Shown: piece after piece, positions 1-64,000 of the stretch
Layout of the letters: each line of letters opens with the position of its first letter
Numbering within the stretch: the stretch's first letter is position 1
IMG/VR virus record: IMGVR_UViG_3300008117_000011
Coordinates: 159,672 to 223,671 of that record
Length of the DNA stretch: 64,000 nt
Strand: one strand, 5' to 3'
Position numbers and translations under genes: made by a program
The notes under the pieces: generated by a model
The model's database searches: none
What the model saw: the letters and a program-made list of their open reading frames with translations, nothing else
Told to the model about the DNA's origin: nothing

Positions 1-3000
1 GTATATTCATTTGTCCCAAATAATCCAAAGTTTTGTTGTGTTTCACTATCCGAAAATACATCTCTTATGTATTGATCAGGATTTGGTTTAATTAATTTAC
101 TAACATCAAAATAACCATAATTTGGTGCTTGCCAGAATAATCTAACAGAACCATTATGAACCGCCGGATTATTAGGTACCGATAGTATTTTAGTATTTGT
201 TAATGAAAAGCACTCACTTGAAGTTTGATTGACATTGGACCCAAGCGAAGGCATCAAATAAATTGATTGATTATCTTGACTTAAAACATAACAATTCCAA
301 GGTGTTACGTTAATAGCTGTAGTTGGGTTTGTAATATCGTAACCAAATGGTGCATTTATCACTGTTGGTGGTGATATTAACATTTTAAAGTTGGTGTTAA
401 TTGCATTTTGTATATTTTGGTTTGAAAAAACCCCAACCTTTTTATTTGTAACAATAAAATTACCTGGTGTTTGACCTGTTAATATATTTGTTGTTTGACT
501 TGGTGATATTTTGTAAAAACCAGTTGACCCTGGTACACCGCTTATTTGTGAAACAATTTTTGTACCTAGGTCAAGAGAACTCCCTGAAAGTGTTTCACCT
601 GGTTCTAACGCAATAAAATTTACTGATAGAACTTCAAGGGTATCTCCACTCACATAATAAGTTCCGGTAATATCATTTAATTCTGAAAAAACTTTAGACC
701 CTTGGAAAAATGTGTTATAATCATTTATTAATTTCGGATAGAACCCGGTATTTATAATGTCTTTATAATTTGTTCCAATGGTGGCTGTTTCATCCAAAAA
801 TATATCGTAGTTTTGTCCATCAACATTTACTTGATATTGTGTTGTTGATGCCGAATAAAATGGATCATAGTTATATATGTAATCCGTGTCTTTCCAGACA
901 TCGGTTAATATATCAACACCATTTTCAATCCAGTTTTTATATCTATACCATATAGAACCATATTTTAAAACCCAAGCATATGGTAATTCGTGTACCGCAC
1001 CAAATTTTAGTAATGAAGGTAATATATACCCTTTAGTTGATACACTACCATCTGAATTATAAAGTTTATATTTATCTCTTAATGTTGCTAATGGTAGACT
1101 ATTCAAAAATAGATATGCGGCCGTTTTAAATGGTGACAAATCATTTTGATCATACGTTGCGTTTTTTACACCTAGTTGTATTGCATTTGAGAATATTGGT
1201 GTATTAAAAATTGATGTTGTTTGGTTTGGTGTTAGTCCACCATCATACCCTTCATATGTAACATTACCCTCCGTTGCAAACTGGTCTTTAATTTGTCTAG
1301 TTGTGTAAAATGTATTTAAGTTTGTTAAATTTAAAGTCTGATTAAAAACATCTTGTTTATAATTAAAGTTTGTAACAGGTGATAATGTTTTATTTTTTAT
1401 TAACTTTATTGATGTGTTATATTCAAGTGTGTCACTTGTTTTAAATGTATCACCCTCTGATTGTATTGCAACACCATTTACTAAATTATCTTTACACCAG
1501 GTTAAGTTTGTTAATGGATACAAATCAGTAAAATCAAATTCATCAACAATATTTTTTTCAAAATATGCAACACTTTCATCATTTTTTGTTAAACCAATAC
1601 TTGGGAGCGCGGCATTACTTTGGAGGATTGAACCTTTATATAAAAAGAATGGTACATTAACGTCATTTTTAATATATGATGTATTATACTCTTTTCTTAT
1701 AAAATTTTGGTAAGATGGTCCCTCACCTTGATTTGATATTTGTTTTAAGAATGTTTGATAGTTTTGCGCATTAATATCATACTCTTTTAATTTTTTAATT
1801 AAAAACGGATTATCATTTCCCAACGCTTTAACAATATCACTTGATTCAGATTCAGATACAAAAGAATTTATGTTATATTGCTTAACACTATTTCTATTCA
1901 TTTTTGTATAAAAAGAATTAAGTAACATTCTTTCGTAAATCTCATAAAAGAATTTAACTTCTTCAGTGTTTTGATACACATCATTACCTATTGTGAACTC
2001 AATGGCATTGAAGCTAAATCTATCTGGTTTATCTAAAAAGTTACCTGTGTCCCCAGCGCTAATGCTAGGACTCTCTCTTTCTGTAAACCCTCTTAGGAAC
2101 TCCTCAACAAACTGGACCTCTGGCCATATTTCTGGGAAATACGCATTTATCTTTGTTGCAATATCGCTATCACCAGGATATTTTAGAACATACTTTTCTT
2201 TCCCATCTTCCAATACTTCACCGATAACTTGGGGCCAAGGATATATTGGTGTATTAATTTCGTTATTTTTATTATCAACACTACTTGTATTTAAAACGGC
2301 TTTTCGTCTATTGGGATCATCTCTTAAATCCCAAGCTTTAGTGTGAACATCATCTAATAATCTTAAAAATGCTTCACCTTGTGCAAAAAACACAGCCATA
2401 ACATTTCTAATGGTTGGTTGAAATCCTAATCCATTAGTTTTATTTTCAAATTGCGCTTGTATTTCTTTTGTTAAACTTTCCTCAACTTCTTGTTTTTTTG
2501 TAACAAATTTTTCTTCAATGTTTTTTATAACATCCAAAAACGAGTTGACACCATCAAAAACAATTAATCCCTTATATTTTCCTAAACTTACTCCGTTTAT
2601 AATTTCATTTGCTATTTGATTTCTAAACTTTTCATATTCATTAGTTTGGAGTGGAACACCATTTCTTTTTTTATATGTTTTTTCAATATTGATATCATTA
2701 ATTGTTACTGGTTTGAAAAAAATGCCTGGTGTAATAGCTACTGGTATGTCTTTTCCTACAACCGGATTTGATGTAAGTTGTGTGTTATATTTGGTTATTT
2801 TTGATTCTAGATTTTGTAAAGCCTTTTCTTGGTTTTCACTATCGTTAATTAAGTCTTTTCTAAATTGATAAAATATAGTTTCATTTGTATTGTTTTGAAT
2901 AAACACAAGTTCTTGATCACAAAATTCTCTAGCCCAAGATGTTTGTAATTCGTAATAAACTTTTTTTGTATACTCGGCAATGGTGTCAGTGTAACTTTCA

Positions 3001-4010
3001 AGTTTATTTATTTTATCTAAATTTGTTTTTTTAAATTGTTCTTCAATATTTGTAATTAACTTTTCAAGTCTTGTTTTTAATTCAAGAATTGTTATTTCAG
3101 GAAAATCATCAGCAATTAAACCTTTTGATTTATATTCCGAATAAATTTCTTTCATTTTTTGTAGGCCACCACTACTATGTGTCTGTTCTACAGTTGTTTT
3201 AGTATTTGCTGGATTATCAGAATTTATAATTTGTTTATCAACTTTAACTCTATACATTGATGGAACAGCCATCATTTGTGCCCAAGTGATATCGGCCATA
3301 AGTGTATATTTGTAAGTATAAAACTCACACCTTACTCTAAAATTATGTGTTGATGGGTCAAATGAAGCATTAAATGATTGTAACATTAATGGAATTCTAA
3401 TTGCTTTTCCAAGATATCCTTTAAGTGTTAAATAAAATAATGGATAAGGTAAATTAAAAAAGGCGGCATATGGGGAGTTGTTCCCAGCTTCAAATAAAGC
3501 TCTACCTTTAACATCCTCAAGGGTAATTTCAATTACTGGTAAAAAATCAGTACCTATATTTACATTAATATCAACAATACCAAGTAATCCATTATCTACA
3601 GCTCCTGGGTCGCCATTTGATTTTATTATCTGACTATAGTAATAATCATCAGATAAATCTGGATTTTTTGTAATATTAATTGCTGGTTGATTTACACCTT
3701 TACCTTGTAGTGTGTCCTTACCAGTTATTTCATCACTCCAGGCATTGTCTAAAAATTCTCTAAATCCAGGATTTAAAAAATTAATTTTACCTACAGACAC
3801 TGTTCTTATGGCTTCGGTTTGTGGGACACCAACCGCTAATTTTGTTCTTGGTAAAACAGAACATTCAAGATTTGCATACATAACAAGATTTTCTTGTTGT
3901 ATAAGTCTATCTTGTACATTACCATCTAAATCAACAATTTTGTTTGGGTCTATTAGTGATATATTTTGGTAATCAAATTCAACTAATATATTTTCTGAAT
4001 TATCTACCAT
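1..4010 (-). CDS. Large virion/baseplate hub-like protein, >1336 aa, runs off the left edge (not in ORF track)
   Basis: ATG at 4010-4008 reads MVDNSENILVEFDYQNISLIDPNKIVD; the same frame is open where spot-checked and at the edge (VFSDSETQQNFGLFGTNEY); overlaps the stop of 4000..4323; lies downstream of baseplate genes. Confidence 0.75.
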   Translation of the reverse strand, partial: MVDNSENILVEFDYQNISLIDPNKIVDLDGNVQDRLIQQENLVMYANLECSVLPRTKLAVGVPQTEAIRTVSVGKINFLNPGFREFLDNAWSDEITGKDTLQGKGVNQPAINITKNPDLSDDYYYSQIIKSNGDPGAVDNGLLGIVDINVNIGTDFLPVIEITLEDVKGRALFEAGNNSPYAAFFNLPYPLFYLTLKGYLGKAIRIPLMLQSFNASFDPSTHNFRVRCEFYTYKYTLMADITWAQMMAVPSMYRVKVDKQIINSDNPANTKTTVEQTHSSGGLQKMKEIYSEYKSKGLIADDFPEITILELKTRLEKLITNIEEQFKKTNLDKINKLESYTDTIAEYTKKVYYELQTSWAREFCDQELVFIQNNTNETIFYQFRKDLINDSENQEKALQNLESKITKYNTQLTSNPVVGKDIPVAITPGIFFKPVTINDINIEKTYKKRNGVPLQTNEYEKFRNQIANEIINGVSLGKYKGLIVFDGVNSFLDVIKNIEEKFVTKKQEVEESLTKEIQAQFENKTNGLGFQPTIRNVMAVFFAQGEAFLRLLDDVHTKAWDLRDDPNRRKAVLNTSSVDNKNNEINTPIYPWPQVIGEVLEDGKEKYVLKYPGDSDIATKINAYFPEIWPEVQFVEEFLRGFTERESPSISAGDTGNFLDKPDRFSFNAIEFTIGNDVYQNTEEVKFFYEIYERMLLNSFYTKMNRNSVKQYNINSFVSESESSDIVKALGNDNPFLIKKLKEYDINAQNYQTFLKQISNQGEGPSYQNFIRKEYNTSYIKNDVNVPFFLYKGSILQSNAALPSIGLTKNDESVAYFEKNIVDEFDFTDLYPLTNLTWCKDNLVNGVAIQSEGDTFKTSDTLEYNTSIKLIKNKTLSPVTNFNYKQDVFNQTLNLTNLNTFYTTRQIKDQFATEGNVTYEGYDGGLTPNQTTSIFNTPIFSNAIQLGVKNATYDQNDLSPFKTAAYLFLNSLPLATLRDKYKLYNSDGSVSTKGYILPSLLKFGAVHELPYAWVLKYGSIWYRYKNWIENGVDILTDVWKDTDYIYNYDPFYSASTTQYQVNVDGQNYDIFLDETATIGTNYKDIINTGFYPKLINDYNTFFQGSKVFSELNDITGTYYVSGDTLEVLSVNFIALEPGETLSGSSLDLGTKIVSQISGVPGSTGFYKISPSQTTNILTGQTPGNFIVTNKKVGVFSNQNIQNAINTNFKMLISPPTVINAPFGYDITNPTTAINVTPWNCYVLSQDNQSIYLMPSLGSNVNQTSSECFSLTNTKILSVPNNPAVHNGSVRLFWQAPNYGYFDVSKLIKPNPDQYIRDVFSDSETQQNFGLFGTNEY

Positions 4011-4323
4011 AATATAAGAAATAATTATCTACTTGTAATTTATAATCTTGTAAAGACGTGACTAATGGAAATGGTATTGTAAGGACCGCTCCGTCAGGAA
4101 TGTTAGATTCAAATCCGGTATATCCAGGATTTGCAACCATAATTAACCAACCAAAAAATGGACTATCATAATATTGTTGTGATATTTTATCAAGTCTTGA
4201 TTTACCCATAATATAGATATACTTCTTATCAGTTGGTTTACTTGGTAAGTCAACGTACGGAACAGTTGTTTGTACTCCGTTAAACAAAAATTGATTATAT
4301 CTATTATAATATTGCAATGCCAT
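4000..4323 (-). CDS. Baseplate wedge protein, LysM/gpX/gp53-like
   Basis: RLDKISQQYY..WLIMVANP..IPDGAVLTIP is a LysM-like tail protein X pattern; position in the tail module. Confidence 0.75.
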   Translation of the reverse strand: MALQYYNRYNQFLFNGVQTTVPYVDLPSKPTDKKYIYIMGKSRLDKISQQYYDSPFFGWLIMVANPGYTGFESNIPDGAVLTIPFPLVTSLQDYKLQVDNYFLYYGR

Positions 4324-4325
4324 AA

Positions 4326-7300
4326 TTAATCAAATGCCACTTTACCGTTGAAGGTGTTTTTCTTTTTATTTGTATTCAAATCACTATACGCTTCTTTGAG
4401 TAATTTTTGATTGTCCTTTGTATTGTCGTTTACCTCTGTTGAGTACTCAAGTTCACTTTCTGGTTTGTCAATTTTAAAATTAACAAATTTTTGATATTCA
4501 GGACTTGTTTCAAAATCGGTAAATACCTTTTTCTCAGCATCAAATTCTTTTATATGTTCTGTTTTAACACTTGCACAAGTTTCTTTTATTGTATTTTCCA
4601 TTGTTGTGTTAAGTTTTACTCTTTCAGTAATAATACTTTCTACAAATGTATTATACTTACTATCATCAGTAAAGATATTTGACATAACAAAGTAAAATCT
4701 AAGATCCGCATCATCTAACAATATACCATTAACTAATGGTACAAATGTAAAATTACTATCATCTACAAAACTATTATTTAGTATTTTTTTATCATTTATG
4801 GTTTTGAAATAATCATTTAAATTTGTTACAATTTTATCTGGATAAATTTTTTGTAACTCTTGTTGTTTTGATTGATTTAGAACATTATCTAAATTATAAA
4901 CTTTATATTTACCTGTCTCTAATTTATAACCATCAATTACGTTTCCAATAACAAGATCCAAATCTTTAAATATTTGAACATAATTTTGCTGATAGTTTGT
5001 AAGTTCATTAATAAAACCTACGGTATCGTCAAGTATTTTATTTTCTTGTTCTGAGACAAGTTCAATTAGTTTATTTTTGTATTCTCTTTTTGTTTGTTTA
5101 GAATATTCATCAGTTGCAATAGGTCTAACTAATGGACAATTATCATCTTCAATATCTTTTATAGTTTGTTTAATTAAACTAGTTACTAAATCTTCATATT
5201 GAATCATCTTACCTAGAATTTCAACTTCTATTGGTGGTATTGCCTGTTCATTTTCTTTTTCCGGTAAATTACCTTTACTATAATTCCTAGTTTTAGAAAG
5301 TATTTGTAGTGTTGGGTAATTTCTAACTTCGTTTATTGATTTAAGTTGGTTAAATATTGTTGTAAAATACGTATTTGTTGATGTTGATAGATTTTCAAAT
5401 AATTTAGTATATTCAATATTACCAGTTTGGTATGCACCATCGTCAAAGTTGCTAGTTGATAGTATGGTACCAATAGTACTTCCACCCTTTTCTGGGATTA
5501 AATTTTGTATATCACCATTGTTAACCCCTAATCCCGGATTGTTATTTAATATTTTTTGAACTAAAGCTTCGTCTTTATCTTTTGTACTTTCTGTTGGGAT
5601 TGACCTTTCATCATATATTTCTGTATTTGCATAGAAATTAAATGAAAGTGCGTTTTGTAGTTGTTGGACCGGATTCGCAAGACCCTGTCCACCAATAAAG
5701 TCAAAACCTAATGAAATTTTTGCAATCATAGGTTGTACACCAATTCCTTCAGGATTTATGTCATATAAAAGTGGTTCATATGATATTTGTAAATCATTTG
5801 GTATTATCTTTGAGTGGAAGAAGTCACCAATTCTTAGAACTAGCACTGGTGGTGCCCCAAAAGATGTATTTCTAGCATCATTATATTTTGGTTTACCATC
5901 CGGACCAATTACTGGAATTGTTTGTCCAGGTCTTACACATTGTTGTAAGAATGTAAGTCTAGCGTTTAATCCTTCTGGTGTCATTGAATGGAAGGCCGGA
6001 TTAAAGAATTTTATTTTATCTTTAAAGCTTGAGTATACCATTGGGTTTGTTTCTTTGATTACCTCAAAATAATCACATTCAGAAAATAATGTTCTTAATA
6101 CTTGTTTAGAAATACCATCTTTAATTTTTTTATCAATAGTTGGTTTTGGTGTTGGTGTTGGTTTTGGTGCTTCAATATTTTCTTTACCACAAGCATTACG
6201 ACAATTTGTTTCACCAGTAAATTGTGCTGGATCATTTGGTGATGTAACTTCAATACAATTACCATCAACACAATTAAATCTTCTATTGTCAACCGGAACT
6301 ATAGGATTTACAACTGGTACTTCTACAACTTCAATATCTACTGGTGGCGGTGTAAAACTATCAATATTAATTTTAGTTATTGCGACTCTGCGACAAGCCA
6401 TCGCTGGTACACTATACCATTGTGATAAAGATGTTACTTTATTTGTACTAGCATCTTGTATGTCCGCGGTACAAACAACATTTGTAATACTAGGGTCACC
6501 ACTTGTATTAGGTATTACAGTTTCTTCACCTAACGAACTAAAAGAAAATTTTACTTGTCCTCCTTCAATCCACTCACTTATTTTTTTATCACCAACAGTT
6601 TGATCTTTAAACCAATTTTCAACAACACTATTTCTTCTTTGTGATAATTTTTTATTATAAGCTTCTTTTGCTGGCGCCGATGCGGAGCCAGTTAGTTCTA
6701 TTGTAACTTTTCCTTGATAATCAACAAGTAGTTCTTTTAGTTTAGGTAGGAATTCAGTTTTTATTGCGTTAAAATTTCCTTCAACAACTTTATTGAAAAA
6801 TGGTGCAACACCACTAGAGGTGTACTCTTTCCCAGCGCTGATTACTTTTGCCGGTGCTTTTGACACGTAATCTGTTGATTTTTTACCTATATATTGATCA
6901 TACCAAAATTGGAAGGATGAATTTAAATTTGTTTCAAAACTTGTTTGTCCAATTGGGTAGTCATTGTCAAAGTAAAAACCATAACCAATGAATTTGTTTA
7001 AATCGTTACCAAATGTATCTTGTGTCACATCACTAACTTTAGATGTGAATGTTTCTGTTGTTTGATTATCACCCTTTTTACTACCATCAGATGTACTATT
7101 TGATCCATTCGTTCCTTGTCCACCGGTATTACCAACAATTTCTTGATTTACCAACTTAATTTCTTCATCGGTTGCACCCGGATTTTGTAATATTTGTTGA
7201 TAAGTATATAATTTGTCGGTAGGTATTGTATTAAACTTAGCTGCTAGTTCATATAAATCATATTTTACGCAACCAGCAAAAAATGAATCCATTATTGAGT

Positions 7301-9437
7301 CAATTCTTTCTGGTGGAACGTTTGCTAGTTGTTTTTCAATAATTGTGTTCATCGCTGATGGGTGGTCAACAATAATTTTCCAACTTATACTTCCACCTCT
7401 TGTTGTTTCTTTGTATGTATATATTGGTTCTGGTCTACCTAAAAATGATGTTGGGTTCCAAGTGGCTCTTGAGGATTCACTAAAACTTAAATCATAAGGT
7501 GGGAACCACATAGTTCTACCTCCGTTTGGTCCTTTTTCACAAGTCGGTAAATCTTGATATGTAAACCCTGGTCTGTCTGATGTTCTCCAAGCTAAGTTTT
7601 CAAGTGAGAACATATATTTCTTTACCTTACCATCAACAATGTTTGTTGATCCTGGATTTCTTAATGGTGCAATATTTAAATTAAATGTATTATCAAGAAC
7701 TGAATTATTAAATCTTCTTCCAGCTGTTGTAATACCATCAGTTTTTTGTAAATCAGCATATGTTAGATATGGTGTATCTTTTTGAAATACTCTACAATAT
7801 TCAATTCCAGCTTCAGCTCCAGATGTGTTATCGGTATATGAAACAACCCTTGACCCTTTTGTCATTTCTTTATACCCATCATTGAAAACTTTTGATACTT
7901 GATTAATTGCGTTTCCAACGTGTTGTAATCTTCTAATACCAGTTACACTATCAGCAGAGTCTACAAGTCGTTGAGTATTATCAAGTATTGACCCTTGTTT
8001 AAACTCAAATCCGGTAGATTCGGTATCATCATTAAATTCATTTTTAACTTCAAAAAATTCTTCGTCCTGACTTGTTGGGTCTCCGCCAGGTTTTACTTTA
8101 AAGCCTAAGTTATCTTTATATTTTGGTGATACCCAAGTAAATTGTCCTGTAATACCCCCTTGGTCAGAATATGATTTACCAGCAAGACCAAATTTTATTT
8201 TTGCGTCATTACCTTCATATAGTTTTCCAAGTTCAGACGGTCCGTAAACTGGTGATGGTTGTTGTTTACCATAAGCGTCAACCGGAATTTCATTATCTGG
8301 TGAATCAACTCTTGATGGGTCAGTTTTTTCGTCTCCAACATAAAATCCACCACCTTGTGTTGTATTGTTACCTAATAAGTTATTAATGGCTGTTGTAGCA
8401 CCCAAAAGTAATCCTTTGTTATAACTTGGTCTATATTTGTTATAATCTAAACTTTTAAATAAAACAGATTTTTGTCCGTACCCAGTGTTTGATAAAAATA
8501 ATTCTGACGGATTTCTATATTTGTTTAATATTGGGCCAAGTAGTCCACCAGTTAAATTATTAACAACATTTAATGCATTTTCTGTTTGTGGTGAAAGAAC
8601 TTGATTTGTTTCATCAAAGTAATCACCAGGAATAAAAGATACTGGAAAATAAGTTCCAGTTATTCTATTTAAAAGATTTACACCAGCAAGTAATGGGTTT
8701 TCTGGTACAGTAATTTTCCAGTTCTTACCAATAAGTGGTTGTTGTCCCGTTGCAACAAGACTTGCCTCAAATGGGTCTTGTAGTGAATCTAAATTTACAA
8801 CACTATTTAAAATTTGTTGCTCTTCATATGCAATTCTTTCTTCAAAAGCAAATTTTAAAGAATCAGCACCTATTTTTGCAAGAAATGAATCTTGTGATAA
8901 AGGCCCATCTGATCCTTGTGGTGTATTTGATGTAATAATTTCAAATGGCGTGTATTGTGAAGGAATAAATACAAGCGGATTTAAATCATAATATGGTAAA
9001 AAATATTGGTATCCAGGGGTTACGTCAGTTACAATTACCAAATCTTTGTAACCAGCTTCTGGTCCAAATGCATTTTTTACATATGCCGCATCAATATAGA
9101 ATTCATTTATAAGTTCTAAATCACTATCTTCATATCCATATTCTCCTTGGTTTGACTCAACTGGAAGTGGTGGATTATTTGTGTTTACAATTACACTATA
9201 ACCACCTTCTGGACCATACTCATTTAACGGATAAAGTTCATTTGCTTGAACTGCTGTTCCTACTAAGTCATTTGGTGAATCAATTACTGAATTATCAGAA
9301 AGTGGCGTTGCTTCATATACAACATCACCTGCTGGTGCTGTATAAGCTCCGGGAACATTATATGGTGCCAGGTTTCTGGCAATAAGAGTGTTCCTAAACG
9401 ATGAGGATGATGCAAATGATAATGAGCTTTCTGACAT
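4326..9437 (-). CDS. 1703 aa baseplate/tube-initiator-like protein with an internal OmpA-like peptidoglycan-binding domain
   Basis: Between tape measure and LysM genes; FLGRPEPIYTY and PPVLVLRIGDFF segments resemble tube-initiator proteins; GSAS..YNKKLSQRRNSV..RRVAI matches the OmpA C-terminal signature. Confidence 0.65.
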   Translation of the reverse strand: MSESSLSFASSSSFRNTLIARNLAPYNVPGAYTAPAGDVVYEATPLSDNSVIDSPNDLVGTAVQANELYPLNEYGPEGGYSVIVNTNNPPLPVESNQGEYGYEDSDLELINEFYIDAAYVKNAFGPEAGYKDLVIVTDVTPGYQYFLPYYDLNPLVFIPSQYTPFEIITSNTPQGSDGPLSQDSFLAKIGADSLKFAFEERIAYEEQQILNSVVNLDSLQDPFEASLVATGQQPLIGKNWKITVPENPLLAGVNLLNRITGTYFPVSFIPGDYFDETNQVLSPQTENALNVVNNLTGGLLGPILNKYRNPSELFLSNTGYGQKSVLFKSLDYNKYRPSYNKGLLLGATTAINNLLGNNTTQGGGFYVGDEKTDPSRVDSPDNEIPVDAYGKQQPSPVYGPSELGKLYEGNDAKIKFGLAGKSYSDQGGITGQFTWVSPKYKDNLGFKVKPGGDPTSQDEEFFEVKNEFNDDTESTGFEFKQGSILDNTQRLVDSADSVTGIRRLQHVGNAINQVSKVFNDGYKEMTKGSRVVSYTDNTSGAEAGIEYCRVFQKDTPYLTYADLQKTDGITTAGRRFNNSVLDNTFNLNIAPLRNPGSTNIVDGKVKKYMFSLENLAWRTSDRPGFTYQDLPTCEKGPNGGRTMWFPPYDLSFSESSRATWNPTSFLGRPEPIYTYKETTRGGSISWKIIVDHPSAMNTIIEKQLANVPPERIDSIMDSFFAGCVKYDLYELAAKFNTIPTDKLYTYQQILQNPGATDEEIKLVNQEIVGNTGGQGTNGSNSTSDGSKKGDNQTTETFTSKVSDVTQDTFGNDLNKFIGYGFYFDNDYPIGQTSFETNLNSSFQFWYDQYIGKKSTDYVSKAPAKVISAGKEYTSSGVAPFFNKVVEGNFNAIKTEFLPKLKELLVDYQGKVTIELTGSASAPAKEAYNKKLSQRRNSVVENWFKDQTVGDKKISEWIEGGQVKFSFSSLGEETVIPNTSGDPSITNVVCTADIQDASTNKVTSLSQWYSVPAMACRRVAITKINIDSFTPPPVDIEVVEVPVVNPIVPVDNRRFNCVDGNCIEVTSPNDPAQFTGETNCRNACGKENIEAPKPTPTPKPTIDKKIKDGISKQVLRTLFSECDYFEVIKETNPMVYSSFKDKIKFFNPAFHSMTPEGLNARLTFLQQCVRPGQTIPVIGPDGKPKYNDARNTSFGAPPVLVLRIGDFFHSKIIPNDLQISYEPLLYDINPEGIGVQPMIAKISLGFDFIGGQGLANPVQQLQNALSFNFYANTEIYDERSIPTESTKDKDEALVQKILNNNPGLGVNNGDIQNLIPEKGGSTIGTILSTSNFDDGAYQTGNIEYTKLFENLSTSTNTYFTTIFNQLKSINEVRNYPTLQILSKTRNYSKGNLPEKENEQAIPPIEVEILGKMIQYEDLVTSLIKQTIKDIEDDNCPLVRPIATDEYSKQTKREYKNKLIELVSEQENKILDDTVGFINELTNYQQNYVQIFKDLDLVIGNVIDGYKLETGKYKVYNLDNVLNQSKQQELQKIYPDKIVTNLNDYFKTINDKKILNNSFVDDSNFTFVPLVNGILLDDADLRFYFVMSNIFTDDSKYNTFVESIITERVKLNTTMENTIKETCASVKTEHIKEFDAEKKVFTDFETSPEYQKFVNFKIDKPESELEYSTEVNDNTKDNQKLLKEAYSDLNTNKKKNTFNGKVAFD

Positions 9438-9485
9438 TTATTTCATTTTAATATAAATAGATTGTTGTTACTTTTTATAAAAATA

Positions 9486-11523
9486 TTAATCTTTATTAGT
9501 AAGTCTTGGTCCTGTTAAATTATACCTATTTTCAACATCCATAATTCTTGATCTAATCAAATTAATGTTGTTATTACTTTCAGCACCTGTAAACCACTTT
9601 TCAACACCTTGTGATATTAATGTTGTTAGTGCTTGATTTTGTAAATTAGGGTCCATTGTTACATTTACATCAACTTTTATATTTTCATTAATATCAATTG
9701 GCTTAAATTCAATCGCATTTAAATTTTGTGAGATTGATTGACTTGAAATTTTTTGTTCAACTTGAAATTTTTTGTTCAACTTTGTTTAATGTTGTATTTG
9801 TACCTCCTCCCATTTCTTGAAAATTACTATATGGGTCGGTTGTTGATCCACCGATTCCGAACTCTTTTGCTTTTTCGGCAATATAATCATATGTACCACC
9901 AAAAATATCTTTAATATTTTTACCTAAATTATCTATCATATTTTGTGCTCCAGTAAAATCAAAATTAGTTAAATCAAAACTACTTAAACTTGTCATAACG
10001 TTACTTAAGTCTGTCACAAGAGTTTTTGCCACATTTGCCAAAACTTCAGTACCTTTTTCGCCACCAAATTTCCTCCAGGTTTCAGTTTCGGTGTACATAG
10101 GTGTAACAAAACCTTCAGTACCTAATCTTTTATCACCAAAAAGTTTTTCTCTAGTGGTTGTTGTTGCAAAATCATAACCAGCAAGAACATCTTTTTTTGT
10201 TGCAATTCCCATTCCAATTGCTTCAACTAAAGATTTAAAATTTGCATTTAATTTTGTTTGTTCACTTAATTGGTCAAAGGCAATTTCTTCCATTGATTTG
10301 CCTCGTAGTTCTTGATCTTTTTTGATGTTTTCAAGTTCTTTCACTGTGAGTTGTGAAGCTTCAACTGTTCTATATTCACCAGTTCTATTACCTTCTGCGT
10401 CTAATTTTGCAACTTTGATTTCAGCAACACCTTGTGCGTTTACTTCAGCTAAAGTTGCGATAAGTTCTCTATCTTCTTTTGATGCAATACTTGATGGGAA
10501 TCTAATTTGTTTCATTTTCATATCAAGATTAGCGGCGTTAAGGGCCATTTTTTGAATTGCCCCATCAGCTAGTCCAAGTTCTTTTCCGATTTCATTTAAT
10601 CTTCTTTTTTCACCTGGCATAATTTCAAATTGGCCTAATTCTTTGTTAAAACGAACAAAATCTTTTGACATATTAACAATTTGATTTTGAAGTTCTGTTG
10701 GGTCATTTTGAGATAGATCCATCAATCGTAATGGGTCTAAAAGAGCGTTTGCTGAAACCCCTAGTCTTTGCATTGCTGCAGCAGTTTCTATAGCACCTTT
10801 AGGGTCAAATACTTTATCTACAATTGTAAATATTTGTGACATATCAATTCCCAATTTTGAGGCTTGCGCTGACATTTTTGCGAGGCCTTTAACGCCACCC
10901 TCAAAATTATAGATATTCATTTTATCTAGATTTTTGACGACTTGTTCGGATACTGCCGAAACTGAAACACCTGCCTGTCTTGCGATTTCTGCAACCTGTG
11001 TCATATTTTCACCAACTTCTTGAATACTAATACCAACACCTCTAAATCCACCAGCTAAATCCTTTGCATTAATATTAGTTACTTTTGCTGTCGCACCAAG
11101 TTCAAGTAAATCTTGATCAGATACTGAAATATCAGTTTTAAATGTATCAGCTAGAGCTTGATATGTCTTTCCAACGTCAGCAGTCTCAAGACCTATTGAT
11201 GCAAATTTAGACGCACCATCTGCAATTAATTTTTTAAATTCATCAACTTTTTGTGAACCTAAACCAATAAAACCTCTTAATCTAGCTTGTTCATCATCTA
11301 AAAATCTAGATGTTTTTAGAATACCAGAAGTACTAACAAGGGCATTACCAATATCAGCAAAATATTGTGATGCCTCCTTTAAACCATCTCTACCTTTGGC
11401 AATATTAGCATAGAAACCTTCAGTAAATGATTTTGTTAGTATATCACCTTTTATTCCTGCCGAATCACCGGTACCAGATTTACCTTCAACATCAGAACCT
11501 TCTGTACTTTGGAACATTAACAT
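9486..11523 (-). CDS. Tape measure protein (~672 aa if repaired), split by a 19 bp tandem duplication
   Basis: Ala/Lys/Gln-rich helical protein right after tube and chaperone; ORFs 9757..11523 and 9486..9779 both contain VEQKISS and join in frame when one repeat copy is removed. Confidence 0.75.
9741..9778. repeat. Perfect 19 bp tandem duplication acttgaaattttttgttca x2
   Basis: Read directly at 9741-9759 and 9760-9778. Confidence 0.95.
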
Positions 11524-11548
11524 TTTTTATTTTATAAATACTTTCTTA

Positions 11549-11698
11549 TCATTTTTTATCTTCAAGTAACTTGTCAATGGTATACTTTCTAAAATAGGTG
11601 GGCATTATCAAATAATCACTATATGATAGATGAAGCATTTTTGCTAAAAAAATGTATTCGTCAATAATAATTTTTCTATACTCAGAAGAAAGGCCGAA
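11549..11698 (-). CDS. Unannotated 49-codon ORF, gp51/gpT-like; probable +1 frameshift extension of the tail chaperone
   Basis: Reads FGLSSEYRKIIIDEYIFLAKMLHLSYSDYLIMPTYFRKYTIDKLLEDKK then TGA TAA; fills the gap between chaperone and tape measure; no start codon at its 5' end. Confidence 0.7.
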   Translation of the reverse strand, partial: FGLSSEYRKIIIDEYIFLAKMLHLSYSDYLIMPTYFRKYTIDKLLEDKK

Positions 11699-12446
11699 AA
11701 AATTCAACCCCAAAAGTAATGTTTACCATTACTCTTTCTCCAGACGGGGCTATAACTTCTTTGTTTAAATCTAATCTTGGTTCATTGTTTACCAAAAATG
11801 ATCTTATATATTTAGAATCCATTATAGGCATTGACTCAACAAATTTTCCAATTTCAGATCTGTCTTGTGATCCGTTTATTTCAACAATTTGTTTGGCAAG
11901 TCTTAATGTTATAATTGGTGCTGTTCTTCCTTGAGGGTATGAATCAACAATACTTTCAATTTCAAGCGAATCCCTAAGTGTTAAAAGTTTTAATTTAACA
12001 GTCGCCTTACTTCTTGGTAAAGTTGTTGTAAATGTACCATCAGTATCTGGTTGTGCTTCACATTTTTTGATATCCATCTCATCTAGTAAAATTGATGATT
12101 CAAATTTTTTCTCAGTTTTTGGGTCAATAAGTGTTACTTTATATTCCGGACCAAAAGATGTGTTTCTTAAAAATAAAAGTATTGCTTCAATATCACCATC
12201 AAGCAAATCTTCCGGACGAAGATCTGGTTCGTAAAGTTTATTTCTTAATAGTGGTAATACAATTGTTTCTTTAATTGTTTTATTACCCTCAATATTAAGT
12301 AATATATTCTCATCGCTTGCGGTTAAATAACCCACTTTAACTGATTTCTTTTTTGATGGGTAAAAAATACCACCTGATGGTAATGGTACAACATCGTGTG
12401 GTAAGTTAAAATTCATTTGTCCAGCATCATTTACACTTATATCCAT
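11682..12446 (-). CDS. Tail assembly chaperone / T4 gp26-like hub assembly protein
   Basis: LPSGGIFY, LTASDENIL, GDIEAILLFLR..SFG.EY, C-terminal EFFRP; sits between tube and tape measure. Confidence 0.75.
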   Translation of the reverse strand: MDISVNDAGQMNFNLPHDVVPLPSGGIFYPSKKKSVKVGYLTASDENILLNIEGNKTIKETIVLPLLRNKLYEPDLRPEDLLDGDIEAILLFLRNTSFGPEYKVTLIDPKTEKKFESSILLDEMDIKKCEAQPDTDGTFTTTLPRSKATVKLKLLTLRDSLEIESIVDSYPQGRTAPIITLRLAKQIVEINGSQDRSEIGKFVESMPIMDSKYIRSFLVNNEPRLDLNKEVIAPSGERVMVNITFGVEFFRPFF

Positions 12447-12490
12447 AACTTTTTTATTATAAAAATACTTGACTTATGTTTTTTGTAAAT

Positions 12491-12520
12491 AAAAAATCCC
12501 ATACTTGAAATATGGGATTA
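12491..12520 (-). terminator. Rho-independent terminator after the tail tube gene
   Basis: Stem aatcccata/tatgggatt with a 7 nt loop, followed by a U-run on the minus strand. Confidence 0.7.
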
Positions 12521-12541
12521 GTAAAAATATGTAAAAAATAA

Positions 12542-13030
12542 TTAGTACACGAGTATACAACGATCCATTCGTAAACCACAAGTAATATCAGCAAGTGCAT
12601 CTTGACTATAAGATAATGTACCAAAGTTAGCTGAAGTTAAAAATGTTCCTTCTAGAATCCACTTCTCAACAACAACACCTGTTGGATCTAACATCTCAAG
12701 GTCAACATTTTTCTTATATCCTGCAGCATAACCCATACGACCAGTTACTGATTCAGCACATAAACGAACCCATTCCATAAGTGCTTGTGAGGCTGATGGT
12801 CCAATTGGGTCACGGAATTTAACTGAAATTTCATCCCAAGTAAATCTACCTGCAACATATGTTGAGGTGTTTAGGAACTGAATCTCAGTTGGGTTTATTT
12901 TTATTGAAGGCCGAGACGCACTTTCTACATACCATTCATTTATACCCAAACTTGATGGAAATCTCAAGATAAACCTGTTCTGTCGTTTGGGCTCATACGG
13001 AACCGGCATCTTCATTAATAAATCAGCCAT
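12542..13030 (-). CDS. Tail tube protein (T4 gp19-like)
   Basis: 162 aa; EPKRQNRF, AGRFTW, LMEW, YKKNVDLEMLDPTGVVVEKW; downstream of sheath. Confidence 0.9.
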   Translation of the reverse strand: MADLLMKMPVPYEPKRQNRFILRFPSSLGINEWYVESASRPSIKINPTEIQFLNTSTYVAGRFTWDEISVKFRDPIGPSASQALMEWVRLCAESVTGRMGYAAGYKKNVDLEMLDPTGVVVEKWILEGTFLTSANFGTLSYSQDALADITCGLRMDRCILVY

Positions 13031-13095
13031 AGTTTTTTAATTTTTAATTATGTTTATTTTTTATTATAAATATATCCGTAATAAATTTTTTCTAT

Positions 13096-14049
13096 TTACT
13101 TTGATTTAATTTTGGATACAATTCTATTAATTAAGTTCTCTATTATTATTCCTTCATTTAATTCCTCTTCTTTATTATCAGTTTCTATATGAATTTTTGT
13201 ATATCCTCCTTCTGAAGTATCTTGAATTATAAATTTAACTTCTGGATACATCCTTGATAATTCATTTCTTACAAATTCTATCATAGCTTTAACATTCCTT
13301 GGGTCATCGTCTGAAAACCCTAATGAAGCACTAACATATTTGCCACTTCTAATTAAGTCGTCATATTTTGAAATAAAGTCCGCGAGGGCCACCTTTTTGT
13401 TATGTTCAGGGTTTGCCGCACCACCACTAACTTCTAAACCAAATCTTTCTCCAAACTCCGGAGATGAAACCGGGTAGTAATCCCCTTTTTCGTCAAGATA
13501 TAAATCAAGAATTTGATTTTTATCCAAATACTCTAATTTTTCAATAAAATCATCACTAAATTCATTTTCGTGTTTTAAAGTGTCAATAATATTTTCTAAC
13601 ATTTTTTCTTTTTCTTCTGGTGACAATACTAAATGAATAAACATTTTAACACCCTTTTTAAGTACTTCTGGGTTGTGACCTCTAGCTGTAATAATTGAAA
13701 ATGGATTAGCGTAAATTAAACTTTCTTTAAATTTGTTAAAACTTGGGGATTTTTTATTTTTAAGTATTGCCTCTTTTGAGTCTCTTAAAAAAGTGTCCGG
13801 TAATGTAAAATCAATAAAAGCCTCTTTTGGGTTGTTATTTCTTACTCTATAATCTGGTTCTGTTCTAATCTCCGCAAATTTTTCAGTTGACACCTCAATT
13901 GGTTTCCATCTTTTACCAACTTTTTGATCCATTTTGATTTTGGTCGGCATTTGTAAAATATTATCGTCCCAGTCAAAAGCATAGAGTCTTAACTTTCTAT
14001 TGCTTTTCATCTCTAAAAGAATTTCTCTAACTAATTTTTTGTGATTCAT
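13096..14049 (-). CDS. HAD-superfamily phosphatase-like protein
   Basis: Motif I FDWDDN, motif II ITARG, conserved Lys (HNKK), motif IV GFSDDD. Confidence 0.7.
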   Translation of the reverse strand: MNHKKLVREILLEMKSNRKLRLYAFDWDDNILQMPTKIKMDQKVGKRWKPIEVSTEKFAEIRTEPDYRVRNNNPKEAFIDFTLPDTFLRDSKEAILKNKKSPSFNKFKESLIYANPFSIITARGHNPEVLKKGVKMFIHLVLSPEEKEKMLENIIDTLKHENEFSDDFIEKLEYLDKNQILDLYLDEKGDYYPVSSPEFGERFGLEVSGGAANPEHNKKVALADFISKYDDLIRSGKYVSASLGFSDDDPRNVKAMIEFVRNELSRMYPEVKFIIQDTSEGGYTKIHIETDNKEEELNEGIIIENLINRIVSKIKSK

Positions 14050-14070
14050 AATAATAAATATTATATAAAT

Positions 14071-14100
14071 AAAAAAAGGGAGAACTTGTCCCCCTTTTTC
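14071..14100 (-). terminator. Rho-independent terminator after the tail sheath gene
   Basis: aaaaaaagggaga-acttg-tccccctttttc hairpin flanked by A/T runs. Confidence 0.65.
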
Positions 14101-14115
14101 CTTATTCTATTTTTA

Positions 14116-17100
14116 TCACACATCCTCAAACGAAGCACCTGTTGGTGTGATGTAGAAGGTAATGTCAATAAATTCAAGAGATTTTGTAGGTTTGATATAG
14201 ATTTTACCAACAAGTTGGTTTTTATCTAAATCTTCTGTACTATTAGAAACTGTTACTCTAAAGTCATACAAACCTCTATCTCTTCTAATTGCATCAAGAA
14301 TTGGGTTAACCGCATTCAAGAAGTCCTGTCTTACTTGTTGATCATTTTGATCAAACAATAGCCTTACAGAAACCGCAGAAATCAACTTACGAGCTTGTAG
14401 TAACAATCTTCTTACGTTAATTCTGTCAAGAGCAGATTCTCTTACTTGTAGAGTTTTGTTACCCCAGATTACAGTACCAACATCAGAGAAAGTTGCAATT
14501 GGGTTAATTCTACCAAGGTAAAGAACATCTCTATCTTCTTGTGTCAACTTCTTACGAGCTTTAACCGCATTAACAATACCACGAGTATAACCAGCGGCCG
14601 CAAACCAAGGGAATGCAATGTTATCAGTTAACGCCAAGTTTCTTGTAACTTCAGCTGTTGGTGGTATGTAGATTTGTGTATTATTCACAGTATCTCTTGT
14701 TAATACCCAAGGATAATAAGTTGCTGTGTAGTTAGAATCAATTCCTGTTTCTTCTAACAAGTCAACAGCTTCTTGTGGGTAAATTAAACCATCAGATTCA
14801 GTTGTTGTTGCTTGGAACATATTAAAGTCTGGCATTGTTGTTACATAAAGTGAGTCAGCTCTTTCGTTCTCAATCATATCAATTGTACCCTCAACAAGAC
14901 CGGAGTTATTGTAAAGATCAATACCCGGTGTTGTAAATACATTGATGTTAACAGCTTCAGGATTTGCAAATGTTCTAATACCTAACATATAAGCATAGTA
15001 ATCTGTGTTACCGTATTCCACACTACCATCACCGATAGATATTTGTTTGAATAGTCCGTTTCCAGTACCATTAGGGTATCTTGTTGATGTGCACGCTCCT
15101 TTTAAGAAACCAGATCTACCAAGAGTAAACTTATCTGCGTTTGTTCTATATTCTCTATAGATGTCCCATCCGTCAAATCCACCATAAACAAATACTGTGA
15201 ATTTTCTTGAGTTTAATCTGTAGTAAGGATTCTCAGGGTCAGTTGGTTCAGAAGAGAATGATGTATTACCAACCTCAAACGCTGGAGTTCCAGATGATGC
15301 GTAAACACTTGAAATTGTTACAGCACTAGCGAATTGGTCCATATGGTATCCTTTTGTTTGGAAATCCCATTCAACACCTTCACCAGTACAAAGATTAAGA
15401 GGTCGTCTTTTTCCTTTATATTGGAAGAAATCACTATCGTAACCCCAGAATGATGAAAGTCCAAGATATGTTCTTCTTACGTTATCCCCAGGACTTGTAA
15501 ATACATCGTCAATTCCGTTAGATAATCCAAATGGTGGGTTATAAACAACTTCACCAGGTATATCATATTTAGTTTTGTAAACTGGGAATGGAGATGTTAC
15601 TCCCGGATATTCTCTAAATGTATAACCTCTAAATCCACAAGGAAGAGCGTCAATTGGTGCGTCCTCATTCATCTCTATTAAAATGTATTTAGAATTCAAC
15701 ACGTATTCACCATCAAGAGTTCCTACTTTTTTAGCGATGAAATTATTTTCTTGTGGGTTCATAGAACAATTTGTGAACTTTTCAAGAACTGTTGGGTTAG
15801 CATCACTATCAAAATAATCTCTAATCAATAATGTGAATGTTAAATTATTAAATGAAATATCAGAAATTGACACTTTAATTTCAGTGTTTGCTGAATTACC
15901 ATCAGAAATGCTATAAACTTTAAATAAGTTGAATACTTTATTACCTCTAACTTCAGAAACAACCCAAGGTGTTACAGGGGACTGGAATCTATCTAAATAC
16001 CATCCAATTGTATTAGGGTCATTTGCTTGAGCTTCTTCTGTTGTTACAAGTTCAGAACTTAATCCTCTAATAAATCCTTTATTCCATCCATAACTTAAAA
16101 GAGTTTGGAAATTTTCTTCAACCATAAGTGGTGTTTGTAATCTTGGTTTACCAAAGTTACTTTTCCCAAATACTTTATTGATATTTTTAGAGTCGTTTGA
16201 AGACAATGAAACCTCAAAGTCAAAATCAGTACCAACTTTATTTGTCGCATTGATTGCAAATTTAGCGAAAGGATTTTTCTTAACTGAAGAATAAACACCT
16301 GTCATATCTAAAGTAACATCAGTAACACCAGTGATTTCGTAAACTGGGTTAACATCAGTACTATAAGTTGAGATACCTCTTGATCTTAAAGTTACAACAA
16401 CTAAGTCATCATATTCAGTGTATGATGTTCCAGTGTAATAATAGATAACACCAGTAACATTACCAGAATAGCACTCATTTACAATTGGGGCTGTTGGTGT
16501 TGGCGTTGGTGGAACTGGAGTTAAAGTAACACAAGGATCTGGTGTTGGTGTTGGCGTTGGTGCCGCACTTGTTGTTGTGGTTGTAACCGGTGTTATATTT
16601 GTTAAATCCGTTACTGTTGTAAAGAATGAATAACCAGTATAAAGACCTGAACCAACATTGTCCATAAGGGCATAATACCAAGCATCGTTAAGTGGTGATG
16701 AAGTGTCTAAAGATTCAAAAGGAATTGACTCAACACCAAAAACATTTGTTTCTTGTGTATATCCTGTTGTACTTAAATATGTGTAATCACTTTCTGGTAT
16801 AGCACCAAAATAGTAAACAACCTCATCTTCCGCAGTTGATGGGTTACTACTTGTTATCACATCTGAGACCATTAAACTAATTTGGTCATCAAGAGTTGTG
16901 ATGTCACCATCTAACTCTTCATATTCCTCAGTCAACATACTTTCAATGTCAGACGGAAAAGCACCTAAGAATAATACGTTAGTTGGATTGAGTGTACAAG
17001 CACTAAAAGGAATTGAGAATGACAATTCTTTTTTAACAACACATACTGGTTCACAATCAACTGTTACACCACTTAAACAAAAATAATCCAATGTTTTAGG

Positions 17101-17451
17101 ATCTAAGTTAGCTTTAGTTACAATTGACCAAGATGGACCCGCATCATATCCGGATAATCCTAATATTCTTGTTACAAATAATTGATTTGATTGTTGTAAA
17201 TATGACTTAGCAATATATGCCGCTTCATATTTAGGGATTTGTGTATTTACAAATTTTTCTGGTGAAGTTCCACCGAAATAAACTTGGAATTCGTCGTAGT
17301 TCTTAACAAAGATTGGTTCAAATGCTGGACCCCTTAAAGTCTCACCGGCAATACCTAATGTGGTAACACCAACACTTTGTGCAACGAAACTCAAATCTAC
17401 TTCAGAAGTGTACACACCTGGTGATACAAAAACTTTACTGTTAGTAGCCAT
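14116..17451 (-). CDS. Contractile tail sheath protein (gp18-like), 1111 aa
   Basis: N-terminal FVSPGVYTSEVD; C-terminal YYPW, PWFAAAGYTRG, INPI, IWGNKTLQ, RINVRRLLL, PTKSLEFI. Confidence 0.95.
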   Translation of the reverse strand: MATNSKVFVSPGVYTSEVDLSFVAQSVGVTTLGIAGETLRGPAFEPIFVKNYDEFQVYFGGTSPEKFVNTQIPKYEAAYIAKSYLQQSNQLFVTRILGLSGYDAGPSWSIVTKANLDPKTLDYFCLSGVTVDCEPVCVVKKELSFSIPFSACTLNPTNVLFLGAFPSDIESMLTEEYEELDGDITTLDDQISLMVSDVITSSNPSTAEDEVVYYFGAIPESDYTYLSTTGYTQETNVFGVESIPFESLDTSSPLNDAWYYALMDNVGSGLYTGYSFFTTVTDLTNITPVTTTTTSAAPTPTPTPDPCVTLTPVPPTPTPTAPIVNECYSGNVTGVIYYYTGTSYTEYDDLVVVTLRSRGISTYSTDVNPVYEITGVTDVTLDMTGVYSSVKKNPFAKFAINATNKVGTDFDFEVSLSSNDSKNINKVFGKSNFGKPRLQTPLMVEENFQTLLSYGWNKGFIRGLSSELVTTEEAQANDPNTIGWYLDRFQSPVTPWVVSEVRGNKVFNLFKVYSISDGNSANTEIKVSISDISFNNLTFTLLIRDYFDSDANPTVLEKFTNCSMNPQENNFIAKKVGTLDGEYVLNSKYILIEMNEDAPIDALPCGFRGYTFREYPGVTSPFPVYKTKYDIPGEVVYNPPFGLSNGIDDVFTSPGDNVRRTYLGLSSFWGYDSDFFQYKGKRRPLNLCTGEGVEWDFQTKGYHMDQFASAVTISSVYASSGTPAFEVGNTSFSSEPTDPENPYYRLNSRKFTVFVYGGFDGWDIYREYRTNADKFTLGRSGFLKGACTSTRYPNGTGNGLFKQISIGDGSVEYGNTDYYAYMLGIRTFANPEAVNINVFTTPGIDLYNNSGLVEGTIDMIENERADSLYVTTMPDFNMFQATTTESDGLIYPQEAVDLLEETGIDSNYTATYYPWVLTRDTVNNTQIYIPPTAEVTRNLALTDNIAFPWFAAAGYTRGIVNAVKARKKLTQEDRDVLYLGRINPIATFSDVGTVIWGNKTLQVRESALDRINVRRLLLQARKLISAVSVRLLFDQNDQQVRQDFLNAVNPILDAIRRDRGLYDFRVTVSNSTEDLDKNQLVGKIYIKPTKSLEFIDITFYITPTGASFEDV

Positions 17452-17571
17452 AGTTTTAAAAATGTTTTATTAATTTATTTTAATAATAAATATTAGTAAT
17501 TTTCGTAAAAACTTTACTTCTTATAAACTATTTATATTTTGGTAAGAATTTTTTCTACCTTTTTTCTACCT

Positions 17572-17736
17572 ATGGAAAATAAGCCAAAAAAGATAAAAAA
17601 TTTAAAGATTTCTGTTGAAGCTCATAACACTCTAAAGAGTTATTGTGATAAACGTGGTATCAAAATGTATAAGTTTTTAGAGAACTTAATCTTTGAGAAA
17701 TGTAAAGAAAAAAGAGATATCTACGGAGAGAATTAA
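17572..17736 (+). CDS. Small ribbon-helix-helix-like DNA-binding protein
   Basis: IKNLKIS..AHNTLKSYC...GIKMYKFLENLI strand-helix-helix pattern; ATG at 17572 preferred over the upstream TTG. Confidence 0.6.
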   Translation: MENKPKKIKNLKISVEAHNTLKSYCDKRGIKMYKFLENLIFEKCKEKRDIYGEN

Positions 17737-18770
17737 ATTAGTTGTTGCATGTATGTTATCTTTGCAACCTCAGTAGCATTTACCCTAACAATTTGTAATG
17801 ATAAAGTATCGTTTGTATTGATTTGTATTTGACTAAGATTTTCACCATAATAATCACCATTAATATAAACTTGGAATGAACTTACATTTTCAGATGACAT
17901 AAGTTCTAAATTAAATGTGTAGTTAATTAACTCCTCAGTTTCATCGGTTGTTGTTGGGAATACAAATTCAAACACCTGTGGCTCCGGTGGATTTTCTTGT
18001 CGTTTCTTTCTTTTCTTATATGGAGTTTCAGTTTCAAATATTTGAAACGTCCTTGTAATTGCGGGACTTACCTCAAACTGATCCTCGTCAATTAAAAATC
18101 CCATCATTGTGAATTCATACTTTTGAATGTAGTATTTTCTTTTTTCAAGTTCCATCACCGATTCATCAGCAATACTATTAAGTTTTAATGGTATATAATG
18201 TCCTTTTATTGTTTGATAAGATTGTAATGATGAAAATTTCTCAAGAATAATTTGATTAAATTTATTAATCTCTCTCATTCTATTACAAACAATTGCAACT
18301 GTATATGTAATGTCACAAGGAACCGGTTGTGGTATTTTATAAATGTCATACCCATTTTTATTTCCGTCCCAAGTTGGTACTTTCATATAAAAGTATAATT
18401 TTCTATTCGGAATATTATAAACTATCGCCGGATTATTTCCGTATTTGACCTCCGGAGTTCTAATTACTGTTATGAATGGTGGTTCTGTATTTTTATCAAT
18501 GTTTTGGAAGTCCCAAGTCTCTGTAAATTGTGCCCAGTTTTGTGTTGTAATTAAAATATCAATCATTGGAATTGTTTTTCCCTCAACAACACAAGTTAGT
18601 TGGTCTCTTACAAAATCTAAAAACCCTCTATCAAGATCTGCATGTAGTAAACTTTTAGGAAGAAATGTTCCATCGGCCTCAATCATATCACGAAGTTCTC
18701 TTCTTCTAGGTAAAAGAGTTTTTTCCTCCGTAAGTGGGATATATTTTTTTATTTTTTTAGGTAAAGCCAT
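17733..18770 (-). CDS. Tail terminator / sheath stabiliser-like (gp15-like) structural protein
   Basis: Directly upstream of sheath; DLDRGF, PQPVPCDITY pattern; called mainly from gene order. Confidence 0.55.
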   Translation of the reverse strand: MALPKKIKKYIPLTEEKTLLPRRRELRDMIEADGTFLPKSLLHADLDRGFLDFVRDQLTCVVEGKTIPMIDILITTQNWAQFTETWDFQNIDKNTEPPFITVIRTPEVKYGNNPAIVYNIPNRKLYFYMKVPTWDGNKNGYDIYKIPQPVPCDITYTVAIVCNRMREINKFNQIILEKFSSLQSYQTIKGHYIPLKLNSIADESVMELEKRKYYIQKYEFTMMGFLIDEDQFEVSPAITRTFQIFETETPYKKRKKRQENPPEPQVFEFVFPTTTDETEELINYTFNLELMSSENVSSFQVYINGDYYGENLSQIQINTNDTLSLQIVRVNATEVAKITYMQQLI

Positions 18771-18773
18771 TTA

Positions 18774-19286
18774 TTATAATCCTCTAAATTCATTAGGTCC
18801 AACAGGAGCCGCAGTGATACTTTTATAGAATGGACGAATTCCTCTGTATGTGTGTTTAAAATCAGAAGTTACTCTACCATCATTTACAACAGTATAATAT
18901 CTTACAAAATTTTCACTATCATAATATCCTATATAATCACCAAGATCAATATCAATCCCTAAATCTTCTAAAGTTTTTAGATAAACAGATATCGTAATGT
19001 TTCCGGGTTCAAGTTGTGCATTTTTTGTTGTTCCAACCGTTTTATTTTCTGGTGCCAATACTTGGATATACGCATTAAACTCAATTGGTGGCAAAAACTT
19101 TATACCATCTGAAACAGTTTCACCATACACATCATCTGTTTTTGTTTTTAACCTATCAACTTTATATAACACACAAGTAAAATTTAAATCACCAATTAAC
19201 CATTCTTGACCCATTTCTATTTCAAGATTAAAATCGGTATCCCCAAAAAATTTACCAAGTCTTGTTACAGGAATTCTATTTTCCAT
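18774..19286 (-). CDS. Head closure / neck protein (gp14-like)
   Basis: DDVYGE motif, beta-rich, LEDLGIDIDLGD; next to the gp15-like gene. Confidence 0.55.
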   Translation of the reverse strand: MENRIPVTRLGKFFGDTDFNLEIEMGQEWLIGDLNFTCVLYKVDRLKTKTDDVYGETVSDGIKFLPPIEFNAYIQVLAPENKTVGTTKNAQLEPGNITISVYLKTLEDLGIDIDLGDYIGYYDSENFVRYYTVVNDGRVTSDFKHTYRGIRPFYKSITAAPVGPNEFRGL

Positions 19287-19345
19287 ATTGATTATTTATT
19301 GATAAATATTCTTTTTTTGTTTATTTTTATATATATTATTTAGTT

Positions 19346-21106
19346 TTGGATTTAAAAAATAATCTAATAGAACACAAAGCTCTTGATTTGTTAGACTCGT
19401 ATAGTGGTGCTAACAATTATATCCTTTATATGAAATCAAAAAAGGATGTAAATAAAAAGTTCTACCCCACAAGAACTCAGGCTGATTATATTATTAATTA
19501 TTTTGATGTAAAACCAAAGGTTGCAAGGAAGTGGGTTGATCTTGATTCTTATTTTGCAAATAAGTTTGCTAAAGATAGATACCTACTTGAAATACCAGAA
19601 AAAGTTTATATTGAAAAACTACTTGTTGAAAAAGATAAGTCCTACCATATTTGGGGTAAGTTCTTTGAGAAGGATAATTTATCAGAATTTTGGGTACCAA
19701 AATCATCATTAATAAAATCACATACGATAGAAAAGGTTGATATTGATTATTCTAAATATGGTCACAGACCACCTTTGTCTCACCAAAAAGAAGCGATAGA
19801 AAAACTTGTTGGGTCAAAAAGATTTATATTGGCAGACGATATGGGGCTTGGAAAAACAACCTCTACAATTATTGGAGCTCTTGAGACTGGTGCTAAAAAA
19901 ATTCTAATCATATGTCCAGCGTCACTTAAAATTAACTGGGAAAGAGAAATAAAAAACTATACCGATAGGAGTGTTTACATTTGTGAAGGAAAAAAATACT
20001 CAACAGATGAAGATTTTACAATTGTAAACTATGACATATTAAAAAACTTTTACGATCCTAAAGACAAAGAAAATTCTGAACTTGTTAAAACAAAATATGA
20101 TTTAGTAATTTTAGATGAAGCCCATATGGTTTCAAACGCTCAAGCTCAAAGAACAAAAATTATTAACAATTTTGTTAAAGATATAAAACAAGTTTGGCTT
20201 TTGACTGGAACACCAATGACATCAAGACCAATCAACTATTATAATCTTCTTAATATTATTGAAAGTCCGGTGGCACAAAACTGGATGGCGTATGCAATTC
20301 GTTATTGTCAGGGGTATCAGTTTAGAGCTGGTAATAGAAAAGTATGGAACGTAACCGGGGCTTCAAATCTTGAAGAACTCCGAGATAGGACATCAAAACA
20401 AATTCTTCGTAGATTAAAAGAAGAGGTGTTAGATTTACCTGAAAAAATAATAACCCCGGTTTATTTAAGAACCTCATCAAGAGAGTATAAAGATTTAATG
20501 GGTGAGTACTACGAGTGGTTAAAAAACAAAAAAGAAGAATCATCATCTCTTACAATTCAGTTCACAAAACTTATGAAAGTAAGAAAGGTAATCGCAAATG
20601 AAAAAGTTAAAGACACAATTGAGTTCGCACAAAATATTATAGACCAAGGAAAAAAAGTAATCATATTTACAAATTTTACCGATACCCTACAACTAATTCA
20701 TAATCACTTTGGTAAAGAATCGGTGTATCTTGATGGTAGTTGTAATAAAGTACAAAGACAATATGCTGTTGATCAATTCCAGGATAATGAAAAAATTAAA
20801 GTTTTTGTTGGTAACTTAAAAGCCGCTGGTGTTGGTCTTACATTAACCTCAGCCGAAGTTGTAATAATGAATGATTTATCTTTTGTTCCTGCGGAACACG
20901 CACAAGCTGAAGATAGGGCTTACAGATATGGTCAAAAAAATAATGTACTTGTTTATTACCCAATATTTGAAAACACAATAGAAGGTGTTGTGTATGATAT
21001 TTTAAATACAAAGAAAAAAATAATAGGGACTGTAATGGGTGATGAGGTTACAGAATCTTTTGACGTTGTTGAAGAAATCCTAAATCTTATAAACTCAAAA
21101 AGGTAG
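19346..21106 (+). CDS. SNF2-family helicase, HARP/SMARCAL1-like
   Basis: LADDMGLGKT, DEAH, LTGTP, GVGLTLT, QAEDRAYRYGQ. Confidence 0.92.
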   Translation: MDLKNNLIEHKALDLLDSYSGANNYILYMKSKKDVNKKFYPTRTQADYIINYFDVKPKVARKWVDLDSYFANKFAKDRYLLEIPEKVYIEKLLVEKDKSYHIWGKFFEKDNLSEFWVPKSSLIKSHTIEKVDIDYSKYGHRPPLSHQKEAIEKLVGSKRFILADDMGLGKTTSTIIGALETGAKKILIICPASLKINWEREIKNYTDRSVYICEGKKYSTDEDFTIVNYDILKNFYDPKDKENSELVKTKYDLVILDEAHMVSNAQAQRTKIINNFVKDIKQVWLLTGTPMTSRPINYYNLLNIIESPVAQNWMAYAIRYCQGYQFRAGNRKVWNVTGASNLEELRDRTSKQILRRLKEEVLDLPEKIITPVYLRTSSREYKDLMGEYYEWLKNKKEESSSLTIQFTKLMKVRKVIANEKVKDTIEFAQNIIDQGKKVIIFTNFTDTLQLIHNHFGKESVYLDGSCNKVQRQYAVDQFQDNEKIKVFVGNLKAAGVGLTLTSAEVVIMNDLSFVPAEHAQAEDRAYRYGQKNNVLVYYPIFENTIEGVVYDILNTKKKIIGTVMGDEVTESFDVVEEILNLINSKR

Positions 21107-21137
21107 AAATAACCTAATTTGTATATTTATTATATAA

Positions 21138-23219
21138 ATGAGAGTTAAAGTAAAACACGTAAAATGTGATATGTCTGAAAAGGACAAAGAACTTATGAAC
21201 GATTTTATTAAGTTCTTACAGAAGAAGTATCCTTTAAAGGATGATATTACTATTATTTTTACCGGTGAAAGATATGGTAAAATGTCCACAGGTAGTAGGA
21301 CACAAGATTCTGAACTTAAGATTTTCACTAAAGACAGAATGAATAGGGATATTGTAAGAACATTAGCTCACGAATGGATACACGAAAGACAAATTAAAAT
21401 CCAAGGTAAAAAACCAAAACAAGATATTGGTGGTCCCCTTGAAGATGAGGCAAACGCAAAAGCTGGTTCTGCAATTAAACAGTTTGAAAAGGAGTTTCCA
21501 AAAAAAGAAGAGTTAATGTACGAAGGTATAAATAATAAGTTAAATCTGATTAACGAGCAAATCTTATTAAAGGAAAAGGAAAATATTAAAGGTGAGTTTT
21601 TAACCGAAATGAAAAAAATCGGTATTGAAAAATTACCTTATTCATATTCAGCTTTAAAACAATTTGTGGATCCGGAAACAATGGATATTCATTACAACAA
21701 ACACTATAAAGGTTATGTCAAAAAATTAAATGACGCTCTTTCTAATAAAAAAGGTGAAATGGAGCTTGAGGATATTGTAAAAACAATATCAAAGTTTAAC
21801 ACTAAAGTTAGAAACAATGCTGGTGGTGCTTTTAATCACGCGTTATTTTGGAAAATGTTATCACCAAAAAAACAATTACCAAAAGGTGAGATATTAGAAA
21901 AAATTACAAAACAATATGGTAACATCAAAAAAATGAAAGATGAATTCAATGATGTTGCTAAAGAAAGATTTGGGTCCGGATGGGTTTGGCTTGTTTTAAC
22001 AAAGACAAATAGACTTAAAATTATGTCAACACCAAACCAAGATAATCCACTTATGAATGTTATTAAAGATGGTGGATATCCACTTTTAGGTTTAGATTTA
22101 TGGGAGCATGCTTATTATTTGAAGTATAGAAATAAAAGGGATGAATACATTAAAAATTTCTGGAATTCTGTAAACTGGGAATTTGTAAATGAACTTTTTG
22201 TTTCAAAGACAACAAAAAAGTTAAATGAATCATATATGAAAATTTTATTAGAAAACGAGGATTTACAACCAGATCTGAAAAAAATTATGAGTCGTGAATT
22301 ACAAAAAATTAGACTTATACCATTAGATGCTGAGGCAGGAGCCGAAGCAATTAACAACATTACAACAGCTGAAATTTCAAGGGGGAACCTTGACTTTAAT
22401 AGGACTATAAGTGGACTTATGACTCTTGATTTATCAACTGTTTCTGAAAGATCAAAATATAGATTTAATAATTATTTTCAAAGATTTATTAAAAGCAAAA
22501 CTAGAGGTTTTGACTTTGAGGGTATGGTTACCGGATTTCTTGATGGTGAACTAGCAACAAGCTTATCGTCTCCTTATGATATCTCAACATCAGAGGGAGA
22601 TTTAATTTCTTGTAAAGTAGTTAGAGACACTAATGAAAGAATATCACTTAAAAGTATTAGGACTGGGGTTAAAGATTTTGTTGAGAAATACGAAGGGTCA
22701 GAAGAAAATAAATATATATTAAGTGGGTTAACTCAATTTCCAAATTTTTTAGAACTAGTTGTAACACACGAAAATTCAGATATACAAAATCAAGGTGAAG
22801 ATATTTTAAACAAATTACTTATTGATATTACAGGATTACTTGTTGGTGTACCAAACTCACAAAATCTTGGGGTTGATTTATACTACTATGATAAAGCTCG
22901 TCTAATTGAACTTGCTAAAACACCAGGAATTCTAAAAGCTGGAAGATCAGCTGAAGCTCAAACAATATCCTATTCGGCTAAAATACTTAAAATGGGTACA
23001 ACCAAAAGTGGGTTTATTCAGTTTCCGATTGTTACTCAAGAACAATATGCCGAATTTTTAATTGGTAATGAAAAAACAAAAGAAATTGTAAATATTTTTA
23101 ACACTATGGGTGAAAAATATGGAGTCCCAAGATTAGGTGACAATATCCCACAAGATATTATTAGGGATTTATCAAAAAATGAAAGATTCAAATTAGATAT
23201 TAGAAGAATACTTAAATAA
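21138..23219 (+). CDS. Fusion of HExxH metallopeptidase-like domain, Fe/Mn superoxide dismutase and PD-(D/E)xK nuclease-like domain
   Basis: TLAHEWIH..EDEANA; SOD motifs LPY, HYNKH, NNAGGAFNHALFW, FGSGWVWL, DLWEHAYY; C-terminal GFDFEG..PYDI..ISCK. SOD call is strong, nuclease call is tentative. Confidence 0.8.
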   Translation: MRVKVKHVKCDMSEKDKELMNDFIKFLQKKYPLKDDITIIFTGERYGKMSTGSRTQDSELKIFTKDRMNRDIVRTLAHEWIHERQIKIQGKKPKQDIGGPLEDEANAKAGSAIKQFEKEFPKKEELMYEGINNKLNLINEQILLKEKENIKGEFLTEMKKIGIEKLPYSYSALKQFVDPETMDIHYNKHYKGYVKKLNDALSNKKGEMELEDIVKTISKFNTKVRNNAGGAFNHALFWKMLSPKKQLPKGEILEKITKQYGNIKKMKDEFNDVAKERFGSGWVWLVLTKTNRLKIMSTPNQDNPLMNVIKDGGYPLLGLDLWEHAYYLKYRNKRDEYIKNFWNSVNWEFVNELFVSKTTKKLNESYMKILLENEDLQPDLKKIMSRELQKIRLIPLDAEAGAEAINNITTAEISRGNLDFNRTISGLMTLDLSTVSERSKYRFNNYFQRFIKSKTRGFDFEGMVTGFLDGELATSLSSPYDISTSEGDLISCKVVRDTNERISLKSIRTGVKDFVEKYEGSEENKYILSGLTQFPNFLELVVTHENSDIQNQGEDILNKLLIDITGLLVGVPNSQNLGVDLYYYDKARLIELAKTPGILKAGRSAEAQTISYSAKILKMGTTKSGFIQFPIVTQEQYAEFLIGNEKTKEIVNIFNTMGEKYGVPRLGDNIPQDIIRDLSKNERFKLDIRRILK

Positions 23220-23229
23220 GATATTAAAG

Positions 23230-23237
23230 TATTTATA
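23230..23237 (+). promoter_or_regulatory. TATTTATA putative late promoter; one of about 16 copies listed in the findings
   Basis: Same sense-strand motif lies shortly upstream of most virion gene starts. Confidence 0.6.
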
Positions 23238-23250
23238 TAATAAAATCATT

Positions 23251-24378
23251 ATGGCAATTATTGGTGAACCACAAAGAAGTCAACTATATACTAAAGTAAG
23301 ACATTTACTTGGTGCCCCACAAAGAAGTGTGGAATTAGAGGACGAACAAATGGATACATTACTTGAATTCTCAATTGATGAATATTCACAGTATGTCCAA
23401 GATTGGTTAATTGAATCTCAATGGACCGCTCTTAATAACTTAAATCTGGATACGCAATCTTTAAGTAGGGCTTTTACGACTAGAAGTTTGGATTATGAAA
23501 CAAGATATACTTACGCCTATTCTAAGATAGTTGGTTTGCAGGCCGGTGGTGAATGGGAATTAAAAAAAGATTATATACAATTAGTACCAAATCAACAGAT
23601 ATATGAAATACCGGCGGGTAGAGAATTAAATGAATTATTGTGGTTTACGCCAGCAACAATGAACAATATGTTATTTGATCCTTGGGCTTTTGGGGGTATC
23701 GCTGGTGGTGGTATTGCTGGTCCAGCAGGTTACGCTCAAGTTGGTAACTTATCTGGTAGTTACTTTATGATGCCAGCTTTTGATATGCTTTTAAGGATGC
23801 AAGAAATTAATATACAAAGAAGAATTATTGCTGGTGATTTAACTTATAGAGTAACCGCTCTTCCGGGTGGGAAAAAGGCGGTTCACTTAATGAACACACC
23901 AGGTGGTAAATTTGACTTTGGTAACTCAACCCTTATGAAGGGTAGAGTTTGGTATTGGTATTATGACACAACTGATGGTGACAAGGATAAGTGTCTGGCC
24001 GATAATCCGGATATTATTAAATTACCATCTGATGTTCCGTTTGACAAAATGAACTGGGATGAGTTAAATAATCCAGCACAAGTTTGGGTTAGAAGATGGT
24101 TTATCGCATATTGTAAAGAAACATTATCTAGAGTTCGTGGAAAATTTAGTGGTAACTTAAAAACTGGTGATGGTGGTGATTTAACAATGGATTATACCTC
24201 ACTTGCAACTGAAGCCAAAGATGAAAAGTCAAAATTAATTGAAGAACTAATTGGTGCTGAAGGAAGACTTACAAGATTGAAACCTGAAAAGGTTATGGAA
24301 AGGGAGGCTCTTATTGCTGAAAACTTAAATAAACAGCTCAAGTTTAGAGCGATGCCGAGACAAATTTATGTAATATAA
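23251..24378 (+). CDS. Neck / head-tail adaptor protein (gp13-like)
   Basis: LLGAPQRSVELEDEQ; WVRRWFIAYCKETLSRVRGKFSG; LATEAKDEKSKLIEEL. Confidence 0.75.
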   Translation: MAIIGEPQRSQLYTKVRHLLGAPQRSVELEDEQMDTLLEFSIDEYSQYVQDWLIESQWTALNNLNLDTQSLSRAFTTRSLDYETRYTYAYSKIVGLQAGGEWELKKDYIQLVPNQQIYEIPAGRELNELLWFTPATMNNMLFDPWAFGGIAGGGIAGPAGYAQVGNLSGSYFMMPAFDMLLRMQEINIQRRIIAGDLTYRVTALPGGKKAVHLMNTPGGKFDFGNSTLMKGRVWYWYYDTTDGDKDKCLADNPDIIKLPSDVPFDKMNWDELNNPAQVWVRRWFIAYCKETLSRVRGKFSGNLKTGDGGDLTMDYTSLATEAKDEKSKLIEELIGAEGRLTRLKPEKVMEREALIAENLNKQLKFRAMPRQIYVI

Positions 24379-24752
24379 TGAGTGGATTTAGAGTAGAAAA
24401 TCTTACACCAAGAAAGAACGTTGTAAGATATCAAACACAAACTATTGTTGAACAACCAAAACCAATTGAGTTGCCAAAAGAAATTCAAAAAATAATATCA
24501 GACCCTATTTACACAACTGGTCTAGAAACATTACTTGTTGTTAAGGGTGAAGGTTCTGAAGTGACACTTAACTCAAGTGAGAATGAAAAAATTACAATTA
24601 AATCACTTACAACAGTTCTAATTAAATCAGATGTTGGTGCAATTGATGAAGAATGGGACGAACTCCTTTTAGAAAAAGGTGCTTGTGTTCACTTCCAATT
24701 CGTTGAGGGTAACTGGTACATATTAAGTTCTGACGGTCTGAAGATGAGTTAG
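24378..24752 (+). CDS. Hypothetical protein with a small beta module also present in the fibre at 45202..48153
   Basis: ITIKSL..IDE..LL..CVHF..NWYILS; translationally coupled to the neck gene (TAATG). Confidence 0.5.
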   Translation: MSGFRVENLTPRKNVVRYQTQTIVEQPKPIELPKEIQKIISDPIYTTGLETLLVVKGEGSEVTLNSSENEKITIKSLTTVLIKSDVGAIDEEWDELLLEKGACVHFQFVEGNWYILSSDGLKMS

Positions 24753-27676
24753 ATTAATTCTTCCCACCCATCTTCAGCTAATTCATATATGTAATTTGGG
24801 TCAATACCTACGTTTTTCCAAAAGTCAACTTCACCTTGTTCCATCATAATAAGGTCCTTCTCAATATCATCTTGATCACCATCATCAAATGGAATACCAT
24901 TGATAAGGTCACATTGGTCTTTGGTGAAGAATGGTCTTTCTTCTGGATTCTTAACTAGAAGTGAGTCTCTAATTTCTTGTTTAAACACAACAAGTAGTGG
25001 TTCAACTCTTTTGTTAAAAGTTACAATTGCTCTTTGGATATTATACTCACCTGTAAGTCCTGGATTACTTTCTAATTCTTGGGGGTCAATTCTATAACAA
25101 TTAAGTTGTACAACAGAATCTGAACTAGCGGCTCTATATGCTACATCTGTAGGTATACCGGTATTTGCTTCTTTGTTTGGTGAATCACTTCTCACCCAGT
25201 TATCATCTGACCAGGATTTTTCCCAACCATTATTTAATAAGAATTGTTCTTTATTTTTATAGTTTGACTTTTCATTGTTTGAAAAAAATAAACCTATCTG
25301 CTCTTCTGTCCATCCTTTCTTTGGTTTATTAACTTTCTGAACATCTCCGTGTGATGCTTTTGTTCCGTTGTTTACATAATAGATTACATCACCAAGACTC
25401 ACATTTAGTTTTTCTTTAATTACAAGTTCCATATGAGCTTGTCTTGACATTAAACTACCAGCTTTAGTTTTTGTCATACTCCTTTTGATGTAGTCATCAA
25501 TTGTTTGTTTGACCTTTGCTTTGTTTGCAATATCAATAAGAGGGATTCTTTGATCAAATATCTTTTGTAAGTATTCATAATACCACTCAACAAATCCTTG
25601 ACCATCACCACTAAGAAGTAATTTAATTCCTTTATCTAAAAATACCTCAATATATTTTGGCATCTTCTTTGATTTAATTGTATTTCCGGTAAGTTTTACT
25701 TTACCTCCGTGTTCTAATGTTGCATAGTTTTTACGAGCAAGGTTAATACAAGAATCCCAAGTACCGTCACAATCAAGACCCATTGTTCCTCTCATAAATC
25801 TATCGTTAAATTCTGCAACATCAGCATCATAACCATTGTAAACCTTTCCTTCTTTGACAAGCCAGTTTAATCCTCTACCGGTATAAACTCTATCGTCCAC
25901 ACCACCATCTGGTAATGAGAAGTTCATACCGTCCGTATCACAAACAAGAGGGGTGTATCCCCTTTTGTTAAAGAATTTTAACATCTGTCTTAGGTATTGT
26001 CTACCGGTACAGGTAATCTGTTCCCCCATATCCATATCACCCCAAGGAAATACTTGTGGTGCTGAAAGAGCACCAAATAGTGAGTTGATAAAGATTTTAA
26101 TCGGTAATTGTTTATTATCAAAAGATTTAGCTTTTTTACTATCAATTGATTTATATTCTGACGCAAGATTCTTGTACATAATACGAGTATCTCTAAAGTA
26201 AGATAATAAACCCTTCATTACACCAGAAATGTCTGATTGAGGAAACACATCGTGTGTTAATTGGATTGATGGGTAAAGGGAAGAGTAGTCAAGTTTAAGT
26301 ACGTCTTTTGAATACCCGGTTTTAAGAAGTCTTGATAAACCACCAACAAAGTTTCTTTTCTCTTTCTTTGCTGGAATCGCAAGTCCGTGTTTATAAGACC
26401 ATGCAAGCATTACCATCTTCCAGATTGTTGCCGTACCCATTGTGGATACTCTTTCGTATGTTGTTGGGAGAAGTGATGCAAGAAGAAAAGACCCTTGATT
26501 AAACTCAGCATCTACAAGTAGGGTTTCCTCAAGGTCATCGTCAAGATACCTCTCAATAATATCATCACCGGTTGTTTTAATGTAGATGTCATTTCTTTTT
26601 TCACATACCTTATCCACTTTACTATCAACACCAACCTTTTTGTATTTACCATTTTCGGTATTTAACCAATAATCTTCTTTATCGCGATACATTGAACCAA
26701 TTTTGTCGTGGTCAACATATACACGATCTGGTGCTTCAGCGTTAATAAATTTTGTAATATACTTAAGACCGGCCTCTTTAATTGACGAGTTAATTGCTTG
26801 TGCTCTACGGACCGAATGTAAAATATCAATAATATTATAACCCCACATTTGGGTTTGTGTAAAACTCTCAACTTCGTTACCTAATTTAAGCATTGAGTCT
26901 TTTTGTGTGATTTTTCTTTCAGAGTGTAATGTCTTTGATATTTTTTTAATATCAAGATTTAAAATTTTACATCTTTCATAAATCCAATACCAGTCAAAGT
27001 TTGCTGAGTTATAACCAGAAATAATTGAAGGTTTTATTTCGTCAATTATATTAAAGAACTCAACAAGTCCCTTTCTTTCCTCATCTTCATTTGTACACTC
27101 AATTACTTTCTGAAATCCCTTATTTGTTTTAAGACCAATCATAAAGATTCTACCATCTTTAGGCTCTAAAGATGTTGTCTCAAGGTCAAATACAAGTCTT
27201 GTAATGTCATTATAATCCTCAAATCCTTTAAACAATCTTTTTTCTTTTGAAACAAGAAACTGCTCAACCGGAGTTAACATTAAGAATTTATCTCTTACTT
27301 TTTCACCCCAGGGATCAATTCCACCATCTCTAAAAAATTGTGATAAAGCTCTATATCCTTTAAGTGATTTAACTAGGAATGTTAATCCATTCTCTAATTG
27401 TTCGTTCCCATCAGTACGAAGTTTTTCAATTACAATACCATACTTTGACATTGCTTCTTTTTGCATTGCTTTGGACCCCTGATAAAAGTTTAATCCTTTT
27501 AGGTCACCAACCCATGCAAATGCGATTAAACTATCTCTAACGATAGATTTACCTTTTCCCGGAACTTCTTTGATTTTATATATGTGATCCTTTTGATAGT
27601 CAAACTCAACTGAAACGATATGTTCTTCTGGATCATTTCCTTCTAGGAAGGATTTAATTTCTTCTGCTGTTATCAT
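24749..27676 (-). CDS. polB: Family B DNA polymerase
   Basis: ExoI FDLET, ExoII GYNSANFDW, motif A LDYSSLYPS, motif B KIFINSLFG, motif C CDTDG; start MITAEE at 27676 preferred over 27709. Confidence 0.93.
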   Translation of the reverse strand: MITAEEIKSFLEGNDPEEHIVSVEFDYQKDHIYKIKEVPGKGKSIVRDSLIAFAWVGDLKGLNFYQGSKAMQKEAMSKYGIVIEKLRTDGNEQLENGLTFLVKSLKGYRALSQFFRDGGIDPWGEKVRDKFLMLTPVEQFLVSKEKRLFKGFEDYNDITRLVFDLETTSLEPKDGRIFMIGLKTNKGFQKVIECTNEDEERKGLVEFFNIIDEIKPSIISGYNSANFDWYWIYERCKILNLDIKKISKTLHSERKITQKDSMLKLGNEVESFTQTQMWGYNIIDILHSVRRAQAINSSIKEAGLKYITKFINAEAPDRVYVDHDKIGSMYRDKEDYWLNTENGKYKKVGVDSKVDKVCEKRNDIYIKTTGDDIIERYLDDDLEETLLVDAEFNQGSFLLASLLPTTYERVSTMGTATIWKMVMLAWSYKHGLAIPAKKEKRNFVGGLSRLLKTGYSKDVLKLDYSSLYPSIQLTHDVFPQSDISGVMKGLLSYFRDTRIMYKNLASEYKSIDSKKAKSFDNKQLPIKIFINSLFGALSAPQVFPWGDMDMGEQITCTGRQYLRQMLKFFNKRGYTPLVCDTDGMNFSLPDGGVDDRVYTGRGLNWLVKEGKVYNGYDADVAEFNDRFMRGTMGLDCDGTWDSCINLARKNYATLEHGGKVKLTGNTIKSKKMPKYIEVFLDKGIKLLLSGDGQGFVEWYYEYLQKIFDQRIPLIDIANKAKVKQTIDDYIKRSMTKTKAGSLMSRQAHMELVIKEKLNVSLGDVIYYVNNGTKASHGDVQKVNKPKKGWTEEQIGLFFSNNEKSNYKNKEQFLLNNGWEKSWSDDNWVRSDSPNKEANTGIPTDVAYRAASSDSVVQLNCYRIDPQELESNPGLTGEYNIQRAIVTFNKRVEPLLVVFKQEIRDSLLVKNPEERPFFTKDQCDLINGIPFDDGDQDDIEKDLIMMEQGEVDFWKNVGIDPNYIYELAEDGWEELI

Positions 27677-27739
27677 AATATATTTTTTGAGTGGTGTATT
27701 TTCTGTCATACTAACGATGACATTTACCTTACATCAATA

Positions 27740-27768
27740 AGTATATTAGTAAATTTGTTTTTTGTCAA
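27740..27768 (-). promoter_or_regulatory. Sigma70-type promoter of the DNA polymerase gene
   Basis: TTGACA (27768-27763), 17 nt spacer, TATACT (27745-27740). Confidence 0.75.
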
Positions 27769-27770
27769 AT

Positions 27771-27804
27771 AAAAAAAGAGGGTTTTTGTGACCCCCTTTT
27801 TTTT
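27771..27804. terminator. Probable intrinsic terminator after 27820..30276
   Basis: aaaaaaagagggt-ttttgtg-acccctttttttt imperfect hairpin with A and T runs. Confidence 0.6.
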
Positions 27805-27819
27805 ATCTTAAAAAATAAT

Positions 27820-30276
27820 TTAACTTGCAACATCTGTAATTAACAGTGTATCAGTTGAGTCGTAATATGATAGTCTAGGTTGAGCATCACTTCTTAAAAA
27901 TATAGTACAATTATAGTTAGCATATACGTGAGTTGATAAACTAAAGTCTACAGAATTTAAACCAAATTTAACTTCGTTTAACTGAAAAGTGCTATTATTA
28001 ATACTATTGGTACTGAAATCATTGGCAATTTGGTTATACCTAAAATCACCCTGAATTGTATTGTTACTAAAACTAAATGCGATATTATTTTTATAAAAAT
28101 TATATGACCCTAAATTTATTGAGTCACCAATCGTGTTGTTACCAAAATAATCACCAATAACATTGTCTTCATAATTACTATACAGTTGGTTATTATTAAA
28201 ACCATTACCTATTTTATTACCCTGATTACTACCAAATGTTCTATTATCATTATAACCATTTCCTATTGTATTTTTATAAAAATCATTATCTAATTTATTA
28301 TTATTAAATTGATTTCCTATTTGGTTATTTTGAAAATCCCCACCAGTAATAATGTTATTACTAAAGTCATTACCAATATTATTTCTATAAAAAGAACCTA
28401 TTGTTATTGTATTATCATAGAAATTATAATTTATTTCATTTCTTTGGAAATTAGCAGTTATATAGTTATTATAAAAATAATTACCAATTATGTTTTGATC
28501 AAAATCATCATCTGTTAGATTATTATAGAAATAATTACCTATAATGTTCTCAGTACAATCATCATCAAATGTGTTATTAAAACAAGCATCCCCAAAAGTG
28601 TTATTTAAATACTCGCTAGTACCATAAAAGACATTATTAGACAATATAAATGGGTTGCTATCAATACTATATAGGTTAGCGTAATTACCAATGTAATTGT
28701 TCGCACATTGTCCTAGACTACCAAAAGTTAAATGTTCTTGATAATTTTCCGTATCACCTGTTATATTAGATTGTTTAAAATTTAAAGACTTATAACTTAC
28801 TTGGTTTGCTGGTAAATTTGATGTTATACTCGTGAAATTGATATCCAAAATGCTTAAAGTGTAATTAATATCCGAATAATCAATCAAAGATAAATAACTA
28901 TTAACAACATTCTGAATTTGGCTATTGGTTGATTTAATACCACCAGCTAGCGCAAATAATAAGTAATGTATTTGTGTTACACCAGTTAAATTAGAAATGG
29001 TATCTAAATCATCCTCGGTTGACGTGTCAATATTATGTGTGATAGTCCCATCAATTGTATTAACGATGTATATATGAGTTACCGAAGGATCCTGTGCACC
29101 CCAAACTCTTTTACAATAAACTGAGAAATCACTACCACCATAAGTTAATGTATAATCAAATGTGTCGGCTTGACCATCACCATCTGAACCTAAATTACCG
29201 TCAATTTCAAAATCAGTAACACTAACATTATAAGCAGCCATCACAAATAATCCAGGGAAAGTATTGGTAAAATAGGAAGAACCTAACCCAAAATATAAAT
29301 CACCATTCTGTGCTGAACCATCATAAACAAAATCACCAAAAGAAGCTGGGTCACTATTATTAACTGGTGGATCAGTCATTTGCGTGTGGGTATAAGGTAT
29401 ATCACTAAATAAATTAGTGTATATTCTATTTCCACCATCATACATATCATCCCCACCATCGTCAATGTCGTTGTTACCAACATCATTAAAATAATATAAA
29501 CAACCATCAAGTAGTTGTTGATTTGAGAACATACGTTCACATCTGTACCCAATTGAGTCACTGAAATTATCGTAATTAAATCCAGCGACAACCATATCAG
29601 TTGGTGAGGTTATTTCTATAACTTCATATAATTTTGGGCTATTATAATAAATTAATATAGTATTGCCCGTAATTAAATCACCAGTAAAATTAGTATTTAA
29701 ACCCGTAACAATACCATTATTCATACCAATTATACGGCCAGCAATAGTACCATCTTGAAAATAAGTTCTATATCTTTTAAACAATATTGTTCTATGATCG
29801 TAATCAGTTCTATTGCCAAGGTCATCAATTCTTTCAGTTATCCTACCTTTCGCTGGATTACCAGTACTTTCAGTAACATCAAAAGAATAATCATATTTTA
29901 TTTTATCATTAGGATATGTTGGCTGATATGCGTCCGGGGACAAAGTGTTATTTGATGTAGCTAAAACTAAAATAGGTTCAATTGTTGATGTGTGATATGT
30001 ATTTGGTCCTGTGATTGAATTACCATTATAATCAAAATCAGGTTGGTCGTAACAAGTTTGGAAATCGGTAATTAAATAAAATGTACCTAAGTTTAAACTA
30101 TTGCCTGAGATTAAATTAACCAATTCAGAGTAAGTAACTTCTGTATAATTAGAATATGAAAATGCTGAAAATGGTAGGTTAAATGTTGTACCAAGATACT
30201 CAACAGGAAATAGTGTATTGTTACTAACTTCATTTAGTAATGGTAGTTCTGCTATTGTTTTACCAGTAATGCTCAT
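27820..30276 (-). CDS. Tail fibre/spike-like protein with an Asn-rich beta-helix repeat
   Basis: N-terminal TIAELP and YLITDFQT; C-terminal ~11-residue N-x-I-G-N-x-F-x-N-N repeats. Confidence 0.6.
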   Translation of the reverse strand: MSITGKTIAELPLLNEVSNNTLFPVEYLGTTFNLPFSAFSYSNYTEVTYSELVNLISGNSLNLGTFYLITDFQTCYDQPDFDYNGNSITGPNTYHTSTIEPILVLATSNNTLSPDAYQPTYPNDKIKYDYSFDVTESTGNPAKGRITERIDDLGNRTDYDHRTILFKRYRTYFQDGTIAGRIIGMNNGIVTGLNTNFTGDLITGNTILIYYNSPKLYEVIEITSPTDMVVAGFNYDNFSDSIGYRCERMFSNQQLLDGCLYYFNDVGNNDIDDGGDDMYDGGNRIYTNLFSDIPYTHTQMTDPPVNNSDPASFGDFVYDGSAQNGDLYFGLGSSYFTNTFPGLFVMAAYNVSVTDFEIDGNLGSDGDGQADTFDYTLTYGGSDFSVYCKRVWGAQDPSVTHIYIVNTIDGTITHNIDTSTEDDLDTISNLTGVTQIHYLLFALAGGIKSTNSQIQNVVNSYLSLIDYSDINYTLSILDINFTSITSNLPANQVSYKSLNFKQSNITGDTENYQEHLTFGSLGQCANNYIGNYANLYSIDSNPFILSNNVFYGTSEYLNNTFGDACFNNTFDDDCTENIIGNYFYNNLTDDDFDQNIIGNYFYNNYITANFQRNEINYNFYDNTITIGSFYRNNIGNDFSNNIITGGDFQNNQIGNQFNNNKLDNDFYKNTIGNGYNDNRTFGSNQGNKIGNGFNNNQLYSNYEDNVIGDYFGNNTIGDSINLGSYNFYKNNIAFSFSNNTIQGDFRYNQIANDFSTNSINNSTFQLNEVKFGLNSVDFSLSTHVYANYNCTIFLRSDAQPRLSYYDSTDTLLITDVAS

Positions 30277-30298
30277 TTTAATTTTTTATTTTTTATGT

Positions 30299-31276
30299 TT
30301 ATGTGTATTTTAAATATTCATTAACACCAATCTTTAAATATGTGTCTTGATCAACTAATATTGGATTTATTAACATTATTTGTGGGGTTGGTGAAGGTGT
30401 TGGTGTTGGGGTTGGTGAAGATGTGGGTGTTGGTGTGGGTGTTGGGTAATTTTCATAAACCTCAAAATATAAATTTGGTGGGTAAACCACAAAATCACCA
30501 AACGAATCTATTTTAGTTAATATGTTAAAATCTTCATTAATTATTACTTCTGTATTACCAATAGTTTCCCCAATAGGAATTGTAACACCAGTCATTATTG
30601 TTATTGGACTTCCACTTGTTCCTAAATTATGAGTAAAACTCATACTTATTTCCTCACCATATGTTTGATTTGATGTTAAGTTATAATTAATAACAATAGA
30701 TCCTGGTGCTATATCAACATCTAATATAACCGTTAATGGTGTATTTGTAGTTGTCGTTGTTGTAACTGGTGCTTCTGTAGTCGTCGTTGTTGTAACTGGT
30801 GGACACGGTGGACAAGTAGGACAAGGTGTTGGCGTTGGTGGAATTGGTTTTTTTGTTGTTGCGCAACAAGGGAATCCAGTTTCATAACAACCATCTCCAG
30901 GTTCTAAGTCATCAGCAATAAAACTTTCTTGAACGTTTATAAACAATTTTTCTCTAATTGGTAGAATTAACGTTCCATCGCTGGATATAAAAATAAATTG
31001 ACCTTCAAATCTACCAACTTTTCTAGTATCAAACTTCCTAAATTGATAATAAACATAATATTCTGGTTCGGCATTTGGGTCAAGCATTGTCTTTGCAACA
31101 ATGCCAGCTGGACGTGTGGTAATTTTTGGAACCCCAGTCTCAACATCAACCATAGAAAAAAATATGGCAGATTGTTCTATTAAATCCATCATATTATTAT
31201 AATCGCTACGACCATCCTTTACGACTTGCATTTTAAGTAAAGGGAGTGAAGAGTTCTTTTTAATGAAAAATTCCAT
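30299..31276 (-). CDS. Virion protein, BppU-like N-terminus with Thr-run and (PT)n linkers
   Basis: FFIKKNSSLPLLKM..YYVYYQF..DT..GRFEGQF; PVTTTTTT x2; PTPTPTPT. Confidence 0.55.
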   Translation of the reverse strand: MEFFIKKNSSLPLLKMQVVKDGRSDYNNMMDLIEQSAIFFSMVDVETGVPKITTRPAGIVAKTMLDPNAEPEYYVYYQFRKFDTRKVGRFEGQFIFISSDGTLILPIREKLFINVQESFIADDLEPGDGCYETGFPCCATTKKPIPPTPTPCPTCPPCPPVTTTTTTEAPVTTTTTTNTPLTVILDVDIAPGSIVINYNLTSNQTYGEEISMSFTHNLGTSGSPITIMTGVTIPIGETIGNTEVIINEDFNILTKIDSFGDFVVYPPNLYFEVYENYPTPTPTPTSSPTPTPTPSPTPQIMLINPILVDQDTYLKIGVNEYLKYT

Positions 31277-31303
31277 CTATAGTTTTTACTATAAATATAT
31301 GAA

Positions 31304-32938
31304 TTAACATTCTTTTCTTAATTCTGCTGGATAAAAATCAAAACGATTATGTTCGGTTGGTGTTATAAGAAGAAGTCCAGGATTTAATTTACCTTTAACT
31401 AAATTTTGAAAGTTATGGGACATTAAAGTTTGTTCATAAGGATTGTCAAATTTTGTCTCAATATAACATTTGTAATTACCTTCTTTTGATAAGACAATTG
31501 GCCAATTAGAAAGATAGATTTCCCCACTAGCGTAGGGGATACCATTTAATGATTTTATATTTTTAAATTCTAGACTTGGGGCGCTTGGATCATAACCAAC
31601 AACTGGTAGATTTGGTTTTTCCGGCCAATGATTTTCTCTGAAACTTTGGGGTGTATTGTACCAAGCCCATTGTGTTGTGTGACTTCCGAAAAATTCAGTA
31701 AAATTTAATTTTAAAAAATCAAAATTTTCTTTTTTAATTATTTGTAATGACGTACTATATAAATTTTTTACTTTTCTATTAAAACCATTTTTACAAACAT
31801 CACAATCTTTAGTAACAAAAGCCATATCGTCCTCAAAGAAATAGTAATAACCCAAATCGTCTTGTTGATTAAAGTGTTCGGCAATAAATTGTCTACCACC
31901 GGTAATACCTATATTATCTTTTTTAATATGTTCAAAACCATATTGTGAACAAAGATTTAAATATTCTTTTGTTGTTGTTAAATCCGTTGAGTTATCCAGT
32001 AAAAATTTTTTTGTTTTTGTTATAAAATCTATATCGTACTCTAACATTGATTCAATTAAAGTTTCAAATTGTTTTGGTGAGTTAAACGTAATAACATATA
32101 GACCAACATCATTACCTTCTTTTTTTACTTTATTATTTTTAATATTTTCAAAAAACGTATATAATAAACCATCAGAATTAATAAGGTAATTATCAATTAA
32201 ATTTGGGTGTAAATAACTCATAATCGTAAAGATACTTTCTTCTGTTCCCATTAAATTATTATTTAATGTATGTGTAAGTAAACTATAATATATTGTGTTT
32301 AAATCGCTAATATATTTTTTAGGACCACCAAAAAAACCACCCCTACTTACATAGTTTGTTTTTGTTTTTGCATACTCACATAACTTATCGTATGAAAATC
32401 CGTGAACCTCTGTGTTTGCCTCATATGGAAAAGATATAAATAAAAACTTATCGTATTTTTTATTTATTTTCTCAAGAACATTATCATTTGTGAAATATCC
32501 TGGACTTACTGTGTTTGAGATTCCAGCGTCAATCCAGAATAGTTTTTCAGAATTAAATTTATCTAAAATTACAGCATCGTGCAGTAAAAACATTTTAGAC
32601 ATTACAATTGGATTATACATCTCAAGTTTTGCTTGTGTTGATTCTTTTAACCAACCAACTTGATTGTACCAATTTTCATTTGTTCTTATTTTTTGTATTT
32701 TGTCAAAAAATTCATTATTTCTAAACCAAGAAAGGTCCCGGATAATAAATTGTGTTTTTGACATATCCCTTCTTTCACTAACAAATTTATAAAGAGATTC
32801 GTCCCCAAAAATTATGAGATTACAATCAATTTTTAATAAATCATCAAATTTATTTAAATAGTAATCAAAAGACCTATTCCATCCTTTTTCTAAATTACCC
32901 CTACCAATATCCCATAATCCGGTAACAAGTGTCATCAT
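31304..32938 (-). CDS. HtrL/YibB-like glycosyltransferase fused to a second GT-A-like domain
   Basis: TLVTGLWDIGR, MSKMFLL, FWIDAG, GGFFGG, GTEESI; second domain YYFFEDD. Confidence 0.7.
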   Translation of the reverse strand: MMTLVTGLWDIGRGNLEKGWNRSFDYYLNKFDDLLKIDCNLIIFGDESLYKFVSERRDMSKTQFIIRDLSWFRNNEFFDKIQKIRTNENWYNQVGWLKESTQAKLEMYNPIVMSKMFLLHDAVILDKFNSEKLFWIDAGISNTVSPGYFTNDNVLEKINKKYDKFLFISFPYEANTEVHGFSYDKLCEYAKTKTNYVSRGGFFGGPKKYISDLNTIYYSLLTHTLNNNLMGTEESIFTIMSYLHPNLIDNYLINSDGLLYTFFENIKNNKVKKEGNDVGLYVITFNSPKQFETLIESMLEYDIDFITKTKKFLLDNSTDLTTTKEYLNLCSQYGFEHIKKDNIGITGGRQFIAEHFNQQDDLGYYYFFEDDMAFVTKDCDVCKNGFNRKVKNLYSTSLQIIKKENFDFLKLNFTEFFGSHTTQWAWYNTPQSFRENHWPEKPNLPVVGYDPSAPSLEFKNIKSLNGIPYASGEIYLSNWPIVLSKEGNYKCYIETKFDNPYEQTLMSHNFQNLVKGKLNPGLLLITPTEHNRFDFYPAELRKEC

Positions 32939-34182
32939 AAATTACCAACTATTCTTTCTCCCCAACCTTTTGATGCCGAGTGTGGCCATACAACCCAATA
33001 CGCTGGTTTTTCTGAGGTGTTAAATTCTCTCCATATTTTTCCGTAACCATCTGGATCATTTTTTATTCTATTAATTTCATCTGGTTGTGCGTCTTGCCTA
33101 AATAGGGTTTCATCATTTTTATTATGAAACGCAACAACAAAGAAATTATAATCTGTTTCCGGAACCTTATCTAATGGCAAATCAATACAATGTTTGAATA
33201 TTGTAAAGAAACTTTTTTCCCAATCCTCTTCTGTTGAAAAATCGTATGGGTTTGGTGGATACTTTTTATCTAATGTATATTGTTGTACTGACCTATTTGA
33301 AAACTTTATTCCGGCGTACTTTTCATAGTCCTTAATTGTTCTTTCAGAACCAAATCCATACTTACCAAGGTCTTCTTCATATTTCTCATTATCAATACCA
33401 AGTATCTTTCTATTCTTTTCGTGTGATGAATTATTTTTCTTCCACCATTCTTTATTGTCATCCCATTGTTTTGTTCTGTTCTTTCTGGTGTACTCGTGCC
33501 AGATAACAACTTTATGTGGGTGAAACAAATCATATCCGTGAGTAAATGCCCTAACGGCAATTGATATTTCTTCTCCGTGAAAATAATAATCCGGGTCGTG
33601 CTGAACTTCCGTTGAGAATTGTCCTAACGTGAAACAAAAATGTGCCGAGTAAAATCTAGCCCTTAATGGTTTTTTAATTTTTTGCCACCCTGGGATTACC
33701 TCTGGTAGAAAAAATACAACTCCTTCCGGTGTGAATCTATCAAAGGCCATTCTCCAAGGTTCACCAACTCTACCAGCCGGGTCGTTGTCCGGATCAAAAG
33801 ATGAAACATAACCTGTAAGTAATGGTTTTTTAACTCCATCTTTTTGTAATCCTTGTAACATTCTGATTAAGATTTGATCCCAGTTTTTCTCAAAACGCAT
33901 GTGGGAATCAACTTGAAGAGTATACTCTTCTCCTTTATATAATTGTTGTACCTGGTTTCTAGCCCAACAAACACCTGTTGATTCTGAATATAAGACATCT
34001 AAAATTCTAAATCTTTCATCATCTTTATATTCCGATAAATCATCAAAACCATCTTCTGGATGATACTGACGACAAATACCAAAAACTAAATTTTCTGGGT
34101 GTTTTGCGTTTGATAAACAATCTTTAACTGTTGGGATAAGTTGGGGGTCTCTATATGATGCAATTTGTATAAAAATCTTCAT
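32935..34182 (-). CDS. GT60-family polypeptide GlcNAc transferase (Skp1 Gnt1-like)
   Basis: IFIQIASYRD, GVCWAR, LQVDSHMRF..WD, FHGEE, RAFTHGYD, WHEY. Confidence 0.8.
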   Translation of the reverse strand: MKIFIQIASYRDPQLIPTVKDCLSNAKHPENLVFGICRQYHPEDGFDDLSEYKDDERFRILDVLYSESTGVCWARNQVQQLYKGEEYTLQVDSHMRFEKNWDQILIRMLQGLQKDGVKKPLLTGYVSSFDPDNDPAGRVGEPWRMAFDRFTPEGVVFFLPEVIPGWQKIKKPLRARFYSAHFCFTLGQFSTEVQHDPDYYFHGEEISIAVRAFTHGYDLFHPHKVVIWHEYTRKNRTKQWDDNKEWWKKNNSSHEKNRKILGIDNEKYEEDLGKYGFGSERTIKDYEKYAGIKFSNRSVQQYTLDKKYPPNPYDFSTEEDWEKSFFTIFKHCIDLPLDKVPETDYNFFVVAFHNKNDETLFRQDAQPDEINRIKNDPDGYGKIWREFNTSEKPAYWVVWPHSASKGWGERIVGNL

Positions 34183-34281
34183 ATAGAAAAATTAACGATT
34201 TTTTATTTTAAATAAATAATATTCAAAACCTAATTCTATATATTTCTACTAATGTTTTACTATTTTTTTCATAACAATTAA

Positions 34282-36414
34282 TTGATAACTTTAATGAAAA
34301 AATTAATGATAATAACACCCCATTTGTCAACAGGGGGTCAACCACAATTCTTATTAAAAAAGATTGAATTATTAAAAGATACGTACGACTTATACTGTGT
34401 TGAATATAACTTTGTGTCTCCAGATTTTGTTGTACAAAGAAATAAAATAAAAAATTTATTAATACTTAATTTTATCTCATTAGAAGAAAATGAATTGAGA
34501 TTGACAAATGTTATTAAGGATATAAATCCAGATATAATTTGGTTTGAGGAGTTACCAGAAACGTTTATAACAAACGAAGAATGTGAGTACATTTATAAAA
34601 AAGAAAGAAGTTGGCAAATAATTGAAACGACCCATTCCTCCCAAGATTTAAGTTTTAAAAAAAGATACGCTCCGGATAAATTTATTTTTGTATCCGATTT
34701 ATCAGTTAAACAATACGACAATTTAGGAATTGAATCTTCAGTAATTCAATACCCAGTAAACAAGAAAACAAAAAATACTGACAACTTTAAAAGTAAGTTA
34801 TCATTTGATAATGAGTATAAACATATTGTAATTGTTGGGTTATTTACCCAGGGTAAAAATCAATCGTATGCTTTTGATATTGCAAGAAAATTAGAAAAAG
34901 AAAAAGTATTATTTCACTTTGTTGGTAATACTGCAATCAATTTTAAAGACTACTGGGAACCACTACTTTTAAATAAACCTAAAAATTGTATACTACACGG
35001 AGAAAAAGAAAATATTGATGATTATTTACAAGCTTCTGATTTATTTTTATTTCCCTCAAAATTTGAATTAAATCCTTTGGTTGTTAAAGAAGCTCTTTGT
35101 TATGATGAGTTACCTATTGTTATGTTTAATTTAGAATCATATTGTGGTCAGTATGATAATGAACCTAACATTAGTTTTATGAAAAATGACATTAATATTG
35201 ATTCAAAACTAATTAAAGAATTACTTTTTGGTAAAACCAAGACCTATCAAGATATTGAGGGTTGGTTTTCATATGAAGAACTATACAATAAATTTGTAAA
35301 CGAATGTTCTGATGGAAGTACAATTGTTGAAATTGGTAGTTGGTTTGGTAAATCAACAAAATACATTTCAGATAAAATAAAAGAAACAAATAAAAATGTT
35401 AAGTTAATTTCTGTTGATACTTTTAAAGGGTCTCAAAATGAGCAACTCCATATAGATACTGTTGGTAATTTTGATAATGACATATATCAAATTTTCTATG
35501 AAAATTTAATTGGTAATAAAATAGAAGTAATAAAAGACTCTTCACATAACGCTTCTAAATTATTTAACAATGGGTCCATTGATTATCTAATGATTGATGG
35601 GGATCATAGTTATGAAGGTGTTAAAAATGATATTGAAGATTTTTTCTACAAAGTTAAACCGGGTGGTATTATTTCAGGTGATGATTATGTAGTCTTTGAT
35701 GGTGTAACAAAAGCTGTAAATGAGTATTTTAATGGGACTCAAAATATAACAACAAACGGATATAACTGGTATTATAAAATACCTAAAATTCAAGTAATTC
35801 ATATTTCAACATTACCTAAGCAAAAAAGGGCTATAAAATCAATTACAAATATAAAAGAGTTAAAGAGATACAACATTGATATTAAGTTTATTGAGAATTA
35901 TGTATATGATGGTGAAGTTGATGTATCAACCCACAGATATCCAGAAAGTCAAAATATAAATAAGGGTCACTATGGTTGTTATTTAGCACACAAAGAGGCA
36001 ATACATTCAATTGATAATGACTATGACTATACAATTATAATGGAGGAGGACGCTTACATTTTTGAGAATCTTAATGATTTTGTTGATATAGTTCATAAAG
36101 CCATTTTTAATTGTATTAAAGATGAAATATACTTTGTATCATTTGGTGGATTAATTTTAGATTACGCACTAAACGAATATGATAATTTATTTAATGAGTG
36201 TTGGCATCAAACTATGGCTCATTGTTATATGATACCAAACAAGTATAAACAATGGTACGTTGATAAATTTGAGACTAGCCCTTGGGATTCGGCAGATCTT
36301 TGGTTTAACCATATTTTTTGTCACGATAGAAAATTAAGATTAATAACCAAAAAATTCTATAGTAAACAACTAGATGGTACCTCACTTATTGATAATGTAA
36401 AAAAAGAATATTGA
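34282..36414 (+). CDS. Multidomain GT4 glycosyltransferase + class I methyltransferase + GT25-like domain
   Basis: GKNQ, DLFLFPSKFELNPLVVKEA (GT4); VEIGSWFGKS, IDGDHSYE, GGIISGDDY (methyltransferase); GCYLAH, IMEEDA (GT25-like). Confidence 0.8.
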   Translation: MITLMKKLMIITPHLSTGGQPQFLLKKIELLKDTYDLYCVEYNFVSPDFVVQRNKIKNLLILNFISLEENELRLTNVIKDINPDIIWFEELPETFITNEECEYIYKKERSWQIIETTHSSQDLSFKKRYAPDKFIFVSDLSVKQYDNLGIESSVIQYPVNKKTKNTDNFKSKLSFDNEYKHIVIVGLFTQGKNQSYAFDIARKLEKEKVLFHFVGNTAINFKDYWEPLLLNKPKNCILHGEKENIDDYLQASDLFLFPSKFELNPLVVKEALCYDELPIVMFNLESYCGQYDNEPNISFMKNDINIDSKLIKELLFGKTKTYQDIEGWFSYEELYNKFVNECSDGSTIVEIGSWFGKSTKYISDKIKETNKNVKLISVDTFKGSQNEQLHIDTVGNFDNDIYQIFYENLIGNKIEVIKDSSHNASKLFNNGSIDYLMIDGDHSYEGVKNDIEDFFYKVKPGGIISGDDYVVFDGVTKAVNEYFNGTQNITTNGYNWYYKIPKIQVIHISTLPKQKRAIKSITNIKELKRYNIDIKFIENYVYDGEVDVSTHRYPESQNINKGHYGCYLAHKEAIHSIDNDYDYTIIMEEDAYIFENLNDFVDIVHKAIFNCIKDEIYFVSFGGLILDYALNEYDNLFNECWHQTMAHCYMIPNKYKQWYVDKFETSPWDSADLWFNHIFCHDRKLRLITKKFYSKQLDGTSLIDNVKKEY

Positions 36415-36415
36415 T

Positions 36416-38233
36416 ATGAATTCACAAATATTTAAAGAAACAATCATTTCGGAAATAGAAAAAACAAATTTAACAAATAATAAAATTGGTGATATTTTAA
36501 AATTTATTTACACACAAATAAATGGTGCCTTTTTAGAAATAAAAGGTAATGTTGATAAAAATTTTAATGTTAGTTTTGAGGATGACCAGGGAAATATAGT
36601 TTATCAAACTGAATTAAAAACTGATATGTGGTCAAGACTAAATGCTAAGTATTTTAAAAATTATACAATAAAAATACAAAATGATGATTACTATAATGAA
36701 ATAAAAACCGATTTAAAAGATAAAAGAATTTATATAACTCTTGAGTCTAAATCATTAGGTGATACTTTGGCCTGGGTTCCTTATGTTGATGAATTTAGAA
36801 AAAAACATAGTTGTGATATAGTCCTATCAACATTTATGAATGATTTATTTAAGGAGCAATATCCGGAGATAGAATTTGTAGAACCAGGTACTTCTGTAGA
36901 TAATATATTTGGTATGTTTAATATCGGATGGTTTTATAATCAAAATGACGAAATTGATTACAGTAGACACCCAAATAATTTTAGAACTCAACCATTACAA
37001 AAAACGGCTTCAGATATTTTAGGTCTTGACTATGAAGAAATAAGACCAAAATTAAAACTAAAAGAAAATGTTAAAAAAGAAAAAAAAGTAGGTATTGCAA
37101 TACACGGAACCGCCCAAAGTAAGTATTGGAATAACCCAACTGGTTGGCAAGAGGTTGTTGATTATCTAATTAAACTTGGATATGAAGTTGTTTTATATTC
37201 TGTTGAGCCGGATGGTTATATGGGTAATTTTCATCCTACTGGAATTAAAAATTTCCCAAGAAGTCCATTACAAGAAGTAATTTACGATTTGCAAAGTTGT
37301 GAATTTTTTATTGGTATTGGATCTGGTCTTTCTTGGTTAGCCTGGAGTGTTGGTTTACCAACTATTTTAATATCCGGCTTTAGTGAGGAGTACACCGAAA
37401 CAAAATCAAATACTTATCGTGTTATAAATAATAATGTGTGTACCGGGTGTTTTAATTCCCATAGATTAAATCCTAGTGACTGGAATTGGTGTCCTATTCA
37501 TAAAAACACTGAAAGACAATTTGAATGTAGTAAATCAATAAATTCTAAATTAGTTATTAGTAAAATAAAACAAATTGGTTTTAACTGGGGTTTTTTTGAT
37601 TCAGACCAAAACTTTAAAAAACTAGTTGAGGAAGAATTATTTGTTAATAATATATATGAAAAGTATTTTAATATAAAAGATGGGGATATCGTAATGGATA
37701 TTGGTGCTAGTGTTGGTCCTTTTGTAAAATCATTATGTGATAGAAAATTAAAAAAGGTTTACGCTATTGAACCTAGTAAAACGGAGTTTAATATATTAGA
37801 AGAAAATATTAGTAATAAAAATGTTGTTTTAGTAAATAAAGCAATTGGTAATACAAATCAAACAAATTGTCAACTTGATGAAGTATATGGAGATGATAAG
37901 AGTGTTGACTATATTACTTTTGATAAATTATTAGAAGATTATAAAATTGATAAGATAGATTTTTTAAAATTAGATTGTGAAGGTGGTGAGTATGATATAT
38001 TCACAAATGAAAATTTAAAATTTTTAAAACAAATACCAAAAATAGTTGGTGAGTGGCATTTAAATGACCCAACAAAAAAAGAAAAATTTTTTAAATTTAA
38101 AAATGAAATTTTGTCAAACTTTTCTAAATTTACAATAAATTCAGTTGATGGTTACGATATAACACAAAGACTAAACGATCAAAATTTTATAGAGTATTAT
38201 AGTGAGATTTTAATCTACATTGAAAATAATTAA
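36416..38233 (+). CDS. TibC/Aah-like autotransporter O-heptosyltransferase fused to an FkbM methyltransferase
   Basis: SLGDTLAWVPY, QPLQ, KYWNN..GW, FIGIGSGLSWLAW, LISGFS, four-Cys site CTGC..WCP..FECSKSI; C-terminal DIGASVG, IEP, KLDCEGGE. Confidence 0.85.
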   Translation: MNSQIFKETIISEIEKTNLTNNKIGDILKFIYTQINGAFLEIKGNVDKNFNVSFEDDQGNIVYQTELKTDMWSRLNAKYFKNYTIKIQNDDYYNEIKTDLKDKRIYITLESKSLGDTLAWVPYVDEFRKKHSCDIVLSTFMNDLFKEQYPEIEFVEPGTSVDNIFGMFNIGWFYNQNDEIDYSRHPNNFRTQPLQKTASDILGLDYEEIRPKLKLKENVKKEKKVGIAIHGTAQSKYWNNPTGWQEVVDYLIKLGYEVVLYSVEPDGYMGNFHPTGIKNFPRSPLQEVIYDLQSCEFFIGIGSGLSWLAWSVGLPTILISGFSEEYTETKSNTYRVINNNVCTGCFNSHRLNPSDWNWCPIHKNTERQFECSKSINSKLVISKIKQIGFNWGFFDSDQNFKKLVEEELFVNNIYEKYFNIKDGDIVMDIGASVGPFVKSLCDRKLKKVYAIEPSKTEFNILEENISNKNVVLVNKAIGNTNQTNCQLDEVYGDDKSVDYITFDKLLEDYKIDKIDFLKLDCEGGEYDIFTNENLKFLKQIPKIVGEWHLNDPTKKEKFFKFKNEILSNFSKFTINSVDGYDITQRLNDQNFIEYYSEILIYIENN

Positions 38234-38490
38234 ATTACGTTTAGTAATTCTTTCACTTTATTATTAACATCATCATCAGTCCAATTGCCAATGTTGATAT
38301 AATCTTGACCCTCCCATAAAGTTAAAATCCGACTAAGACCTGTTGTACTAAAAAAGGATATCCTAGCTACAACCTTTTCTCCATCATCACTAACAGTGTC
38401 AATACTGATTTTATCGGTTAATAATGTTGTCTCTTCTCTTGTAATAACAATCACCGATTGTTCACTACTTAATTGTATTTCTCTTCCCAT
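38230..38490 (-). CDS. Small hypothetical protein, possibly fibre-associated
   Basis: 86 aa directly downstream of the collagen-like fibre; LWEG..Y..IGNWTD. Confidence 0.5.
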   Translation of the reverse strand: MGREIQLSSEQSVIVITREETTLLTDKISIDTVSDDGEKVVARISFFSTTGLSRILTLWEGQDYINIGNWTDDDVNNKVKELLNVI

Positions 38491-38501
38491 AATTTAATTT
38501 T

Positions 38502-41500
38502 TTATCCTACCCAAGTTAACTTAACATAACTGTTCCACCAGAACGTAGTTGGTGCTGCATTTGTAGTATTTTGAGCACCCTGAACGCTTACAGTTACCGT
38601 TGTTACCGGCGCTAGAGTACCTTTTATTGTATAAATACCAGCTCCAGCTGTATTTGTTGCAAATTCTGAACCAGCAAATATAGTTCCTCCGGCGGCAATT
38701 TGATTATTTTCGTATAAACCATTACCAACACTATAATTACTTCCTAGGTCAATTCTACCCCAGGTTCCAGAAACTGTTAGTAATCTTAATCTTGCACCAC
38801 CAGCACCAGCTGTTACCCTACCATATAGTTCAATTTCATATATTGACCCAGCGTTAAGAACAAACGTCATACTAGGTAAATCAACAAATGTGTTATTAGT
38901 GAACGCTAAATCATTAGTTTGTCTAATAAAATCACCATAAAAAACTTTATGTCTAGCATCACTATTTGTTGTATATAGTTGATTACTATTATATTCTATC
39001 GTACCAGCCTCTGGTGTTGTATTTAATGTACCATTAGTAAATTTAAGAGGTGCAGTTCCAGCGGTTGCAGCTCCAGCTCCTAAATGTAGTTTTGCTGTTG
39101 GTGTTCCTTGTGTAATCCCAATAGCATTGGCGGACGCGTCTAAAAAAAACATATTTGTTTGCGTGTCTGACTCAATTCTAAAATCTGAATTAGCATCCCC
39201 CACTTCATTAAATATACTACTACCCTGAGTTGATCTGTATGCAATATTAGTGGTTCCAATAGAGGCTATCGCTTCAAATGCGATATTAGTTGCAGTCCCA
39301 TTAACAGAAGAATCAACCCCAATTGATGTACCACCAACAGAATCTGCGGAAGCTCTAAGACCAAATGTTTGCCCATTGGATGCATTTGATCTTCCGACCA
39401 GTAATCCACTTGATGGTCCTCCCGCCGCAGCAACACTTGATTGGTTAACAATACTATAAGGGTTTGCAAACGTTGTTGTTAAAAGCGAAGCGTTCCCTAT
39501 AAGATCAAGATTAAATGATGGTGTTGTATTTATACCTAGTTGCGTCCCATTAAATATTAAATTTGCTTCGCCTTGTAGTGTATTTGCCGTTCCGGTTGCT
39601 GTTACTACATAGTCATTTACGTTATTGTTTATAATAACACTAGCACCAGATGTCCCAGAAGAACCCCCACTACCTGCAGTACCAGAAGTACCATTAACTC
39701 CAGATGTTCCAGAAGTACCATTAACTCCAGATGTTCCAGAGGATCCACCACTCCCACTAGTACCTCTAGTGCCACTTGTCCCAGAAGAACCTCCACTACC
39801 CGCAGTACCACTCGTTCCATTTATTCCAGAAGTTCCAGAAGTTCCATTAACGCCAGAAGTCCCACTCGTTCCATTTATTCCACTAGTTCCACCACTACCC
39901 GCGGTACCTGATGTACCGTTAATACCAGAGGTTCCACCACTACCAGAAGTCCCTCTAGTACCACTTGTACCACCACTACCTGCGGTACCACTCGTTCCAT
40001 TTATTCCAGAAGTTCCACTCGTTCCATTTATCCCACTAGTACCAGAAGTTCCTGAAGAACCTCCGCTACCTGCAGTACCACTCGTTCCATTTATTCCAGA
40101 AGTTCCATTTATTCCACTTGTACCTCCACTACCAGAAGTACCATTTATTCCACTTGATCCTCCACTGCCAGAAGTTCCAGAGGTACCATTTATACCGGAA
40201 GTACCACTCGTTCCGTTAATACCAGAAGTCCCAGAAGTTCCACTCGTTCCGTTAATACCAGAAGTCCCAGAAGTTCCACCACTACCAGAAGTCCCTCTAG
40301 TACCACTCGTACCACTTGTTCCGTTAACACCAGAAGTTCCATTTGTTCCATTAATGCCAGATGTCCCTGAAGTTCCATTAATACCAGATGTCCCTGAAGA
40401 ACCACCACTACCAGAAGTCCCAGAAGTTCCAGAAGACCCCCCACTACCAGCAGTACCACTCGTTCCATTTATTCCCCCACTACCAGCAGTACCACTCGTT
40501 CCGTTTATTCCAGACGTGCCAGAAGTTCCTGAAGAACCTCCGCTACCGGATGTTCCATTAGTCCCATTTATTCCACTAGTTCCTGAAGTACCCCCACTAC
40601 CAGAAGTTCCACTTGTACCACCACTGCCCGCTGTACCTGATGTGCCATTAATACCAGAAGTTCCTCCGCTACCTGCAGTCCCACTCGTTCCGTTTATTCC
40701 AGACGTGCCAGAAGTTCCTGAAGTTCCTGAAGAACCTCCGCTACCGGATGTTCCATTAGTCCCAGAAGAACCACTTGTTCCGGATGTCCCATCAATTCCA
40801 CTAGTACCAGAAGTTCCGTTAACACCAGAAGTACCACTAGTCCCATCAATTCCACTAGTACCAGAAGTTCCGTTAACACCAGAAGTACCATTGGTTCCGG
40901 AAGACCCTCCACTACCGCTTGTCCCATTAGTTCCAGAAGATCCGCTAGTTCCATCAACACCACTAGTACCAGAGGTTCCATCAACACCACTAGTACCAGA
41001 GGTTCCATCAACACCACTAGTACCAGAAGTTCCGTCAACACCACTAGTACCAGAAGTTCCATTTGTTCCAGAAGTTCCATTAACACCACTAGTTCCAGAA
41101 GTTCCATTAACACCACTAGTTCCAGAAGTTCCATTAACACCACTAGTTCCAGAAGTTCCATCTACCCCACTAGTACCTGATGTACCGTCAATTCCACTGG
41201 TACCAGAAGTTCCGTTAGTACCTGATGTACCGCTAATACCATTGGTACCAGACGTTCCATCAATTCCAGAGGTTCCATTTATACCGCTTGTACCAGAAGA
41301 GCCATCTACGCCACTTGTTCCAGAAGTTCCATCTACCCCACTAGTACCGGAAGTTCCATCTACCCCACTAGTACCGGAAGTTCCATTTGTTCCAGAAGTA
41401 CCCCAGAGGTTCCACTTGTACCAGAAGTACCATCAATACCACTAGTACCAGAAGTTCCATCAATACCACTAGTACCGGATGTTCCGTCAATACCACTAGT

Positions 41501-41869
41501 ACCATCAATTCCAGAGGTCCCAGAGGTTCCGTCAATCCCTGATGTACCAGAAGTGCCGTCTATACCAGAGGTTCCGTCTACCCCACTAGTGCCAGATGTA
41601 CCATCAATACCTGATGTTCCAGAAGTACCATCAACACCAGAAGTACCAGAAGTTCCGTCTATACCAGAGGTCCCAGAGGTGCCTGCGGTTCCAGAAGTTC
41701 CACTTGAACCAAAAGTTGTTGATATATAGTTTGCAACTTGATCTATTGTTGCCTTATATGAAGAACCCCCTGAATATTGTATTGTATCACCGGTATTTAC
41801 GATGTGAATTAATGTATCACCAGTTATATATGGGGCAATTGTTCTATCTGTTAATCTTTGTTGTGACAT
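38502..41869 (-). CDS. Gly-Thr-Ser collagen-like fibre protein (~1121 aa if repaired), frame broken at 41401-41404
   Basis: ORF 41360..41869 leaves the GTS frame at a CCCC run; the other frame continues through the repeat into SGASVIINNNVNDYVVTATG..GEANLIF..FNEVGDANSDFRIESD and ORF 38502..39203; removing 2 nt gives 1122 codons. Confidence 0.8.
39645..41710 (-). repeat. ~2.06 kb coding Gly-X-Y repeat (GTS, GSS, GIN, GVN, GID, GVD, GTA, GTR), about 230 triplets
   Basis: 9 nt periodicity (gttccagaa / gtaccacta variants) with synonymous divergence. Confidence 0.92.
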
Positions 41870-41884
41870 ATCACATATAAATAT

Positions 41885-42190
41885 CTAGGCTTCAAAAATA
41901 AATGTTGGACCGTCCATAAATATGAAAATCATTTCATCCTCAAATATTTTAACAGTATTAATATCTGTAGAACATTCTAGATAAATAAATTTCTCACATC
42001 CATTTGAATCAATTATTTTAACTAATAGCTGGTCAACATTATCAAGTGGTGGTGGGACATTAAAGATTTGAATTGGCGTTATTGTTGTTGACGCACTAAC
42101 GGAAAAACAATATGTGTTTGTGATATCACAAACATATACATCATATGTTGGTGTTCCGGTAATTGCTGTAATTTGAATTTGCCTTGCCAC
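41885..42190 (-). CDS. Small hypothetical virion protein
   Basis: 101 aa; PTYDVYVCD..VKIIDSNGC; within the fibre block. Confidence 0.5.
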   Translation of the reverse strand: MARQIQITAITGTPTYDVYVCDITNTYCFSVSASTTITPIQIFNVPPPLDNVDQLLVKIIDSNGCEKFIYLECSTDINTVKIFEDEMIFIFMDGPTFIFEA

Positions 42191-42216
42191 TAAACTTTAT
42201 TAAAATACTAATTTAA

Positions 42217-45174
42217 TTAAACGTCATCTAACCAAGATAAAGATACTTGAGCACCAGTATTGTTACCACCAGTTGCAATTATAGATACAGTTTCACCTGG
42301 ATTTATAAAAATTTCATAATTAGAAATATCAATAGTGTTACTATCCGTTTTATTTAAAATTGTTTTATATGCGGATCTACCAGTTCCTGCAGTGTAAGTC
42401 CCGTCAATAGCCGCTTGTACAGGTGAATTTACACTTACTGATGTATATGTTGGTGCCACTGAAAACGTACCATTTTTAACTAAATTAAATGTTATAGTAC
42501 TTACACCATCTGTTACAAGTGTTAATGTTTTAATAAGTGCAATTGTTTTATTTGGTACACCATTAAATGTTAGTGGGTTTGATAATGATATCATACTTTT
42601 ATTTGCCGTTGCACCAGGACTACCGTCTGCCGAATAATTGACACCATTATATATAATTATACCCTCAACAAACGCAGCCATTGATGCGTTTTTTATTGAA
42701 ACTGCGGTATTATTTGTTGTGTTTTGTGATATAAAACTAATTGGAAATGTTGGGTTAATTAAACTTGGTGATGTGTTTTGATTTGCAAATTTAATTTGAT
42801 GTGCCGGTGAAAAAAGACCTGTGGTCGCACTTTCAATATTAAATTGAATGGCCCCAAATCCTAACCATTGTACAACAATTTCATATACATTTCCTTTTGT
42901 TGGATCTAATAATACCCCACTTGGATTACTAGGGTTTGGTGAACTTTGTGTTGATGACCCATCAAATTTGTCAATGTTCCAAGAAGTTTGAGGAATAAAT
43001 TCATCGGTTCCTTGAAATCTTCTCATAACACCAAATGATGTCCCACTATATCCAATAAAAAATCCATTTGTGTTATCACCCCATCCAGCCCACTGAGTGT
43101 TTCCTGTAGCACCACTTGTAAATAAACAAGTAAATCTAATGTTTAATCCTTGACCATTTCTATATTTTGCTAGTTTTACAGTTCTTAATTGACCTGTGTT
43201 ATTAGTTGCTGCCGCTGTTGAGATGTTTACAAAAGTATTACCACTTTCGTAAGTAACGGTTCCACCAGTTGTAAAACCTGTTGTTATTAAATCAGTATTA
43301 ATACCGTATGGGTGTGTAATTTGAATAAGTGGTGACATTTCAGCAACTTGTAGTTCACCAAAAGCAGTTAATGGTTCGTCAATTTGAACTTTTAAGTGAC
43401 CCTCTTCATCAACACCAACGTTTCTAAAATTAAACCCCTCATCTTGACCCAATAGAATGTTTCTACCTAAGTTCGCTAAAACCTCTGGTGGTACTGGTGA
43501 GTTTGTTGAAAGTAAAAAACCACTTAAAGGTTTTATAAGTAATTTAGTATCAAAATAAAAATCCGTTTGATTTGTTGATGATGTATTTGTAAATTCTAAT
43601 TTAGCGTATGGTGAAAGTGCTGGTGATGAAAATGTTTGTAGTCCAGCGCCAGCTACATACATCACCATAGATGTCCTTAATAAATCAGTCCCAGCAGAAT
43701 CACTATAAAAATAAACGGTCAATATACCATCTGTATCTGAAAGAATTGATGTTTGTTGTTGTGAAAAATCTGGTGAAAGAGCAAAAACTGATGATGTATA
43801 TGTTTGACCAGACAACAATGGTGTTGTTGTTTTAAAAGCAAAACCATCTTGTCTAGTGTTAGCATAAGTACCATCAGGTTGAACCCCAGCTGTAATATTT
43901 CTACCCAAGTTTGCAACCATACCAGATGCAATTGGTGCAGTTAAATTAAGTACTTGACCATTAATTGATTTTGTTGTGAATTTTGTATCAAAATAAAAAT
44001 CGGTTTGTCCTGTTGCTGAGGTATTCTCAAAAGTATATTTTATGTAAGGAGCAAATGCTGGTGCACCAAACATTTGAAAACCATCAGTCGCCGCGTAAGG
44101 TAAACTTAGTGTTCTTATTTGGTCAGTACCAGCAGAATCAGAATACCAAAACACTCTTAATGTACCTGCTTGGTCTGCTCTTACGTGTGTTTGAACTTGT
44201 GAAAACCCAGGTGATAGTGCTAAAACCCCTGAGTCATATGTTTGACCTGAAGCTAAAGGCGTTGTGGTTAAAAACGCATAACCATCTGTTTTAACATTTT
44301 CATAACTACCGTCAGGTTCTTGACCAACAATAACATTCCTTCCTAAGTTTGCTACCATACCTGCCGCTATAGGGGCTGCCAAATTTAAAACTTGTCCATT
44401 AATTGATTTTGTTGTGAATTTTGTATCAAAATAAAAATCAGTTTGACCAGTTGCTGAAGTGTTTTCAAAAGTATATTTTATGTAAGGAGCAAAAGCCGGA
44501 GCCCCAAACATTTGGAACCCGTCAGTTGCCGCGTACGGTAAAGTTAGAACCCTTATTTCATCTGTACCCGCAGAATCAGAATACCAAAACACTCTTAATG
44601 TACCTGCCTGATCCGCTCTTACGTGGGTTTGAACTTGTGAATAACCGGGAGATAAAGCTAAAACACCTGAGTTAAAAGTTTGACCTGAACCCAAAGGTGT
44701 TGTTGTTAAAAATCCATACCCATCTGCTTTTAAGTTATCATAATTACCATCAGGGTCCTCACCAATTATAACAGATTTTGTAACATTTGCATCCCAATCT
44801 GTTTGTAATGAACCACTAAGATTTGAAGTTAGTGCTTCAAAATCACCTGCGGTTGTTTGTAATCTAATAAAAGTTTGGTTAGAATTACTTGTATTTGTAA
44901 ATCTAACCCTTGCATATTGTCTTGTAATAGTTATTCTGTGTACCTCATTTGTATTAGCACTTACGGACCAAGATATTGTGCTATCAGTATTTACACCATC
45001 TGGTGAAAAATCTAAAAATAATGTACCATTTTGATCTGTAAGAACCGCCATAACTATAGCGGAATATCTTTCAACGTCTACATATGTTCCGGTAAATGTT
45101 GTGCCCGACAATAATGGTGTTGTTGTTGAATTTGTGTCTAATACTTTATTTACTATTTGTGGTATAAAAGCCAT
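42217..45174 (-). CDS. Virion/fibre protein with tandem ~146 aa domains
   Basis: Unit TTTPLxSGQT..FYFDTK..ANLGRN repeats at 438 nt spacing (44581 vs 44143). Confidence 0.65.
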   Translation of the reverse strand: MAFIPQIVNKVLDTNSTTTPLLSGTTFTGTYVDVERYSAIVMAVLTDQNGTLFLDFSPDGVNTDSTISWSVSANTNEVHRITITRQYARVRFTNTSNSNQTFIRLQTTAGDFEALTSNLSGSLQTDWDANVTKSVIIGEDPDGNYDNLKADGYGFLTTTPLGSGQTFNSGVLALSPGYSQVQTHVRADQAGTLRVFWYSDSAGTDEIRVLTLPYAATDGFQMFGAPAFAPYIKYTFENTSATGQTDFYFDTKFTTKSINGQVLNLAAPIAAGMVANLGRNVIVGQEPDGSYENVKTDGYAFLTTTPLASGQTYDSGVLALSPGFSQVQTHVRADQAGTLRVFWYSDSAGTDQIRTLSLPYAATDGFQMFGAPAFAPYIKYTFENTSATGQTDFYFDTKFTTKSINGQVLNLTAPIASGMVANLGRNITAGVQPDGTYANTRQDGFAFKTTTPLLSGQTYTSSVFALSPDFSQQQTSILSDTDGILTVYFYSDSAGTDLLRTSMVMYVAGAGLQTFSSPALSPYAKLEFTNTSSTNQTDFYFDTKLLIKPLSGFLLSTNSPVPPEVLANLGRNILLGQDEGFNFRNVGVDEEGHLKVQIDEPLTAFGELQVAEMSPLIQITHPYGINTDLITTGFTTGGTVTYESGNTFVNISTAAATNNTGQLRTVKLAKYRNGQGLNIRFTCLFTSGATGNTQWAGWGDNTNGFFIGYSGTSFGVMRRFQGTDEFIPQTSWNIDKFDGSSTQSSPNPSNPSGVLLDPTKGNVYEIVVQWLGFGAIQFNIESATTGLFSPAHQIKFANQNTSPSLINPTFPISFISQNTTNNTAVSIKNASMAAFVEGIIIYNGVNYSADGSPGATANKSMISLSNPLTFNGVPNKTIALIKTLTLVTDGVSTITFNLVKNGTFSVAPTYTSVSVNSPVQAAIDGTYTAGTGRSAYKTILNKTDSNTIDISNYEIFINPGETVSIIATGGNNTGAQVSLSWLDDV

Positions 45175-45201
45175 AACCTTTTTAATTTAAATATTTTAAT
45201 G

Positions 45202-48153
45202 TTACATTTGTAACCAAGTTCCTGTTCCTGTATTAAATAATATAATTGCACCTCCATCGGCATCTAATATTAGTGTTTGTGTGTTTTCAACTCCAATAAT
45301 TGTGTCTGTACCATTTGCAATAAATGTTATATTATTAATATATGAGTTTAACCCAATGTCTTTAACATCATACCTTAATCTACCAGATGTAACAGAATTA
45401 GGTAAATAAATTGTAGTTGCTGATATTGAAGAGTCAACACCAATAACATTGTCGGTTGTAAGGGCTGAATATGTGGCGCCGCTAACATAGGTGTAGTTAT
45501 TTCCAATAGTATTAACATTTCTATACTCAACCACACCAGTTGTTTCATTTCTCCCTAAAATTTGTGTTAAATTGTTATTAAGGTTTGGTATATCTGATAT
45601 TGTAATGGTGTTAGCGGTAAACCCATTTTGTACAACTGTTCCACCAGTAACAATTAAATCACCATCATATACTAAATCACCAACAACAACGACATCCCCC
45701 ACAACATCTAAATTACCATTAATACAAGTATTTCCTGTTACAGATAAAGTACACCCTGTTGTGTGTCCAGAAATATTGAATGACCCAATTTGGTTTGTGT
45801 TTCCTGTTACATTATAGTTACCAATCTGTGTTGTATTACCAGAAATTGTATAATTACCATTTAATGTTTTTGTATATTCCCAATATCCTTGTGATGAATT
45901 ATATGATATTAAATCACCATTTGTTTGACCACTAGTTTGAACATTGTGTAAATCACCTAAGTTATATCCTAATGATGGTCTGACAAATAGTGAACCATTA
46001 ACAGCAGCATCAATAACAATAGCCATTTGGATTTTAAGGTTTGGTTCAGTAGGTTCAAAACTAGTTAACCCACCAGGTATTGTTGGACTTACATAAAGTA
46101 TCGTACCATCAACCCAGGTTTCACCATATAGTGAACCTGTAGTGTTTACCCCCCTAATTAAGCCAAATTCATAAACATAACCATCTTCACCATTTAATAT
46201 GTTTTCCCCAGCAATACCTAATGTAAAATAGTATGGAATAGTACCATCTGCAATCATATACTCACCAAGTATTCTACCACTAGTACCAAGAGTACCAGAC
46301 GCTCTGACAACCCTACCTTTATTTATTGTCGCACCACTTTGGTTTTTAATATAATATAGATTGTCTAAACCAACTTTAAGGCTTACGTTATTTCCTTCTA
46401 AATCAACATCAAGTGTTCCATAATCAACATCCCAATGAAGCCTACCTTCTTGTACTGTTGGTACGTATGCGGTATTAAAATCAATGTAATTTGTATATAC
46501 TGATGTTGCGGATAATGAATTAAATTTTGAATCCCCCGATGCGGTAATCCAAGCAGTTTCAACACCCGCATTGTTCTCAACGATAATATTTTTATCATTA
46601 TCATTTCCAGTACCACCTTTAAATTGAACCCCCCCTAATATTGAATTTGTTGTAATTTCAGGTGATGTTGAATTATTATATGCTTGTTGTAAATTTGTTG
46701 TGGATGTTCCACCAAACTTAGACGCAAAAAAGAATTTAGCCTTAGTTTCGTCAGTTAAATCAGTTGCCGTACTTAATACAGATAAAACACCTATAAGAAC
46801 AGCATCGGTACTTAAATTAGGGAATGATATAAATGATTCATTTTGTAATGCTGAAATTGCTAATGCTAGTGTATTGTAATTTTGTTGACCATACATTACC
46901 ACAACTGAACCATCTTGTTGTAAGTAAATTCTTTGATTTGTTGCCTTTGTTCCTGTTATTGGTGTAATAACACCACCAAGGTCATAATTTAAAGGGTCAA
47001 TATCTGTTACATCTGTCAATGTCGCCCCTGTTTGTGTTCTATATTGAAATGTTCTAGGGTTTTCTCCTGTAACGTAAATAGTGTTTGGACTTAAAGTATT
47101 ATTTGCAAAATTAATACCTAACCCATATAGATAGCCAGCACTTGTATTAAACTTTAAATTAGCCCCATTTGTTGATGGTAGTATACCTCCATTAATTAAA
47201 TTAATAGGTGTGAACATATCTCGTAATTGACCCAATGGGGATAAAACAAAATCAGGTTGACTAAATACTGAATAAATTGATGTTTTATCTGGGTGGCTTA
47301 ATTTACCTAAAAATATATTTTGTCTTCTTTGTTGTTCCGATAAAGGTGTTGATTGTTGTGATATTGTACCACCACTATTTAAAAAAACAAATGTTTCAGT
47401 GGAAGTGTTAACAAAATTATCTGTGTTTACCCCACCACTATAAGATAAATAATATATTTGTGGACTTAAAGGGTTTGATGTGTCATCAACAATCCACCCT
47501 TTAACTGGTGATACATAAAATGTTGTTGTTGATGCTGTTGTAATACCTGTAAATTCAAACACACCTGTTGATGAGTTTACCGTAGATATATTATATCCTA
47601 AAGCTACCCAATCAGAACCATTACTAACCAATTGTAACGCATTTGTTTCACCAAGTATCACAAATGGTTTATCATCTATTGTTTCTGAACCAAAAGGTTG
47701 TACTGTTACAGCGCCTCCTCCATTATTTTTAATATTATATAATTTACCTTGTACACCTACCGCAGTTGGTAAATATATTGTAAAAGTTCCACCAGAAGCA
47801 TCTATCATAAAATCTTCTGTTTGTGCTGTATACGTTGAATTAATTGTCTTCTGTGGAAATATAATACCACCAGTTGATGTAATACCACTAGTTTGTGTTA
47901 AACCACTAACAAATAATGTATCGGCTGATAGACCATTTGTAAAAATTGTAGGACCGTAAACAGTTCCTCCGGATAATGTTGATAATCTATCCCACCCTAT
48001 TGGGAGTATTTGATTTGCTGTTGATCCTGATGTATATAAAATTGCATCAGCTGTATTAAGTGCTAATTCACCAGATGTTAGTCCACTTGCGGGTGGAACT
48101 TTTCCTGGGACATTAGACCTTTTAATAAGGAATGTCGTTTGTCTATTTGCCAT
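45202..48153 (-). CDS. Tail fibre-like protein, 983 aa
   Basis: N-terminal IKRSNVPGKVP..LTSGELALNTAD fibre motif; TNLQQAY; GNLDVVGD-type repeats; two IYLP..IK..TI..W modules. Confidence 0.65.
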   Translation of the reverse strand: MANRQTTFLIKRSNVPGKVPPASGLTSGELALNTADAILYTSGSTANQILPIGWDRLSTLSGGTVYGPTIFTNGLSADTLFVSGLTQTSGITSTGGIIFPQKTINSTYTAQTEDFMIDASGGTFTIYLPTAVGVQGKLYNIKNNGGGAVTVQPFGSETIDDKPFVILGETNALQLVSNGSDWVALGYNISTVNSSTGVFEFTGITTASTTTFYVSPVKGWIVDDTSNPLSPQIYYLSYSGGVNTDNFVNTSTETFVFLNSGGTISQQSTPLSEQQRRQNIFLGKLSHPDKTSIYSVFSQPDFVLSPLGQLRDMFTPINLINGGILPSTNGANLKFNTSAGYLYGLGINFANNTLSPNTIYVTGENPRTFQYRTQTGATLTDVTDIDPLNYDLGGVITPITGTKATNQRIYLQQDGSVVVMYGQQNYNTLALAISALQNESFISFPNLSTDAVLIGVLSVLSTATDLTDETKAKFFFASKFGGTSTTNLQQAYNNSTSPEITTNSILGGVQFKGGTGNDNDKNIIVENNAGVETAWITASGDSKFNSLSATSVYTNYIDFNTAYVPTVQEGRLHWDVDYGTLDVDLEGNNVSLKVGLDNLYYIKNQSGATINKGRVVRASGTLGTSGRILGEYMIADGTIPYYFTLGIAGENILNGEDGYVYEFGLIRGVNTTGSLYGETWVDGTILYVSPTIPGGLTSFEPTEPNLKIQMAIVIDAAVNGSLFVRPSLGYNLGDLHNVQTSGQTNGDLISYNSSQGYWEYTKTLNGNYTISGNTTQIGNYNVTGNTNQIGSFNISGHTTGCTLSVTGNTCINGNLDVVGDVVVVGDLVYDGDLIVTGGTVVQNGFTANTITISDIPNLNNNLTQILGRNETTGVVEYRNVNTIGNNYTYVSGATYSALTTDNVIGVDSSISATTIYLPNSVTSGRLRYDVKDIGLNSYINNITFIANGTDTIIGVENTQTLILDADGGAIILFNTGTGTWLQM

Positions 48154-48239
48154 ATATATGACTTAAATTATATGTAATGGTTATATAACCTTTTTTATAA
48201 ATACTAATGGTTGATAAAAAAAATTAAATTATTTGAAAT

Positions 48240-48270
48240 AAAAAAGGGGAGTTACCCTCCCCCTTTTTTG
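48240..48270 (-). terminator. Intrinsic terminator after 48305..49987
   Basis: aaaaaggggag-ttacc-ctcccccttttt. Confidence 0.65.
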
Positions 48271-48304
48271 TATTAAAATTATTTGTTGTTAGTAATAACT
48301 ACCC

Positions 48305-49987
48305 TTAGTAGCTGCCCCCATCTAAAACATCAAATTCGGCCAAGACTCTAACCCCATTAAATGAACCATCATCAGTAGGGTCTGTACTTCTAATTACAAT
48401 GTCATTTAATTGTGTAACCCAACCTCTATTTGGATATCCAGTAAGAGCAGTATATTCTGTAACACTTGGTACCTCTGTTCCGGTAAGACCTGTAAGGTTT
48501 TGCATTCTTACAATATCAAAATTAACATCACCAGCCGCAATACCATTACCGTCTTGGATTGTAAATCCGGCGTTAACAGATGTTGCAATTGTTGATCCAG
48601 TTGGGTTATAGTTTAATGTAATGTTTGGGTCTTCTACGTAAAGGTTGCTTGTAAATGCTGATATTGCAGCTCCAAGTACCGTTAAGTCACCTTGGATTAC
48701 AACATTACCTGCGGCATCAATGTTATCAACACTTAAAGTATTTGTTCCGTCATTGTATGTGAATGTTGATTCATCTGTTAGTAATCCTCCAGGTCCAACA
48801 TAAACAACTCTTCCCTGTGTAAGGTTTGAGAAACTTAAACCAGAAACTGTGTTGATTGACGCAACCAAATCTGGTTGTCCTTCATTTTGAGAAATTGTGA
48901 AAGTATTTGTTGTTGGACTATATGTAAAACCTGTAACATATGTATCGTTAATATCAATACCAGATAAACTAACGCTATACACAACACCATCATTTCTTGT
49001 AAAGTCTAAAGCTTCAGTTCCAGAGTTGTATGTTCCACCAGTTGTATAAACGTTTGTATATGGTAATGTGTATGTACCAGGAGCAACGTCTTGATTATAT
49101 AACAATCCAATTGACGCTGTACTAGTATTATCGGTAGCAGCCGTATTTGTACCACCGGTAACATAAGTGTCGTTTGTGTCAATAGTGCTTAAATCAACAG
49201 TATATGATGTACTATCATTTTTAACAAAAGTAATTAATTTATTACCATTGTTGTATGTACCACCAGTTGTAAATGTATCTTGTGTTGTGATAAAATAAGG
49301 GCCACCTATAGGTGTGCCGTGATAATCTAACTGAGCTGATTGTGTCGGTGTATCGTTAGTTGACGGAGTTAAAGTATTTCCAGTAACATAAACATCATTT
49401 GTTTGACTAAAAGCTGTAAGCGATCCATAATTTACAATCTCTAATGAGCTTGATCCAGTTGCGGTTGTGTTATAAAGTCCAGTACCAGTAATTGTTAAAT
49501 TATTAACAACTTCAGTTCCGGTTACATTTAAATTACCATTAATTGTAAGAGCTGTAAAAGAATCAATTGTTACTGGAACAGCTGGCTTACCATTATTTAG
49601 TTCAATTGTTAGTACATTTGGTGACCAAGTAGCTCCAGTTGTATATGAGTCAACAGATGCCGCAATGTCCGTTATATCTGCCAACACAAAACCAGATGTT
49701 GTACCAGAAAGGAATTTACCAACAAGCCCAGAACCAGTTTGGTCTTGATATTTTGTGATTTGATTTCTTAATCTTAAATCATAGAGATTAGAACCAACCT
49801 CAAAAAAGTTTGCTGTAGTACCTGTTCCTGCCGGAGTCCATTCTGCTGTTGATGTTGTAAATCCTGAGAAAAATACAATACCATCTGCGGTATTAACAAT
49901 TGGTTCACCTTTTAATAGACTACTAGGTAATGGTCTATTAACTATATCTGAATTTTTTAAAACGTGTGTTGTGTTTCTTATTGCCAT
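48305..49987 (-). CDS. Tail fibre-like protein, 560 aa
   Basis: LLKGEPIVNTADG N-terminus; repeated DTYVTGGT / TTGGTY units; GDLTVLG..VEDPNITLN; ends LDGGSY. Confidence 0.65.
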   Translation of the reverse strand: MAIRNTTHVLKNSDIVNRPLPSSLLKGEPIVNTADGIVFFSGFTTSTAEWTPAGTGTTANFFEVGSNLYDLRLRNQITKYQDQTGSGLVGKFLSGTTSGFVLADITDIAASVDSYTTGATWSPNVLTIELNNGKPAVPVTIDSFTALTINGNLNVTGTEVVNNLTITGTGLYNTTATGSSSLEIVNYGSLTAFSQTNDVYVTGNTLTPSTNDTPTQSAQLDYHGTPIGGPYFITTQDTFTTGGTYNNGNKLITFVKNDSTSYTVDLSTIDTNDTYVTGGTNTAATDNTSTASIGLLYNQDVAPGTYTLPYTNVYTTGGTYNSGTEALDFTRNDGVVYSVSLSGIDINDTYVTGFTYSPTTNTFTISQNEGQPDLVASINTVSGLSFSNLTQGRVVYVGPGGLLTDESTFTYNDGTNTLSVDNIDAAGNVVIQGDLTVLGAAISAFTSNLYVEDPNITLNYNPTGSTIATSVNAGFTIQDGNGIAAGDVNFDIVRMQNLTGLTGTEVPSVTEYTALTGYPNRGWVTQLNDIVIRSTDPTDDGSFNGVRVLAEFDVLDGGSY

Positions 49988-50018
49988 AACTTATTTTATT
50001 TAATAAATATTTACTTTT

Positions 50019-50597
50019 TTAAAAAGTCCCACCATTTAGTGTATCATTTTGTATAACTGAACTATTGGCTGTTATAATTCTTGAATTTCCTAAACTATCA
50101 AGACCTAAATCAACTTGTGGTGTATTAACTTTTGTGGTTGATGTCCATATACTAGAGGTTCCATTTACCGTGTTAATATCTCTAAAACGCTTAAGTGGTT
50201 TACCCAAATCAATTGTATTATCTGTTACTGGTGTTACATTATTATGAATTGTAATTCCTGTGTTACAACTATGAATATTTTCTACATATAATTCTGTAAT
50301 ACAGTTGCCACTACCACCAGAAAATTGTGATCCAGTATTAAATAAAGACCAGTCAGTTATTGTACCATTCCAAGGTGAAGGATTTAATTTATAGTATTGA
50401 GTTCCACCACTAACACCAACAACCATCCCAGCTCTTCTTCTTAAGTTAGGAATTGCGTTTAGTTCAGTTAAATTATTGACGTTTCTAAATCCGTCAATAC
50501 CATACAAGGGGTCAATTACCGGATATGTATCAAGCGGATCTGTAGGTGAGATAAACCCTACAATTTCAACTCCTCCGGAAAGACTAAAACTCATCAT
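50019..50597 (-). CDS. Fibre-related virion protein
   Basis: LNAIPNLRRRAGMVV; PVTDNTIDLG..KRF; ends LNGGTF. Confidence 0.55.
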   Translation of the reverse strand: MMSFSLSGGVEIVGFISPTDPLDTYPVIDPLYGIDGFRNVNNLTELNAIPNLRRRAGMVVGVSGGTQYYKLNPSPWNGTITDWSLFNTGSQFSGGSGNCITELYVENIHSCNTGITIHNNVTPVTDNTIDLGKPLKRFRDINTVNGTSSIWTSTTKVNTPQVDLGLDSLGNSRIITANSSVIQNDTLNGGTF

Positions 50598-50618
50598 AAT
50601 TTATTTTTCTTTTTTAAA

Positions 50619-51470
50619 TTAACTACACATCCAACTATAAATATTTCCGTTAAAGTTGAAGTATGTTCTGTATATGTTATATGTTACTGGGAATCCACCT
50701 CCATCAACAATTGTAATTTGTCCATTGAGTATTGTTGGAATCACAAATCCATTACATCCTGACAAACTATCTCTAAATTTAGAAGGTTGTGCAAGACTTG
50801 TAGGTATTAAAATATATCCATAACCAAGACCGACATTAAATTCAACATAGGTCTCCACGACAGGATTTCTAGCATCAAATGTAAGTGATGGTACATCTAC
50901 TAGTGTAATATTTGTTTTATTAACCTTACCATAATAAATACCGAGCTCAGCTGGTGTTGGGCTCTTTGTAGGTGTTGGTGTTGGTGTATTTGTAGGTGTA
51001 ACCGTTGGTGTAACACTTATTGTAGGTGTTGGTGTTGGTGTAAACGCAGATGGTAATGGCGTAATACAAATATCCCAAGTCGCCGTAGGAGTTGGTGTTG
51101 GTGTCGCAGTCGGTGTTGACGTAGGTGTTTTTGTAGGTGTCGGTGTAACACTTGACGTAGGTGTAGGTGTCGGTGTAACACTTGACGTAGGTGTAGGTGT
51201 CGGTGTAGGTGTTCTTGTTGGTGTTGGTGTAGGTGTAGGAGTTGGTGTAGGCCTAGGTACATTTAAAATATACGGACAATCATCATCTAATACCAATATT
51301 GTATACGTCCCATAAATTTCTTGAGGTGGAATTAAAAGTCCCGGTTCAAATGTTAATGGTAATACGACAATACCCAGATTTATAACATCAAGTGAGTTAT
51401 CTGGTTTAAAAAGAACTTGAGCTTCTTCCCCATCATTATAAACGCTATTTATTGTAATTGTTTGACTCAT
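50619..51470 (-). CDS. Virion protein with a long mucin-like (Pro-Thr)n linker
   Basis: About 100 residues of PT/TS repeat between two small globular domains. Confidence 0.6.
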
Positions 51471-51472
51471 CC

Positions 51473-53502
51473 TTATGGATTTGTTGTTGTAGTTGTTGTT
51501 ATATTATGTGTTGTTGTAGTTGTTGTATTATCATTTATTGTGTAAGTAAAATCATTTGGCTCACAGAAAGTTGTTGAGCAATCTGGACAGAATGGGTTAA
51601 ACATTTTAAATTTATCTTTAAGAACTTCAAAGTTGTGTCTAATCTCACTTGAATCAAGTGGTTCAACGTACATTCTAAATTGTGATATACCACCCTCAAA
51701 TGTTCCAGCAAATTCCTGTTCAAGAAGGATATCTGTTTTAAGACCAGAAAGTGATGACATATCAAGAACTGACGTTGGGAAAAGTTCAGGATCTTGGATA
51801 TAAGGGCCCGTAAGACCACTACAAGATTGTGGGATAAGATTTTCGTGAAGTCCTTGAGTTCCACCACCCCAAGAAACATTAAAAGGAACCCCAACTTGTT
51901 TTTCCTTATCAGTACTTAAAGCTCTTGGTATTATCTCTTCAAAATCTTTTATTGTGTAAATTAACTTACCATTAACATAAATGAGTAAAGTCCCATTTCT
52001 AAATTTCTTATCATCAAGCCATTTATCATTTAACTGAACAATATCAATTTTTTCTGGTTGTTTTTTATTTGTGTATGGTGGCTTAATAAGGGCTATTGTG
52101 TTATTTGCAAGTGACTCAAGATATACACTTTCTGTTATATCACCAAGTCCACCATCATACCACAAATGACAGTTATTAAGATTTGTATCTCTTTTCCACA
52201 CAACATCAAGTAAGAACCAATGTTCAAAATCTAGATAAGCCGGATTTTCTTTTTCACAGGTTGGGTAAATTGGAGGTGTACACCATTCTTGTATTGTATA
52301 CCCAGTCATATATGTATTTCCAGTAACACAAGTTCCAGTTGTCTCACAACCACCAGTGAATTTCAATACTTTTATTCCGATTCCCGGATTTTTTGGGTCA
52401 CCACATAATTTAAATGAGATGTTATTTGACATTACATCAAATAATGGATCTGACTCACAAGTATTTTCAATTGAGGTGAATCCAGTTGATGGGCAATCAA
52501 CACAATCAAGACAACCCTCACAAGTTGTACAAGTTGGTGTACAAGTTGTGGTTGGGGTATTACAAGTATCTACTGGAGTTGGTTCTGGTGTTGGTGTCGG
52601 TGTTGGTGTTATAATAGTCTCACAATTATGTGTTCTACACTCCCACCCACAAGTCTGACATCCATAATCGTTACACCCACAACCACAACTTATTGATTTT
52701 GTAAGATCTCCTTGACATGCATTGCACCCATAATTTAAATGTGGGTCGTGAATTCCATCAGCAGATCTTGGTGGATAAAGATATATACATCTACTATTTG
52801 TAATAGTTTGGTTACAGCAAGCACAAGTTTGTAAACAATTCGCAAGTGGTGTTGTAACTCTTGTGTATCCACTAAAACAATTTGGTGTACCATCTGCGTA
52901 GTGGTAAAATTTATTTTCAGCTCTAGCGCCTAAATAAAAAAATGTATTTTTGTTTTTTGGGTATAACTGATTTAATGTCGTTTCATTTGGTAATGGATTG
53001 TATTCATTTGTCAATCTTGGTTTCAAGACCATTTCAACAGCCCATCCTTTATTTACCCTTTCTGGAAAAATATCATAGTCGTACCCAAACTATCAAATTT
53101 TACAGAGTCGTTGAAAATTCCTTGGGTAAAATTAATTGTTTGATTGTCCATATTATCAACAAGCCCATTATCAATACCGGTAAATCCAATATCACAACTG
53201 CTTGATTCTGAAAAACAAGAAAGGTCTTTATCATCTGGGTTATAGTAATTTTGAGATACTATAACATTATTTGGATTAAATTGTTTGTAATTTAAATTTA
53301 TTTGTTGGCTTGTCTCCGAGTCATCTAAATCAAAATAAAACGGGACTTTATTTCCATATGTTTGTGCAATTATATATGGTGAAAACACAACCTCCTCATT
53401 ATAATCCCTCTCATCTGATGCCAATGACATATCCATACCGTCATAAATTAGGTTCAGATTAAATTTTTTATAACTATACTGGTTAATATTTTGGTATGCC
53501 AT
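51473..53502 (-). CDS. Cys-rich virion protein with a LamG/ConA-like C-terminus; reading frame broken near 53090
   Basis: The frame of 51473..53032 extends upstream as FGYDYDIFPERVNKGWAVEMVLKPR and overlaps the end of 53053..53502; LLIYVNG..FEGGISQFRMY..LDSSEIRHNF is LamG-like. Confidence 0.6.
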
Positions 53503-53554
53503 ACTTATTTCTTAATAAATACAACTAATCAAAGTATTTATAATAAAATTAAAT

Positions 53555-54421
53555 ATGATAGAGTTTGAAAAACCATACTTTAGAAAGCCTTATTATTTCC
53601 GATTAGAAGATGGGAAAGATAAAATTTCTTTATATTATTCAGTTTCTGAAACAATATCTGAAGCAAAGGGTAAAGACAACAAAATTGATTTTGATAAAAC
53701 TAGTGAATCTGAACTAAAAAAATTAATAAAAAAAATTTTAGATTCAGGTAAAAAATTAAATCCAAAAGATGTTTATAATAGTCTTTTTAAATTAAAAAAT
53801 AAATCAAAGAATAACAAAACAAAAAAAGAAGGTGGTGAGATTGAGGAGCTTGTTGATGATGATGGTACATTTTCCACCTCAAATATCCCAATTCTTGATA
53901 TGGGTCAACATACTAGTTGGACACAAGATATGAGAGCAGCCCTTATTCGTCAAGCCGGATCTACATTCCCATTCAAGGCAAGAATTTATTATGGAGAATC
54001 CGAAGAAGAACAAGAAATTATTGACGAAGAGGATTTCTCTGACGCTTATGGTTATGAGGAAATTGAAGGTGAGGATGTTAAAACATTTAAAGGCTGTATA
54101 AGTGTCTTTAAAGATTTGGAAATTGAAGATCCTTTTGAGAGATATGAAAGATGTATGAGTTTTGGTTTTGACCCAGAACTTGACAAGAATCACCAACAAA
54201 GAATTGTTGAGTTAAAAAAAGAAAAAATGAAAAATATTCTTGATGAACTTTTGCTTAACAAAAAATCAGATGAAAAAGAAATATCAAAAAAGAATATTGA
54301 TGACGATACTGATGAAGAATCTGTAATATATAAATTACTTTTAAGAAATATAGAATCAATTAAAAAAATTGCAGAAAAAGAAAATATTGATATTTCTAAA
54401 CTAATTAAAAAATTAAAGTAG
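53555..54421 (+). CDS. Hypothetical acidic, Lys/Glu-rich protein, possible head/core protein
   Basis: 288 aa ORF preceded by TATTTATA; several L/I-x-E sites. Confidence 0.5.
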   Translation: MIEFEKPYFRKPYYFRLEDGKDKISLYYSVSETISEAKGKDNKIDFDKTSESELKKLIKKILDSGKKLNPKDVYNSLFKLKNKSKNNKTKKEGGEIEELVDDDGTFSTSNIPILDMGQHTSWTQDMRAALIRQAGSTFPFKARIYYGESEEEQEIIDEEDFSDAYGYEEIEGEDVKTFKGCISVFKDLEIEDPFERYERCMSFGFDPELDKNHQQRIVELKKEKMKNILDELLLNKKSDEKEISKKNIDDDTDEESVIYKLLLRNIESIKKIAEKENIDISKLIKKLK

Positions 54422-54422
54422 T

Positions 54423-54893
54423 TTGAATAAGGATTTATATAATAGACCAATAACCTTACCCAAAGAACTTACAGAATATCTTGGGACTTGTTTTGATCAT
54501 GCGCAAAATGCGGACGCAAACACAGAAGGGTTTAATAGAAACCAGGAACTAAGGGATAGTGGGTACGTCACATACCAGCAACTTGGTAGAATTAAAAACT
54601 GGTTTGATAATTATGGTGGTGACGGAAAAGACGCGCCATATATATTAAATGGTGGTGATTATATGAAAAGTTGGGTTGATAGAACTTTAGAACATTTAAG
54701 AACTGATGACTCAGTTACAAAACAAATAAGAAAAGATAATATGCCAGCGATGGTAGATAAAAAATTAGTAGATGATATGGGATGGCTTGCCGATATGAAT
54801 AGACCATCAAAAGAACATAGTAATTTTGTAGATGATATAAAAATTACAGAAAACCTAAAAAGGATAAACGATATAATGAAAAAACTACTCTAA
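54423..54893 (+). CDS. Hypothetical phage protein
   Basis: 156 aa; GFNRNQEL..LGRIKNWF..LNGG..W; C-terminal ITENLKRINDIM. Confidence 0.5.
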   Translation: MNKDLYNRPITLPKELTEYLGTCFDHAQNADANTEGFNRNQELRDSGYVTYQQLGRIKNWFDNYGGDGKDAPYILNGGDYMKSWVDRTLEHLRTDDSVTKQIRKDNMPAMVDKKLVDDMGWLADMNRPSKEHSNFVDDIKITENLKRINDIMKKLL

Positions 54894-55180
54894 TGGCAAC
54901 AACAGAAAGATTAGATTTTAGTCAACCAATGAATGATCTTGGTGTTATAGGTGAAGAACAAAGAAAAAGGTTAATACCAAAAAATGACTACAAACCAGTA
55001 AATCAATATTCATCAACAAACAAAGATGCAATATCCGATGGTGATGAGTTTGGTAAAGGTACCGGTACTTTTCTTGATACCGCAAATGGTGGGTCATCAA
55101 CAGACGTGTTTGAGAGAATTAACGAAATTAAAGTTAACGAGTATCAACCAGAAAAACCATACACCACTCCTAGTGCTTAA
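54893..55180 (+). CDS. Hypothetical protein
   Basis: 95 aa, coupled by TAATG on both sides; DGDEFGKGT. Confidence 0.5.
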   Translation: MATTERLDFSQPMNDLGVIGEEQRKRLIPKNDYKPVNQYSSTNKDAISDGDEFGKGTGTFLDTANGGSSTDVFERINEIKVNEYQPEKPYTTPSA

Positions 55181-55560
55181 TGAAACTTTACAATACATAT
55201 AAAAATCTTATTGTTGAGGTAGCATCAATTGATAATATCATTAACTCAATTAAAAATAAAAAAAGAGTTATTGTATATTATGATGGTGACGAACCGGGAG
55301 GTAAAGGGTTAAGGATTGTTGAGCCTGTTTGTTATGGGTATAGTAAAGCTGGTAATCCAGTTTTAAGAGCTTGGGACATTGAGGGTGCTTCACATAGAGC
55401 TTATTTAGGTGAAAAACCACTACCCAGTTGGAGGCTTTTTAGGATTGATAAAATTATAACTTATAAAGAAACAACTGAAAACTTCAATGAGATGAGACCA
55501 GACTACAATCCAAATGGTGACAAAAGTATGACAAGAGTTATTATAAACGCAACATTTTAA
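55180..55560 (+). CDS. Stand-alone WYL-domain protein
   Basis: IVYY..RIVEPV..LRAW..WRLFRIDKI. Confidence 0.75.
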   Translation: MKLYNTYKNLIVEVASIDNIINSIKNKKRVIVYYDGDEPGGKGLRIVEPVCYGYSKAGNPVLRAWDIEGASHRAYLGEKPLPSWRLFRIDKIITYKETTENFNEMRPDYNPNGDKSMTRVIINATF

Positions 55561-55565
55561 AAAAT

Positions 55566-56162
55566 ATGAATTCTGAAGATCAATTATTGCAAAAATTAGT
55601 TATTGCAAAAAAAATAATGGAAAAACATAATGACATTAATAGAGGGACAGTACAAGAAAGTCCAACTATTAATACACCATCATTACAAGAGTTCCAACCA
55701 GCAAATGGCAACTACAATATCCCTAGTGAATTTTTGGGTGAAGAAGTTAAAATGACACAACAACACACCGAAATCCCAACACAAGACAGAATTATGGGTT
55801 CAAGATTACCTGACGAAATTAAAAGGTTAATGATTGAACACCCAATTGACAAACCAAATAATATGGGTGGAGCAACACTTTCAAACGATTTGGTGGAGAA
55901 AGCGTCAAGACTTATGAATGTTAACGCAAAGGGTGATACTGTTAATGAAAATAAAAAACAAATAACAAGTCACGAAAGACCACAAGGATTATTATCTGCG
56001 GATACCATTAGAGATATTGTAAGAGAAACTGTTGAGGACGTTTTAAAAGAAAATGGTTTACTTGTTGAGTCAACTAGAAAAAGTAACGATATGTTTAAAT
56101 TTAGAGTTGGTAACCACATATTTGAGGGTAAGGTAACAAACGTCAAAAAGATTTCTAAATAA
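55566..56162 (+). CDS. Hypothetical protein
   Basis: 198 aa; SRLPDEIKRLMIEHPI; IRDIVRETVEDVLKE; FRVGNHIFEGKV. Confidence 0.5.
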   Translation: MNSEDQLLQKLVIAKKIMEKHNDINRGTVQESPTINTPSLQEFQPANGNYNIPSEFLGEEVKMTQQHTEIPTQDRIMGSRLPDEIKRLMIEHPIDKPNNMGGATLSNDLVEKASRLMNVNAKGDTVNENKKQITSHERPQGLLSADTIRDIVRETVEDVLKENGLLVESTRKSNDMFKFRVGNHIFEGKVTNVKKISK

Positions 56163-56184
56163 ATTTAATTTATACTTAATGTGT

Positions 56185-56220
56185 AACCCTTTTATCGTTT
56201 GATAAAGGGGTTTTTTATTT
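56185..56220 (+). terminator. Rho-independent terminator
   Basis: aacccttttatc-gttt-gataaaggggtt followed by ttttattt. Confidence 0.75.
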
Positions 56221-56230
56221 TAAAACAGAA

Positions 56231-56259
56231 TTGACTTGTTTCTCAATAAGGGTTATAAT
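56231..56259 (+). promoter_or_regulatory. Sigma70-type promoter of the second glycosyltransferase cluster
   Basis: TTGACT (56231-56236), 17 nt spacer, TATAAT (56254-56259), immediately after a terminator. Confidence 0.8.
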
Positions 56260-56282
56260 TTAATGGTAAATTGTATAAAATT

Positions 56283-57497
56283 ATGAGTAAAATTAGAGTA
56301 TTAGTCATCCCTTCAGATACATCGGGAGTCGGAAAATTCAGATCAGTTGATCCCCACGTTAAACTACAAAATATGTATCCGGATGAATTTCACGTTGATA
56401 TTAACTACCAACCAAATGTAAATGATATAAACTTTTGGAAAAATTATCAGATAGTTCACTTTCATAGAAACATTGGTCAAGACTATGATAGTTGTCCAAA
56501 ATTAATTAAAATGTTACAATCTATGGGTATTGTTGTAATTGGTGATGTTGATGATTACTGGTTACCAACAAAAGAGCACCCAATCCACCAACTAATTGTT
56601 CAAAACAAGTTACACGAAAAAATTGTAAATAATTTAAAAGTTTGTGATTATGTAATAACAACTACCGAAATTTTTGCAAATGAAATTAGAAAGTTTAATA
56701 AAAATGTAATTGTATTCCCAAATGGGGTTGACCCAGAGGACCCACAATTTAATGAACCAACACTTCCTTCAGAAAAAATTAGAGTTGGCTGGCTTGGTGG
56801 TTCATCTCACTTACACGACCTTAAACTTCTTGATGGTATGGTAAGTAAATTATCACCTATACAAGATAAATTACAATATTATGTTTGTGGTTTTGATATC
56901 CGTGGAAGTGTAACTGAAATTAATAAAACTACAGGTGAAAAAACCCAAAGACCAATTAGACCAGATGAAACTGTGTGGGTTAAGTATGAAGAAATTTTTA
57001 CAAACAATTACAAAATCATTACACCAAAATATAAAGAGTATCTTGATACATTTACAGAAAATGATTACTCTGGTGTTATGGATGAGAACTATGTTAGAGT
57101 TTGGACAAGACCTGTTACTAGTTACGCAAAGAATTACTCTAAGTTTGACATATCATTAGCACCAATTAAAAATCACGTATTTAACAGAATGAAATCACAA
57201 CTTAAGGTAATTGAAGCCGGTTTTTATAAAAAGGCATTAATTGCATCAAATGTTGGTCCGTATACTATTGATTTAAAACACGCGATGAAAAATGGTCAGT
57301 TTACTGATGGTAACGCTCTTCTTGTTGATGAAACTAGAAATCATAGTGATTGGGCTAAATCAATTAAGAAACTTGTTGAAAATCCTAATATGGTTGTAGA
57401 TCTTGGTGAAAGACTATATGAAACTGTTAAAGACAAATACAATTTACAAAATATAACTAAATTGCGAAAAGAATTTTACAAATCCCTAATTAAATAA
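56283..57497 (+). CDS. GT-B fold (GT4-like) glycosyltransferase
   Basis: GVGKFRSVDP, DVDD, RVGWLGGSSH..DL, DISLAP..FNRMKSQLKVIEAG, IASNVGPY; ATG at 56283. Confidence 0.8.
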   Translation: MSKIRVLVIPSDTSGVGKFRSVDPHVKLQNMYPDEFHVDINYQPNVNDINFWKNYQIVHFHRNIGQDYDSCPKLIKMLQSMGIVVIGDVDDYWLPTKEHPIHQLIVQNKLHEKIVNNLKVCDYVITTTEIFANEIRKFNKNVIVFPNGVDPEDPQFNEPTLPSEKIRVGWLGGSSHLHDLKLLDGMVSKLSPIQDKLQYYVCGFDIRGSVTEINKTTGEKTQRPIRPDETVWVKYEEIFTNNYKIITPKYKEYLDTFTENDYSGVMDENYVRVWTRPVTSYAKNYSKFDISLAPIKNHVFNRMKSQLKVIEAGFYKKALIASNVGPYTIDLKHAMKNGQFTDGNALLVDETRNHSDWAKSIKKLVENPNMVVDLGERLYETVKDKYNLQNITKLRKEFYKSLIK

Positions 57498-57500
57498 TTT

Positions 57501-58202
57501 ATGATTACCATTCCAATTACTAAAATTTTATTTCTTGACATTGAGACTGTTGGTGGCTGTCCAGACTATGAATCTTGTCAAAGATTTAACCCAGAAATAT
57601 CTGACCAATTTGAAAAATACTTTGATTGGTTTCAAAAAAGATTTCCGGAAGACTTAGGTCTCTCAAAAGATGAGGTATTTGTTAAAAGAGCTGCACTTGT
57701 TCCGGAGTTCGCTAAAATTGTTTGTGTATCAATGGCTTTTGTGTTAGACAATGGAGAAGTAAAAAAACAAACCTTTTCAAGTGAAGACGAAAAAGAATTA
57801 TTAACACAAGTAAGAGCCCTTCTTGATAGATGTCATAAACTTGATTTCTATCTTTGTGGTCATAATTTAAAAAACTTTGACATTCCAATGCTTGCAAAAA
57901 GGATGATTATCAATGGAATTATGCCATCAAAAATCCTTCCATCTTACGATACAAAACCCTGGGAAGTAAAAGCAATTGACACAAAAGAAATCTGGCAGTA
58001 TGGTGCTTATTCATCTGTTGGCTCACTTGACTTAATGTGTTCTTGTCTTGGTATACCAACACCAAAAGATGGTGAGGTTTCAGGTGCTAATGTTCACAAA
58101 TCATATTGGGAAGAAAGAAAAATAAAAGAAATATCTGAATATTGTGAAAAGGATGTTGAGGTATTAGTTGAAGCTATAAAAAAATTAAAGGATTTAAAAT
58201 GA
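57501..58202 (+). CDS. PolB-like 3'-5' exonuclease (RNase H fold)
   Basis: FLDIET, GHNLKNFDIP, YCEKDV. Confidence 0.85.
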   Translation: MITIPITKILFLDIETVGGCPDYESCQRFNPEISDQFEKYFDWFQKRFPEDLGLSKDEVFVKRAALVPEFAKIVCVSMAFVLDNGEVKKQTFSSEDEKELLTQVRALLDRCHKLDFYLCGHNLKNFDIPMLAKRMIINGIMPSKILPSYDTKPWEVKAIDTKEIWQYGAYSSVGSLDLMCSCLGIPTPKDGEVSGANVHKSYWEERKIKEISEYCEKDVEVLVEAIKKLKDLK

Positions 58203-58762
58203 TAAATGGAATAGAAGATTTGTTTGACGATTCAATCACAAACGCAGATTACGAAAAAATGGCTGAAGAATTTGGTTTTGATGTTAGAGAGTTAGCAAAA
58301 GAAATGGATGGATATCAACCAACAATGGGTATTAACTTTTCTTTGAGTAATCAAGATGCTGTTGAACCAAAATATGTTTATCCGACAGACTCTGGATTTG
58401 ATTTGTATTCAACAGAAGAACTATACGTAGGTCCACTTGAAAGGATTTTAGTTCCAACCGGTTTACACGTTGATATTCCAGATGGATATGAAATACAAGT
58501 AAGGTCAAAAAGTGGTTTAGCTTTAAAACAAGGACTTATGGTTTTAAACTCACCCGGTACCGTGGATCAAGGATATACTGGGGAAATCCAGGTTATTATT
58601 TTTAATACAGCAAAAAATGAAGTAACAATTAATAAAGGACAAAAAATTGCTCAAGCCGTAATTTGTCCGGTTGTTTCTGGTAAATGGGTTACATTTAAAA
58701 AGATTGACAACATAGAAGATAAAGATAGGTCTGATAAAGGATTTGGAAGTACTGGTATATGA
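58199..58762 (+). CDS. dut: Trimeric dUTPase
   Basis: SGFDL, RSKSGLA, PGTVDQGYTGEI, IAQ, RSDKGFGSTG. Confidence 0.95.
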   Translation: MINGIEDLFDDSITNADYEKMAEEFGFDVRELAKEMDGYQPTMGINFSLSNQDAVEPKYVYPTDSGFDLYSTEELYVGPLERILVPTGLHVDIPDGYEIQVRSKSGLALKQGLMVLNSPGTVDQGYTGEIQVIIFNTAKNEVTINKGQKIAQAVICPVVSGKWVTFKKIDNIEDKDRSDKGFGSTGI

Positions 58763-60282
58763 TTACAATTGGATATTCTACAAGGAAACATAACCCAGAG
58801 TTAATTGAGTATTTGAAAAAAACTTGTGGTGGTGGTAAAAGGACCGAGGTCATTGAAAAGGTAAACGGTGGTGATAAAAGTTTGGCACAAGTTTACAATG
58901 AGATTTTAAACGAAGCACAAAATGATTTTGTTGTTTTTTGTCACGATGATTTGGAATTTGACACAAAAAACTGGGGTGAGAAGTTAACAAAACTTTTTGA
59001 GCGAAATCCAGAATATGGTATTATCGGAATTGCCGGAACAACGGATTTAATTGATGGTCGTTGGTGGACATTAAAAGAATCAATGACCGGAATTGTGTCT
59101 CACAAACACGAAGGAAAAAAATGGACAAATACATACTCACCGGATCAAGGGAATAAACTAAAAGAAGTTGTTGTTTTAGATGGTTTATATTTTGCTGTTG
59201 ATAAAAGAAAAATTAAAAATGGTTTTGATGAATCATTTAATGGTTTTCACTTTTATGAAATCCCTTTCTGTTTTGAGAATTATTTAAATGGTGTTAAACT
59301 TGGGGTAACAACACAGATACGAGTCACGCATATGTCAATTGGACAAACTAACCAGCAATGGGAAGAAAATAAAATTCAGTTTGAGGAAAAATATAAAGAT
59401 AAATTTCCGGTAAGATTAACAAATAATAAAACCATTGAGGAAAAATTAGTTATTGATTTTTCTAAAATTGGTATTGGTATGACAACATACAATGCTGAAC
59501 ATAGAATTAAACAATCTGCATTTACTGTTCCTAAATGGATTAAAAACTTTGTTATTGTAAATGATGGGACACCTTATGATAATTCTTCATATCCAGAACA
59601 AGCACACATCATCCAACACGAAACAAATCTATGTGTTGGTGCTGCAAAAAATTCGGCAATGCAATATCTTTTGGACCAAGGTTGTGAACATATATTTTTA
59701 ATGGAAGATGATATTTTAATTAAAGACGAAAAAGTTTTTGAGAAATATATTAACCATTCGTTAATATCTGGAATTAAACATTTAAACTTTGCTCTTCACG
59801 GTCCGGCAAACAAGAAAGGGTCCACCGGGTTTAAGACACTTGAGGATAGAAAAGATGTTGATGGTGAACCAAACCCAAGAATGATTATCCCGTATCCTGA
59901 AGGAGTTAAAATTGCGTTATACCCAAATTGTGTTGGGGCGTTCTCCTATTATCACAAATCAGTTCTTGACAAAATTGGTCTTTTTGATCCAATGTTTAAA
60001 AACGCTTGGGAACACGTTGAGCATACTTTTCAAGCAATTAAAAATGGGTTCCATCCTCCATTCTGGTATTTTGCGGATATTGAGAATAGTTGGGAGTACC
60101 TTACGGATATTCCAAATTCAATTCAGGAAAGTACAATAGCAAGAACTCCGGAGTGGAATGATAACTTTATAAAAGGTACTGAGTGGTATAAGAAAAAACA
60201 CGGAATTACACCAACAGAAACACCTTTAGTAAACCAAGAAGTTGTAGTTAACAACATCAAATACTTTTACAATAATAGATAA
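58759..60282 (+). CDS. Two-domain GT-A (GT2-like) glycosyltransferase
   Basis: YN..FCHDD..LDG..FDE..FHFY; second domain IVNDG, AKN, LMEDD, EHVE. Confidence 0.8.
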   Translation: MITIGYSTRKHNPELIEYLKKTCGGGKRTEVIEKVNGGDKSLAQVYNEILNEAQNDFVVFCHDDLEFDTKNWGEKLTKLFERNPEYGIIGIAGTTDLIDGRWWTLKESMTGIVSHKHEGKKWTNTYSPDQGNKLKEVVVLDGLYFAVDKRKIKNGFDESFNGFHFYEIPFCFENYLNGVKLGVTTQIRVTHMSIGQTNQQWEENKIQFEEKYKDKFPVRLTNNKTIEEKLVIDFSKIGIGMTTYNAEHRIKQSAFTVPKWIKNFVIVNDGTPYDNSSYPEQAHIIQHETNLCVGAAKNSAMQYLLDQGCEHIFLMEDDILIKDEKVFEKYINHSLISGIKHLNFALHGPANKKGSTGFKTLEDRKDVDGEPNPRMIIPYPEGVKIALYPNCVGAFSYYHKSVLDKIGLFDPMFKNAWEHVEHTFQAIKNGFHPPFWYFADIENSWEYLTDIPNSIQESTIARTPEWNDNFIKGTEWYKKKHGITPTETPLVNQEVVVNNIKYFYNNR

Positions 60283-60283
60283 T

Positions 60284-61048
60284 ATGATAGATTTTAAAGA
60301 TGTTACTTTCATTATCCCAATAAGATTTGATAGTGAAGACAGAAAAAGAAATTTTAAAATTACAATTGGGTTTTTAGAAAAAACATTTGATACCAACATT
60401 ATTGTGATGGAATCGGATAAAGAATCAAATGAAGAGTTTGTTAAATCTGTTTCTAATAAAGTACTCTACTTATTTGAACAAACTGAAGACACTTTATTTC
60501 ACAGAACTAGAATGTTAAATGTTATGACAAAAATGTCAAAGACAAATATTGTTGTTAATTATGATGTTGATGTTTTGTTTAAACCAGATCAATATATTGC
60601 AGCCCGGTTTGCACTTAATACCGGTATTGATTTTGCATTTCCATATTCCGGAAAATTCTATGACATCCCACCAAAGTATTTTCAGAACGTTGAGTCAAAC
60701 AATTTTGATACAATAAATTTAAATGAATGTACGTTATTTAACCCAAACTCACTTGGTGGTGCAATATTCTTTAATAAAGATGCATACACAAAAATTGGTC
60801 TTGAGAATGAGAATTTTATATCCTGGGGACACGAGGACTGGGAAAGAATTGGAAGAATTGAAAAGATGGGATATGGTATTTATAGGGTTGATGGTGTGTT
60901 ATATCATCTAACACATCATCGGACACATAATAGCTCTGGATCAAACCCAATGTACGCCCACAATGGTAATGAGTATAATAGAATTATGTCAATGAATAAA
61001 GAACAATTAACAGAACATATAAAAACTTGGAATTGGATTAATGATTAG
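60284..61048 (+). CDS. GT2/GT7-like galactosyltransferase
   Basis: YDVD, LGGAIF, ENENFISWGHED, YHLTH. Confidence 0.75.
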   Translation: MIDFKDVTFIIPIRFDSEDRKRNFKITIGFLEKTFDTNIIVMESDKESNEEFVKSVSNKVLYLFEQTEDTLFHRTRMLNVMTKMSKTNIVVNYDVDVLFKPDQYIAARFALNTGIDFAFPYSGKFYDIPPKYFQNVESNNFDTINLNECTLFNPNSLGGAIFFNKDAYTKIGLENENFISWGHEDWERIGRIEKMGYGIYRVDGVLYHLTHHRTHNSSGSNPMYAHNGNEYNRIMSMNKEQLTEHIKTWNWIND

Positions 61049-61808
61049 TGTTAGTTTAGCTGGTGGTCTTGGTAATTATATGTTTCAGATTGCTGCAGCG
61101 TATTCGTTAGCAATTAATAACAATGACAAATTAATACTTGACGAACAAAGAAGTGTTACCGTCCACAAAGGGATTTCTAACTACAAAAATAATATTTTTA
61201 GAAATCTTGAGTTTGACCAGGTAATTTATAATGGTCTTTACCAAGAACCATATTTTCATTATAAAGAAATTAATTATCGCCCAAATATCTTATTATCCGG
61301 GTATTTCCAAAGTGAAAAATATTTTTTTAAAAATAGAAATGAGATATTAAATTTATTTTCTATTGATGAGTTGAGTGAAAAAATAATAAAGGAAAAATAT
61401 AAAGACGTTAATTTTGAAAATAGTTGCTCACTACACGTAAGAAGGGGTGACTACTTAAAGTATCCTGGAATTCATCCTACTTGTGATTTAAAATATTATC
61501 AAAATTCTATTGACATTATAGACTCTGAAAATATATTAATTTTTTCAGATGATCTTGATTGGTGTAAGGAAAATTTAACCTTTGAAAATAAAAATCTGGT
61601 TTTTATTGATGGTAATCAAGATTACATAGATTTATACTTAATGTCTTTATGTAAAAATAATATAATTGCAAACTCAACATTTTCTTGGTGGGGAGCTTGG
61701 TTAAACAATAATGAAAATAAAAAAGTTTTTGCACCTAAAGTTTGGTTTGGGACAAATACTAACCATAATACAGAGGATTTAATACCAGAAAGATGGGAAA
61801 GAATATAA
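61041..61808 (+). CDS. GT11 alpha-1,2-fucosyltransferase
   Basis: GGLGNYMFQ, GYFQSEKYF, HVRRGDY, FSDD, NSTFSWWGAWL. Confidence 0.9.
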   Translation: MISVSLAGGLGNYMFQIAAAYSLAINNNDKLILDEQRSVTVHKGISNYKNNIFRNLEFDQVIYNGLYQEPYFHYKEINYRPNILLSGYFQSEKYFFKNRNEILNLFSIDELSEKIIKEKYKDVNFENSCSLHVRRGDYLKYPGIHPTCDLKYYQNSIDIIDSENILIFSDDLDWCKENLTFENKNLVFIDGNQDYIDLYLMSLCKNNIIANSTFSWWGAWLNNNENKKVFAPKVWFGTNTNHNTEDLIPERWERI

Positions 61809-62545
61809 AAGTAATAACACTTGGGACACTCCATAACGAGCTTTTTTTTGATAAAAAAGTTTCAATATCTTTTGATACAATAGCAAATACTTTAGACGCT
61901 GATTTAAATGTTCTAGTGCAGATTGAGCCACCATCAATTATGAATACAACACAAGCAATAATAAACAACCAAAATAAATTTAATGTAATTTTTACTTGGA
62001 ATAAGGATATACTTAATAAGTGTTCAAATAGCGTTTTATTCCCATTTGGTTCCTGCTGGATTAAGAATGAAGATCGGAAAATACACGAAAAAACAAAAGA
62101 AACTTCAATCATAGCATCAGTTAAACGTAAAACAATTGGACATAACTTAAGACACAACATTATACAAAGTAATCTTATTGAATTAGATTTATTTGGTAAT
62201 GGTTATAACCCAATTGAAAATAAAATTACAGCGCTTAAAGATTATAGATTTTCACTTATTATTGAAAATGAAAAAATGGATAACTGGTTTACAGAAAAAA
62301 TTATTGATTGTTTAGTTACTGGTACAATACCAATTTACTGGGGATGTCCAAACATAGGTGACTATTTTGATACTAGGGGTTTTATAATTATAGAATCTAT
62401 TGAAGATTTGGCAACTAAGAAAAATATGTTAAATGATGCAACATATTTTGAGATGTTACCATATATTAAAACTAATTTTGAGTTAGCAAAAAATTATACT
62501 GATTTTTGGTCAAGACTTGAGGGAAAAATAAAACTTTTAATATAG
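61793..62545 (+). CDS. GT10 alpha-1,3/4-fucosyltransferase-like protein
   Basis: YRFSLIIEN, WFTEKIIDC, GTIPIYWG. Confidence 0.85.
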   Translation: MGKNIKVITLGTLHNELFFDKKVSISFDTIANTLDADLNVLVQIEPPSIMNTTQAIINNQNKFNVIFTWNKDILNKCSNSVLFPFGSCWIKNEDRKIHEKTKETSIIASVKRKTIGHNLRHNIIQSNLIELDLFGNGYNPIENKITALKDYRFSLIIENEKMDNWFTEKIIDCLVTGTIPIYWGCPNIGDYFDTRGFIIIESIEDLATKKNMLNDATYFEMLPYIKTNFELAKNYTDFWSRLEGKIKLLI

Positions 62546-62642
62546 ATTAAATATGAATTTATCTGACGACACTGTTCCTATTAAGTAGGAAGACCACTTA
62601 AAAGATTGTATAAAAAAGGTTTAAAATTTAATATTAAAGTAT

Positions 62643-63335
62643 ATGAAGTTTTCAATAGTAATACCAACCTGGGAACAATATGGGTACGGTGTAAAATTCT
62701 TAAAACAACTATTAACATCTATTGGTACACAAACATATAATGATTTTGAAATTATAATTTCAGATCATAGTATAAATTCTGAAATTAGGGACTTGTGTTT
62801 ATTGTTTAAAGATTTAAATATTATCTACGTTAGAAACGAAAAAAATAGAGGTAATAGTCCGGCTAATTTGAATAATGGGTTAAAGCTAGCTAATGGTGAA
62901 ATTATAAAGATAATGTTTCAGGATGATTTTTTTATTAACAATGATTCTCTAAATTTAATTTATAATTTTTTTAACGAGAATTCTTGTAATTGGTTGGTCA
63001 ATGGTTGTTGCCACACGAAAGATGGTATTAACTATGAAAGATATATGATACCATCTTGGAATGATGAAATATTATACGGTGTCAATACAATAAGTTCACC
63101 ATCTGTGTTGTCATTTATTAATGATGATATCTTATTTTTTGACGAGAACCTAACAATGTTAATGGATTGTGATTATTACTATTCTCTTTATGCGCGATAT
63201 GGTTTACCTTGTGTATTACCAGATTATCTTATTACAAATAGAATGCATAAACACCAAATAAGTAGTCTATATAATAAAAACTTAAATGACGAAATAAACT
63301 TAGTTAAAAATAAAAATTATGAATTTAGAAAATGA
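62643..63335 (+). CDS. GT2 glycosyltransferase
   Basis: FSIVIPT, EIIISD, NLNNG, MFQDD, SPS, DCD. Confidence 0.85.
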   Translation: MKFSIVIPTWEQYGYGVKFLKQLLTSIGTQTYNDFEIIISDHSINSEIRDLCLLFKDLNIIYVRNEKNRGNSPANLNNGLKLANGEIIKIMFQDDFFINNDSLNLIYNFFNENSCNWLVNGCCHTKDGINYERYMIPSWNDEILYGVNTISSPSVLSFINDDILFFDENLTMLMDCDYYYSLYARYGLPCVLPDYLITNRMHKHQISSLYNKNLNDEINLVKNKNYEFRK

Positions 63336-63957
63336 TGGAGAAAGAATGGACATTAATTATTATAATATGAATTATAATAATTTTAACATATACCAAAAGT
63401 CACATTATAAAAGATACGAGATGGCTAAAACACAAGTCAAAGAAAATTATGTTGTTGGTGATATGGCATGTGGTTCCGGATACGGAAGTTTAATGTTATC
63501 AGAAATAAGTAAGGAGGTTTATGGTGTTGACATTGATCAAATAACAATTGACGAAATAACAAAAAGATATGAAAATGAAAAAAAAGTAAAATTTTATAAA
63601 AATAATTTACTTGATATTGATTTTGAAAATAAATTTGATTTAATTGTCTCTTTTGAGACTGTTGAACATTTTGATGAACCTGATATTGAAAGGTTAATGT
63701 TTAATTTTCATAAAGCTTTAAAGTCTGGCGGGACGATAATCTTCTCAACACCCTATAATCAACCTAAAACACCAGCTTCAATGAAGTGGCATAGAACTTT
63801 TTATATTGTTGAGGATAAGATGAATGAACTACTAAATGGTTATTTTGAAATTGAGAAGATTTGGTACCAAGATTATCAAACTCACTACTTAAAAGAAAAT
63901 ATTGATACTAAAGATTTTATTATCTGTAAAGCAAAAAAATTAGATAAAAATGGATAA
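63319..63957 (+). CDS. Class I SAM-dependent methyltransferase
   Basis: HYKRY, DMACGSGYG, GVDID, FDLIVSFETVEH, STP. Confidence 0.88.
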   Translation: MNLENDGERMDINYYNMNYNNFNIYQKSHYKRYEMAKTQVKENYVVGDMACGSGYGSLMLSEISKEVYGVDIDQITIDEITKRYENEKKVKFYKNNLLDIDFENKFDLIVSFETVEHFDEPDIERLMFNFHKALKSGGTIIFSTPYNQPKTPASMKWHRTFYIVEDKMNELLNGYFEIEKIWYQDYQTHYLKENIDTKDFIICKAKKLDKNG

Positions 63958-64000
63958 TACGGTTAATTTTAATCTCCAAACTATATGTGACGGACATCAT
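63950..64000 (+). CDS. Start of an ORF truncated by the window edge
   Basis: ATG at 63950 overlaps the previous gene end; MDNTVNFNLQTICDGH. Confidence 0.4.
   Translation, partial: MDNTVNFNLQTICDGHH

What the first reader, a model, noticed from the sequence alone, without database searches (positions are those of the whole stretch)
9452..53542. Sense-strand TATTTAT(A/T) upstream of most virion genes: a putative late promoter that is the reverse complement of T4's TATAAATA
Seen about 6-45 nt upstream of start codons at 9452, 11533, 13065, 14053/14064, 17485, 19302, 31290, 34212, 41876, 48196, 50002 and 53514 (minus-strand genes) and at 17529, 21124, 23230 and 53535 (plus-strand genes). Orientation follows the gene. 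The polB gene and the 56 kb cluster instead have -35/-10 promoters. Inference: a phage late sigma factor recognises this single element. The copy at 34212 would place the GT60/HtrL operon in the late programme. AT-richness makes single hits weak; the positional consistency is the evidence.
Basis: partly seen in the sequence, partly recalled or inferred. Interest (0 to 1): 0.62.

Follow-up and report, generated by a model that had tools for sequence, protein, structure and literature searches.

The report
Conserved TATTTAT promoter of jumbo phages
A short DNA word, (A)TATTTAT(A/T), sits just upstream of about 65 genes of this uncultured freshwater giant phage and of its distant relatives; it is almost certainly a phage-specific promoter, probably read by a phage-encoded sigma factor, and often sits so close to the start codon that the mRNA can have almost no leader.

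Summary
All 17 listed sites exist. Whole-window counts are at chance (33 vs 33). But in co-directional intergenic DNA of the 223.7-kb contig, TATTTAT is the commonest and most strand-biased 7-mer (41 sense, 8 antisense; about 8-11 expected). It is retained upstream of eight orthologous genes in relatives of 69-79% DNA identity while its flanks drift. It often follows intrinsic terminators. It shows the same bias in a 99%-complete relative, where it precedes the Gp23 capsid gene, and in 76 distant phage loci (227:58). No -35 element accompanies it. Spacing to ATG is bimodal (3-5 and 13-14 nt), which implies leaderless or near-leaderless mRNAs if the box sits like the Bacteroidota -7 box. It is not restricted to virion genes, so "late" is unproven. 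T4 gp55, Gp23, portal, terminase and gp45 clamp families gave no match in this 76%-complete contig. The clade encodes three sigma-like proteins: a sigA-like paralogue, an ECF type, and an unannotated 250-aa sigma ("sigma-X") with a gp55-like domain, lying 7.9 kb beyond the contig end in a co-linear contig that shares at least one identical protein. Which one reads the motif is inferred. "Reverse complement of T4" is incidental: same-strand identity to TATAAATA is 6/8.

The parts
9452..9459 (-). TATTTATA box, 14 nt before the ATG of the 1703-aa gene 4326-9437
   Evidence: Retained in 23/23 distinct orthologous upstream regions.
11533..11540 (-). TATTTATA box, 9 nt before the 588-aa gene 9757-11523
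13065..13072 (-). TATTTATA box, 34 nt before the tail tube gene 12542-13030
   Evidence: Tube assignment from phrog_4542, E 9e-25. Retained in 37/37 relatives.
14053..14071 (-). Two boxes (TATTTATT 3 nt and TATTTATA 14 nt before the ATG of the 317-aa gene 13096-14049), directly after the sheath gene's terminator hairpin
   Evidence: The proximal copy is retained in 28/29 relatives, 24 of them at 3 nt.
17485..17492 (-). TATTTATT box, 33 nt before the tail sheath gene 14116-17451
   Evidence: TATTTAT is present in 26 of the 27 distinct upstream regions from relatives with 59-83% sheath identity; L030, the 27th, starts too close to its contig end to reach the site.
17529..17536 (+). TATTTATA box, 2 nt before the TTG of the divergent 65-aa ORF 17539-17736
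   Evidence: Retained in 21/21 relatives at the same spacing.
19301..19308 (-). TATTTATC box, 14 nt before the 170-aa gene 18774-19286
   Evidence: Retained in 23/24 relatives.
19293..19300 (+). TATTTATT facing the SNF2-type helicase gene (start uncertain, 19346 or later); weak case
   Evidence: Only partly conserved.
21124..21131 (+). TATTTATT box, 6 nt before the 693-aa gene with SOD domains, 21138-23219
   Evidence: Retained in 18/18 relatives, 16 of them 4 nt from the ATG. In 13 of the 14 upstream regions printed it follows a terminator hairpin; the window's own region has none.
23230..23237 (+). TATTTATA box, 13 nt before the gp13-like neck gene 23251-24378
   Evidence: Retained in 16/16 relatives.
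31290..31297 (-). TATTTATA box, 13 nt before the 325-aa gene 30299-31276
   Evidence: conserved in G001
34211..34218 (-). TATTTATT box, 28 nt before the GT60 (PF11397) and HtrL_YibB gene pair 31304-34182
   Evidence: a copy is also upstream in G001
41876..41883 (-). TATTTATA box, 6 nt before the collagen-like tail-fibre ORF 41360-41869
48196..48203 (-). TATTTATA box, 42 nt before the tail-fibre gene 45202-48153
50002..50009 (-). TATTTATT box, 14 nt before the 560-aa gene 48305-49987
50636..50643 (-).
53514..53542 (.). Back-to-back pair in a 52-nt divergent spacer: TATTTATT(-) 11 nt before gene 53053-53502 and TATTTATA(+) 12 nt before gene 53555-54421
27740..27768 (-). Two-element promoter TTGACA-N17-TATACT, 30 nt before polB (24749-27709). 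Contrast class.
56231..56259 (+). Two-element promoter TTGACT-N17-TATAAT after a terminator. It heads the long + strand operon. In a co-linear contig that shares at least one identical protein this operon runs on to the sigma-X gene.
12456..12467 (-). TATTTTTATAAT, a conserved non-canonical element before the baseplate gene 11682-12446, which lacks the 7-mer

Best explanation
(A)TATTTAT(A/T) is the core, and probably the only, element of a phage-specific promoter class. This class is used about 65 times in this 224-kb contig and throughout a broad clade of AT-rich jumbo myoviruses whose host is probably a member of the Bacteroidota.

It acts as a -10-like box without a -35 partner. I infer that a phage-encoded sigma factor on host RNA polymerase core reads it. 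My preferred reader is "sigma-X", a previously unannotated 250-aa sigma. Its N-terminal domain is structurally closest to the sigma-region-2 domain of T4 gp55. Its gene lies at the end of the operon that starts at window 56231.

My working model is a cascade:
1. Host-type two-element promoters (TTG-N20-TAnnTT) express early genes. These include the sigA-like operon, polB and the operon carrying sigma-X.
2. The TATTTAT regulon then comes on. It holds the tail, neck, fibre and head genes, plus DnaB, an ECF sigma and many small ORFs.

About a third of the boxes end 3-5 nt before the ATG. The host -7 box occupies -12 to -5. If this box sits the same way, those transcripts start at or next to the A of the start codon, that is, they are leaderless. 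A second group, with 13-14 nt spacing, would have leaders of about 9-10 nt.

Status of each step:
- Shown: enrichment, strand bias, conservation and association with gene starts.
- Inferred: promoter function, the identity of the sigma, the timing and the transcription start sites.

Rough odds: it is a promoter, about 0.85; it is read by a phage sigma, about 0.75; that sigma is sigma-X, about 0.5.
For: Enrichment and strand bias:
- 41 sense against 8 antisense, with 8-11 expected.
- 59 of 137 genes with an upstream spacer of 25 nt or more carry it.

Phylogenetic footprints:
- Retained in 23/23, 37/37, 28/29, 23/24, 18/18, 16/16 and 21/21 distinct orthologous upstream regions, while the 5' flanks are only 62-84% conserved.
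- Spacing to the ATG is gene-specific and conserved.
- Genes inside operons serve as controls: 1/25, 1/25 and 3/29.

Promoter-like context:
- It often lies between an intrinsic terminator and an ATG with no room for another signal. Examples are the g317 and sod693 orthologues and genome positions 23650 and 147476.
- Divergent spacers carry back-to-back copies. One spacer, at genome 5328-5362, is only 33 nt long.
- There is no -35 signal in a 65-site profile.

Replication elsewhere:
- In the 99%-complete relative G001 the count is 66 to 10. The spacing peaks are the same (3-5 and 12-14 nt). Copies precede the Gp23 capsid gene and five neighbouring genes in its region.
- In 76 distant loci chosen only for carrying a sigma-X homologue (30-42% identity), TATTTAT is again the top 7-mer: 227 to 58, p 9e-25, with the same spacing.

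Host-type geometry:
- Four of the 20 TAnnTTTG boxes found within 60 nt of a start in this genome (about ten of them with an upstream TTTG) also end exactly 4 nt before an ATG.
- In Flavobacterium psychrophilum that box spans -12 to -5, and 5.5% of mRNAs are leaderless (PMC9723704).

Sigma-X is a sigma factor:
- AF2 model with pLDDT 90.8.
- Foldseek's top 50 hits are nearly all sigma factors.
- VIA-align gives T4 gp55 (7d7c_F) Z 10.9, rmsd 4.0, 117 of 137 residues aligned, at rank 2. Full-length sigmas align out to residue 249.
- The family profile hits SigA region 2 at E 0.003 and gp55 at E 0.09.
- 18 of 85 members hit phrog_234.
- Weak Sigma70_r2 hits fall in frames of sigma-X size in all 16 records; for G014 the hit (26 bits, over Pfam's cut-off) lies inside the sigma-X locus.
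- The family's most conserved block, KAYSYxGT, aligns with the gp55 segment holding pocket residues H95, Y97 and T99.

Place in the cascade:
- Sigma-X is never preceded by TATTTAT (0 of 76 loci).
- The ECF sigma gene is preceded by it, and this is conserved.
- A metatranscriptome holds contigs identical to parts of the sheath and tube genes.
Against: - There is no transcription-start, timing or binding data. The one RNA run is held only as contigs.
- The sigma-X gene is not in this contig. It was found in L290, a co-linear contig that shares at least one identical protein, and in relatives.
- Sigma-X has an extra sigma-4-like domain, yet the promoters show no -35 box.
- Sequence similarity to gp55 is weak (BLASTP E 0.001 over 65 residues). 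Helical folds give middling Z scores easily.
- A sigA-like paralogue co-occurs with sigma-X in most of the large genomes checked. In the most complete ones (75-100%) a second Sigma70_r2 gene is always present. Co-occurrence therefore cannot separate the two.
- The motif also precedes replication-type genes (DnaB), so "late" may be wrong.
- With T4 geometry (box at -13 to -6), sites spaced 3-4 nt from the ATG would put +1 inside the start codon.
Confidence: 0.7

Rival explanations
1. The motif is a promoter, but its reader is the phage's sigA-like paralogue. This is a 266-274-aa protein at genome 108762-109586, outside the window. It would be a host-type primary sigma whose -10 specificity has shifted from TAnnTTTG to TATTTATW.
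For: - It has regions 1.2, 2 and 4.
- Its closest cellular homologues (41-44% identity) are mostly primary sigmas of Bacteroidota and their FCB-group neighbours such as Ignavibacteria.
- It is 80-89% conserved across more than 80 relatives, more than the sheath or the ECF sigma.
- Differences from cellular sigA that are fixed in the phage clade cluster in regions 1.2, 2.3, 2.4 and 3.0. These regions read the -10 element and the discriminator. Region 4.2 is nearly unchanged.
- TATTTATW and TAnnTTTG share TAnnT and the same 4-nt spacing to ATG.
- Its operon has a conserved two-element, early-type promoter.
Against: - A nearly host-identical region 4.2 predicts dependence on a -33 TTG, which TATTTAT sites lack.
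- The two-element class (polB, the 56-kb operon, its own operon) fits it, or host sigA, better.
- Nothing ties it to the motif beyond co-occurrence.
Confidence: 0.22
2. The reader is the 192-aa ECF-type sigma (genome 17573-18151), which activates its own gene and the rest of the regulon.
For: - It is a bona fide ECF-type sigma (Sigma70_r2 and r4_2).
- Its own gene has TATTTATA 4 nt before the ATG. A copy (TATTTATT, 3 nt before the ATG) is also present in relatives with only 60% protein identity and otherwise unrelated upstream sequence. ECF sigmas are typically autoregulated.
Against: - ECF sigmas normally need a -35 element (AAC type) and a CGT-type -10. Neither is present.
- An ECF-sized sigma was seen in only 1 of 16 wider-clade records, although those loci still show the motif bias.
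Confidence: 0.04
3. The word is not a promoter but an mRNA-level signal. It could be a translation-initiation enhancer for a host that lacks Shine-Dalgarno sequences, or a processing site that cuts polycistronic RNA before each gene.
For: - Only 15 of 294 genes have an SD-like 4-mer.
- The motif lies very close to start codons, with a preferred spacing of 13-14 nt.
- Many copies lie inside long co-directional gene runs.
Against: - Spacing ranges from 2 to 58 nt, and 3-5 nt is too close for a ribosome-binding element.
- Copies sit directly after terminators and in short divergent spacers where no upstream transcript can supply the RNA.
- The exact 7-mer is invariant, as expected for protein-DNA recognition. 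Known Bacteroidota enhancers are A-rich, not TATTTAT (abstract of PMC6847099, listed).
Confidence: 0.06
4. The boxes are ordinary host sigA promoters, degenerate -7 boxes, or a by-product of AT-rich intergenic composition.
For: - The genome is 31% GC and the whole-window count equals chance.
- The word shares TAnnT with the host box.
Against: - It is enriched 4-5-fold over composition-matched models. It ranks first among 21 T5A2 7-mers and shows a strong strand bias.
- It lacks both the -33 TTTG and the terminal TTG.
- True host-type promoters exist separately in the same genome and are confined to other genes.
Confidence: 0.04

Closest known systems
Phage T4 late promoters (TATAAATA) read by gp55 with gp33 and the gp45 clamp
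   Same: - A single 8-bp -10-like box without a -35 element, used tens of times per genome upstream of virion genes in a myovirus with T4-type sheath, tube, gp13, gp25 and Gp23 proteins.
- 6 of 8 bases are identical on the same strand. This includes the adenines at -12 and -8 that gp55 buries (PMC7892883).
- The candidate reader has a gp55-like sigma-2 domain (Z 10.9).
   Different: - The central AA is replaced by TT.
- The gp45-type clamp family gave no match, even in two complete relatives. gp33 was not searched for.
- The candidate sigma is 250 aa and has an extra sigma-4-like domain.
- Many boxes abut the ATG, which implies leaderless mRNAs. From memory and unchecked here, T4 late mRNAs have leaders with SD sites.
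- The regulon includes DnaB and a further sigma gene.
Bacteroidota primary-sigma promoters (-33 TTTG, -7 TAnnTTTG)
   Same: - An 8-mer beginning TAnnT.
- Identical preferred spacing (4 nt) to start codons in this genome.
- The host box spans -12 to -5 (PMC9723704).
- The phage encodes a paralogue of this sigma.
   Different: - The last three positions are ATW, not TTG.
- There is no -33 element.
- It is a separate gene set from the TTTG/TAnnTTTG and TTGAnA-N17-TATAnT promoters found in the same genome.
Sigma cascades of large phages (Bacillus phage SPO1 gp28 then gp33/34; phiEco32 gp36)
   Same: - Host sigma for early genes, then phage-encoded sigma-70-family factors retarget host core polymerase to phage-specific motifs.
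- One sigma gene (the ECF type) lies within another's regulon.
   Different: - Those promoters are two-element (-35 and -10).
- The sigmas are unrelated in sequence.
- The Bacteroidota context without SD sequences and the leaderless geometry are not known there.
- This comparison rests on general knowledge and the abstracts listed.

Membership tests
T4-type late promoter system | Single -10-like octamer with no -35 element | tested here: met
   A 65-site profile shows no conserved upstream box. There is only a weak A/T patch 14-16 nt upstream.
T4-type late promoter system | Consensus TATAAATA on the non-template strand | tested here: not met
   The consensus is (A)TATTTAT(A/T), 6 of 8 identical. 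TATAAATA itself is depleted on the sense strand, 5 against 25.
T4-type late promoter system | Precedes late (virion) genes | tested here: inconclusive
   It precedes the sheath, tube, neck, gp25-like and fibre genes, and in G001 the Gp23 capsid gene and its neighbours. It also precedes DnaB, an ECF sigma, GT60/HtrL and many small ORFs. There is no timing data.
T4-type late promoter system | gp55 orthologue | tested here: inconclusive
   In the own contig phrog_234 hits only the ECF sigma, weakly. Sigma-X, in relatives and in a co-linear contig that shares at least one identical protein, has a gp55-like sigma-2 fold (Z 10.9). Its sequence signal is weak and it has an extra C-terminal domain.
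T4-type late promoter system | gp45 sliding clamp (with gp33 co-activator) | tested here: not met
   phrog_223 finds nothing in the own contig or in two 99-100%-complete relatives. gp33 was not searched for.
Bacteroidota sigA promoter | -7 box TAnnTTTG | tested here: not met
   Positions 6-8 are A, T, W. The terminal G is absent in all 65 sites.
Bacteroidota sigA promoter | -33 TTTG about 19-21 nt upstream | tested here: not met
   TTTG-N10-22-TATTTAT occurs once on each strand. There is no signal in the profile.
Sigma-70 family (for sigma-X) | Sigma region 2 domain | tested here: met
   - The family profile hits SigA region 2 (E 0.003).
- Sigma-2 structures align at rmsd 2.5-3.0 over about 95 residues.
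- Weak Sigma70_r2 hits fall in frames of sigma-X size in all 16 wider-clade records; the G014 hit, inside the sigma-X locus, passes Pfam's cut-off.
Sigma-70 family (for sigma-X) | Sigma region 4 helix-turn-helix | tested here: inconclusive
   Full-length sigmas align out to residue 249, but with high global rmsd. The C-terminal domain was not folded or searched on its own.
Leaderless mRNA | Primary 5' end at the start codon | not testable with these tools
   Only contigs of one metatranscriptome were available. The geometry argument rests and on PMC9723704.

The most novel reading that the evidence does not exclude
Sigma-X founds a large, so far unannotated family of phage sigma factors: more than 1,100 clusters at 50% identity and no Pfam model. 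It combines a gp55-like sigma-2 domain with a sigma-4-like domain. It directs host RNA polymerase to a single-element TATTTATW promoter across a wide clade of aquatic jumbo phages of Bacteroidota. At about a third of its promoters transcription would start at the start codon. That would make leaderless translation a routine part of the late programme in a phylum that does not use Shine-Dalgarno pairing.
Probability: 0.4. Interest if true: 0.72.

Novelty: new variant of a known kind. Interest (0 to 1): 0.6.

Why it matters
This motif gives a simple, testable regulatory code for a very abundant but uncultured group of freshwater giant phages. The stretch searched was found in runs from 16 sequencing studies. 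Homologues of the candidate sigma number in the thousands.

- It would let gene-expression units be annotated from sequence alone.
- It points to a new branch of the gp55/sigma family whose promoter specificity can be compared with T4's solved complex.
- It raises the possibility that phages of Bacteroidota, a phylum without Shine-Dalgarno pairing, rely heavily on leaderless mRNAs. That would bear on how translation starts in this phylum.
- It could supply compact orthogonal promoter and sigma parts for Bacteroidota genetics.

Tried and rejected
- Near-identity DNA search of the phage collection found nothing.
- phmmer with T4 gp55, gp45, gp44, gp62, gp46, gp47, regA and rpbA against all ORFs found no match; T4 gp43, queried alongside, gave one weak hit to polB.
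- Searches of the own contig with Pfam Gp23, Terminase_6N and Portal_T4 found nothing. The head module lies in the missing part of the genome, which CheckV rates 76% complete.
- phrog_12791 found nothing.
- Literature searches for TATTTATA or TATTTAT with "late promoter", and for gp55 with Bacteroidetes or flavobacterial phages, found no prior description.
- The RNA run gave only contigs, so starts, strand and level of transcripts could not be read.
- The idea that the box is part of an inverted repeat or operator was rejected. TATTTAT followed within 12 nt by ATAAAT occurs once on each strand in co-directional spacers. The palindrome TATTTATAAATA occurs at only about 5 of 65 sites.
- A separate "classical sigma-70" promoter class was considered. 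It was folded into the host-type two-element class, because TTG-N20-TAnnTT fits the Bacteroidota spacing. This remains an interpretation.
- Co-occurrence could not separate sigma-X from the sigA-like gene.
- The first sequencing-run run was one base over the length limit and was resent.
The step was repeated by reference.
- The host was not identified below phylum level.
- gp33 was not searched for.

Full report
**What the window is**

The window is the last 64 kb of a single 223,671-bp viral contig with 31% GC. The contig is JGI metagenome record 3300008117 Ga0114351_1000034, which CheckV estimates to be 76% complete.

It belongs to an uncultured myovirus. The stretch searched was found in freshwater and lake metagenomes, and in runs labelled fungus metagenome, from 16 studies.

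Gene content is distantly T4-like:
- tail sheath (14116-17451)
- tail tube (12542-13030)
- baseplate protein (11682-12446)
- gp13-like neck protein (23251-24378)
- tail fibres (45202-48153; collagen-like 41360-41869)
- family-B DNA polymerase (24749-27709)
- SNF2-type helicase
- large sets of glycosyl- and methyltransferases

**Host**

The host is probably a member of the Bacteroidota.
- Only 15 of 294 genes have a Shine-Dalgarno-like 4-mer.
- Twenty TAnnTTTG boxes lie within 60 nt of a start, about ten of them with a TTTG 19-21 nt upstream.
- The nearest cellular homologues of a phage sigma gene are mostly primary sigmas of Flavobacteriales, Crocinitomicaceae, Chitinophagaceae, Hymenobacter and neighbouring FCB lineages such as Ignavibacteria.

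**Checking the observation**

One of them (19301-19308) is TATTTATC, so it matches only as a 7-mer.

The total count of TATTTATW in the window is exactly what shuffling gives (33 against 33.1). Position and strand are another matter.
- Genome-wide, 81 of 212 TATTTAT copies lie in the 5.8% of the DNA that is non-coding.
- In spacers between co-directional genes TATTTAT is the most frequent and most strand-asymmetric 7-mer: 41 sense against 8 antisense. ATATTTAT is 27 to 0.
- Markov models trained on the same spacers expect 8-18 copies, and none of 500 simulations reaches 41. The word ranks first among all 21 7-mers of the same composition.
- Of 137 genes with an upstream spacer of at least 25 nt, 59 carry it in sense orientation.

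**Anatomy of the motif**

A profile of 65 non-coding sense copies gives (A)TATTTAT(A/T)(A/T), followed by an A-rich stretch. There is no -35-like element. The only upstream feature is a weak A/T-only patch 14-16 nt upstream of the box.

The distance from the 8-mer to the start codon is bimodal. Twenty copies lie at 2-5 nt and 21 at 11-14 nt. The rest are scattered up to 57 nt. The sheath, tube and capsid genes have the longer leaders, 33-42 nt.

**Conservation**

IMG/VR holds many relatives. The loci used share 69-79% DNA identity with this genome.

Upstream of eight orthologous genes the 7-mer is kept while its flanks drift:
- It is present in 26 of the 27 distinct sheath upstream regions. 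The 27th, L030, starts too close to its contig end to reach the site.
- It is kept in 23/23, 37/37, 28/29, 23/24, 18/18, 16/16 and 21/21 distinct upstream sequences of the other seven genes.
- The 12 nt on its 5' side show a majority base in only 62-84% of sequences.
- Each gene keeps its own spacing.
- Genes inside operons, used as controls, show it in 1/25, 1/25 and 3/29.

In the relatives of the gene with SOD domains, and in the gene after the sheath, the box lies between a terminator hairpin and an ATG only 3-5 nt further on. No room is left for any other start signal.

The signal replicates elsewhere.
- The 99%-complete relative G001 (290,887 bp, about 72% identical) shows 66 sense against 10 antisense. 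It has the same two spacing peaks. Copies lie before its Gp23 capsid gene and five neighbouring genes in that region.
- In 76 loci from much more distant phages, TATTTAT is again the top intergenic 7-mer (227 to 58, p 9e-25) with the same spacing. These loci were picked only because they encode a homologue of the candidate sigma described below.

The element is thus a conserved feature of a wide phage clade, not of this genome alone.

**Why a promoter**

Several features fit a -10-like promoter element and fit mRNA-level signals poorly:
- orientation follows the gene
- the box lies directly after terminators
- back-to-back copies occupy divergent spacers as short as 33 nt (genome 5328-5362; in the window 53514/53535 and 17485/17529)
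- the exact word is invariant
- the distance to the ATG is variable

A second class of signal exists in the same genome and marks other genes. These are two-element promoters of the form TTG-N20-TAnnTT, with or without the terminal TG.
- polB has TTGACA-N17-TATACT at 27740-27768.
- The long + strand operon from 56231 has TTGACT-N17-TATAAT. Its counterpart in G001 has TTGATA-N17-TATATT.
- Most relatives printed have a TTGAT(A/G)-N17-TATATT-like element in front of the sigA-like/replication operon; the own copy reads TTGGAA-N17-TATATT.

I read these as host-sigma early promoters. That reading is an inference.

**Leaderless geometry**

In Flavobacterium psychrophilum the sigA box TAnnTTTG spans -12 to -5, and 5.5% of mRNAs are leaderless (PMC9723704). 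In this phage, four of the 20 TAnnTTTG boxes end exactly 4 nt before an ATG. The modal spacing of TATTTATW is also 4 nt.

If the new box occupies the same place, transcription starts on the A of the ATG for about a third of its genes. For the 13-14-nt group the leader would be 9-10 nt. Whatever the exact register, a promoter whose box ends 3-5 nt before the ATG cannot give a leader of more than a few bases. No start-site data could be obtained. The single RNA run is stored as contigs. It shows only that pieces identical to the sheath and tube genes are present in an RNA library.

**Who reads it**

T4 gp55, gp45 and other T4 proteins are not detectable in the contig. No T4-type clamp is found in two complete relatives either. 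Three sigma-like proteins exist in the clade.

1. A sigA-like protein (genome 108762-109586).
   - It has regions 1.2, 2 and 4.
   - It is 80-89% conserved in more than 80 relatives.
   - Compared with Bacteroidota sigA, its region 4.2 is almost unchanged. Fixed substitutions cluster in regions 1.2, 2.3, 2.4 and 3.0, and about 21 residues of region 3 are missing.
2. An ECF-type sigma of 192 aa (genome 17573-18151).
   - Its own gene carries the box 4 nt before the ATG. A copy 3 nt before the ATG is also present in relatives with 60% protein identity and otherwise unrelated upstream sequence.
   - An ECF-sized sigma was seen in only 1 of 16 records of the wider clade.
3. "Sigma-X", 249-250 aa.
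   - It was found through weak phrog_234 (gp55 family) hits in complete relatives.
   - It is present in L290, a contig co-linear with the window that shares at least one identical protein. There it lies 7.9 kb beyond the end of this contig, near the distal end of the co-directional gene run that starts at window 56231. The L290 copy is 71% identical to the G001 protein.
   - It has no Pfam domain and is usually named "hypothetical".
   - Its family is large: 1,162 clusters at 50% identity.

The evidence that sigma-X is a sigma factor is as follows.
- Its AlphaFold model is confident (pLDDT 90.8).
- Foldseek's first 50 PDB hits are almost all sigma factors.
- A second alignment puts T4 gp55 (7d7c_F) at rank 2, with Z 10.9 and 117 of 137 residues aligned at 4.0 A. 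Full-length sigmas align through to the C-terminus.
- The family profile finds SigA region 2 (E 0.003) and gp55 (E 0.09) among PDB sequences.
- 18 of 85 members hit phrog_234.
- Weak Sigma70_r2 hits fall in frames of sigma-X size in all 16 wider-clade records. For G014 the hit lies inside the sigma-X locus and passes Pfam's cut-off.
- The most conserved block of the family aligns with the gp55 segment that carries the residues forming the pockets for the flipped bases. In T4 these bases are A-12, A-9 and A-8 (PMC7892883).
- Placed in the same register, TATTTATA keeps A-12 and A-8 and changes -10 and -9. The residue aligned with gp55 H95, which forms the shallow -9 pocket, is Tyr in sigma-X.
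- Sigma-X is never preceded by the box in 76 loci. It is usually coupled to a conserved upstream GT2-like gene.

The ECF sigma more likely belongs to the regulon than controls it. None of this has been tested.

**On "late" and on T4**

In the window the box precedes nearly all recognisable virion genes. The baseplate gene 11682-12446 is an exception and has a conserved TATTTTTATAAT instead.

Elsewhere the box precedes a DnaB-type helicase, a gp25-like protein, fibre genes, the ECF sigma and dozens of small ORFs in the left arm.

It does not precede polB, the dUTPase/exonuclease/glycosyltransferase operon, the primase/nuclease/sigA-like/methylase operon or the ribonucleotide reductase gene.

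This pattern suits a "post-early" class. Whether that class is middle, late or both is open.

The informative comparison is on the same strand, where 6 of 8 bases match.

**Verdict**

The finding is a real, conserved, phage-specific promoter-like element. It is a new variant of the single-element late-promoter theme. It comes with a plausible new sigma family and an unusual leaderless geometry. Function, reader and timing remain to be shown by experiment.

Noticed in passing
window 39600-41900: A GC-rich island (37-45% GC) made of 9/18/27-nt repeats. The one minus-strand ORF scanned (41360-41869) matches collagen-like tail-fibre families. I read the 606-aa + strand ORF (39625-41445) as probably spurious. 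The minus-strand reading is split into several ORFs (41360-41869, 40694-41161, 40190-40468). This could mean frameshifts, a repeat-collapsed assembly or separate small genes.
   Followed up: partly
window 21138-23219: A 693-aa protein with Fe/Mn superoxide dismutase N- and C-terminal domains. It sits between the helicase and neck genes and is preceded by the box.
   Followed up: no
window 31304-38233 and 58759-63957; continues in L290:10632-14279: Unusually rich sugar-modification gene sets: GT60, HtrL, GT1, GT9, GT2, GT7C, GT10, GT11 and several methyltransferases. Beyond the contig end come epimerases, a DegT aminotransferase and PhoH.
   Followed up: no
L290:17016-18574; G001 270535-272090; 58 of 76 distant loci: The sigma-X gene is almost always translationally coupled to a conserved upstream gene of about 268 aa with a weak GT2 domain. 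This gene pair is conserved across the clade and its meaning is unknown.
   Followed up: partly
genome (G000) 73634, 83933, 84876, 53883: outside the window: Host-type TAnnTTTG boxes that end exactly 4 nt before an ATG. The presumed early genes may therefore be leaderless as well.
   Followed up: partly
window 17493-17528 and 17452-17484, with orthologous regions in L007-L070: Beside the sheath promoter two further blocks are conserved: GTAAAGTTTTTG 13-15 nt upstream of the box and AAATAAAT 5-7 nt downstream. The tube promoter has a similar AGTAAATAGAAAAA block upstream. Their role is unknown. It could be an activator site, an UP-like element or a leader element.
   Followed up: no
window 12456-12500: The baseplate gene 11682-12446 lacks the 7-mer. 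It has a different conserved upstream block, TTTACAAAAAACATAAGT...TATTTTTATAAT, placed after a terminator.
   Followed up: no
genome 106210-108793: outside the window: Three consecutive cytosine-5 DNA methyltransferase genes lie directly downstream of the sigA-like gene in the same operon.
   Followed up: no
genome 45045-50031: outside the window: A tandem array of six or seven paralogous genes of about 231 aa each, with faint DUF6878 hits in two of them. Only the first is preceded by the box.
   Followed up: no
genome about 16830, 19690, 21310 and 25560: outside the window: Nearly the same terminator hairpin (CCCCTCTAACCGGAGGGG followed by a T run) recurs between small genes of the left arm.
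   Followed up: no
window 11600-17599 in runs X1, X7 and X16: Many metagenome contigs of 90-95% identity lie alongside the identical ones. Several co-existing strains or species of this phage are therefore present in the same lakes.
   Followed up: no

What the first reader, a model, noticed from the sequence alone, without database searches (positions are those of the whole stretch)
21138..23219. Peptidase-SOD-nuclease fusion that looks like a protease-processed capsid cargo polyprotein
Seen: three unrelated domains, HExxH (~21138-21520), a complete SOD (~21609-22200; GG and QD residues favour the Mn type) and a PD-(D/E)xK-like domain (~22250-23219). The linkers are dense in L/I-x-E (LINEQILLKE, FLTE, KLNES, ILLENE). 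The gene carries the putative late motif and precedes the neck gene. Established: the T4 prohead protease gp21 cleaves after L/I-x-E in head proteins. Inference: the product is packaged, cut into separate enzymes and ejected, giving immediate superoxide protection plus peptidase and nuclease effectors.
Basis: partly seen in the sequence, partly recalled or inferred. Interest (0 to 1): 0.78.

Follow-up and report, generated by a model that had tools for sequence, protein, structure and literature searches.

The report
Phage zincin–MnSOD–nuclease fusion, likely capsid cargo
A large lake phage distantly related to T4 has joined three enzyme genes (a small zinc peptidase-like domain, a manganese superoxide dismutase and a restriction-nuclease-like domain) into one protein whose joints look like cut sites for the phage's head-maturation protease, so it may be packed into the virus head, cut apart and injected into the host, though no experiment has tested this yet.

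Summary
ORF 21138-23219 (+) encodes 693 aa with three modules: a minimal gluzincin (1-129), a complete Mn-type SOD (164-352) and a restriction-endonuclease-fold domain (386-693). The nuclease-like domain keeps an invariant E461...D481...S491-x-K493 site.

Five of the nine L/I-x-E motifs lie in the two linkers, and only those five are conserved (88-100% of 93 homologues).

- The lineage is a distant T4-like jumbo myovirus, and three complete relatives encode a gp21-type (S77) prohead protease.
- That protease's expected substrates carry the same motif clusters.
- The module boundaries equal natural protein ends. Stand-alone zincins stop at E129. N-less SODs and stand-alone C-domains start with short leaders ending in L/I-x-E.
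- The third module is swapped (at least four families) or absent (31 of 75 loci), always at the junction.
- Neighbouring small genes carry conserved L/I-x-E leaders on variable bodies, like T4 internal-protein loci.

Packaging, cleavage and ejection are untested, and no cultured relative exists. The N-terminus has no cleavable leader. Similar leaders sit on at least 21 other proteins, so they may serve another purpose.

Verdict: a new variant of known kinds (T4 CTS cargo, polyvalent proteins).

The parts
21124..21130 (+). Promoter-like motif TATTTAT, ending 7 nt before the ATG
   Evidence: It is conserved upstream of this gene in nearly all fetched loci, often just after a terminator hairpin. 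In G000 it lies within 25 nt upstream of 53 of 280 ORFs, including neck and tail genes. Position verified.
21138..23219 (+). Whole ORF, 693 aa (stop included): zincin, leader+MnSOD, leader+nuclease-like domain
   Evidence: About 100 near-full-length homologues at 55-100% identity are listed (93 of 683-705 aa were aligned). The search counted 1223 proteins at E<=0.001.
21138..21524 (+). N-module, residues 1-129: minimal gluzincin (HEWIHE 78-83 = nt 21369-21386; EDEANA 102-107 = nt 21441-21458)
   Evidence: The motifs are invariant. The model has pLDDT 88. Best fold matches are Wss1 (TM 0.56-0.59), SprT-like, DUF4157 and IrrE-N. Stand-alone 129-aa homologues end exactly at the residue matching E129.
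21525..21626 (+). Linker 1, residues 130-163: the SOD's internalised leader, with L/I-x-E at E140, E146 and E157
   Evidence: The motifs are kept in 90-100% of 93 homologues. The linker is homologous to the N-terminal leader of N-less variants P0115/P0118, 'MEQKA.LLKE|..ISE|AKKIG'.
21627..22193 (+). Mn-type superoxide dismutase domain, residues 164-352
   Evidence: Pfam hits. The ligand and Mn-type motifs are conserved. Full-length alignment to solved MnSODs.
22194..22292 (+). Linker 2, residues 353-385: the C-module's internalised leader, with L/I-x-E at E364 and E372
   Evidence: The motifs are kept in 88-98% of homologues. This is the breakpoint for all alternative third modules. Residues 366-376 have pLDDT below 50 in the model.
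22293..23216 (+). C-module, residues 386-693: restriction-endonuclease (PD-(D/E)xK) fold, core about 443-642; candidate active site E461 (nt 22518-22520), D481 (22578-22580), S491-C-K493 (22608-22616)
   Evidence: Model pLDDT 88. Foldseek and VIA hits are NhoI, HinP1I, ThaI, Eco15I and PvuII. E461, D481 and K493 are 98-100% conserved and S491 is 89% conserved (E in 2) across 55 divergent family members.
23251..24378 (+). Downstream neighbour: T4 gp13-type neck (head-completion) gene
   Evidence: PF26809 Phage_T4_gp13 is recorded on the orthologues in all four contexts. A weak phrog_211 adaptor hit was also found.
19346..21106 (+). Upstream neighbour: SNF2-family helicase. Relatives carry 0-3 small leader-bearing genes between it and the SOD gene

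Best explanation
The gene is a fusion of three once-separate phage genes, and its product is probably head-packaged cargo.

Shown:
- Module 1 is a minimal zinc metallopeptidase-like domain (residues 1-129).
- Module 2 is a complete Mn superoxide dismutase with its own N-terminal leader (130-about 361).
- Module 3 is a restriction-endonuclease-fold enzyme with its own leader (about 362-693).
- Each module boundary coincides with a natural protein end in stand-alone homologues.
- The two 'linkers' are those leaders. Each carries 2-3 conserved L/I-x-E motifs.
- The phage lineage is a distant T4-like jumbo myovirus that encodes a gp21-type prohead protease.
- The gene sits in a variable locus next to the neck gene. 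Many neighbouring small genes there have the same kind of leader on diverse bodies.

Inferred:
- As with T4 internal proteins and Alt, the product is built into the prohead core late in infection.
- The gp21-type protease cuts it after the linker Glu residues into a free zincin, a free MnSOD and a free nuclease-like enzyme.
- These stay in the head and enter the host with the DNA.
- There the SOD lowers superoxide at the start of infection. The nuclease-like and peptidase-like parts act on host or competitor targets.
For: 1. Three modules are present.
2. L/I-x-E sites are concentrated and conserved only in the linkers.
3. A gp21/S77 protease (E about 1e-23; phrog_207 7e-43) lies in T4 head-gene order in three complete relatives, one of which has the same N-SOD-C gene.
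4. Presumptive substrates show the same signature. The capsid N-terminal 59 aa has 5 sites ending 'LINE|A'. A 237-aa protein with no family hit, in the slot between portal and protease, has 6.75 sites per 100 aa. The background is 1.26.
5. Module ends equal natural termini. Stand-alone zincins end at '..MYE'. N-less SOD proteins start with the linker-1 homologue. Of 54 stand-alone C-family proteins, 45 start with a leader ending in L/I-x-E, most often at residue 11.
6. The third slot is polymorphic. Of 75 loci, 31 have none, 30 have C, and 7, 4 and 3 have other modules. Every junction has 1-2 sites. A small third module also exists as two stand-alone genes with an 'MKIIITE..IKE' leader.
7. The slot upstream holds small genes with conserved two-site leaders and variable bodies.
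8. The promoter-like motif is shared with neck and tail genes and is enriched on leader-bearing genes.
9. Established T4 biology: gp21 cuts after L/I-X-E; the 10-aa CTS MKTYQEFIAE targets proteins to the head and is removed; Alt is trimmed at both ends; foreign enzymes including nucleases can be packaged (PMC9026906, PMC8442874).
Against: - There is no direct evidence of packaging or cleavage. No cultured phage carries the family, so no proteome exists.
- The window's own record is 76% complete and lacks the head module and protease, so the protease is inferred from relatives.
- The fusion's N-terminus is a structured beta-strand of the zincin with no cleavable leader. In T4 the targeting signal is N-terminal, so targeting here is unexplained.
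- Leaders of the same classes sit on at least 21 other ORFs, including a sigma factor, mostly in a block of small genes. That is a very large cargo set, or a sign that the leaders do something else.
- L/I-x-E is a short motif that amphipathic helices can produce.
- The homologues are related, so the conservation counts are not independent.
- The protease-linker complex prediction gave no answer.
Confidence: 0.5

Rival explanations
1. It is a self-processing polyvalent protein. The N-terminal zincin, not the prohead protease, cuts the chain at the linkers, before packaging or after injection, as proposed for zincin-like metallopeptidase domains of phage polyvalent proteins.
For: The N-module has an intact HExxH plus Glu-helix site, invariant in all homologues. 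The same fold is an N-terminal module on other phage enzymes: NT5C, nucleotidyltransferases and SOD. Zincin MPTases are the hub domain of polyvalent proteins and are predicted to autoprocess them (PMC5512222).
Against: Variants without the N-module (P0115, P0118, P0122) keep the same L/I-x-E junctions. Stand-alone C-family and small proteins carry such leaders with no zincin in the same chain. Cutting after Glu in L/I-x-E is the documented specificity of gp21, and nothing links it to this zincin. Trans action of the single-copy zincin is not excluded.
Confidence: 0.12
2. It is not packaged and not cut. The protein is a cytoplasmic multi-enzyme made during infection (ROS protection plus DNA or protein degradation). 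The L/I-x-E-rich segments are amphipathic helical spacers or leaders with another role, such as partner docking, oligomerisation or constraints on translation starts of near-leaderless mRNAs.
For: Leaders of the same classes occur on at least 21 ORFs, including a sigma factor, in a block of small genes. The promoter motif lies only 4-7 nt from many of these ATGs. The stand-alone zincin sits in a metabolic region, not a structural one, in other jumbo phages. Part of linker 2 is predicted helical. There are no virion data.
Against: This does not explain why L/I-x-E, rather than any helix-forming pattern, is the conserved feature at every junction and leader. It does not explain why the same motif clusters mark the capsid propeptide and the protein in the portal-protease slot. 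It does not explain the fixed position next to the neck gene.
Confidence: 0.28
3. It is tail- or neck-associated cargo. The N-terminal zincin acts like DUF4157 on eCIS toxins, marking a payload for the contractile tail or neck rather than for the head.
For: The N-domain resembles a DUF4157 model (AFDB E 2.4e-5, TM 0.66/0.61). DUF4157 is an N-terminal HExxH domain on toxins of phage-tail-like injection particles, with a suspected role in loading or maturation (PMC8213781). The gene lies between sheath/tube genes and the neck gene.
Against: There is no sequence-level DUF4157 match. SprT-like and IrrE-like neighbours score similarly. This reading does not explain the gp21-type motifs. The stand-alone zincin is not linked to tail genes elsewhere.
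Confidence: 0.1

Closest known systems
T4 internal proteins IPI-III and Alt (capsid-targeting sequence cargo processed by gp21)
   Same: The phage has T4-type neck, sheath, baseplate, portal, protease and capsid genes. Short leaders end in L/I-x-E. The cargo bodies are variable and sit in a plastic locus. Enzymes would be delivered with the DNA (PMC9026906, PMC8442874).
   Different: Here several leader-tagged cargos are joined in one chain, so the leaders are internal. The chain's N-terminus has no leader. The cargo types (MnSOD, REase-fold enzyme, zincin) are not T4 cargo. There is no sequence homology to T4 IPs and no experimental data.
Phage-type polyvalent proteins (Iyer, Burroughs, Anand, de Souza, Aravind 2017; PMC5512222)
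   Same: It is a multidomain phage protein with a zincin-like metallopeptidase hub of the described core (beta-sheet, N-terminal helix, HExxH helix, Glu helix) joined to unrelated enzymes, predicted to be processed and delivered on infection.
   Different: It has only three domains. SOD is not mentioned in that paper (0 occurrences). The junctions carry prohead-protease-type motifs. The modules have demonstrable stand-alone, leader-bearing versions.
Ejection or inner-body proteins of giant phages (phiKZ, 201phi2-1, SPN3US) cut by gp21-related proteases
   Same: These are jumbo phages in which many head proteins are cut after Glu at a short motif by a diverged gp21 homologue (PMC9026906; PMC5694885 abstract).
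   Different: The lineage here is T4-like in its tail, neck and head genes. No SOD or nuclease cargo was found in the papers read.
DUF4157 N-terminal domain on eCIS toxins
   Same: It is an N-terminal HExxH domain followed by variable effector domains in a contractile-injection context, and it shows structural similarity.
   Different: There is no sequence-family membership. eCIS cargo loads in the tube. The role of DUF4157 is itself unknown.
Virion-packaged Cu/Zn SOD of chlorovirus PBCV-1
   Same: It is a virus-encoded SOD, expressed late and packaged in the virion, associated with lower superoxide early in infection (PMC7019647).
   Different: It is an unrelated SOD family (Cu/Zn versus Mn), in a eukaryotic virus, stand-alone, with no proteolytic release.

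Membership tests
Fe/Mn superoxide dismutase (Mn type) | Both Pfam domains (Sod_Fe_N and Sod_Fe_C) above their cut-offs, covering the full enzyme length | tested here: met
   (77 and 133 bits). One search shows alignment over chain residues 10-199 of a 205-aa MnSOD.
Fe/Mn superoxide dismutase (Mn type) | Four metal ligands (His in 'IHY', His in 'FNH', Asp and His in 'DLWEH') and Mn-type residues (GG before the second ligand; Q in 'NQD') | tested here: met
   The motifs are present and 98-100% conserved in 93 homologues. MnSODs outscore Fe-SODs by about 15 orders of magnitude in E-value. The assignment of ligand roles rests on established SOD knowledge.
Fe/Mn superoxide dismutase (Mn type) | Dismutase activity and metal content | not testable with these tools
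   This needs an enzyme assay.
Zincin (gluzincin) metallopeptidase | HExxH on a helix, followed by a helix that supplies a Glu ligand | tested here: met
   H78, E79, H82 and E102/E104 are invariant. They lie on helices 69-87 and 100-119 of the model.
Zincin (gluzincin) metallopeptidase | Zincin fold | tested here: met
   Wss1 5xbv matches with probability 1.0 and TM 0.56/0.59. SprT-like, DUF4157, IrrE-N and WLM models match with TM up to 0.73.
Zincin (gluzincin) metallopeptidase | Membership of a named sequence family (Peptidase_M78, SprT-like, DUF4157) | tested here: not met
   There is no such Pfam or PHROG hit at E<=1. The profile search against PDB sequences returned only noise.
PD-(D/E)xK restriction-endonuclease-like nucleases | Core alpha-beta-beta-beta-alpha-beta fold | tested here: met
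   The top Foldseek and VIA matches are almost all PD-(D/E)xK enzymes, with probability 0.96-1.0 and Z 7.1-7.8. The Z-scores are moderate, not decisive.
PD-(D/E)xK restriction-endonuclease-like nucleases | Catalytic D...(D/E)-x-K, plus a helix Glu | tested here: inconclusive
   The pattern is E461...D481...S491-x-K493, conserved across 55 divergent members. Ser replaces the acidic residue, and 2 members have Glu there. QxK and NxK variants in known enzymes are recalled from memory, not tested. Residue superposition could not be inspected.
PD-(D/E)xK restriction-endonuclease-like nucleases | Sequence-family membership or nuclease activity | tested here: not met
   There is no Pfam, PHROG or PDB sequence hit. 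Activity is not testable here.
T4-type CTS cargo processed by gp21 | A gp21-type (S77) prohead protease in the phage | tested here: met
   It is present in 3 of 3 complete relatives, including one with the same gene. It is absent from the window's own 76%-complete record, which lacks the whole head module.
T4-type CTS cargo processed by gp21 | A short N-terminal leader ending in L/I-x-E on the polypeptide | tested here: inconclusive
   This is met for the SOD and C modules, as internal leaders here and as N-terminal leaders in stand-alone or N-less homologues. It is not met for the fusion's own N-terminus.
T4-type CTS cargo processed by gp21 | Presence in virions and cleavage after the Glu | not testable with these tools
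   No cultured relative exists. The complex prediction gave no answer.
Polyvalent proteins (PMC5512222) | Two or more unrelated effector domains in one phage polypeptide, including a zincin-like MPTase | tested here: met
Polyvalent proteins (PMC5512222) | Delivery into the host with the DNA | not testable with these tools
   This needs virion proteomics or an injection assay.

The most novel reading that the evidence does not exclude
This freshwater T4-like jumbo-phage lineage runs a greatly expanded capsid-targeting system. Dozens of proteins (MnSOD, at least two nuclease-like families, a sigma factor and many unknowns) carry a few families of gp21-cleavable leaders. Gene fusion strings several of them behind a zincin carrier into polyproteins that the prohead protease resolves. 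On this reading the virion injects a customisable enzyme kit, including the first phage-delivered superoxide dismutase.
Probability: 0.3. Interest if true: 0.85.

Novelty: new variant of a known kind. Interest (0 to 1): 0.62.

Why it matters
If true, oxidative-stress control would join the functions a phage particle brings into the cell at the moment of infection. So far that is documented only for a chlorovirus Cu/Zn SOD (PMC7019647).

It would also show that T4-style head targeting and gp21 processing can be used in polyprotein form, with cut sites at internal junctions, and that new cargo is recruited simply by fusing leader-tagged genes.

The conserved leaders give a sequence handle for predicting packaged proteins in uncultured T4-like jumbo phages. 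The short leader and junction peptides are candidates for loading foreign proteins into phage heads. The stand-alone zincin and the E...D...SxK nuclease-like family are abundant, unnamed phage protein families that now have testable active sites.

Tried and rejected
- Pfam and PHROG scans of the N-module, the C-module, the alternative C-modules and the P0118 insert gave nothing usable.
- Profile-versus-PDB sequence searches for the N- and C-domains returned only noise.
- Searches for S77, Gp23 and Portal_T4 in the window's own genome found nothing. This is explained by the incomplete record: tblastn with G003 head proteins also finds none of them in G000.
- Nucleotide and protein searches of cultured phage genomes found only SOD-domain hits or one uncultured huge phage.
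- hhalign of the C-domain profile against the alternative modules showed no relation.
- The atlas search for the X1 module gave no lead.
- The complex prediction of G003 protease with the G003 linker-2 peptide gave 'no answer'. It is not used as evidence either way.
- Rfam and tRNA scans of the window found nothing.
- I considered that the start codon might be M12, as in some database entries. I rejected this because residues 3-8 form a confident strand of the fold, stand-alone homologues start 'MKVxVKH', and the promoter-like motif precedes M1.
- I considered that the upstream partial ORF of the N-less variant might encode a split-off zincin. I rejected this because it is the helicase C-terminus.
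- My first clustering of third modules used a faulty filter and was redone.
Full report
**1. What is there**

The ORF at 21138..23219 (+) is real and encodes 693 aa. The database representative P0001, used in several analyses, differs from the window protein at two non-critical residues (I252T, I451V). The window version therefore has one extra, non-conserved L/I-x-E at residue 254 inside the SOD.

Pfam finds Sod_Fe_N (164-242) and Sod_Fe_C (248-352) and nothing else. PHROGs finds nothing. The SOD aligns over its full length with solved Mn enzymes (E about 1e-60; Fe enzymes about 1e-45). Its ligand and Mn-type motifs are 98-100% conserved in 93 homologues.

**2. The flanking domains**

An alignment-based AlphaFold model of residues 1-135 (pLDDT 88, pTM 0.85) shows a beta-sheet, a helix carrying HEWIHE and a following helix carrying EDEANA. 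All these residues are invariant.
- The nearest solved fold is the minimal protease Wss1. The nearest predicted folds are SprT-like, DUF4157, IrrE-N and WLM zincins.
- No sequence family claims the domain.

The model of residues 366-693 (pLDDT 88, pTM 0.82) matches, at the top of both Foldseek and VIA lists, almost only PD-(D/E)xK restriction enzymes: NhoI, HinP1I, ThaI, Eco15I-N, PvuII, MvaI, DpnI and EcoRV. Probabilities are 0.96-1.0 and Z reaches 7.8. The scores are moderate but point consistently to one fold.

In an exhaustive profile search the domain defines a family of 85 cluster representatives. Across 55 divergent members the near-invariant residues are R442, Y446, R456-G457, F460-E461-G462, D481, S491 (Glu in two members) and K493. 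By the model's secondary structure these lie on the helix, at the start of a strand, and on the next strand. That is where PD-(D/E)xK active sites sit.

The nuclease label rests on the fold plus the conserved site, not on family membership.

**3. The linkers**

Of nine [LI]xE sites in the window protein, five (E140, E146, E157, E364, E372) fall in the 71 linker residues. Only those five are kept as motifs in 88-100% of 93 homologues at 55-100% identity. The genome background is 1.26 sites per 100 aa, against 7.0 in the linkers.

**4. The phage and its protease**

The window is the last 64 kb of a 223.7-kb viral record estimated at 76% complete. It encodes a T4-like sheath, tube and baseplate hub. 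Orthologous contexts show PF26809 (T4 gp13 neck) directly downstream of the SOD gene in every case.

The own record lacks the head module altogether. Three complete relatives of 257-304 kb were examined, one of them with the same N-SOD-C gene:
- All three encode a Peptidase_S77/gp21 protease above Pfam's cut-off.
- In G003 the head genes are in T4 order: portal, small proteins, protease, a scaffold-position protein, then the capsid protein.
- The capsid protein's first 59 residues carry five L/I-x-E sites, the last being 'LINE|A' just before the conserved gp23-like core. All five are conserved in the three genomes.
- A 237-aa protein with no family hit, in the slot between portal and protease where T4 has prohead-core genes, has 16 sites (6.75 per 100 aa).

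T4 gp21 cuts after L/I-X-E. It fragments core proteins at many sites and trims mature head proteins (PMC9026906). The lineage's protease very likely keeps that preference. This is inferred.

**5.

Homologues exchange parts exactly at the linkers.
- P0106 and P0120 share everything up to '...KKLNES' and then diverge completely.
- P0115, P0118 and P0122 lack the zincin and start with a leader homologous to linker 1. They carry an extra module of about 315 aa between the SOD and the C-domain. The gene upstream of P0118 is just the helicase.
- That extra module is homologous to P0120's C-terminal module (29% identity, E 5e-27). It has a 'D...VQVKP' signature, and its nearest named neighbours are PD-(D/E)xK families.

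Among 75 complete genes in viral contigs:

| Architecture | Loci |
|---|---|
| N-SOD only | 31 |
| N-SOD-C | 30 |
| N-SOD + first other module family | 7 |
| N-SOD + second other module family | 4 |
| N-SOD + third other module family | 3 |

Every fused junction has one or two L/I-x-E sites.

Stand-alone 129-aa zincins are very common, with 971 hits. They end at '...KMYE/D', which is residue 129 of the query. Of 54 stand-alone C-family proteins, 45 begin with a short leader ending in L/I-x-E, most often 'MKY[IL]K.[FY]K[IL]FE|S' with the Glu at residue 11. Site density is 4.9 per 100 aa in the first 25 residues and 1.1 in the rest.

In G001 the third module is a unit of about 140 aa. It also exists as two stand-alone genes just upstream, each with an 'MKIIITE..IKE|KLLGL' leader.

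The fusion is therefore zincin + (leader-SOD) + (leader-C).

**6. The locus and the leaders**

In 35 of 77 loci the slot between the helicase and the SOD gene holds one to three small genes. Their 39 distinct products fall mostly into three classes of conserved leader, each with two L/I-x-E sites (at residues 9 and 22, 21 and 33, or 7 and 15), on divergent bodies.

This is the organisation of T4 internal proteins. There a 10-residue capsid-targeting sequence (MKTYQEFIAE) is removed by gp21, and the cargo varies among T4-like phages (PMC8442874, PMC9026906).

The same leader classes occur on at least 21 of 292 ORFs of the own genome, mostly at 5-45 kb. One of these is a sigma-70/ECF-type sigma factor. 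This could mean a very large cargo set. It could also mean the leaders serve another purpose.

**7. Expression signal**

'(G/A)TATTTAT' ends 5-7 nt before the ATG of this gene in nearly all loci, often right after a terminator hairpin.
- In the own genome the motif precedes 53 of 280 ORFs, with two spacing classes (4-7 nt and 12-17 nt).
- It precedes the neck gene and several tail-region genes, but not PolB, the helicase or the methyltransferases.
- It is enriched on leader-bearing genes (12 of 21 against 41 of 259).

This fits co-expression with virion genes, but the timing is not shown.

**8. Mechanism**

Best reading, confidence about 0.5: the protein enters the prohead core late in infection, the gp21-type protease cuts it at the linker Glu residues into three enzymes, and these are carried into the host with the DNA.

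Shown:
- the domain identities;
- the conserved motif placement;
- that the module boundaries equal natural termini;
- the presence of the protease family in the lineage;
- the locus organisation.

Inferred:
- the protease's specificity;
- packaging, cleavage and ejection;
- the physiological roles.

Main difficulties:
- The chain's N-terminus has no leader.
- The leaders are very widespread in the genome.
- There is no proteome.

Rivals:
- Self-processing by the zincin, as proposed for polyvalent proteins (PMC5512222). This is weakened because N-less variants keep the junction motifs.
- A non-packaged cytoplasmic multi-enzyme.
- Tail-loaded cargo by analogy with DUF4157 on eCIS toxins (PMC8213781).

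The one in-silico protease-substrate test returned no answer.

**9. Comparison and novelty**

It works like T4 CTS cargo and like a small polyvalent protein. It is a member of neither by any tested sequence criterion.
- SOD is not mentioned in the polyvalent-protein paper.
- A literature search found no report of a SOD packaged in a bacteriophage virion.
- A virion-packaged SOD is documented for chlorovirus PBCV-1, an unrelated Cu/Zn enzyme.

I rate it a new variant of known kinds. It is of real interest to phage biologists and directly testable, but it is still a hypothesis.

Noticed in passing
G000:C1:5362-86177 (outside the window; e.g. L100:17573-18151 minus strand, L101:3266-3646 minus strand): At least 21 ORFs start with one of three conserved leader families ('MKK.IRLTE..RVIKE', 'MKIIITE.Q', 'MNLQE.IRRILKE'), each with two L/I-x-E sites. 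One of these proteins (192 aa) is a sigma-70/ECF-type sigma factor (Sigma70_r2 1e-12, r4_2 2e-15).
   Followed up: partly
window 21124-21130, and genome-wide: The promoter-like motif TATTTAT lies upstream of 53 of 280 ORFs in two spacing classes (4-7 nt and 12-17 nt before the ATG). The short class would give leaderless or nearly leaderless mRNAs if the motif is a -10-type element.
   Followed up: partly
window about 39200-41869, minus strand (GC 0.45, against 0.30 elsewhere): A collagen-like (Gly-Thr-Ser/Gly-Ile-Asp)n repeat gene starts at 41869 on the minus strand and appears broken over several reading frames. A spurious 606-aa Pro/Val-rich ORF lies on the opposite strand. The cause may be assembly slippage in the repeat or a real frameshift. 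A 233-aa ORF with no family hit (38502-39203) follows it on the minus strand.
   Followed up: no
L001:6640-9546; L090:14400-18422 (minus strand): Relatives carry mobile insertions in core genes. The SNF2 helicase is 968 aa, with weak Hint and faint LAGLIDADG (intein-like) Pfam hits, against 586 aa in the window. The G003 portal is 1339 aa with an HNH-endonuclease segment. A 577-aa homing endonuclease sits next to the capsid gene.
   Followed up: no
L108, L110, L111 (6001-6390 in each): In other jumbo phages (195-320 kb) the stand-alone 129-aa zincin lies between two cell-wall hydrolase genes (SLT or GH19) on the opposite strand, near thymidylate synthase, FKBP and Tad3. The top AFDB structural neighbour of the domain is the N-terminus of a LysM protein. 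This is a possible link to peptidoglycan.
   Followed up: no
P0204 (748 aa): The N-terminal part of a C-domain family member is fused to a polyphosphate kinase 2 domain (PPK2, 4.5e-72). This is another enzyme joined to this family.
   Followed up: no
window 32935-38233: A glycosyltransferase (phrog_24687, 1e-164) lies next to two large proteins with DNA-methyltransferase-like regions. This suggests DNA modification. The C-domain's closest solved folds include methyl-directed enzymes (NhoI, Eco15I), but no link was tested.
   Followed up: no
window 21138-23216 versus P0001: The database representative listed at 100% identity differs from the window protein at I252T and I451V. The window version has an extra, non-conserved ILE site at residue 254.
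   Followed up: yes

What the first reader, a model, noticed from the sequence alone, without database searches (positions are those of the whole stretch)
30299..53502. Candidate phage-encoded virion protein O-glycosylation system: protein glycosyltransferases sit among their putative acceptor genes
Seen: four glycosyltransferase genes (31304-38233) interrupt the fibre block. They are flanked by virion proteins with extreme Ser/Thr tracts: about 230 GTS/GSS-type triplets, (PT)n tracts and Thr runs. Established: two of these enzymes belong to families that modify proteins rather than DNA or LPS, namely GT60 (Dictyostelium Skp1 GlcNAc transferase and trypanosome mucin-initiating enzymes) and TibC/Aah (Ser heptosylation of autotransporters). 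Inference: the phage initiates, extends (GT4, GT25-like, HtrL-like) and caps (two fused methyltransferases) glycans on its own fibres and sheath, giving a glycan coat that could affect stability, adhesion, grazing or protease resistance. I cannot tell whether this has been described for this clade.
Basis: partly seen in the sequence, partly recalled or inferred. Interest (0 to 1): 0.88.

Follow-up and report, generated by a model that had tools for sequence, protein, structure and literature searches.

The report
Phage fibre glycosylation gene cluster
A large freshwater phage carries sugar-adding enzymes of protein-modifying families in its tail-fibre genes, next to a proline-free collagen-like fibre; this enzyme-fibre pairing recurs in many phages and some bacteria, so the fibre is probably sugar-coated, though no sugar has been measured.

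Summary
Four genes at 31304-38233 encode five or six glycosyltransferase domains and two methyltransferase domains. They sit among tail-fibre and baseplate genes that carry PT tracts, Thr runs and 230 Gly-X-Y triplets.

- **Enzyme families.** 32935-34182 is GT60 (Pfam PF11397, 2.6e-69). 36416-38233 is a TibC/Aah-type O-heptosyltransferase fused to an FkbM methyltransferase. It scores 288 bits on TIGR04414 (cut-off 200) and 4e-56 to the TibC structure. The catalytic Asp and the four iron-finger Cys are conserved; Arg286 is not.
- **The "GTS triplets".** They form one proline-free collagen-like fibre gene (38502-41869, minus strand) with a TNF/C1q-like head. Its frameshift in the window is an assembly artefact.
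- **New evidence.** TibC-like genes lie beside G-[T/S]-S collagen-like genes in many other phage contigs. The same holds in 18 of 30 bacterial loci with close homologues, including a two-gene island in Methylobacter luteus. It holds in only 1 of 25 loci with distant, autotransporter-type homologues. Some phages place HldE-like ADP-heptose genes next to the enzyme.
- **Weaker link.** GT60 and the HtrL-like gene are core genes of the clade whether or not acceptor-like tracts are present.

No glycan has been measured. Virion glycosylation is already known in mycobacteriophages and was suggested for XacN1. I rate this a new variant of a known kind.

The parts
30299..31276 (-). 325-aa protein with two beta-sandwich domains joined by disordered Thr runs and a Pro-rich linker, plus a C-terminal PT tract. 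Probably a baseplate-attached decoration. Candidate mucin-like acceptor.
   Evidence: Thr runs at aa 161-177 and PT tracts at aa 277-293. AlphaFold model: residues 1-125 and 180-280 have pLDDT about 90, the linkers below 50. Weak Foldseek match to phage NF5 baseplate chain 9m8o_P, and a BppU_N lead. The N-domain is conserved next to HtrL/GT60 in 53 non-redundant groups, 31 of them with Thr/PT tails.
31304..32938 (-). 544-aa HtrL/YibB-like glycosyltransferase, probably two tandem GT-A-like domains.
   Evidence: Pfam HtrL_YibB 5.9e-22 for aa 2-249. The C-terminal half resembles viral WlaTC/HtrL/GT2 clusters by language-model features, score 0.97-0.98, a lead only. Both halves are conserved at 51-74% in relatives and 38-46% in XacN1/Xoo-sp13.
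32935..34182 (-). 415-aa GT60-family glycosyltransferase; core gene of the phage clade.
   Evidence: Pfam PF11397, 2.6e-69. At least 133 IMG/VR loci at 64-79% identity. 44-49% identity in jumbo phages Xoo-sp13, XacN1, CM1 and RAS14.
34282..36414 (+). Three-part enzyme: GT4 glycosyltransferase, Methyltransf_24/TylF-like O-methyltransferase, and a weak GT25-like C-terminal domain. The likely true start is the ATG at 34294.
   Evidence: Pfam hits. First Met at codon 5. GT4 is fused directly to the TibC-like domain in many environmental homologues of about 727 aa.
36416..38233 (+). TibC/Aah-family (BAHT) protein O-heptosyltransferase domain (aa about 50-390) fused to an FkbM methyltransferase (aa about 426-560).
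   Evidence: PDB TibC 4e-56. TIGR04414 287.9 bits against cut-off 200. D116, T232, K236, W307, C342, C345, C359 and C371 match TibC D110, T226, K230, W305 and the four iron-finger Cys, and are invariant in 12 homologues. TibC R286 is Val and P300 is Gly.
38502..41869 (-). Collagen-like fibre gene: 53-aa N-terminal domain, 230 uninterrupted Pro-free Gly-X-Y triplets (mostly G-T-S, with G-I-N and G-V-D), a repeat shaft and a TNF/C1q-like head. In the window it is split into 41869-41360 and 41432-38502 by a frame break near 41402.
   Evidence: Translations. Pfam Collagen 8.4e-17. Intact 1163-aa ORF with 240/240 Gly in register in L005. Contigs of three other runs are net 2 nt shorter across the break. 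Head model pLDDT about 90, Foldseek prob 1.0 to TNF-like lectins. 4378 homologues of the C-terminal part.
41885..42190 (-). Small conserved 101-aa ORF upstream of the collagen-like gene. In relatives its homologue lies directly upstream of GT60.
   Evidence: tblastn hits at 35-60% in many GT60 loci.
42217..48153 (-). Two fibre or virion structural genes of about 985 aa each (42217-45174 and 45202-48153), 21-22% Ser/Thr.
   Evidence: phrog_1645 virion structural protein 6.7e-34; phrog_16641 and phrog_5668 tail fiber 5.9e-19 and 1.1e-13.
48305..53502 (-). Further Ser/Thr-rich probable structural genes: 560 aa (25% S/T); 192 aa (weak tail-fibre match); 283 aa with about 100 residues of PT/TP tract; 519-aa Cys-rich protein with a PT tract and terminal Thr runs; 149 aa.
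   Evidence: Composition and tracts. phrog_7121 at 1e-4 for 50019-50597. No family match for the others.
14116..17451 (-). Tail sheath (1111 aa) with an inserted Thr run and PT tracts at aa 289-320. Lies outside the finding's range.
   Evidence: phrog_23 tail sheath 1.2e-53. Tracts.
56271..63957 (+). Second glycan-synthesis cluster. It has a weak GT4-like gene, three GT2-type genes (one with a GT7C-like part), GT11 and GT10 (fucosyltransferase families) and a SAM methyltransferase. A PolB-type exonuclease gene and a dUTPase gene interrupt it.
   Evidence: Pfam. In contig L139 the same families (GT2, GT25, GT11, GT10, methyltransferases, sulfotransferase) are contiguous with the TibC-like gene and a collagen-like gene.

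Best explanation
The region is a protein-glycosylation module embedded in the tail-fibre and baseplate block of a roughly 224-kb freshwater myovirus-like phage.

**Accessory cassette (34282-38233).** It holds a GT4/methyltransferase/GT25-like enzyme and a TibC-like/FkbM enzyme. It sits between the collagen-like fibre gene and the core GT60 gene. Its most likely job is to O-glycosylate Ser/Thr of the 230-triplet proline-free (G-T/S-S)n stalk of that fibre in the cytoplasm before assembly. The proposed steps are:
1. The TibC-like domain adds the first sugar, most likely heptose from ADP-heptose.
2. The GT4 and other transferases extend the glycan.
3. The fused methyltransferases methylate it.

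Glycosylation would hydrate and stabilise a collagen helix that has no proline or hydroxyproline. It would also change the fibre's surface.

**Core pair.** The GT60 and HtrL-like genes probably glycosylate another, still unidentified target. Thr-run/PT linkers such as those of 30299-31276 are candidates.

**Shown:** family membership, conserved catalytic residues, gene adjacency and co-occurrence.
**Inferred:** donor sugar, acceptor, order of steps and effect on the fibre.
For: **Enzyme families**
- TibC/Aah membership: TIGR04414 287.9 bits against 200; TibC structure 4e-56. The catalytic Asp, three of four sugar-binding residues and all four iron-finger Cys are conserved.
- GT60: PF11397, 2.6e-69.

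**Adjacency in phages**
- In 27 non-redundant viral locus groups with a collagen-like ORF, the repeat is always Pro-free G-[T/S]-S. The ORF lies beside the TibC-like or GT60 gene, often 50-110 nt away on the same strand.
- Among informative loci anchored on GT60 the counts are: TibC+/collagen+ 7, +/- 2, -/+ 6, -/- 33. The odds ratio is 19 and Fisher p is 6e-4, not corrected for phylogeny.
- L058 and L122 share an 87%-identical GT60-HtrL block. They differ by a swapped upstream cassette that carries collagen and TibC together.
- Five of five further contigs, chosen only for length, show the same pairing.

**Adjacency in bacteria**
- Of 30 loci with homologues at 44% identity or more, 18 have such a collagen-like ORF within 500 nt. 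Of 25 loci with more distant homologues, including enterobacterial TibC/Aah-type ones, only 1 does.
- In Methylobacter luteus the pair is a two-gene island among housekeeping genes. This arrangement parallels what I recall of the tibC-tibA and aah-aidA enzyme-substrate gene pairs.

**Donor sugar**
- In L141 and L136 the TibC-like gene is followed by genes whose best NCBIfam matches are the two HldE domains: heptose-7-P kinase 2e-36 and heptose-1-P adenylyltransferase 2.5e-25.

**Fibre nature**
- TNF/C1q-like head and neighbouring tail-fibre PHROG matches.

**Experimental precedent**
- XacN1 carries GT60-like and HtrL-like homologues next to its baseplate genes. It showed at least two Schiff-positive virion bands.
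Against: - No glycan has been measured for this phage or any close relative.
- TibC Arg286 is a sugar-binding residue whose Ala mutant abolishes or largely diminishes activity. It is Val here and variable in the environmental clade, so the donor may not be ADP-heptose.
- No HldE-like gene was found in the 64-kb window.
- Known TibC substrates are beta-helical autotransporters, not collagen.
- The phylogenetically paired test within the clade is underpowered: 4 pairs the same way, 0 opposite, 1 unchanged, p = 0.125.
- Twelve non-redundant TibC-anchored viral groups lack a collagen-like ORF. Eight of them are a 35-38% subfamily; in the two loci inspected (L042, L048) the gene sits directly upstream of a sheath gene.
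- GT60/HtrL occur without any nearby acceptor-like tract in many relatives.
- Ser/Thr-rich linkers and fibres are common in phages with no known glycosylation.
Confidence: 0.55

Rival explanations
1. The enzymes do not modify virion proteins. They remodel host envelope glycans (LPS core, capsule, S-layer or other host proteins) during infection, for example to block superinfection, or they make a free polysaccharide.
For: HtrL/YibB, GT25, GT9, GT4, GT2 and FkbM families are typical of LPS and O-antigen clusters. GT60/HtrL are conserved regardless of nearby acceptor-like tracts. The second cluster (GT2, GT11, GT10) resembles an oligosaccharide or O-antigen-type pathway.
Against: The GT9 domain is TibC/Aah-type, not LPS-type: 288 bits against 23 bits. 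The cassette sits inside the fibre block and co-varies with a collagen-like gene. The same pairing exists as an isolated two-gene island in bacteria. No flippase, polymerase or undecaprenyl-phosphate-priming transferase was seen among the scanned ORFs of the window.
Confidence: 0.15
2. Adjacency has no functional meaning. The fibre region is a mosaic hot spot where accessory genes accumulate. The Ser/Thr repeats are unmodified, with PT tracts serving as plain linkers and the G-T-S stalk stabilised by hydration alone.
For: The region upstream of GT60 is clearly a swapped cassette between close relatives. Ser/Thr-rich fibres are common. Six clade members have a collagen-like gene without a TibC-like gene within 10 kb. 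The paired test gives p = 0.125.
Against: The pairing recurs in unrelated phage lineages that share no other window gene. It also recurs in bacterial chromosomes outside any phage context and at sub-500-nt spacing. It is specific to one TibC subfamily, 18 of 30 against 1 of 25.
Confidence: 0.15
3. The enzymes glycosylate virion proteins, but the main acceptor is not the collagen-like stalk. It could be the sheath insertion, the beta-structured fibres (closer to TibC's known beta-helix substrates) or the PT/Thr linkers.
For: A 35-38% TibC-like subfamily was found with a sheath homologue in the same locus, and in L042 and L048 it sits directly upstream of the sheath gene. In L140 the gene lies between a sheath gene and an Mtd_N fibre gene. 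In L025 a GT4-TibC fusion is followed by a 676-aa protein with 25% Ser/Thr and no collagen repeat. The window's sheath carries Thr/PT tracts.
Against: L140 also has a 354-triplet collagen-like ORF 3 kb away. The closest homologues pair with collagen-like genes, in bacteria as two-gene modules with no other candidate acceptor.
Confidence: 0.1
4. The glycosyltransferases hypermodify phage DNA.
For: Phage glycosyltransferases that build glycans on DNA are known (cited in PMC12619734). The second cluster lies beside dUTPase and exonuclease genes.
Against: To my knowledge, GT60 and TibC/Aah families have only protein acceptors among characterised members. No base-hydroxymethylase was seen among the scanned ORFs. 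This does not explain the association with collagen-like genes.
Confidence: 0.05

Closest known systems
TibC-TibA and Aah-AIDA-I (bacterial autotransporter heptosyltransferases, BAHT; PMC4358343)
   Same: Same enzyme family: TIGR04414 above cut-off, catalytic Asp, Thr/Lys/Trp sugar contacts, and the four-Cys iron finger. The enzyme gene lies next to a highly repetitive Ser-rich gene that is the presumed substrate. The enzymes act in the cytoplasm.
   Different: The neighbour is a proline-free collagen-like protein or phage fibre, not a beta-helical autotransporter. Arg286 is replaced. The enzyme is fused to an FkbM methyltransferase (elsewhere to GT4). It belongs to a distinct subfamily, 44-72% identical among its members but only about 34% to the enterobacterial loci found in the genome scan.
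BclA-type glycosylated collagen-like exosporium filaments of Bacillus and Clostridioides (PMC8968730)
   Same: A collagen-like Gly-X-Y stalk rich in Thr, with a trimeric C1q/TNF-like head. Glycosylation is thought to aid hydration and stability of a helix without hydroxyproline.
   Different: BclA repeats contain Pro (GPT), and from memory it uses unrelated rhamnose-type glycosyltransferases. Here the repeat is G-T-S with no Pro at all, the enzyme family is BAHT, and the setting is a phage virion.
Mycobacteriophage virion glycosylation (Freeman et al. 2023, cited in PMC12619734 and PMC12582341)
   Same: Phage-encoded glycosyltransferases O-glycosylate the phage's own structural proteins.
   Different: There the acceptors are C-terminal tails of capsid and tail-tube subunits in small actinophages. 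Here the candidates are a collagen-like fibre and PT/Thr linkers, in a huge phage whose enzymes suggest a Gram-negative-type host. To my knowledge the enzyme families also differ; the original paper was not held.
Xanthomonas jumbo phage XacN1 and Xoo-sp13 (PMC5852040)
   Same: GT60-like (46-49% identity) and HtrL-like (41%) homologues plus a GT9 gene lie next to baseplate and giant structural genes. At least two Schiff-positive virion bands were seen, and the authors suggested that the phage enzymes make them.
   Different: No collagen-like gene and no TibC-type enzyme in the region examined; a carbamoyltransferase is present. The glycoproteins were not identified.
Giant-virus glycosylation machinery (chlorovirus capsid glycans; Mimivirus collagen modified by L230; PMC9614988, PMC8968730)
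   Same: The virus encodes multi-domain glycosyltransferase/methyltransferase enzymes. Mimivirus glycosylates its own collagen-like proteins.
   Different: Those are eukaryotic viruses. Mimivirus glycosylates hydroxylysine. The enzyme families are different.

Membership tests
BAHT (TibC/Aah O-heptosyltransferases, TIGR04414) | Curated equivalog HMM score above cut-off, and better than LPS heptosyltransferase models | tested here: met
   287.9 bits against cut-off 200; LPS heptosyltransferase I scores only 23 bits. phmmer to TibC structures gives 4e-56, and no other glycosyltransferase in the PDB is hit.
BAHT (TibC/Aah O-heptosyltransferases, TIGR04414) | Catalytic base Asp110 | tested here: met
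   Aligned to D116, which is invariant in 12 homologues.
BAHT (TibC/Aah O-heptosyltransferases, TIGR04414) | Four sugar-binding residues Thr226, Lys230, Arg286, Trp305 | tested here: inconclusive
   T232, K236 and W307 are conserved and invariant. Arg286 aligns with Val and is not conserved in the environmental clade.
BAHT (TibC/Aah O-heptosyltransferases, TIGR04414) | Iron-finger motif of four Cys (339, 342, 358, 370) | tested here: met
   C342, C345, C359 and C371 align and are invariant.
BAHT (TibC/Aah O-heptosyltransferases, TIGR04414) | Uses ADP-heptose and transfers heptose to Ser of a protein | not testable with these tools
   Indirect support only: split HldE-like kinase and adenylyltransferase genes follow the homologue in L141 and L136.
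BAHT (TibC/Aah O-heptosyltransferases, TIGR04414) | Adjacent autotransporter substrate gene | tested here: not met
   No autotransporter is present. The neighbour is a collagen-like gene here and beside close homologues.
GT60 (Pfam PF11397) | Family HMM above the gathering score | tested here: met
   234.8 bits against 21, E = 2.6e-69. There is no sequence match to any solved structure.
GT60 (Pfam PF11397) | Transfers GlcNAc to Thr/Ser or hydroxyproline of a protein | not testable with these tools
   Inferred from characterised eukaryotic members only (my knowledge). The acceptor is not identified by gene context.
Collagen-like triple-helix proteins (PF01391) | Long uninterrupted Gly-X-Y repeat | tested here: met
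   230 triplets in the window. 240 of 240 Gly in register in the intact copy L005. Pfam Collagen 8.4e-17.
Collagen-like triple-helix proteins (PF01391) | Trimerising non-collagen domain and actual triple-helix formation | tested here: inconclusive
   The predicted C-terminal beta-sandwich matches trimeric TNF-like lectins at prob 1.0 and target-normalised TM about 0.5. Helix formation by a Pro-free G-T-S repeat cannot be tested here.
Phage virion glycosylation systems | Phage-encoded glycosyltransferases located among structural genes | tested here: met
Phage virion glycosylation systems | Glycans demonstrated on virion proteins | not testable with these tools
   The only available data are Schiff staining of virions of the distant relative XacN1.

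The most novel reading that the evidence does not exclude
A large, undescribed class of O-glycosylated, proline-free collagen exists. A distinct subfamily of TibC-type heptosyltransferases has (G-T/S-S)n collagen-like proteins as its natural substrates. These proteins would be fibres of thousands of environmental huge phages and small surface proteins of methanotrophs, Polaromonas and other bacteria. Glycosylation would take the place of hydroxyproline in stabilising the triple helix. Some phages would bring their own ADP-heptose pathway to feed the reaction.
Probability: 0.4. Interest if true: 0.85.

Novelty: new variant of a known kind. Interest (0 to 1): 0.72.

Why it matters
If true, this extends virion glycosylation from small actinophages to abundant freshwater huge phages. 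It also gives the TibC/Aah family, known only as a modifier of virulence autotransporters, a second and far larger substrate class. The protein search found more than 5,600 homologues at E <= 1e-10, and only the first 8,000 candidates were scored.

It would explain how a 230-triplet collagen stalk with no proline can be stable. It would also give a glycan coat that may affect host recognition, protease resistance and grazing. It would show that phages import nucleotide-sugar pathways to decorate themselves.

The hypothesis is unusually easy to test. E. coli already makes the presumed donor, and a cultured bacterium, Methylobacter luteus, carries the minimal two-gene module.

Tried and rejected
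- **Programmed -1 frameshift or pseudogene in the collagen-like gene: rejected.** Contigs from three other runs that cross 41395-41404 are net 2 nt shorter than the window: 11 nt left out and 9 put in (fully itemised for run X1). By my frame calculation this restores the frame. IMG/VR contig 3300031963_008173 has one intact 1163-aa ORF. The downstream frame has no start codon for 2.2 kb.
- **Plus-strand ORF 39625-41445 as a gene: rejected.** It is an antisense artefact of the repeat.
- **Near-identical DNA in isolated phages:** none found. PolB finds only 23-31% matches to Salinibacter and Nostoc phages.
- **Solved structures related by sequence** to the GT60, GT4/methyltransferase or HtrL proteins: none.
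- **30299-31276 as the obligate GT60 acceptor: not supported.** 22 of 53 homologue groups have only the roughly 125-aa N-domain.
- **Paired phylogenetic test** of TibC against collagen within the clade: right direction but underpowered.
- **Assigning the window to the published 'moraphage' lineage (PMC12619734):** plausible by habitat, size and four core glycosyltransferase groups, but could not be checked.
- **The Freeman 2023 paper** could not be read.
- **tRNA scan of the window:** none found.

Full report
**What the window is.** The window has about 30% G+C. It matches IMG/VR contig 3300008117_000011 (223,671 bp) at 100% protein identity for the two glycosyltransferases used as queries. 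Nearly identical sequence is held by about 20 public freshwater, lake and so-called fungus metagenome runs from many studies. No isolated phage is close at the DNA level. The family-B polymerase finds only 23-31% matches. PHROG matches identify a contractile-tail phage:
- sheath 14116-17451
- tube 12542-13030
- baseplate hub 11682-12446
- tail-fibre or virion proteins at 42217-45174 and 45202-48153.

**The observation.** It is correct. Between the polymerase side and the fibre genes lie four enzyme genes.
- 31304-32938(-) is HtrL/YibB-like (5.9e-22). Its C-terminal half looks like a second HtrL/GT-A domain; this is a language-model lead only.
- 32935-34182(-) is GT60 (PF11397, 2.6e-69).
- 34282-36414(+), probably starting at the ATG at 34294, has GT4 and Methyltransf_24 domains and a sub-threshold GT25 match.
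- 36416-38233(+) has a GT9 domain and an FkbM methyltransferase.

The GT9 domain is specifically TibC/Aah-type. It matches the TibC structures at 4e-56, and no LPS heptosyltransferase structure is hit. It passes the NCBIfam equivalog model TIGR04414 at 287.9 bits against a cut-off of 200, while LPS heptosyltransferase I scores 23 bits.

I read the alignment against the residues defined in the TibC structure paper (PMC4358343). The catalytic base Asp110 is conserved, as are Thr226, Lys230, Trp305 and all four iron-finger cysteines. All of these are invariant in 12 environmental homologues. Arg286 is Val, and the stereoselectivity residue Pro300 is Gly.

PT tracts and Thr runs are present in 30299-31276, 50619-51470, 51473-53032 and the sheath.

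**The 'GTS triplets' are one collagen-like fibre gene.** On the minus strand, 41869-38502 encodes four parts:
- a 53-aa N-terminal domain
- 230 Gly-X-Y triplets with Gly at every third position, no proline and 317 Ser/Thr
- a shaft with a repeated motif of about 55 aa
- a C-terminal head.

Pfam Collagen scores 8.4e-17 on the first piece. The C-terminal 352 residues have 4,378 homologues, many with the shaft motif repeated up to 18 times. With an 18-sequence alignment, residues 180-352 fold as a beta-sandwich at pLDDT about 90. Foldseek matches it at probability 1.0 and target-normalised TM about 0.5 to trimeric TNF-like lectins (PLTL, BC2L-C N-domain, Pgp3 C-domain). Matches to phage tip structures such as the phi812 spike knob and the Pan3 needle have lower TM, 0.20-0.36. 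The overall plan of collagen stalk plus TNF/C1q-like head is that of BclA and C1q.

**The frame break is an artefact.** In the window the gene changes frame near 41402, and the downstream frame has no start codon for 2.2 kb. Three observations argue against a real break:
- Logan contigs from three other runs run in from the unique N-terminal side at the phage's own depth. Across the site each is 2 nt shorter than the window; in run X1 this is 11 nt left out at 41395-41402 and 9 put in at 41363-41368. By my frame calculation a net loss of 2 nt restores the frame.
- Removing those 11 nt on paper gives a perfect ...S-G-T-N-G-T-S... continuation (from the sequence).
- Another IMG/VR assembly with identical enzyme genes has one intact 1163-aa ORF with 240 of 240 Gly in register.

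I therefore reject a programmed frameshift or a pseudogene.

**Comparative evidence in viral contigs.**
- *Scope.* The GT60 gene has at least 133 relatives in IMG/VR at 64-79% identity, on contigs up to 322 kb. The block PolB, 30299-31276 homologue, HtrL-like and GT60 is conserved in almost all of them. The TibC-like gene has 52 viral loci.
- *Repeat type.* I scanned all loci for Gly-X-Y runs. In every one of 27 non-redundant groups that have such an ORF, X is Thr or Ser, Y is mostly Ser (then Asn or Asp), and Pro is absent. Repeat lengths reach 759 triplets.
- *Spacing.* The collagen-like gene lies beside a glycosyltransferase gene. It is 51-78 nt downstream of the TibC-like gene in L015, L018, L022 and L031. 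It is 90-111 nt upstream of GT60 in L109, L114-L117, L120 and L080. In the window the GT4/TibC cassette is inserted, inverted, exactly between the collagen-like gene and GT60.
- *Counts.* Among GT60-anchored groups with at least 8 kb of upstream sequence, the counts are TibC+/collagen+ 7, +/- 2 (the TibC gene is at the locus edge), -/+ 6 and -/- 33. The odds ratio is 19 and p is 6e-4, without phylogenetic correction.
- *Phylogeny.* On a GT60 tree, TibC presence changes at least 7 times. Independent pairs go the same way 4 times, the opposite way 0 times and show no change once, giving p = 0.125. This is the right direction but underpowered.
- *Cassette swap.* L058 and L122 are 87% identical over the block containing the small ORF, GT60, HtrL and the 30299-31276 homologue. 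Upstream they differ completely, and the collagen-like gene and the TibC/GT4 genes are present or absent together.
- *Extra contigs.* Five further contigs were chosen only for length from the protein search. All five have a G-[S/T]-S collagen-like ORF within a few kb of the TibC-like gene.

**Comparative evidence in cellular genomes.** I scanned one genome per species.
- Among 30 loci whose TibC-like protein is at least 44% identical to the window's, 21 have a Pro-free Ser/Thr-rich collagen-like ORF, 18 of them within 500 nt.
- Among 25 loci with more distant homologues, including the enterobacterial TibC/Aah type at about 34%, the figures are 2 and 1.
- In the Methylobacter luteus IMV-B-3098 genome scaffold, the collagen-like gene (287 aa, Pfam Collagen 4.8e-8) and the TibC-like gene form a two-gene island. 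It sits between queA, mfd, miaB and phoH, which is not a prophage setting.

As I recall it, tibC-tibA and aah-aidA have this same layout, enzyme gene beside substrate gene. I take this as the strongest argument that the collagen-like protein is the substrate of this TibC subfamily.

**Donor sugar and pathway size.**
- In L141 the TibC-like gene is followed by a small cupin (weak sugar-isomerase similarity) and then two genes whose best NCBIfam matches are the two halves of HldE. These are heptose-1-phosphate adenylyltransferase (2.5e-25) and heptose-7-phosphate kinase (2e-36). Both are below the equivalog cut-offs but well ahead of the alternatives. L136 has the same cupin and the PfkB-type kinase, but no adenylyltransferase gene was called there. 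This supports ADP-heptose as the donor in at least part of the family.
- The loss of Arg286 leaves room for a different sugar in the window's enzyme. No HldE-like gene lies in the 64-kb window.
- GT4 is fused to the TibC-like domain in the commonest environmental architecture, about 727 aa. FkbM fusions also recur. This suggests that priming, extension and methylation are one pathway.
- The window holds a second cluster at 56271-63957 with GT2-type, GT11 and GT10 genes and a methyltransferase. In L139 the same families are contiguous with the TibC-like gene and a 147-triplet collagen-like gene. The two clusters may therefore build one glycan.

**The weaker half.** GT60 and the HtrL-like gene are core genes of the clade. 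The adjacent 30299-31276 protein models as two beta-sandwich domains (pLDDT about 90) joined by disordered Thr-run and Pro-rich linkers. Leads point weakly to a baseplate protein. As I recall, its Thr runs resemble the Thr-run acceptors of trypanosome GT60 enzymes. However, 22 of 53 homologue groups have only the N-domain of about 125 aa, while GT60 and HtrL persist. The GT60 acceptor is therefore not identified. Support for a virion target comes from XacN1. That phage has GT60-like (46%) and HtrL-like (41%) genes plus a GT9 gene next to baseplate genes and a 3313-aa protein with PT tracts. Its virions gave at least two Schiff-positive bands, and its authors already proposed that the phage enzymes make them.

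**Mechanism proposed.**
- *Shown:* enzyme families, conserved catalytic residues, and adjacency and co-occurrence with collagen-like genes in phages and bacteria.
- *Inferred:* the TibC-like domain adds heptose (or a related sugar) to Ser/Thr of the G-T-S stalk in the cytoplasm. GT4 and other transferases extend the glycan, and the fused methyltransferases cap it. The glycan hydrates and stabilises a helix that lacks proline and alters the fibre surface.

The stabilising role is by analogy with BclA (PMC8968730) and, from memory, with galactosyl-threonine collagen of vent worms.

**Rivals.** These are host-envelope remodelling, hitch-hiking without function, other virion acceptors such as the sheath (in L042 and L048 a 35-38% TibC-like gene lies directly upstream of a sheath gene) and DNA modification. 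Each is weighed in the Rival explanations section.

**Novelty.** Phage-encoded virion glycosylation is known for mycobacteriophages (Freeman 2023, cited in PMC12619734 and PMC12582341) and was suggested for XacN1. A recent paper on freshwater 'moraphages' notes four core glycosyltransferase groups without resolving their targets. Whether the window belongs to that lineage could not be checked. I found no paper in the held library that links TibC-type enzymes to phages or to collagen-like proteins. The finding is therefore a new variant of a known kind. It has a specific, testable and apparently undescribed element: a collagen-associated subfamily of TibC-type glycosyltransferases.

Noticed in passing
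window 56271-63957 (+): Second glycosyltransferase cluster: a weak GT4-like gene, three GT2-type genes (one with a GT7C-like part), GT11 and GT10 (fucosyltransferase families) and a SAM methyltransferase. A PolB-type exonuclease gene and a dUTPase gene interrupt it. With the first cluster this gives at least ten glycosyltransferase domains in 64 kb.
   Followed up: partly
L141 10183-11677 and L136 10174-11311: In L141 the TibC-like gene is followed by a cupin and split HldE-like genes. Their best NCBIfam matches are heptose-7-P kinase and heptose-1-P adenylyltransferase. L136 has the cupin and the kinase only. This suggests a phage-borne ADP-heptose pathway.
   Followed up: partly
L145 6935-9137 (Methylobacter luteus IMV-B-3098, NZ_KE386569.1): Two-gene island of a 287-aa Pro-free collagen-like protein and a TibC-like enzyme, flanked by queA, mfd, miaB and phoH. 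This is a cultured organism in which the pairing could be tested.
   Followed up: partly
L042-L052; L140 4614-10103: A more distant TibC-like subfamily (35-38% identity) occurs in loci with a tail sheath homologue. In L042 and L048 it sits directly upstream of the sheath gene. In L140 a closer homologue lies between a sheath gene and an Mtd_N fibre gene.
   Followed up: partly
window 21138-23219 (+): 693-aa ORF whose residues 164-352 are a complete Fe/Mn superoxide dismutase (Sod_Fe_N and Sod_Fe_C). It is flanked by unannotated sequence, next to an SNF2-type helicase gene (19346-21106).
   Followed up: no
window 38505-41432 (-): The collagen region holds 47 N-x-[S/T] sequons, mostly from G-I-N-G-T-S. 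No N-glycosyltransferase family was detected, so this may be incidental.
   Followed up: no
window 39625-41445 (+): A 606-aa ORF with G+C about 45% lies antisense to the collagen repeats. It is a by-product of the repeat composition, not a gene.
   Followed up: yes
window 1-3996 (-) and 4326-9437 (-): An open frame of at least 1332 aa runs off the window's start. It is followed by a 1703-aa ORF with only a sub-threshold OmpA-like match. These are probably giant structural proteins.
   Followed up: no
L058 vs L122, upstream of position 9734: Two phages are 87% identical over the GT60/HtrL block. They carry unrelated cassettes upstream, one with collagen, TibC and GT4 and one without, which marks a recombination boundary at the small conserved ORF.
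   Followed up: partly
window 51473-53032 (-): 519-aa protein with a very Cys-rich N-terminal third (many CxxC-like spacings), a PT tract and two terminal Thr runs. It has no family match.
   Followed up: no
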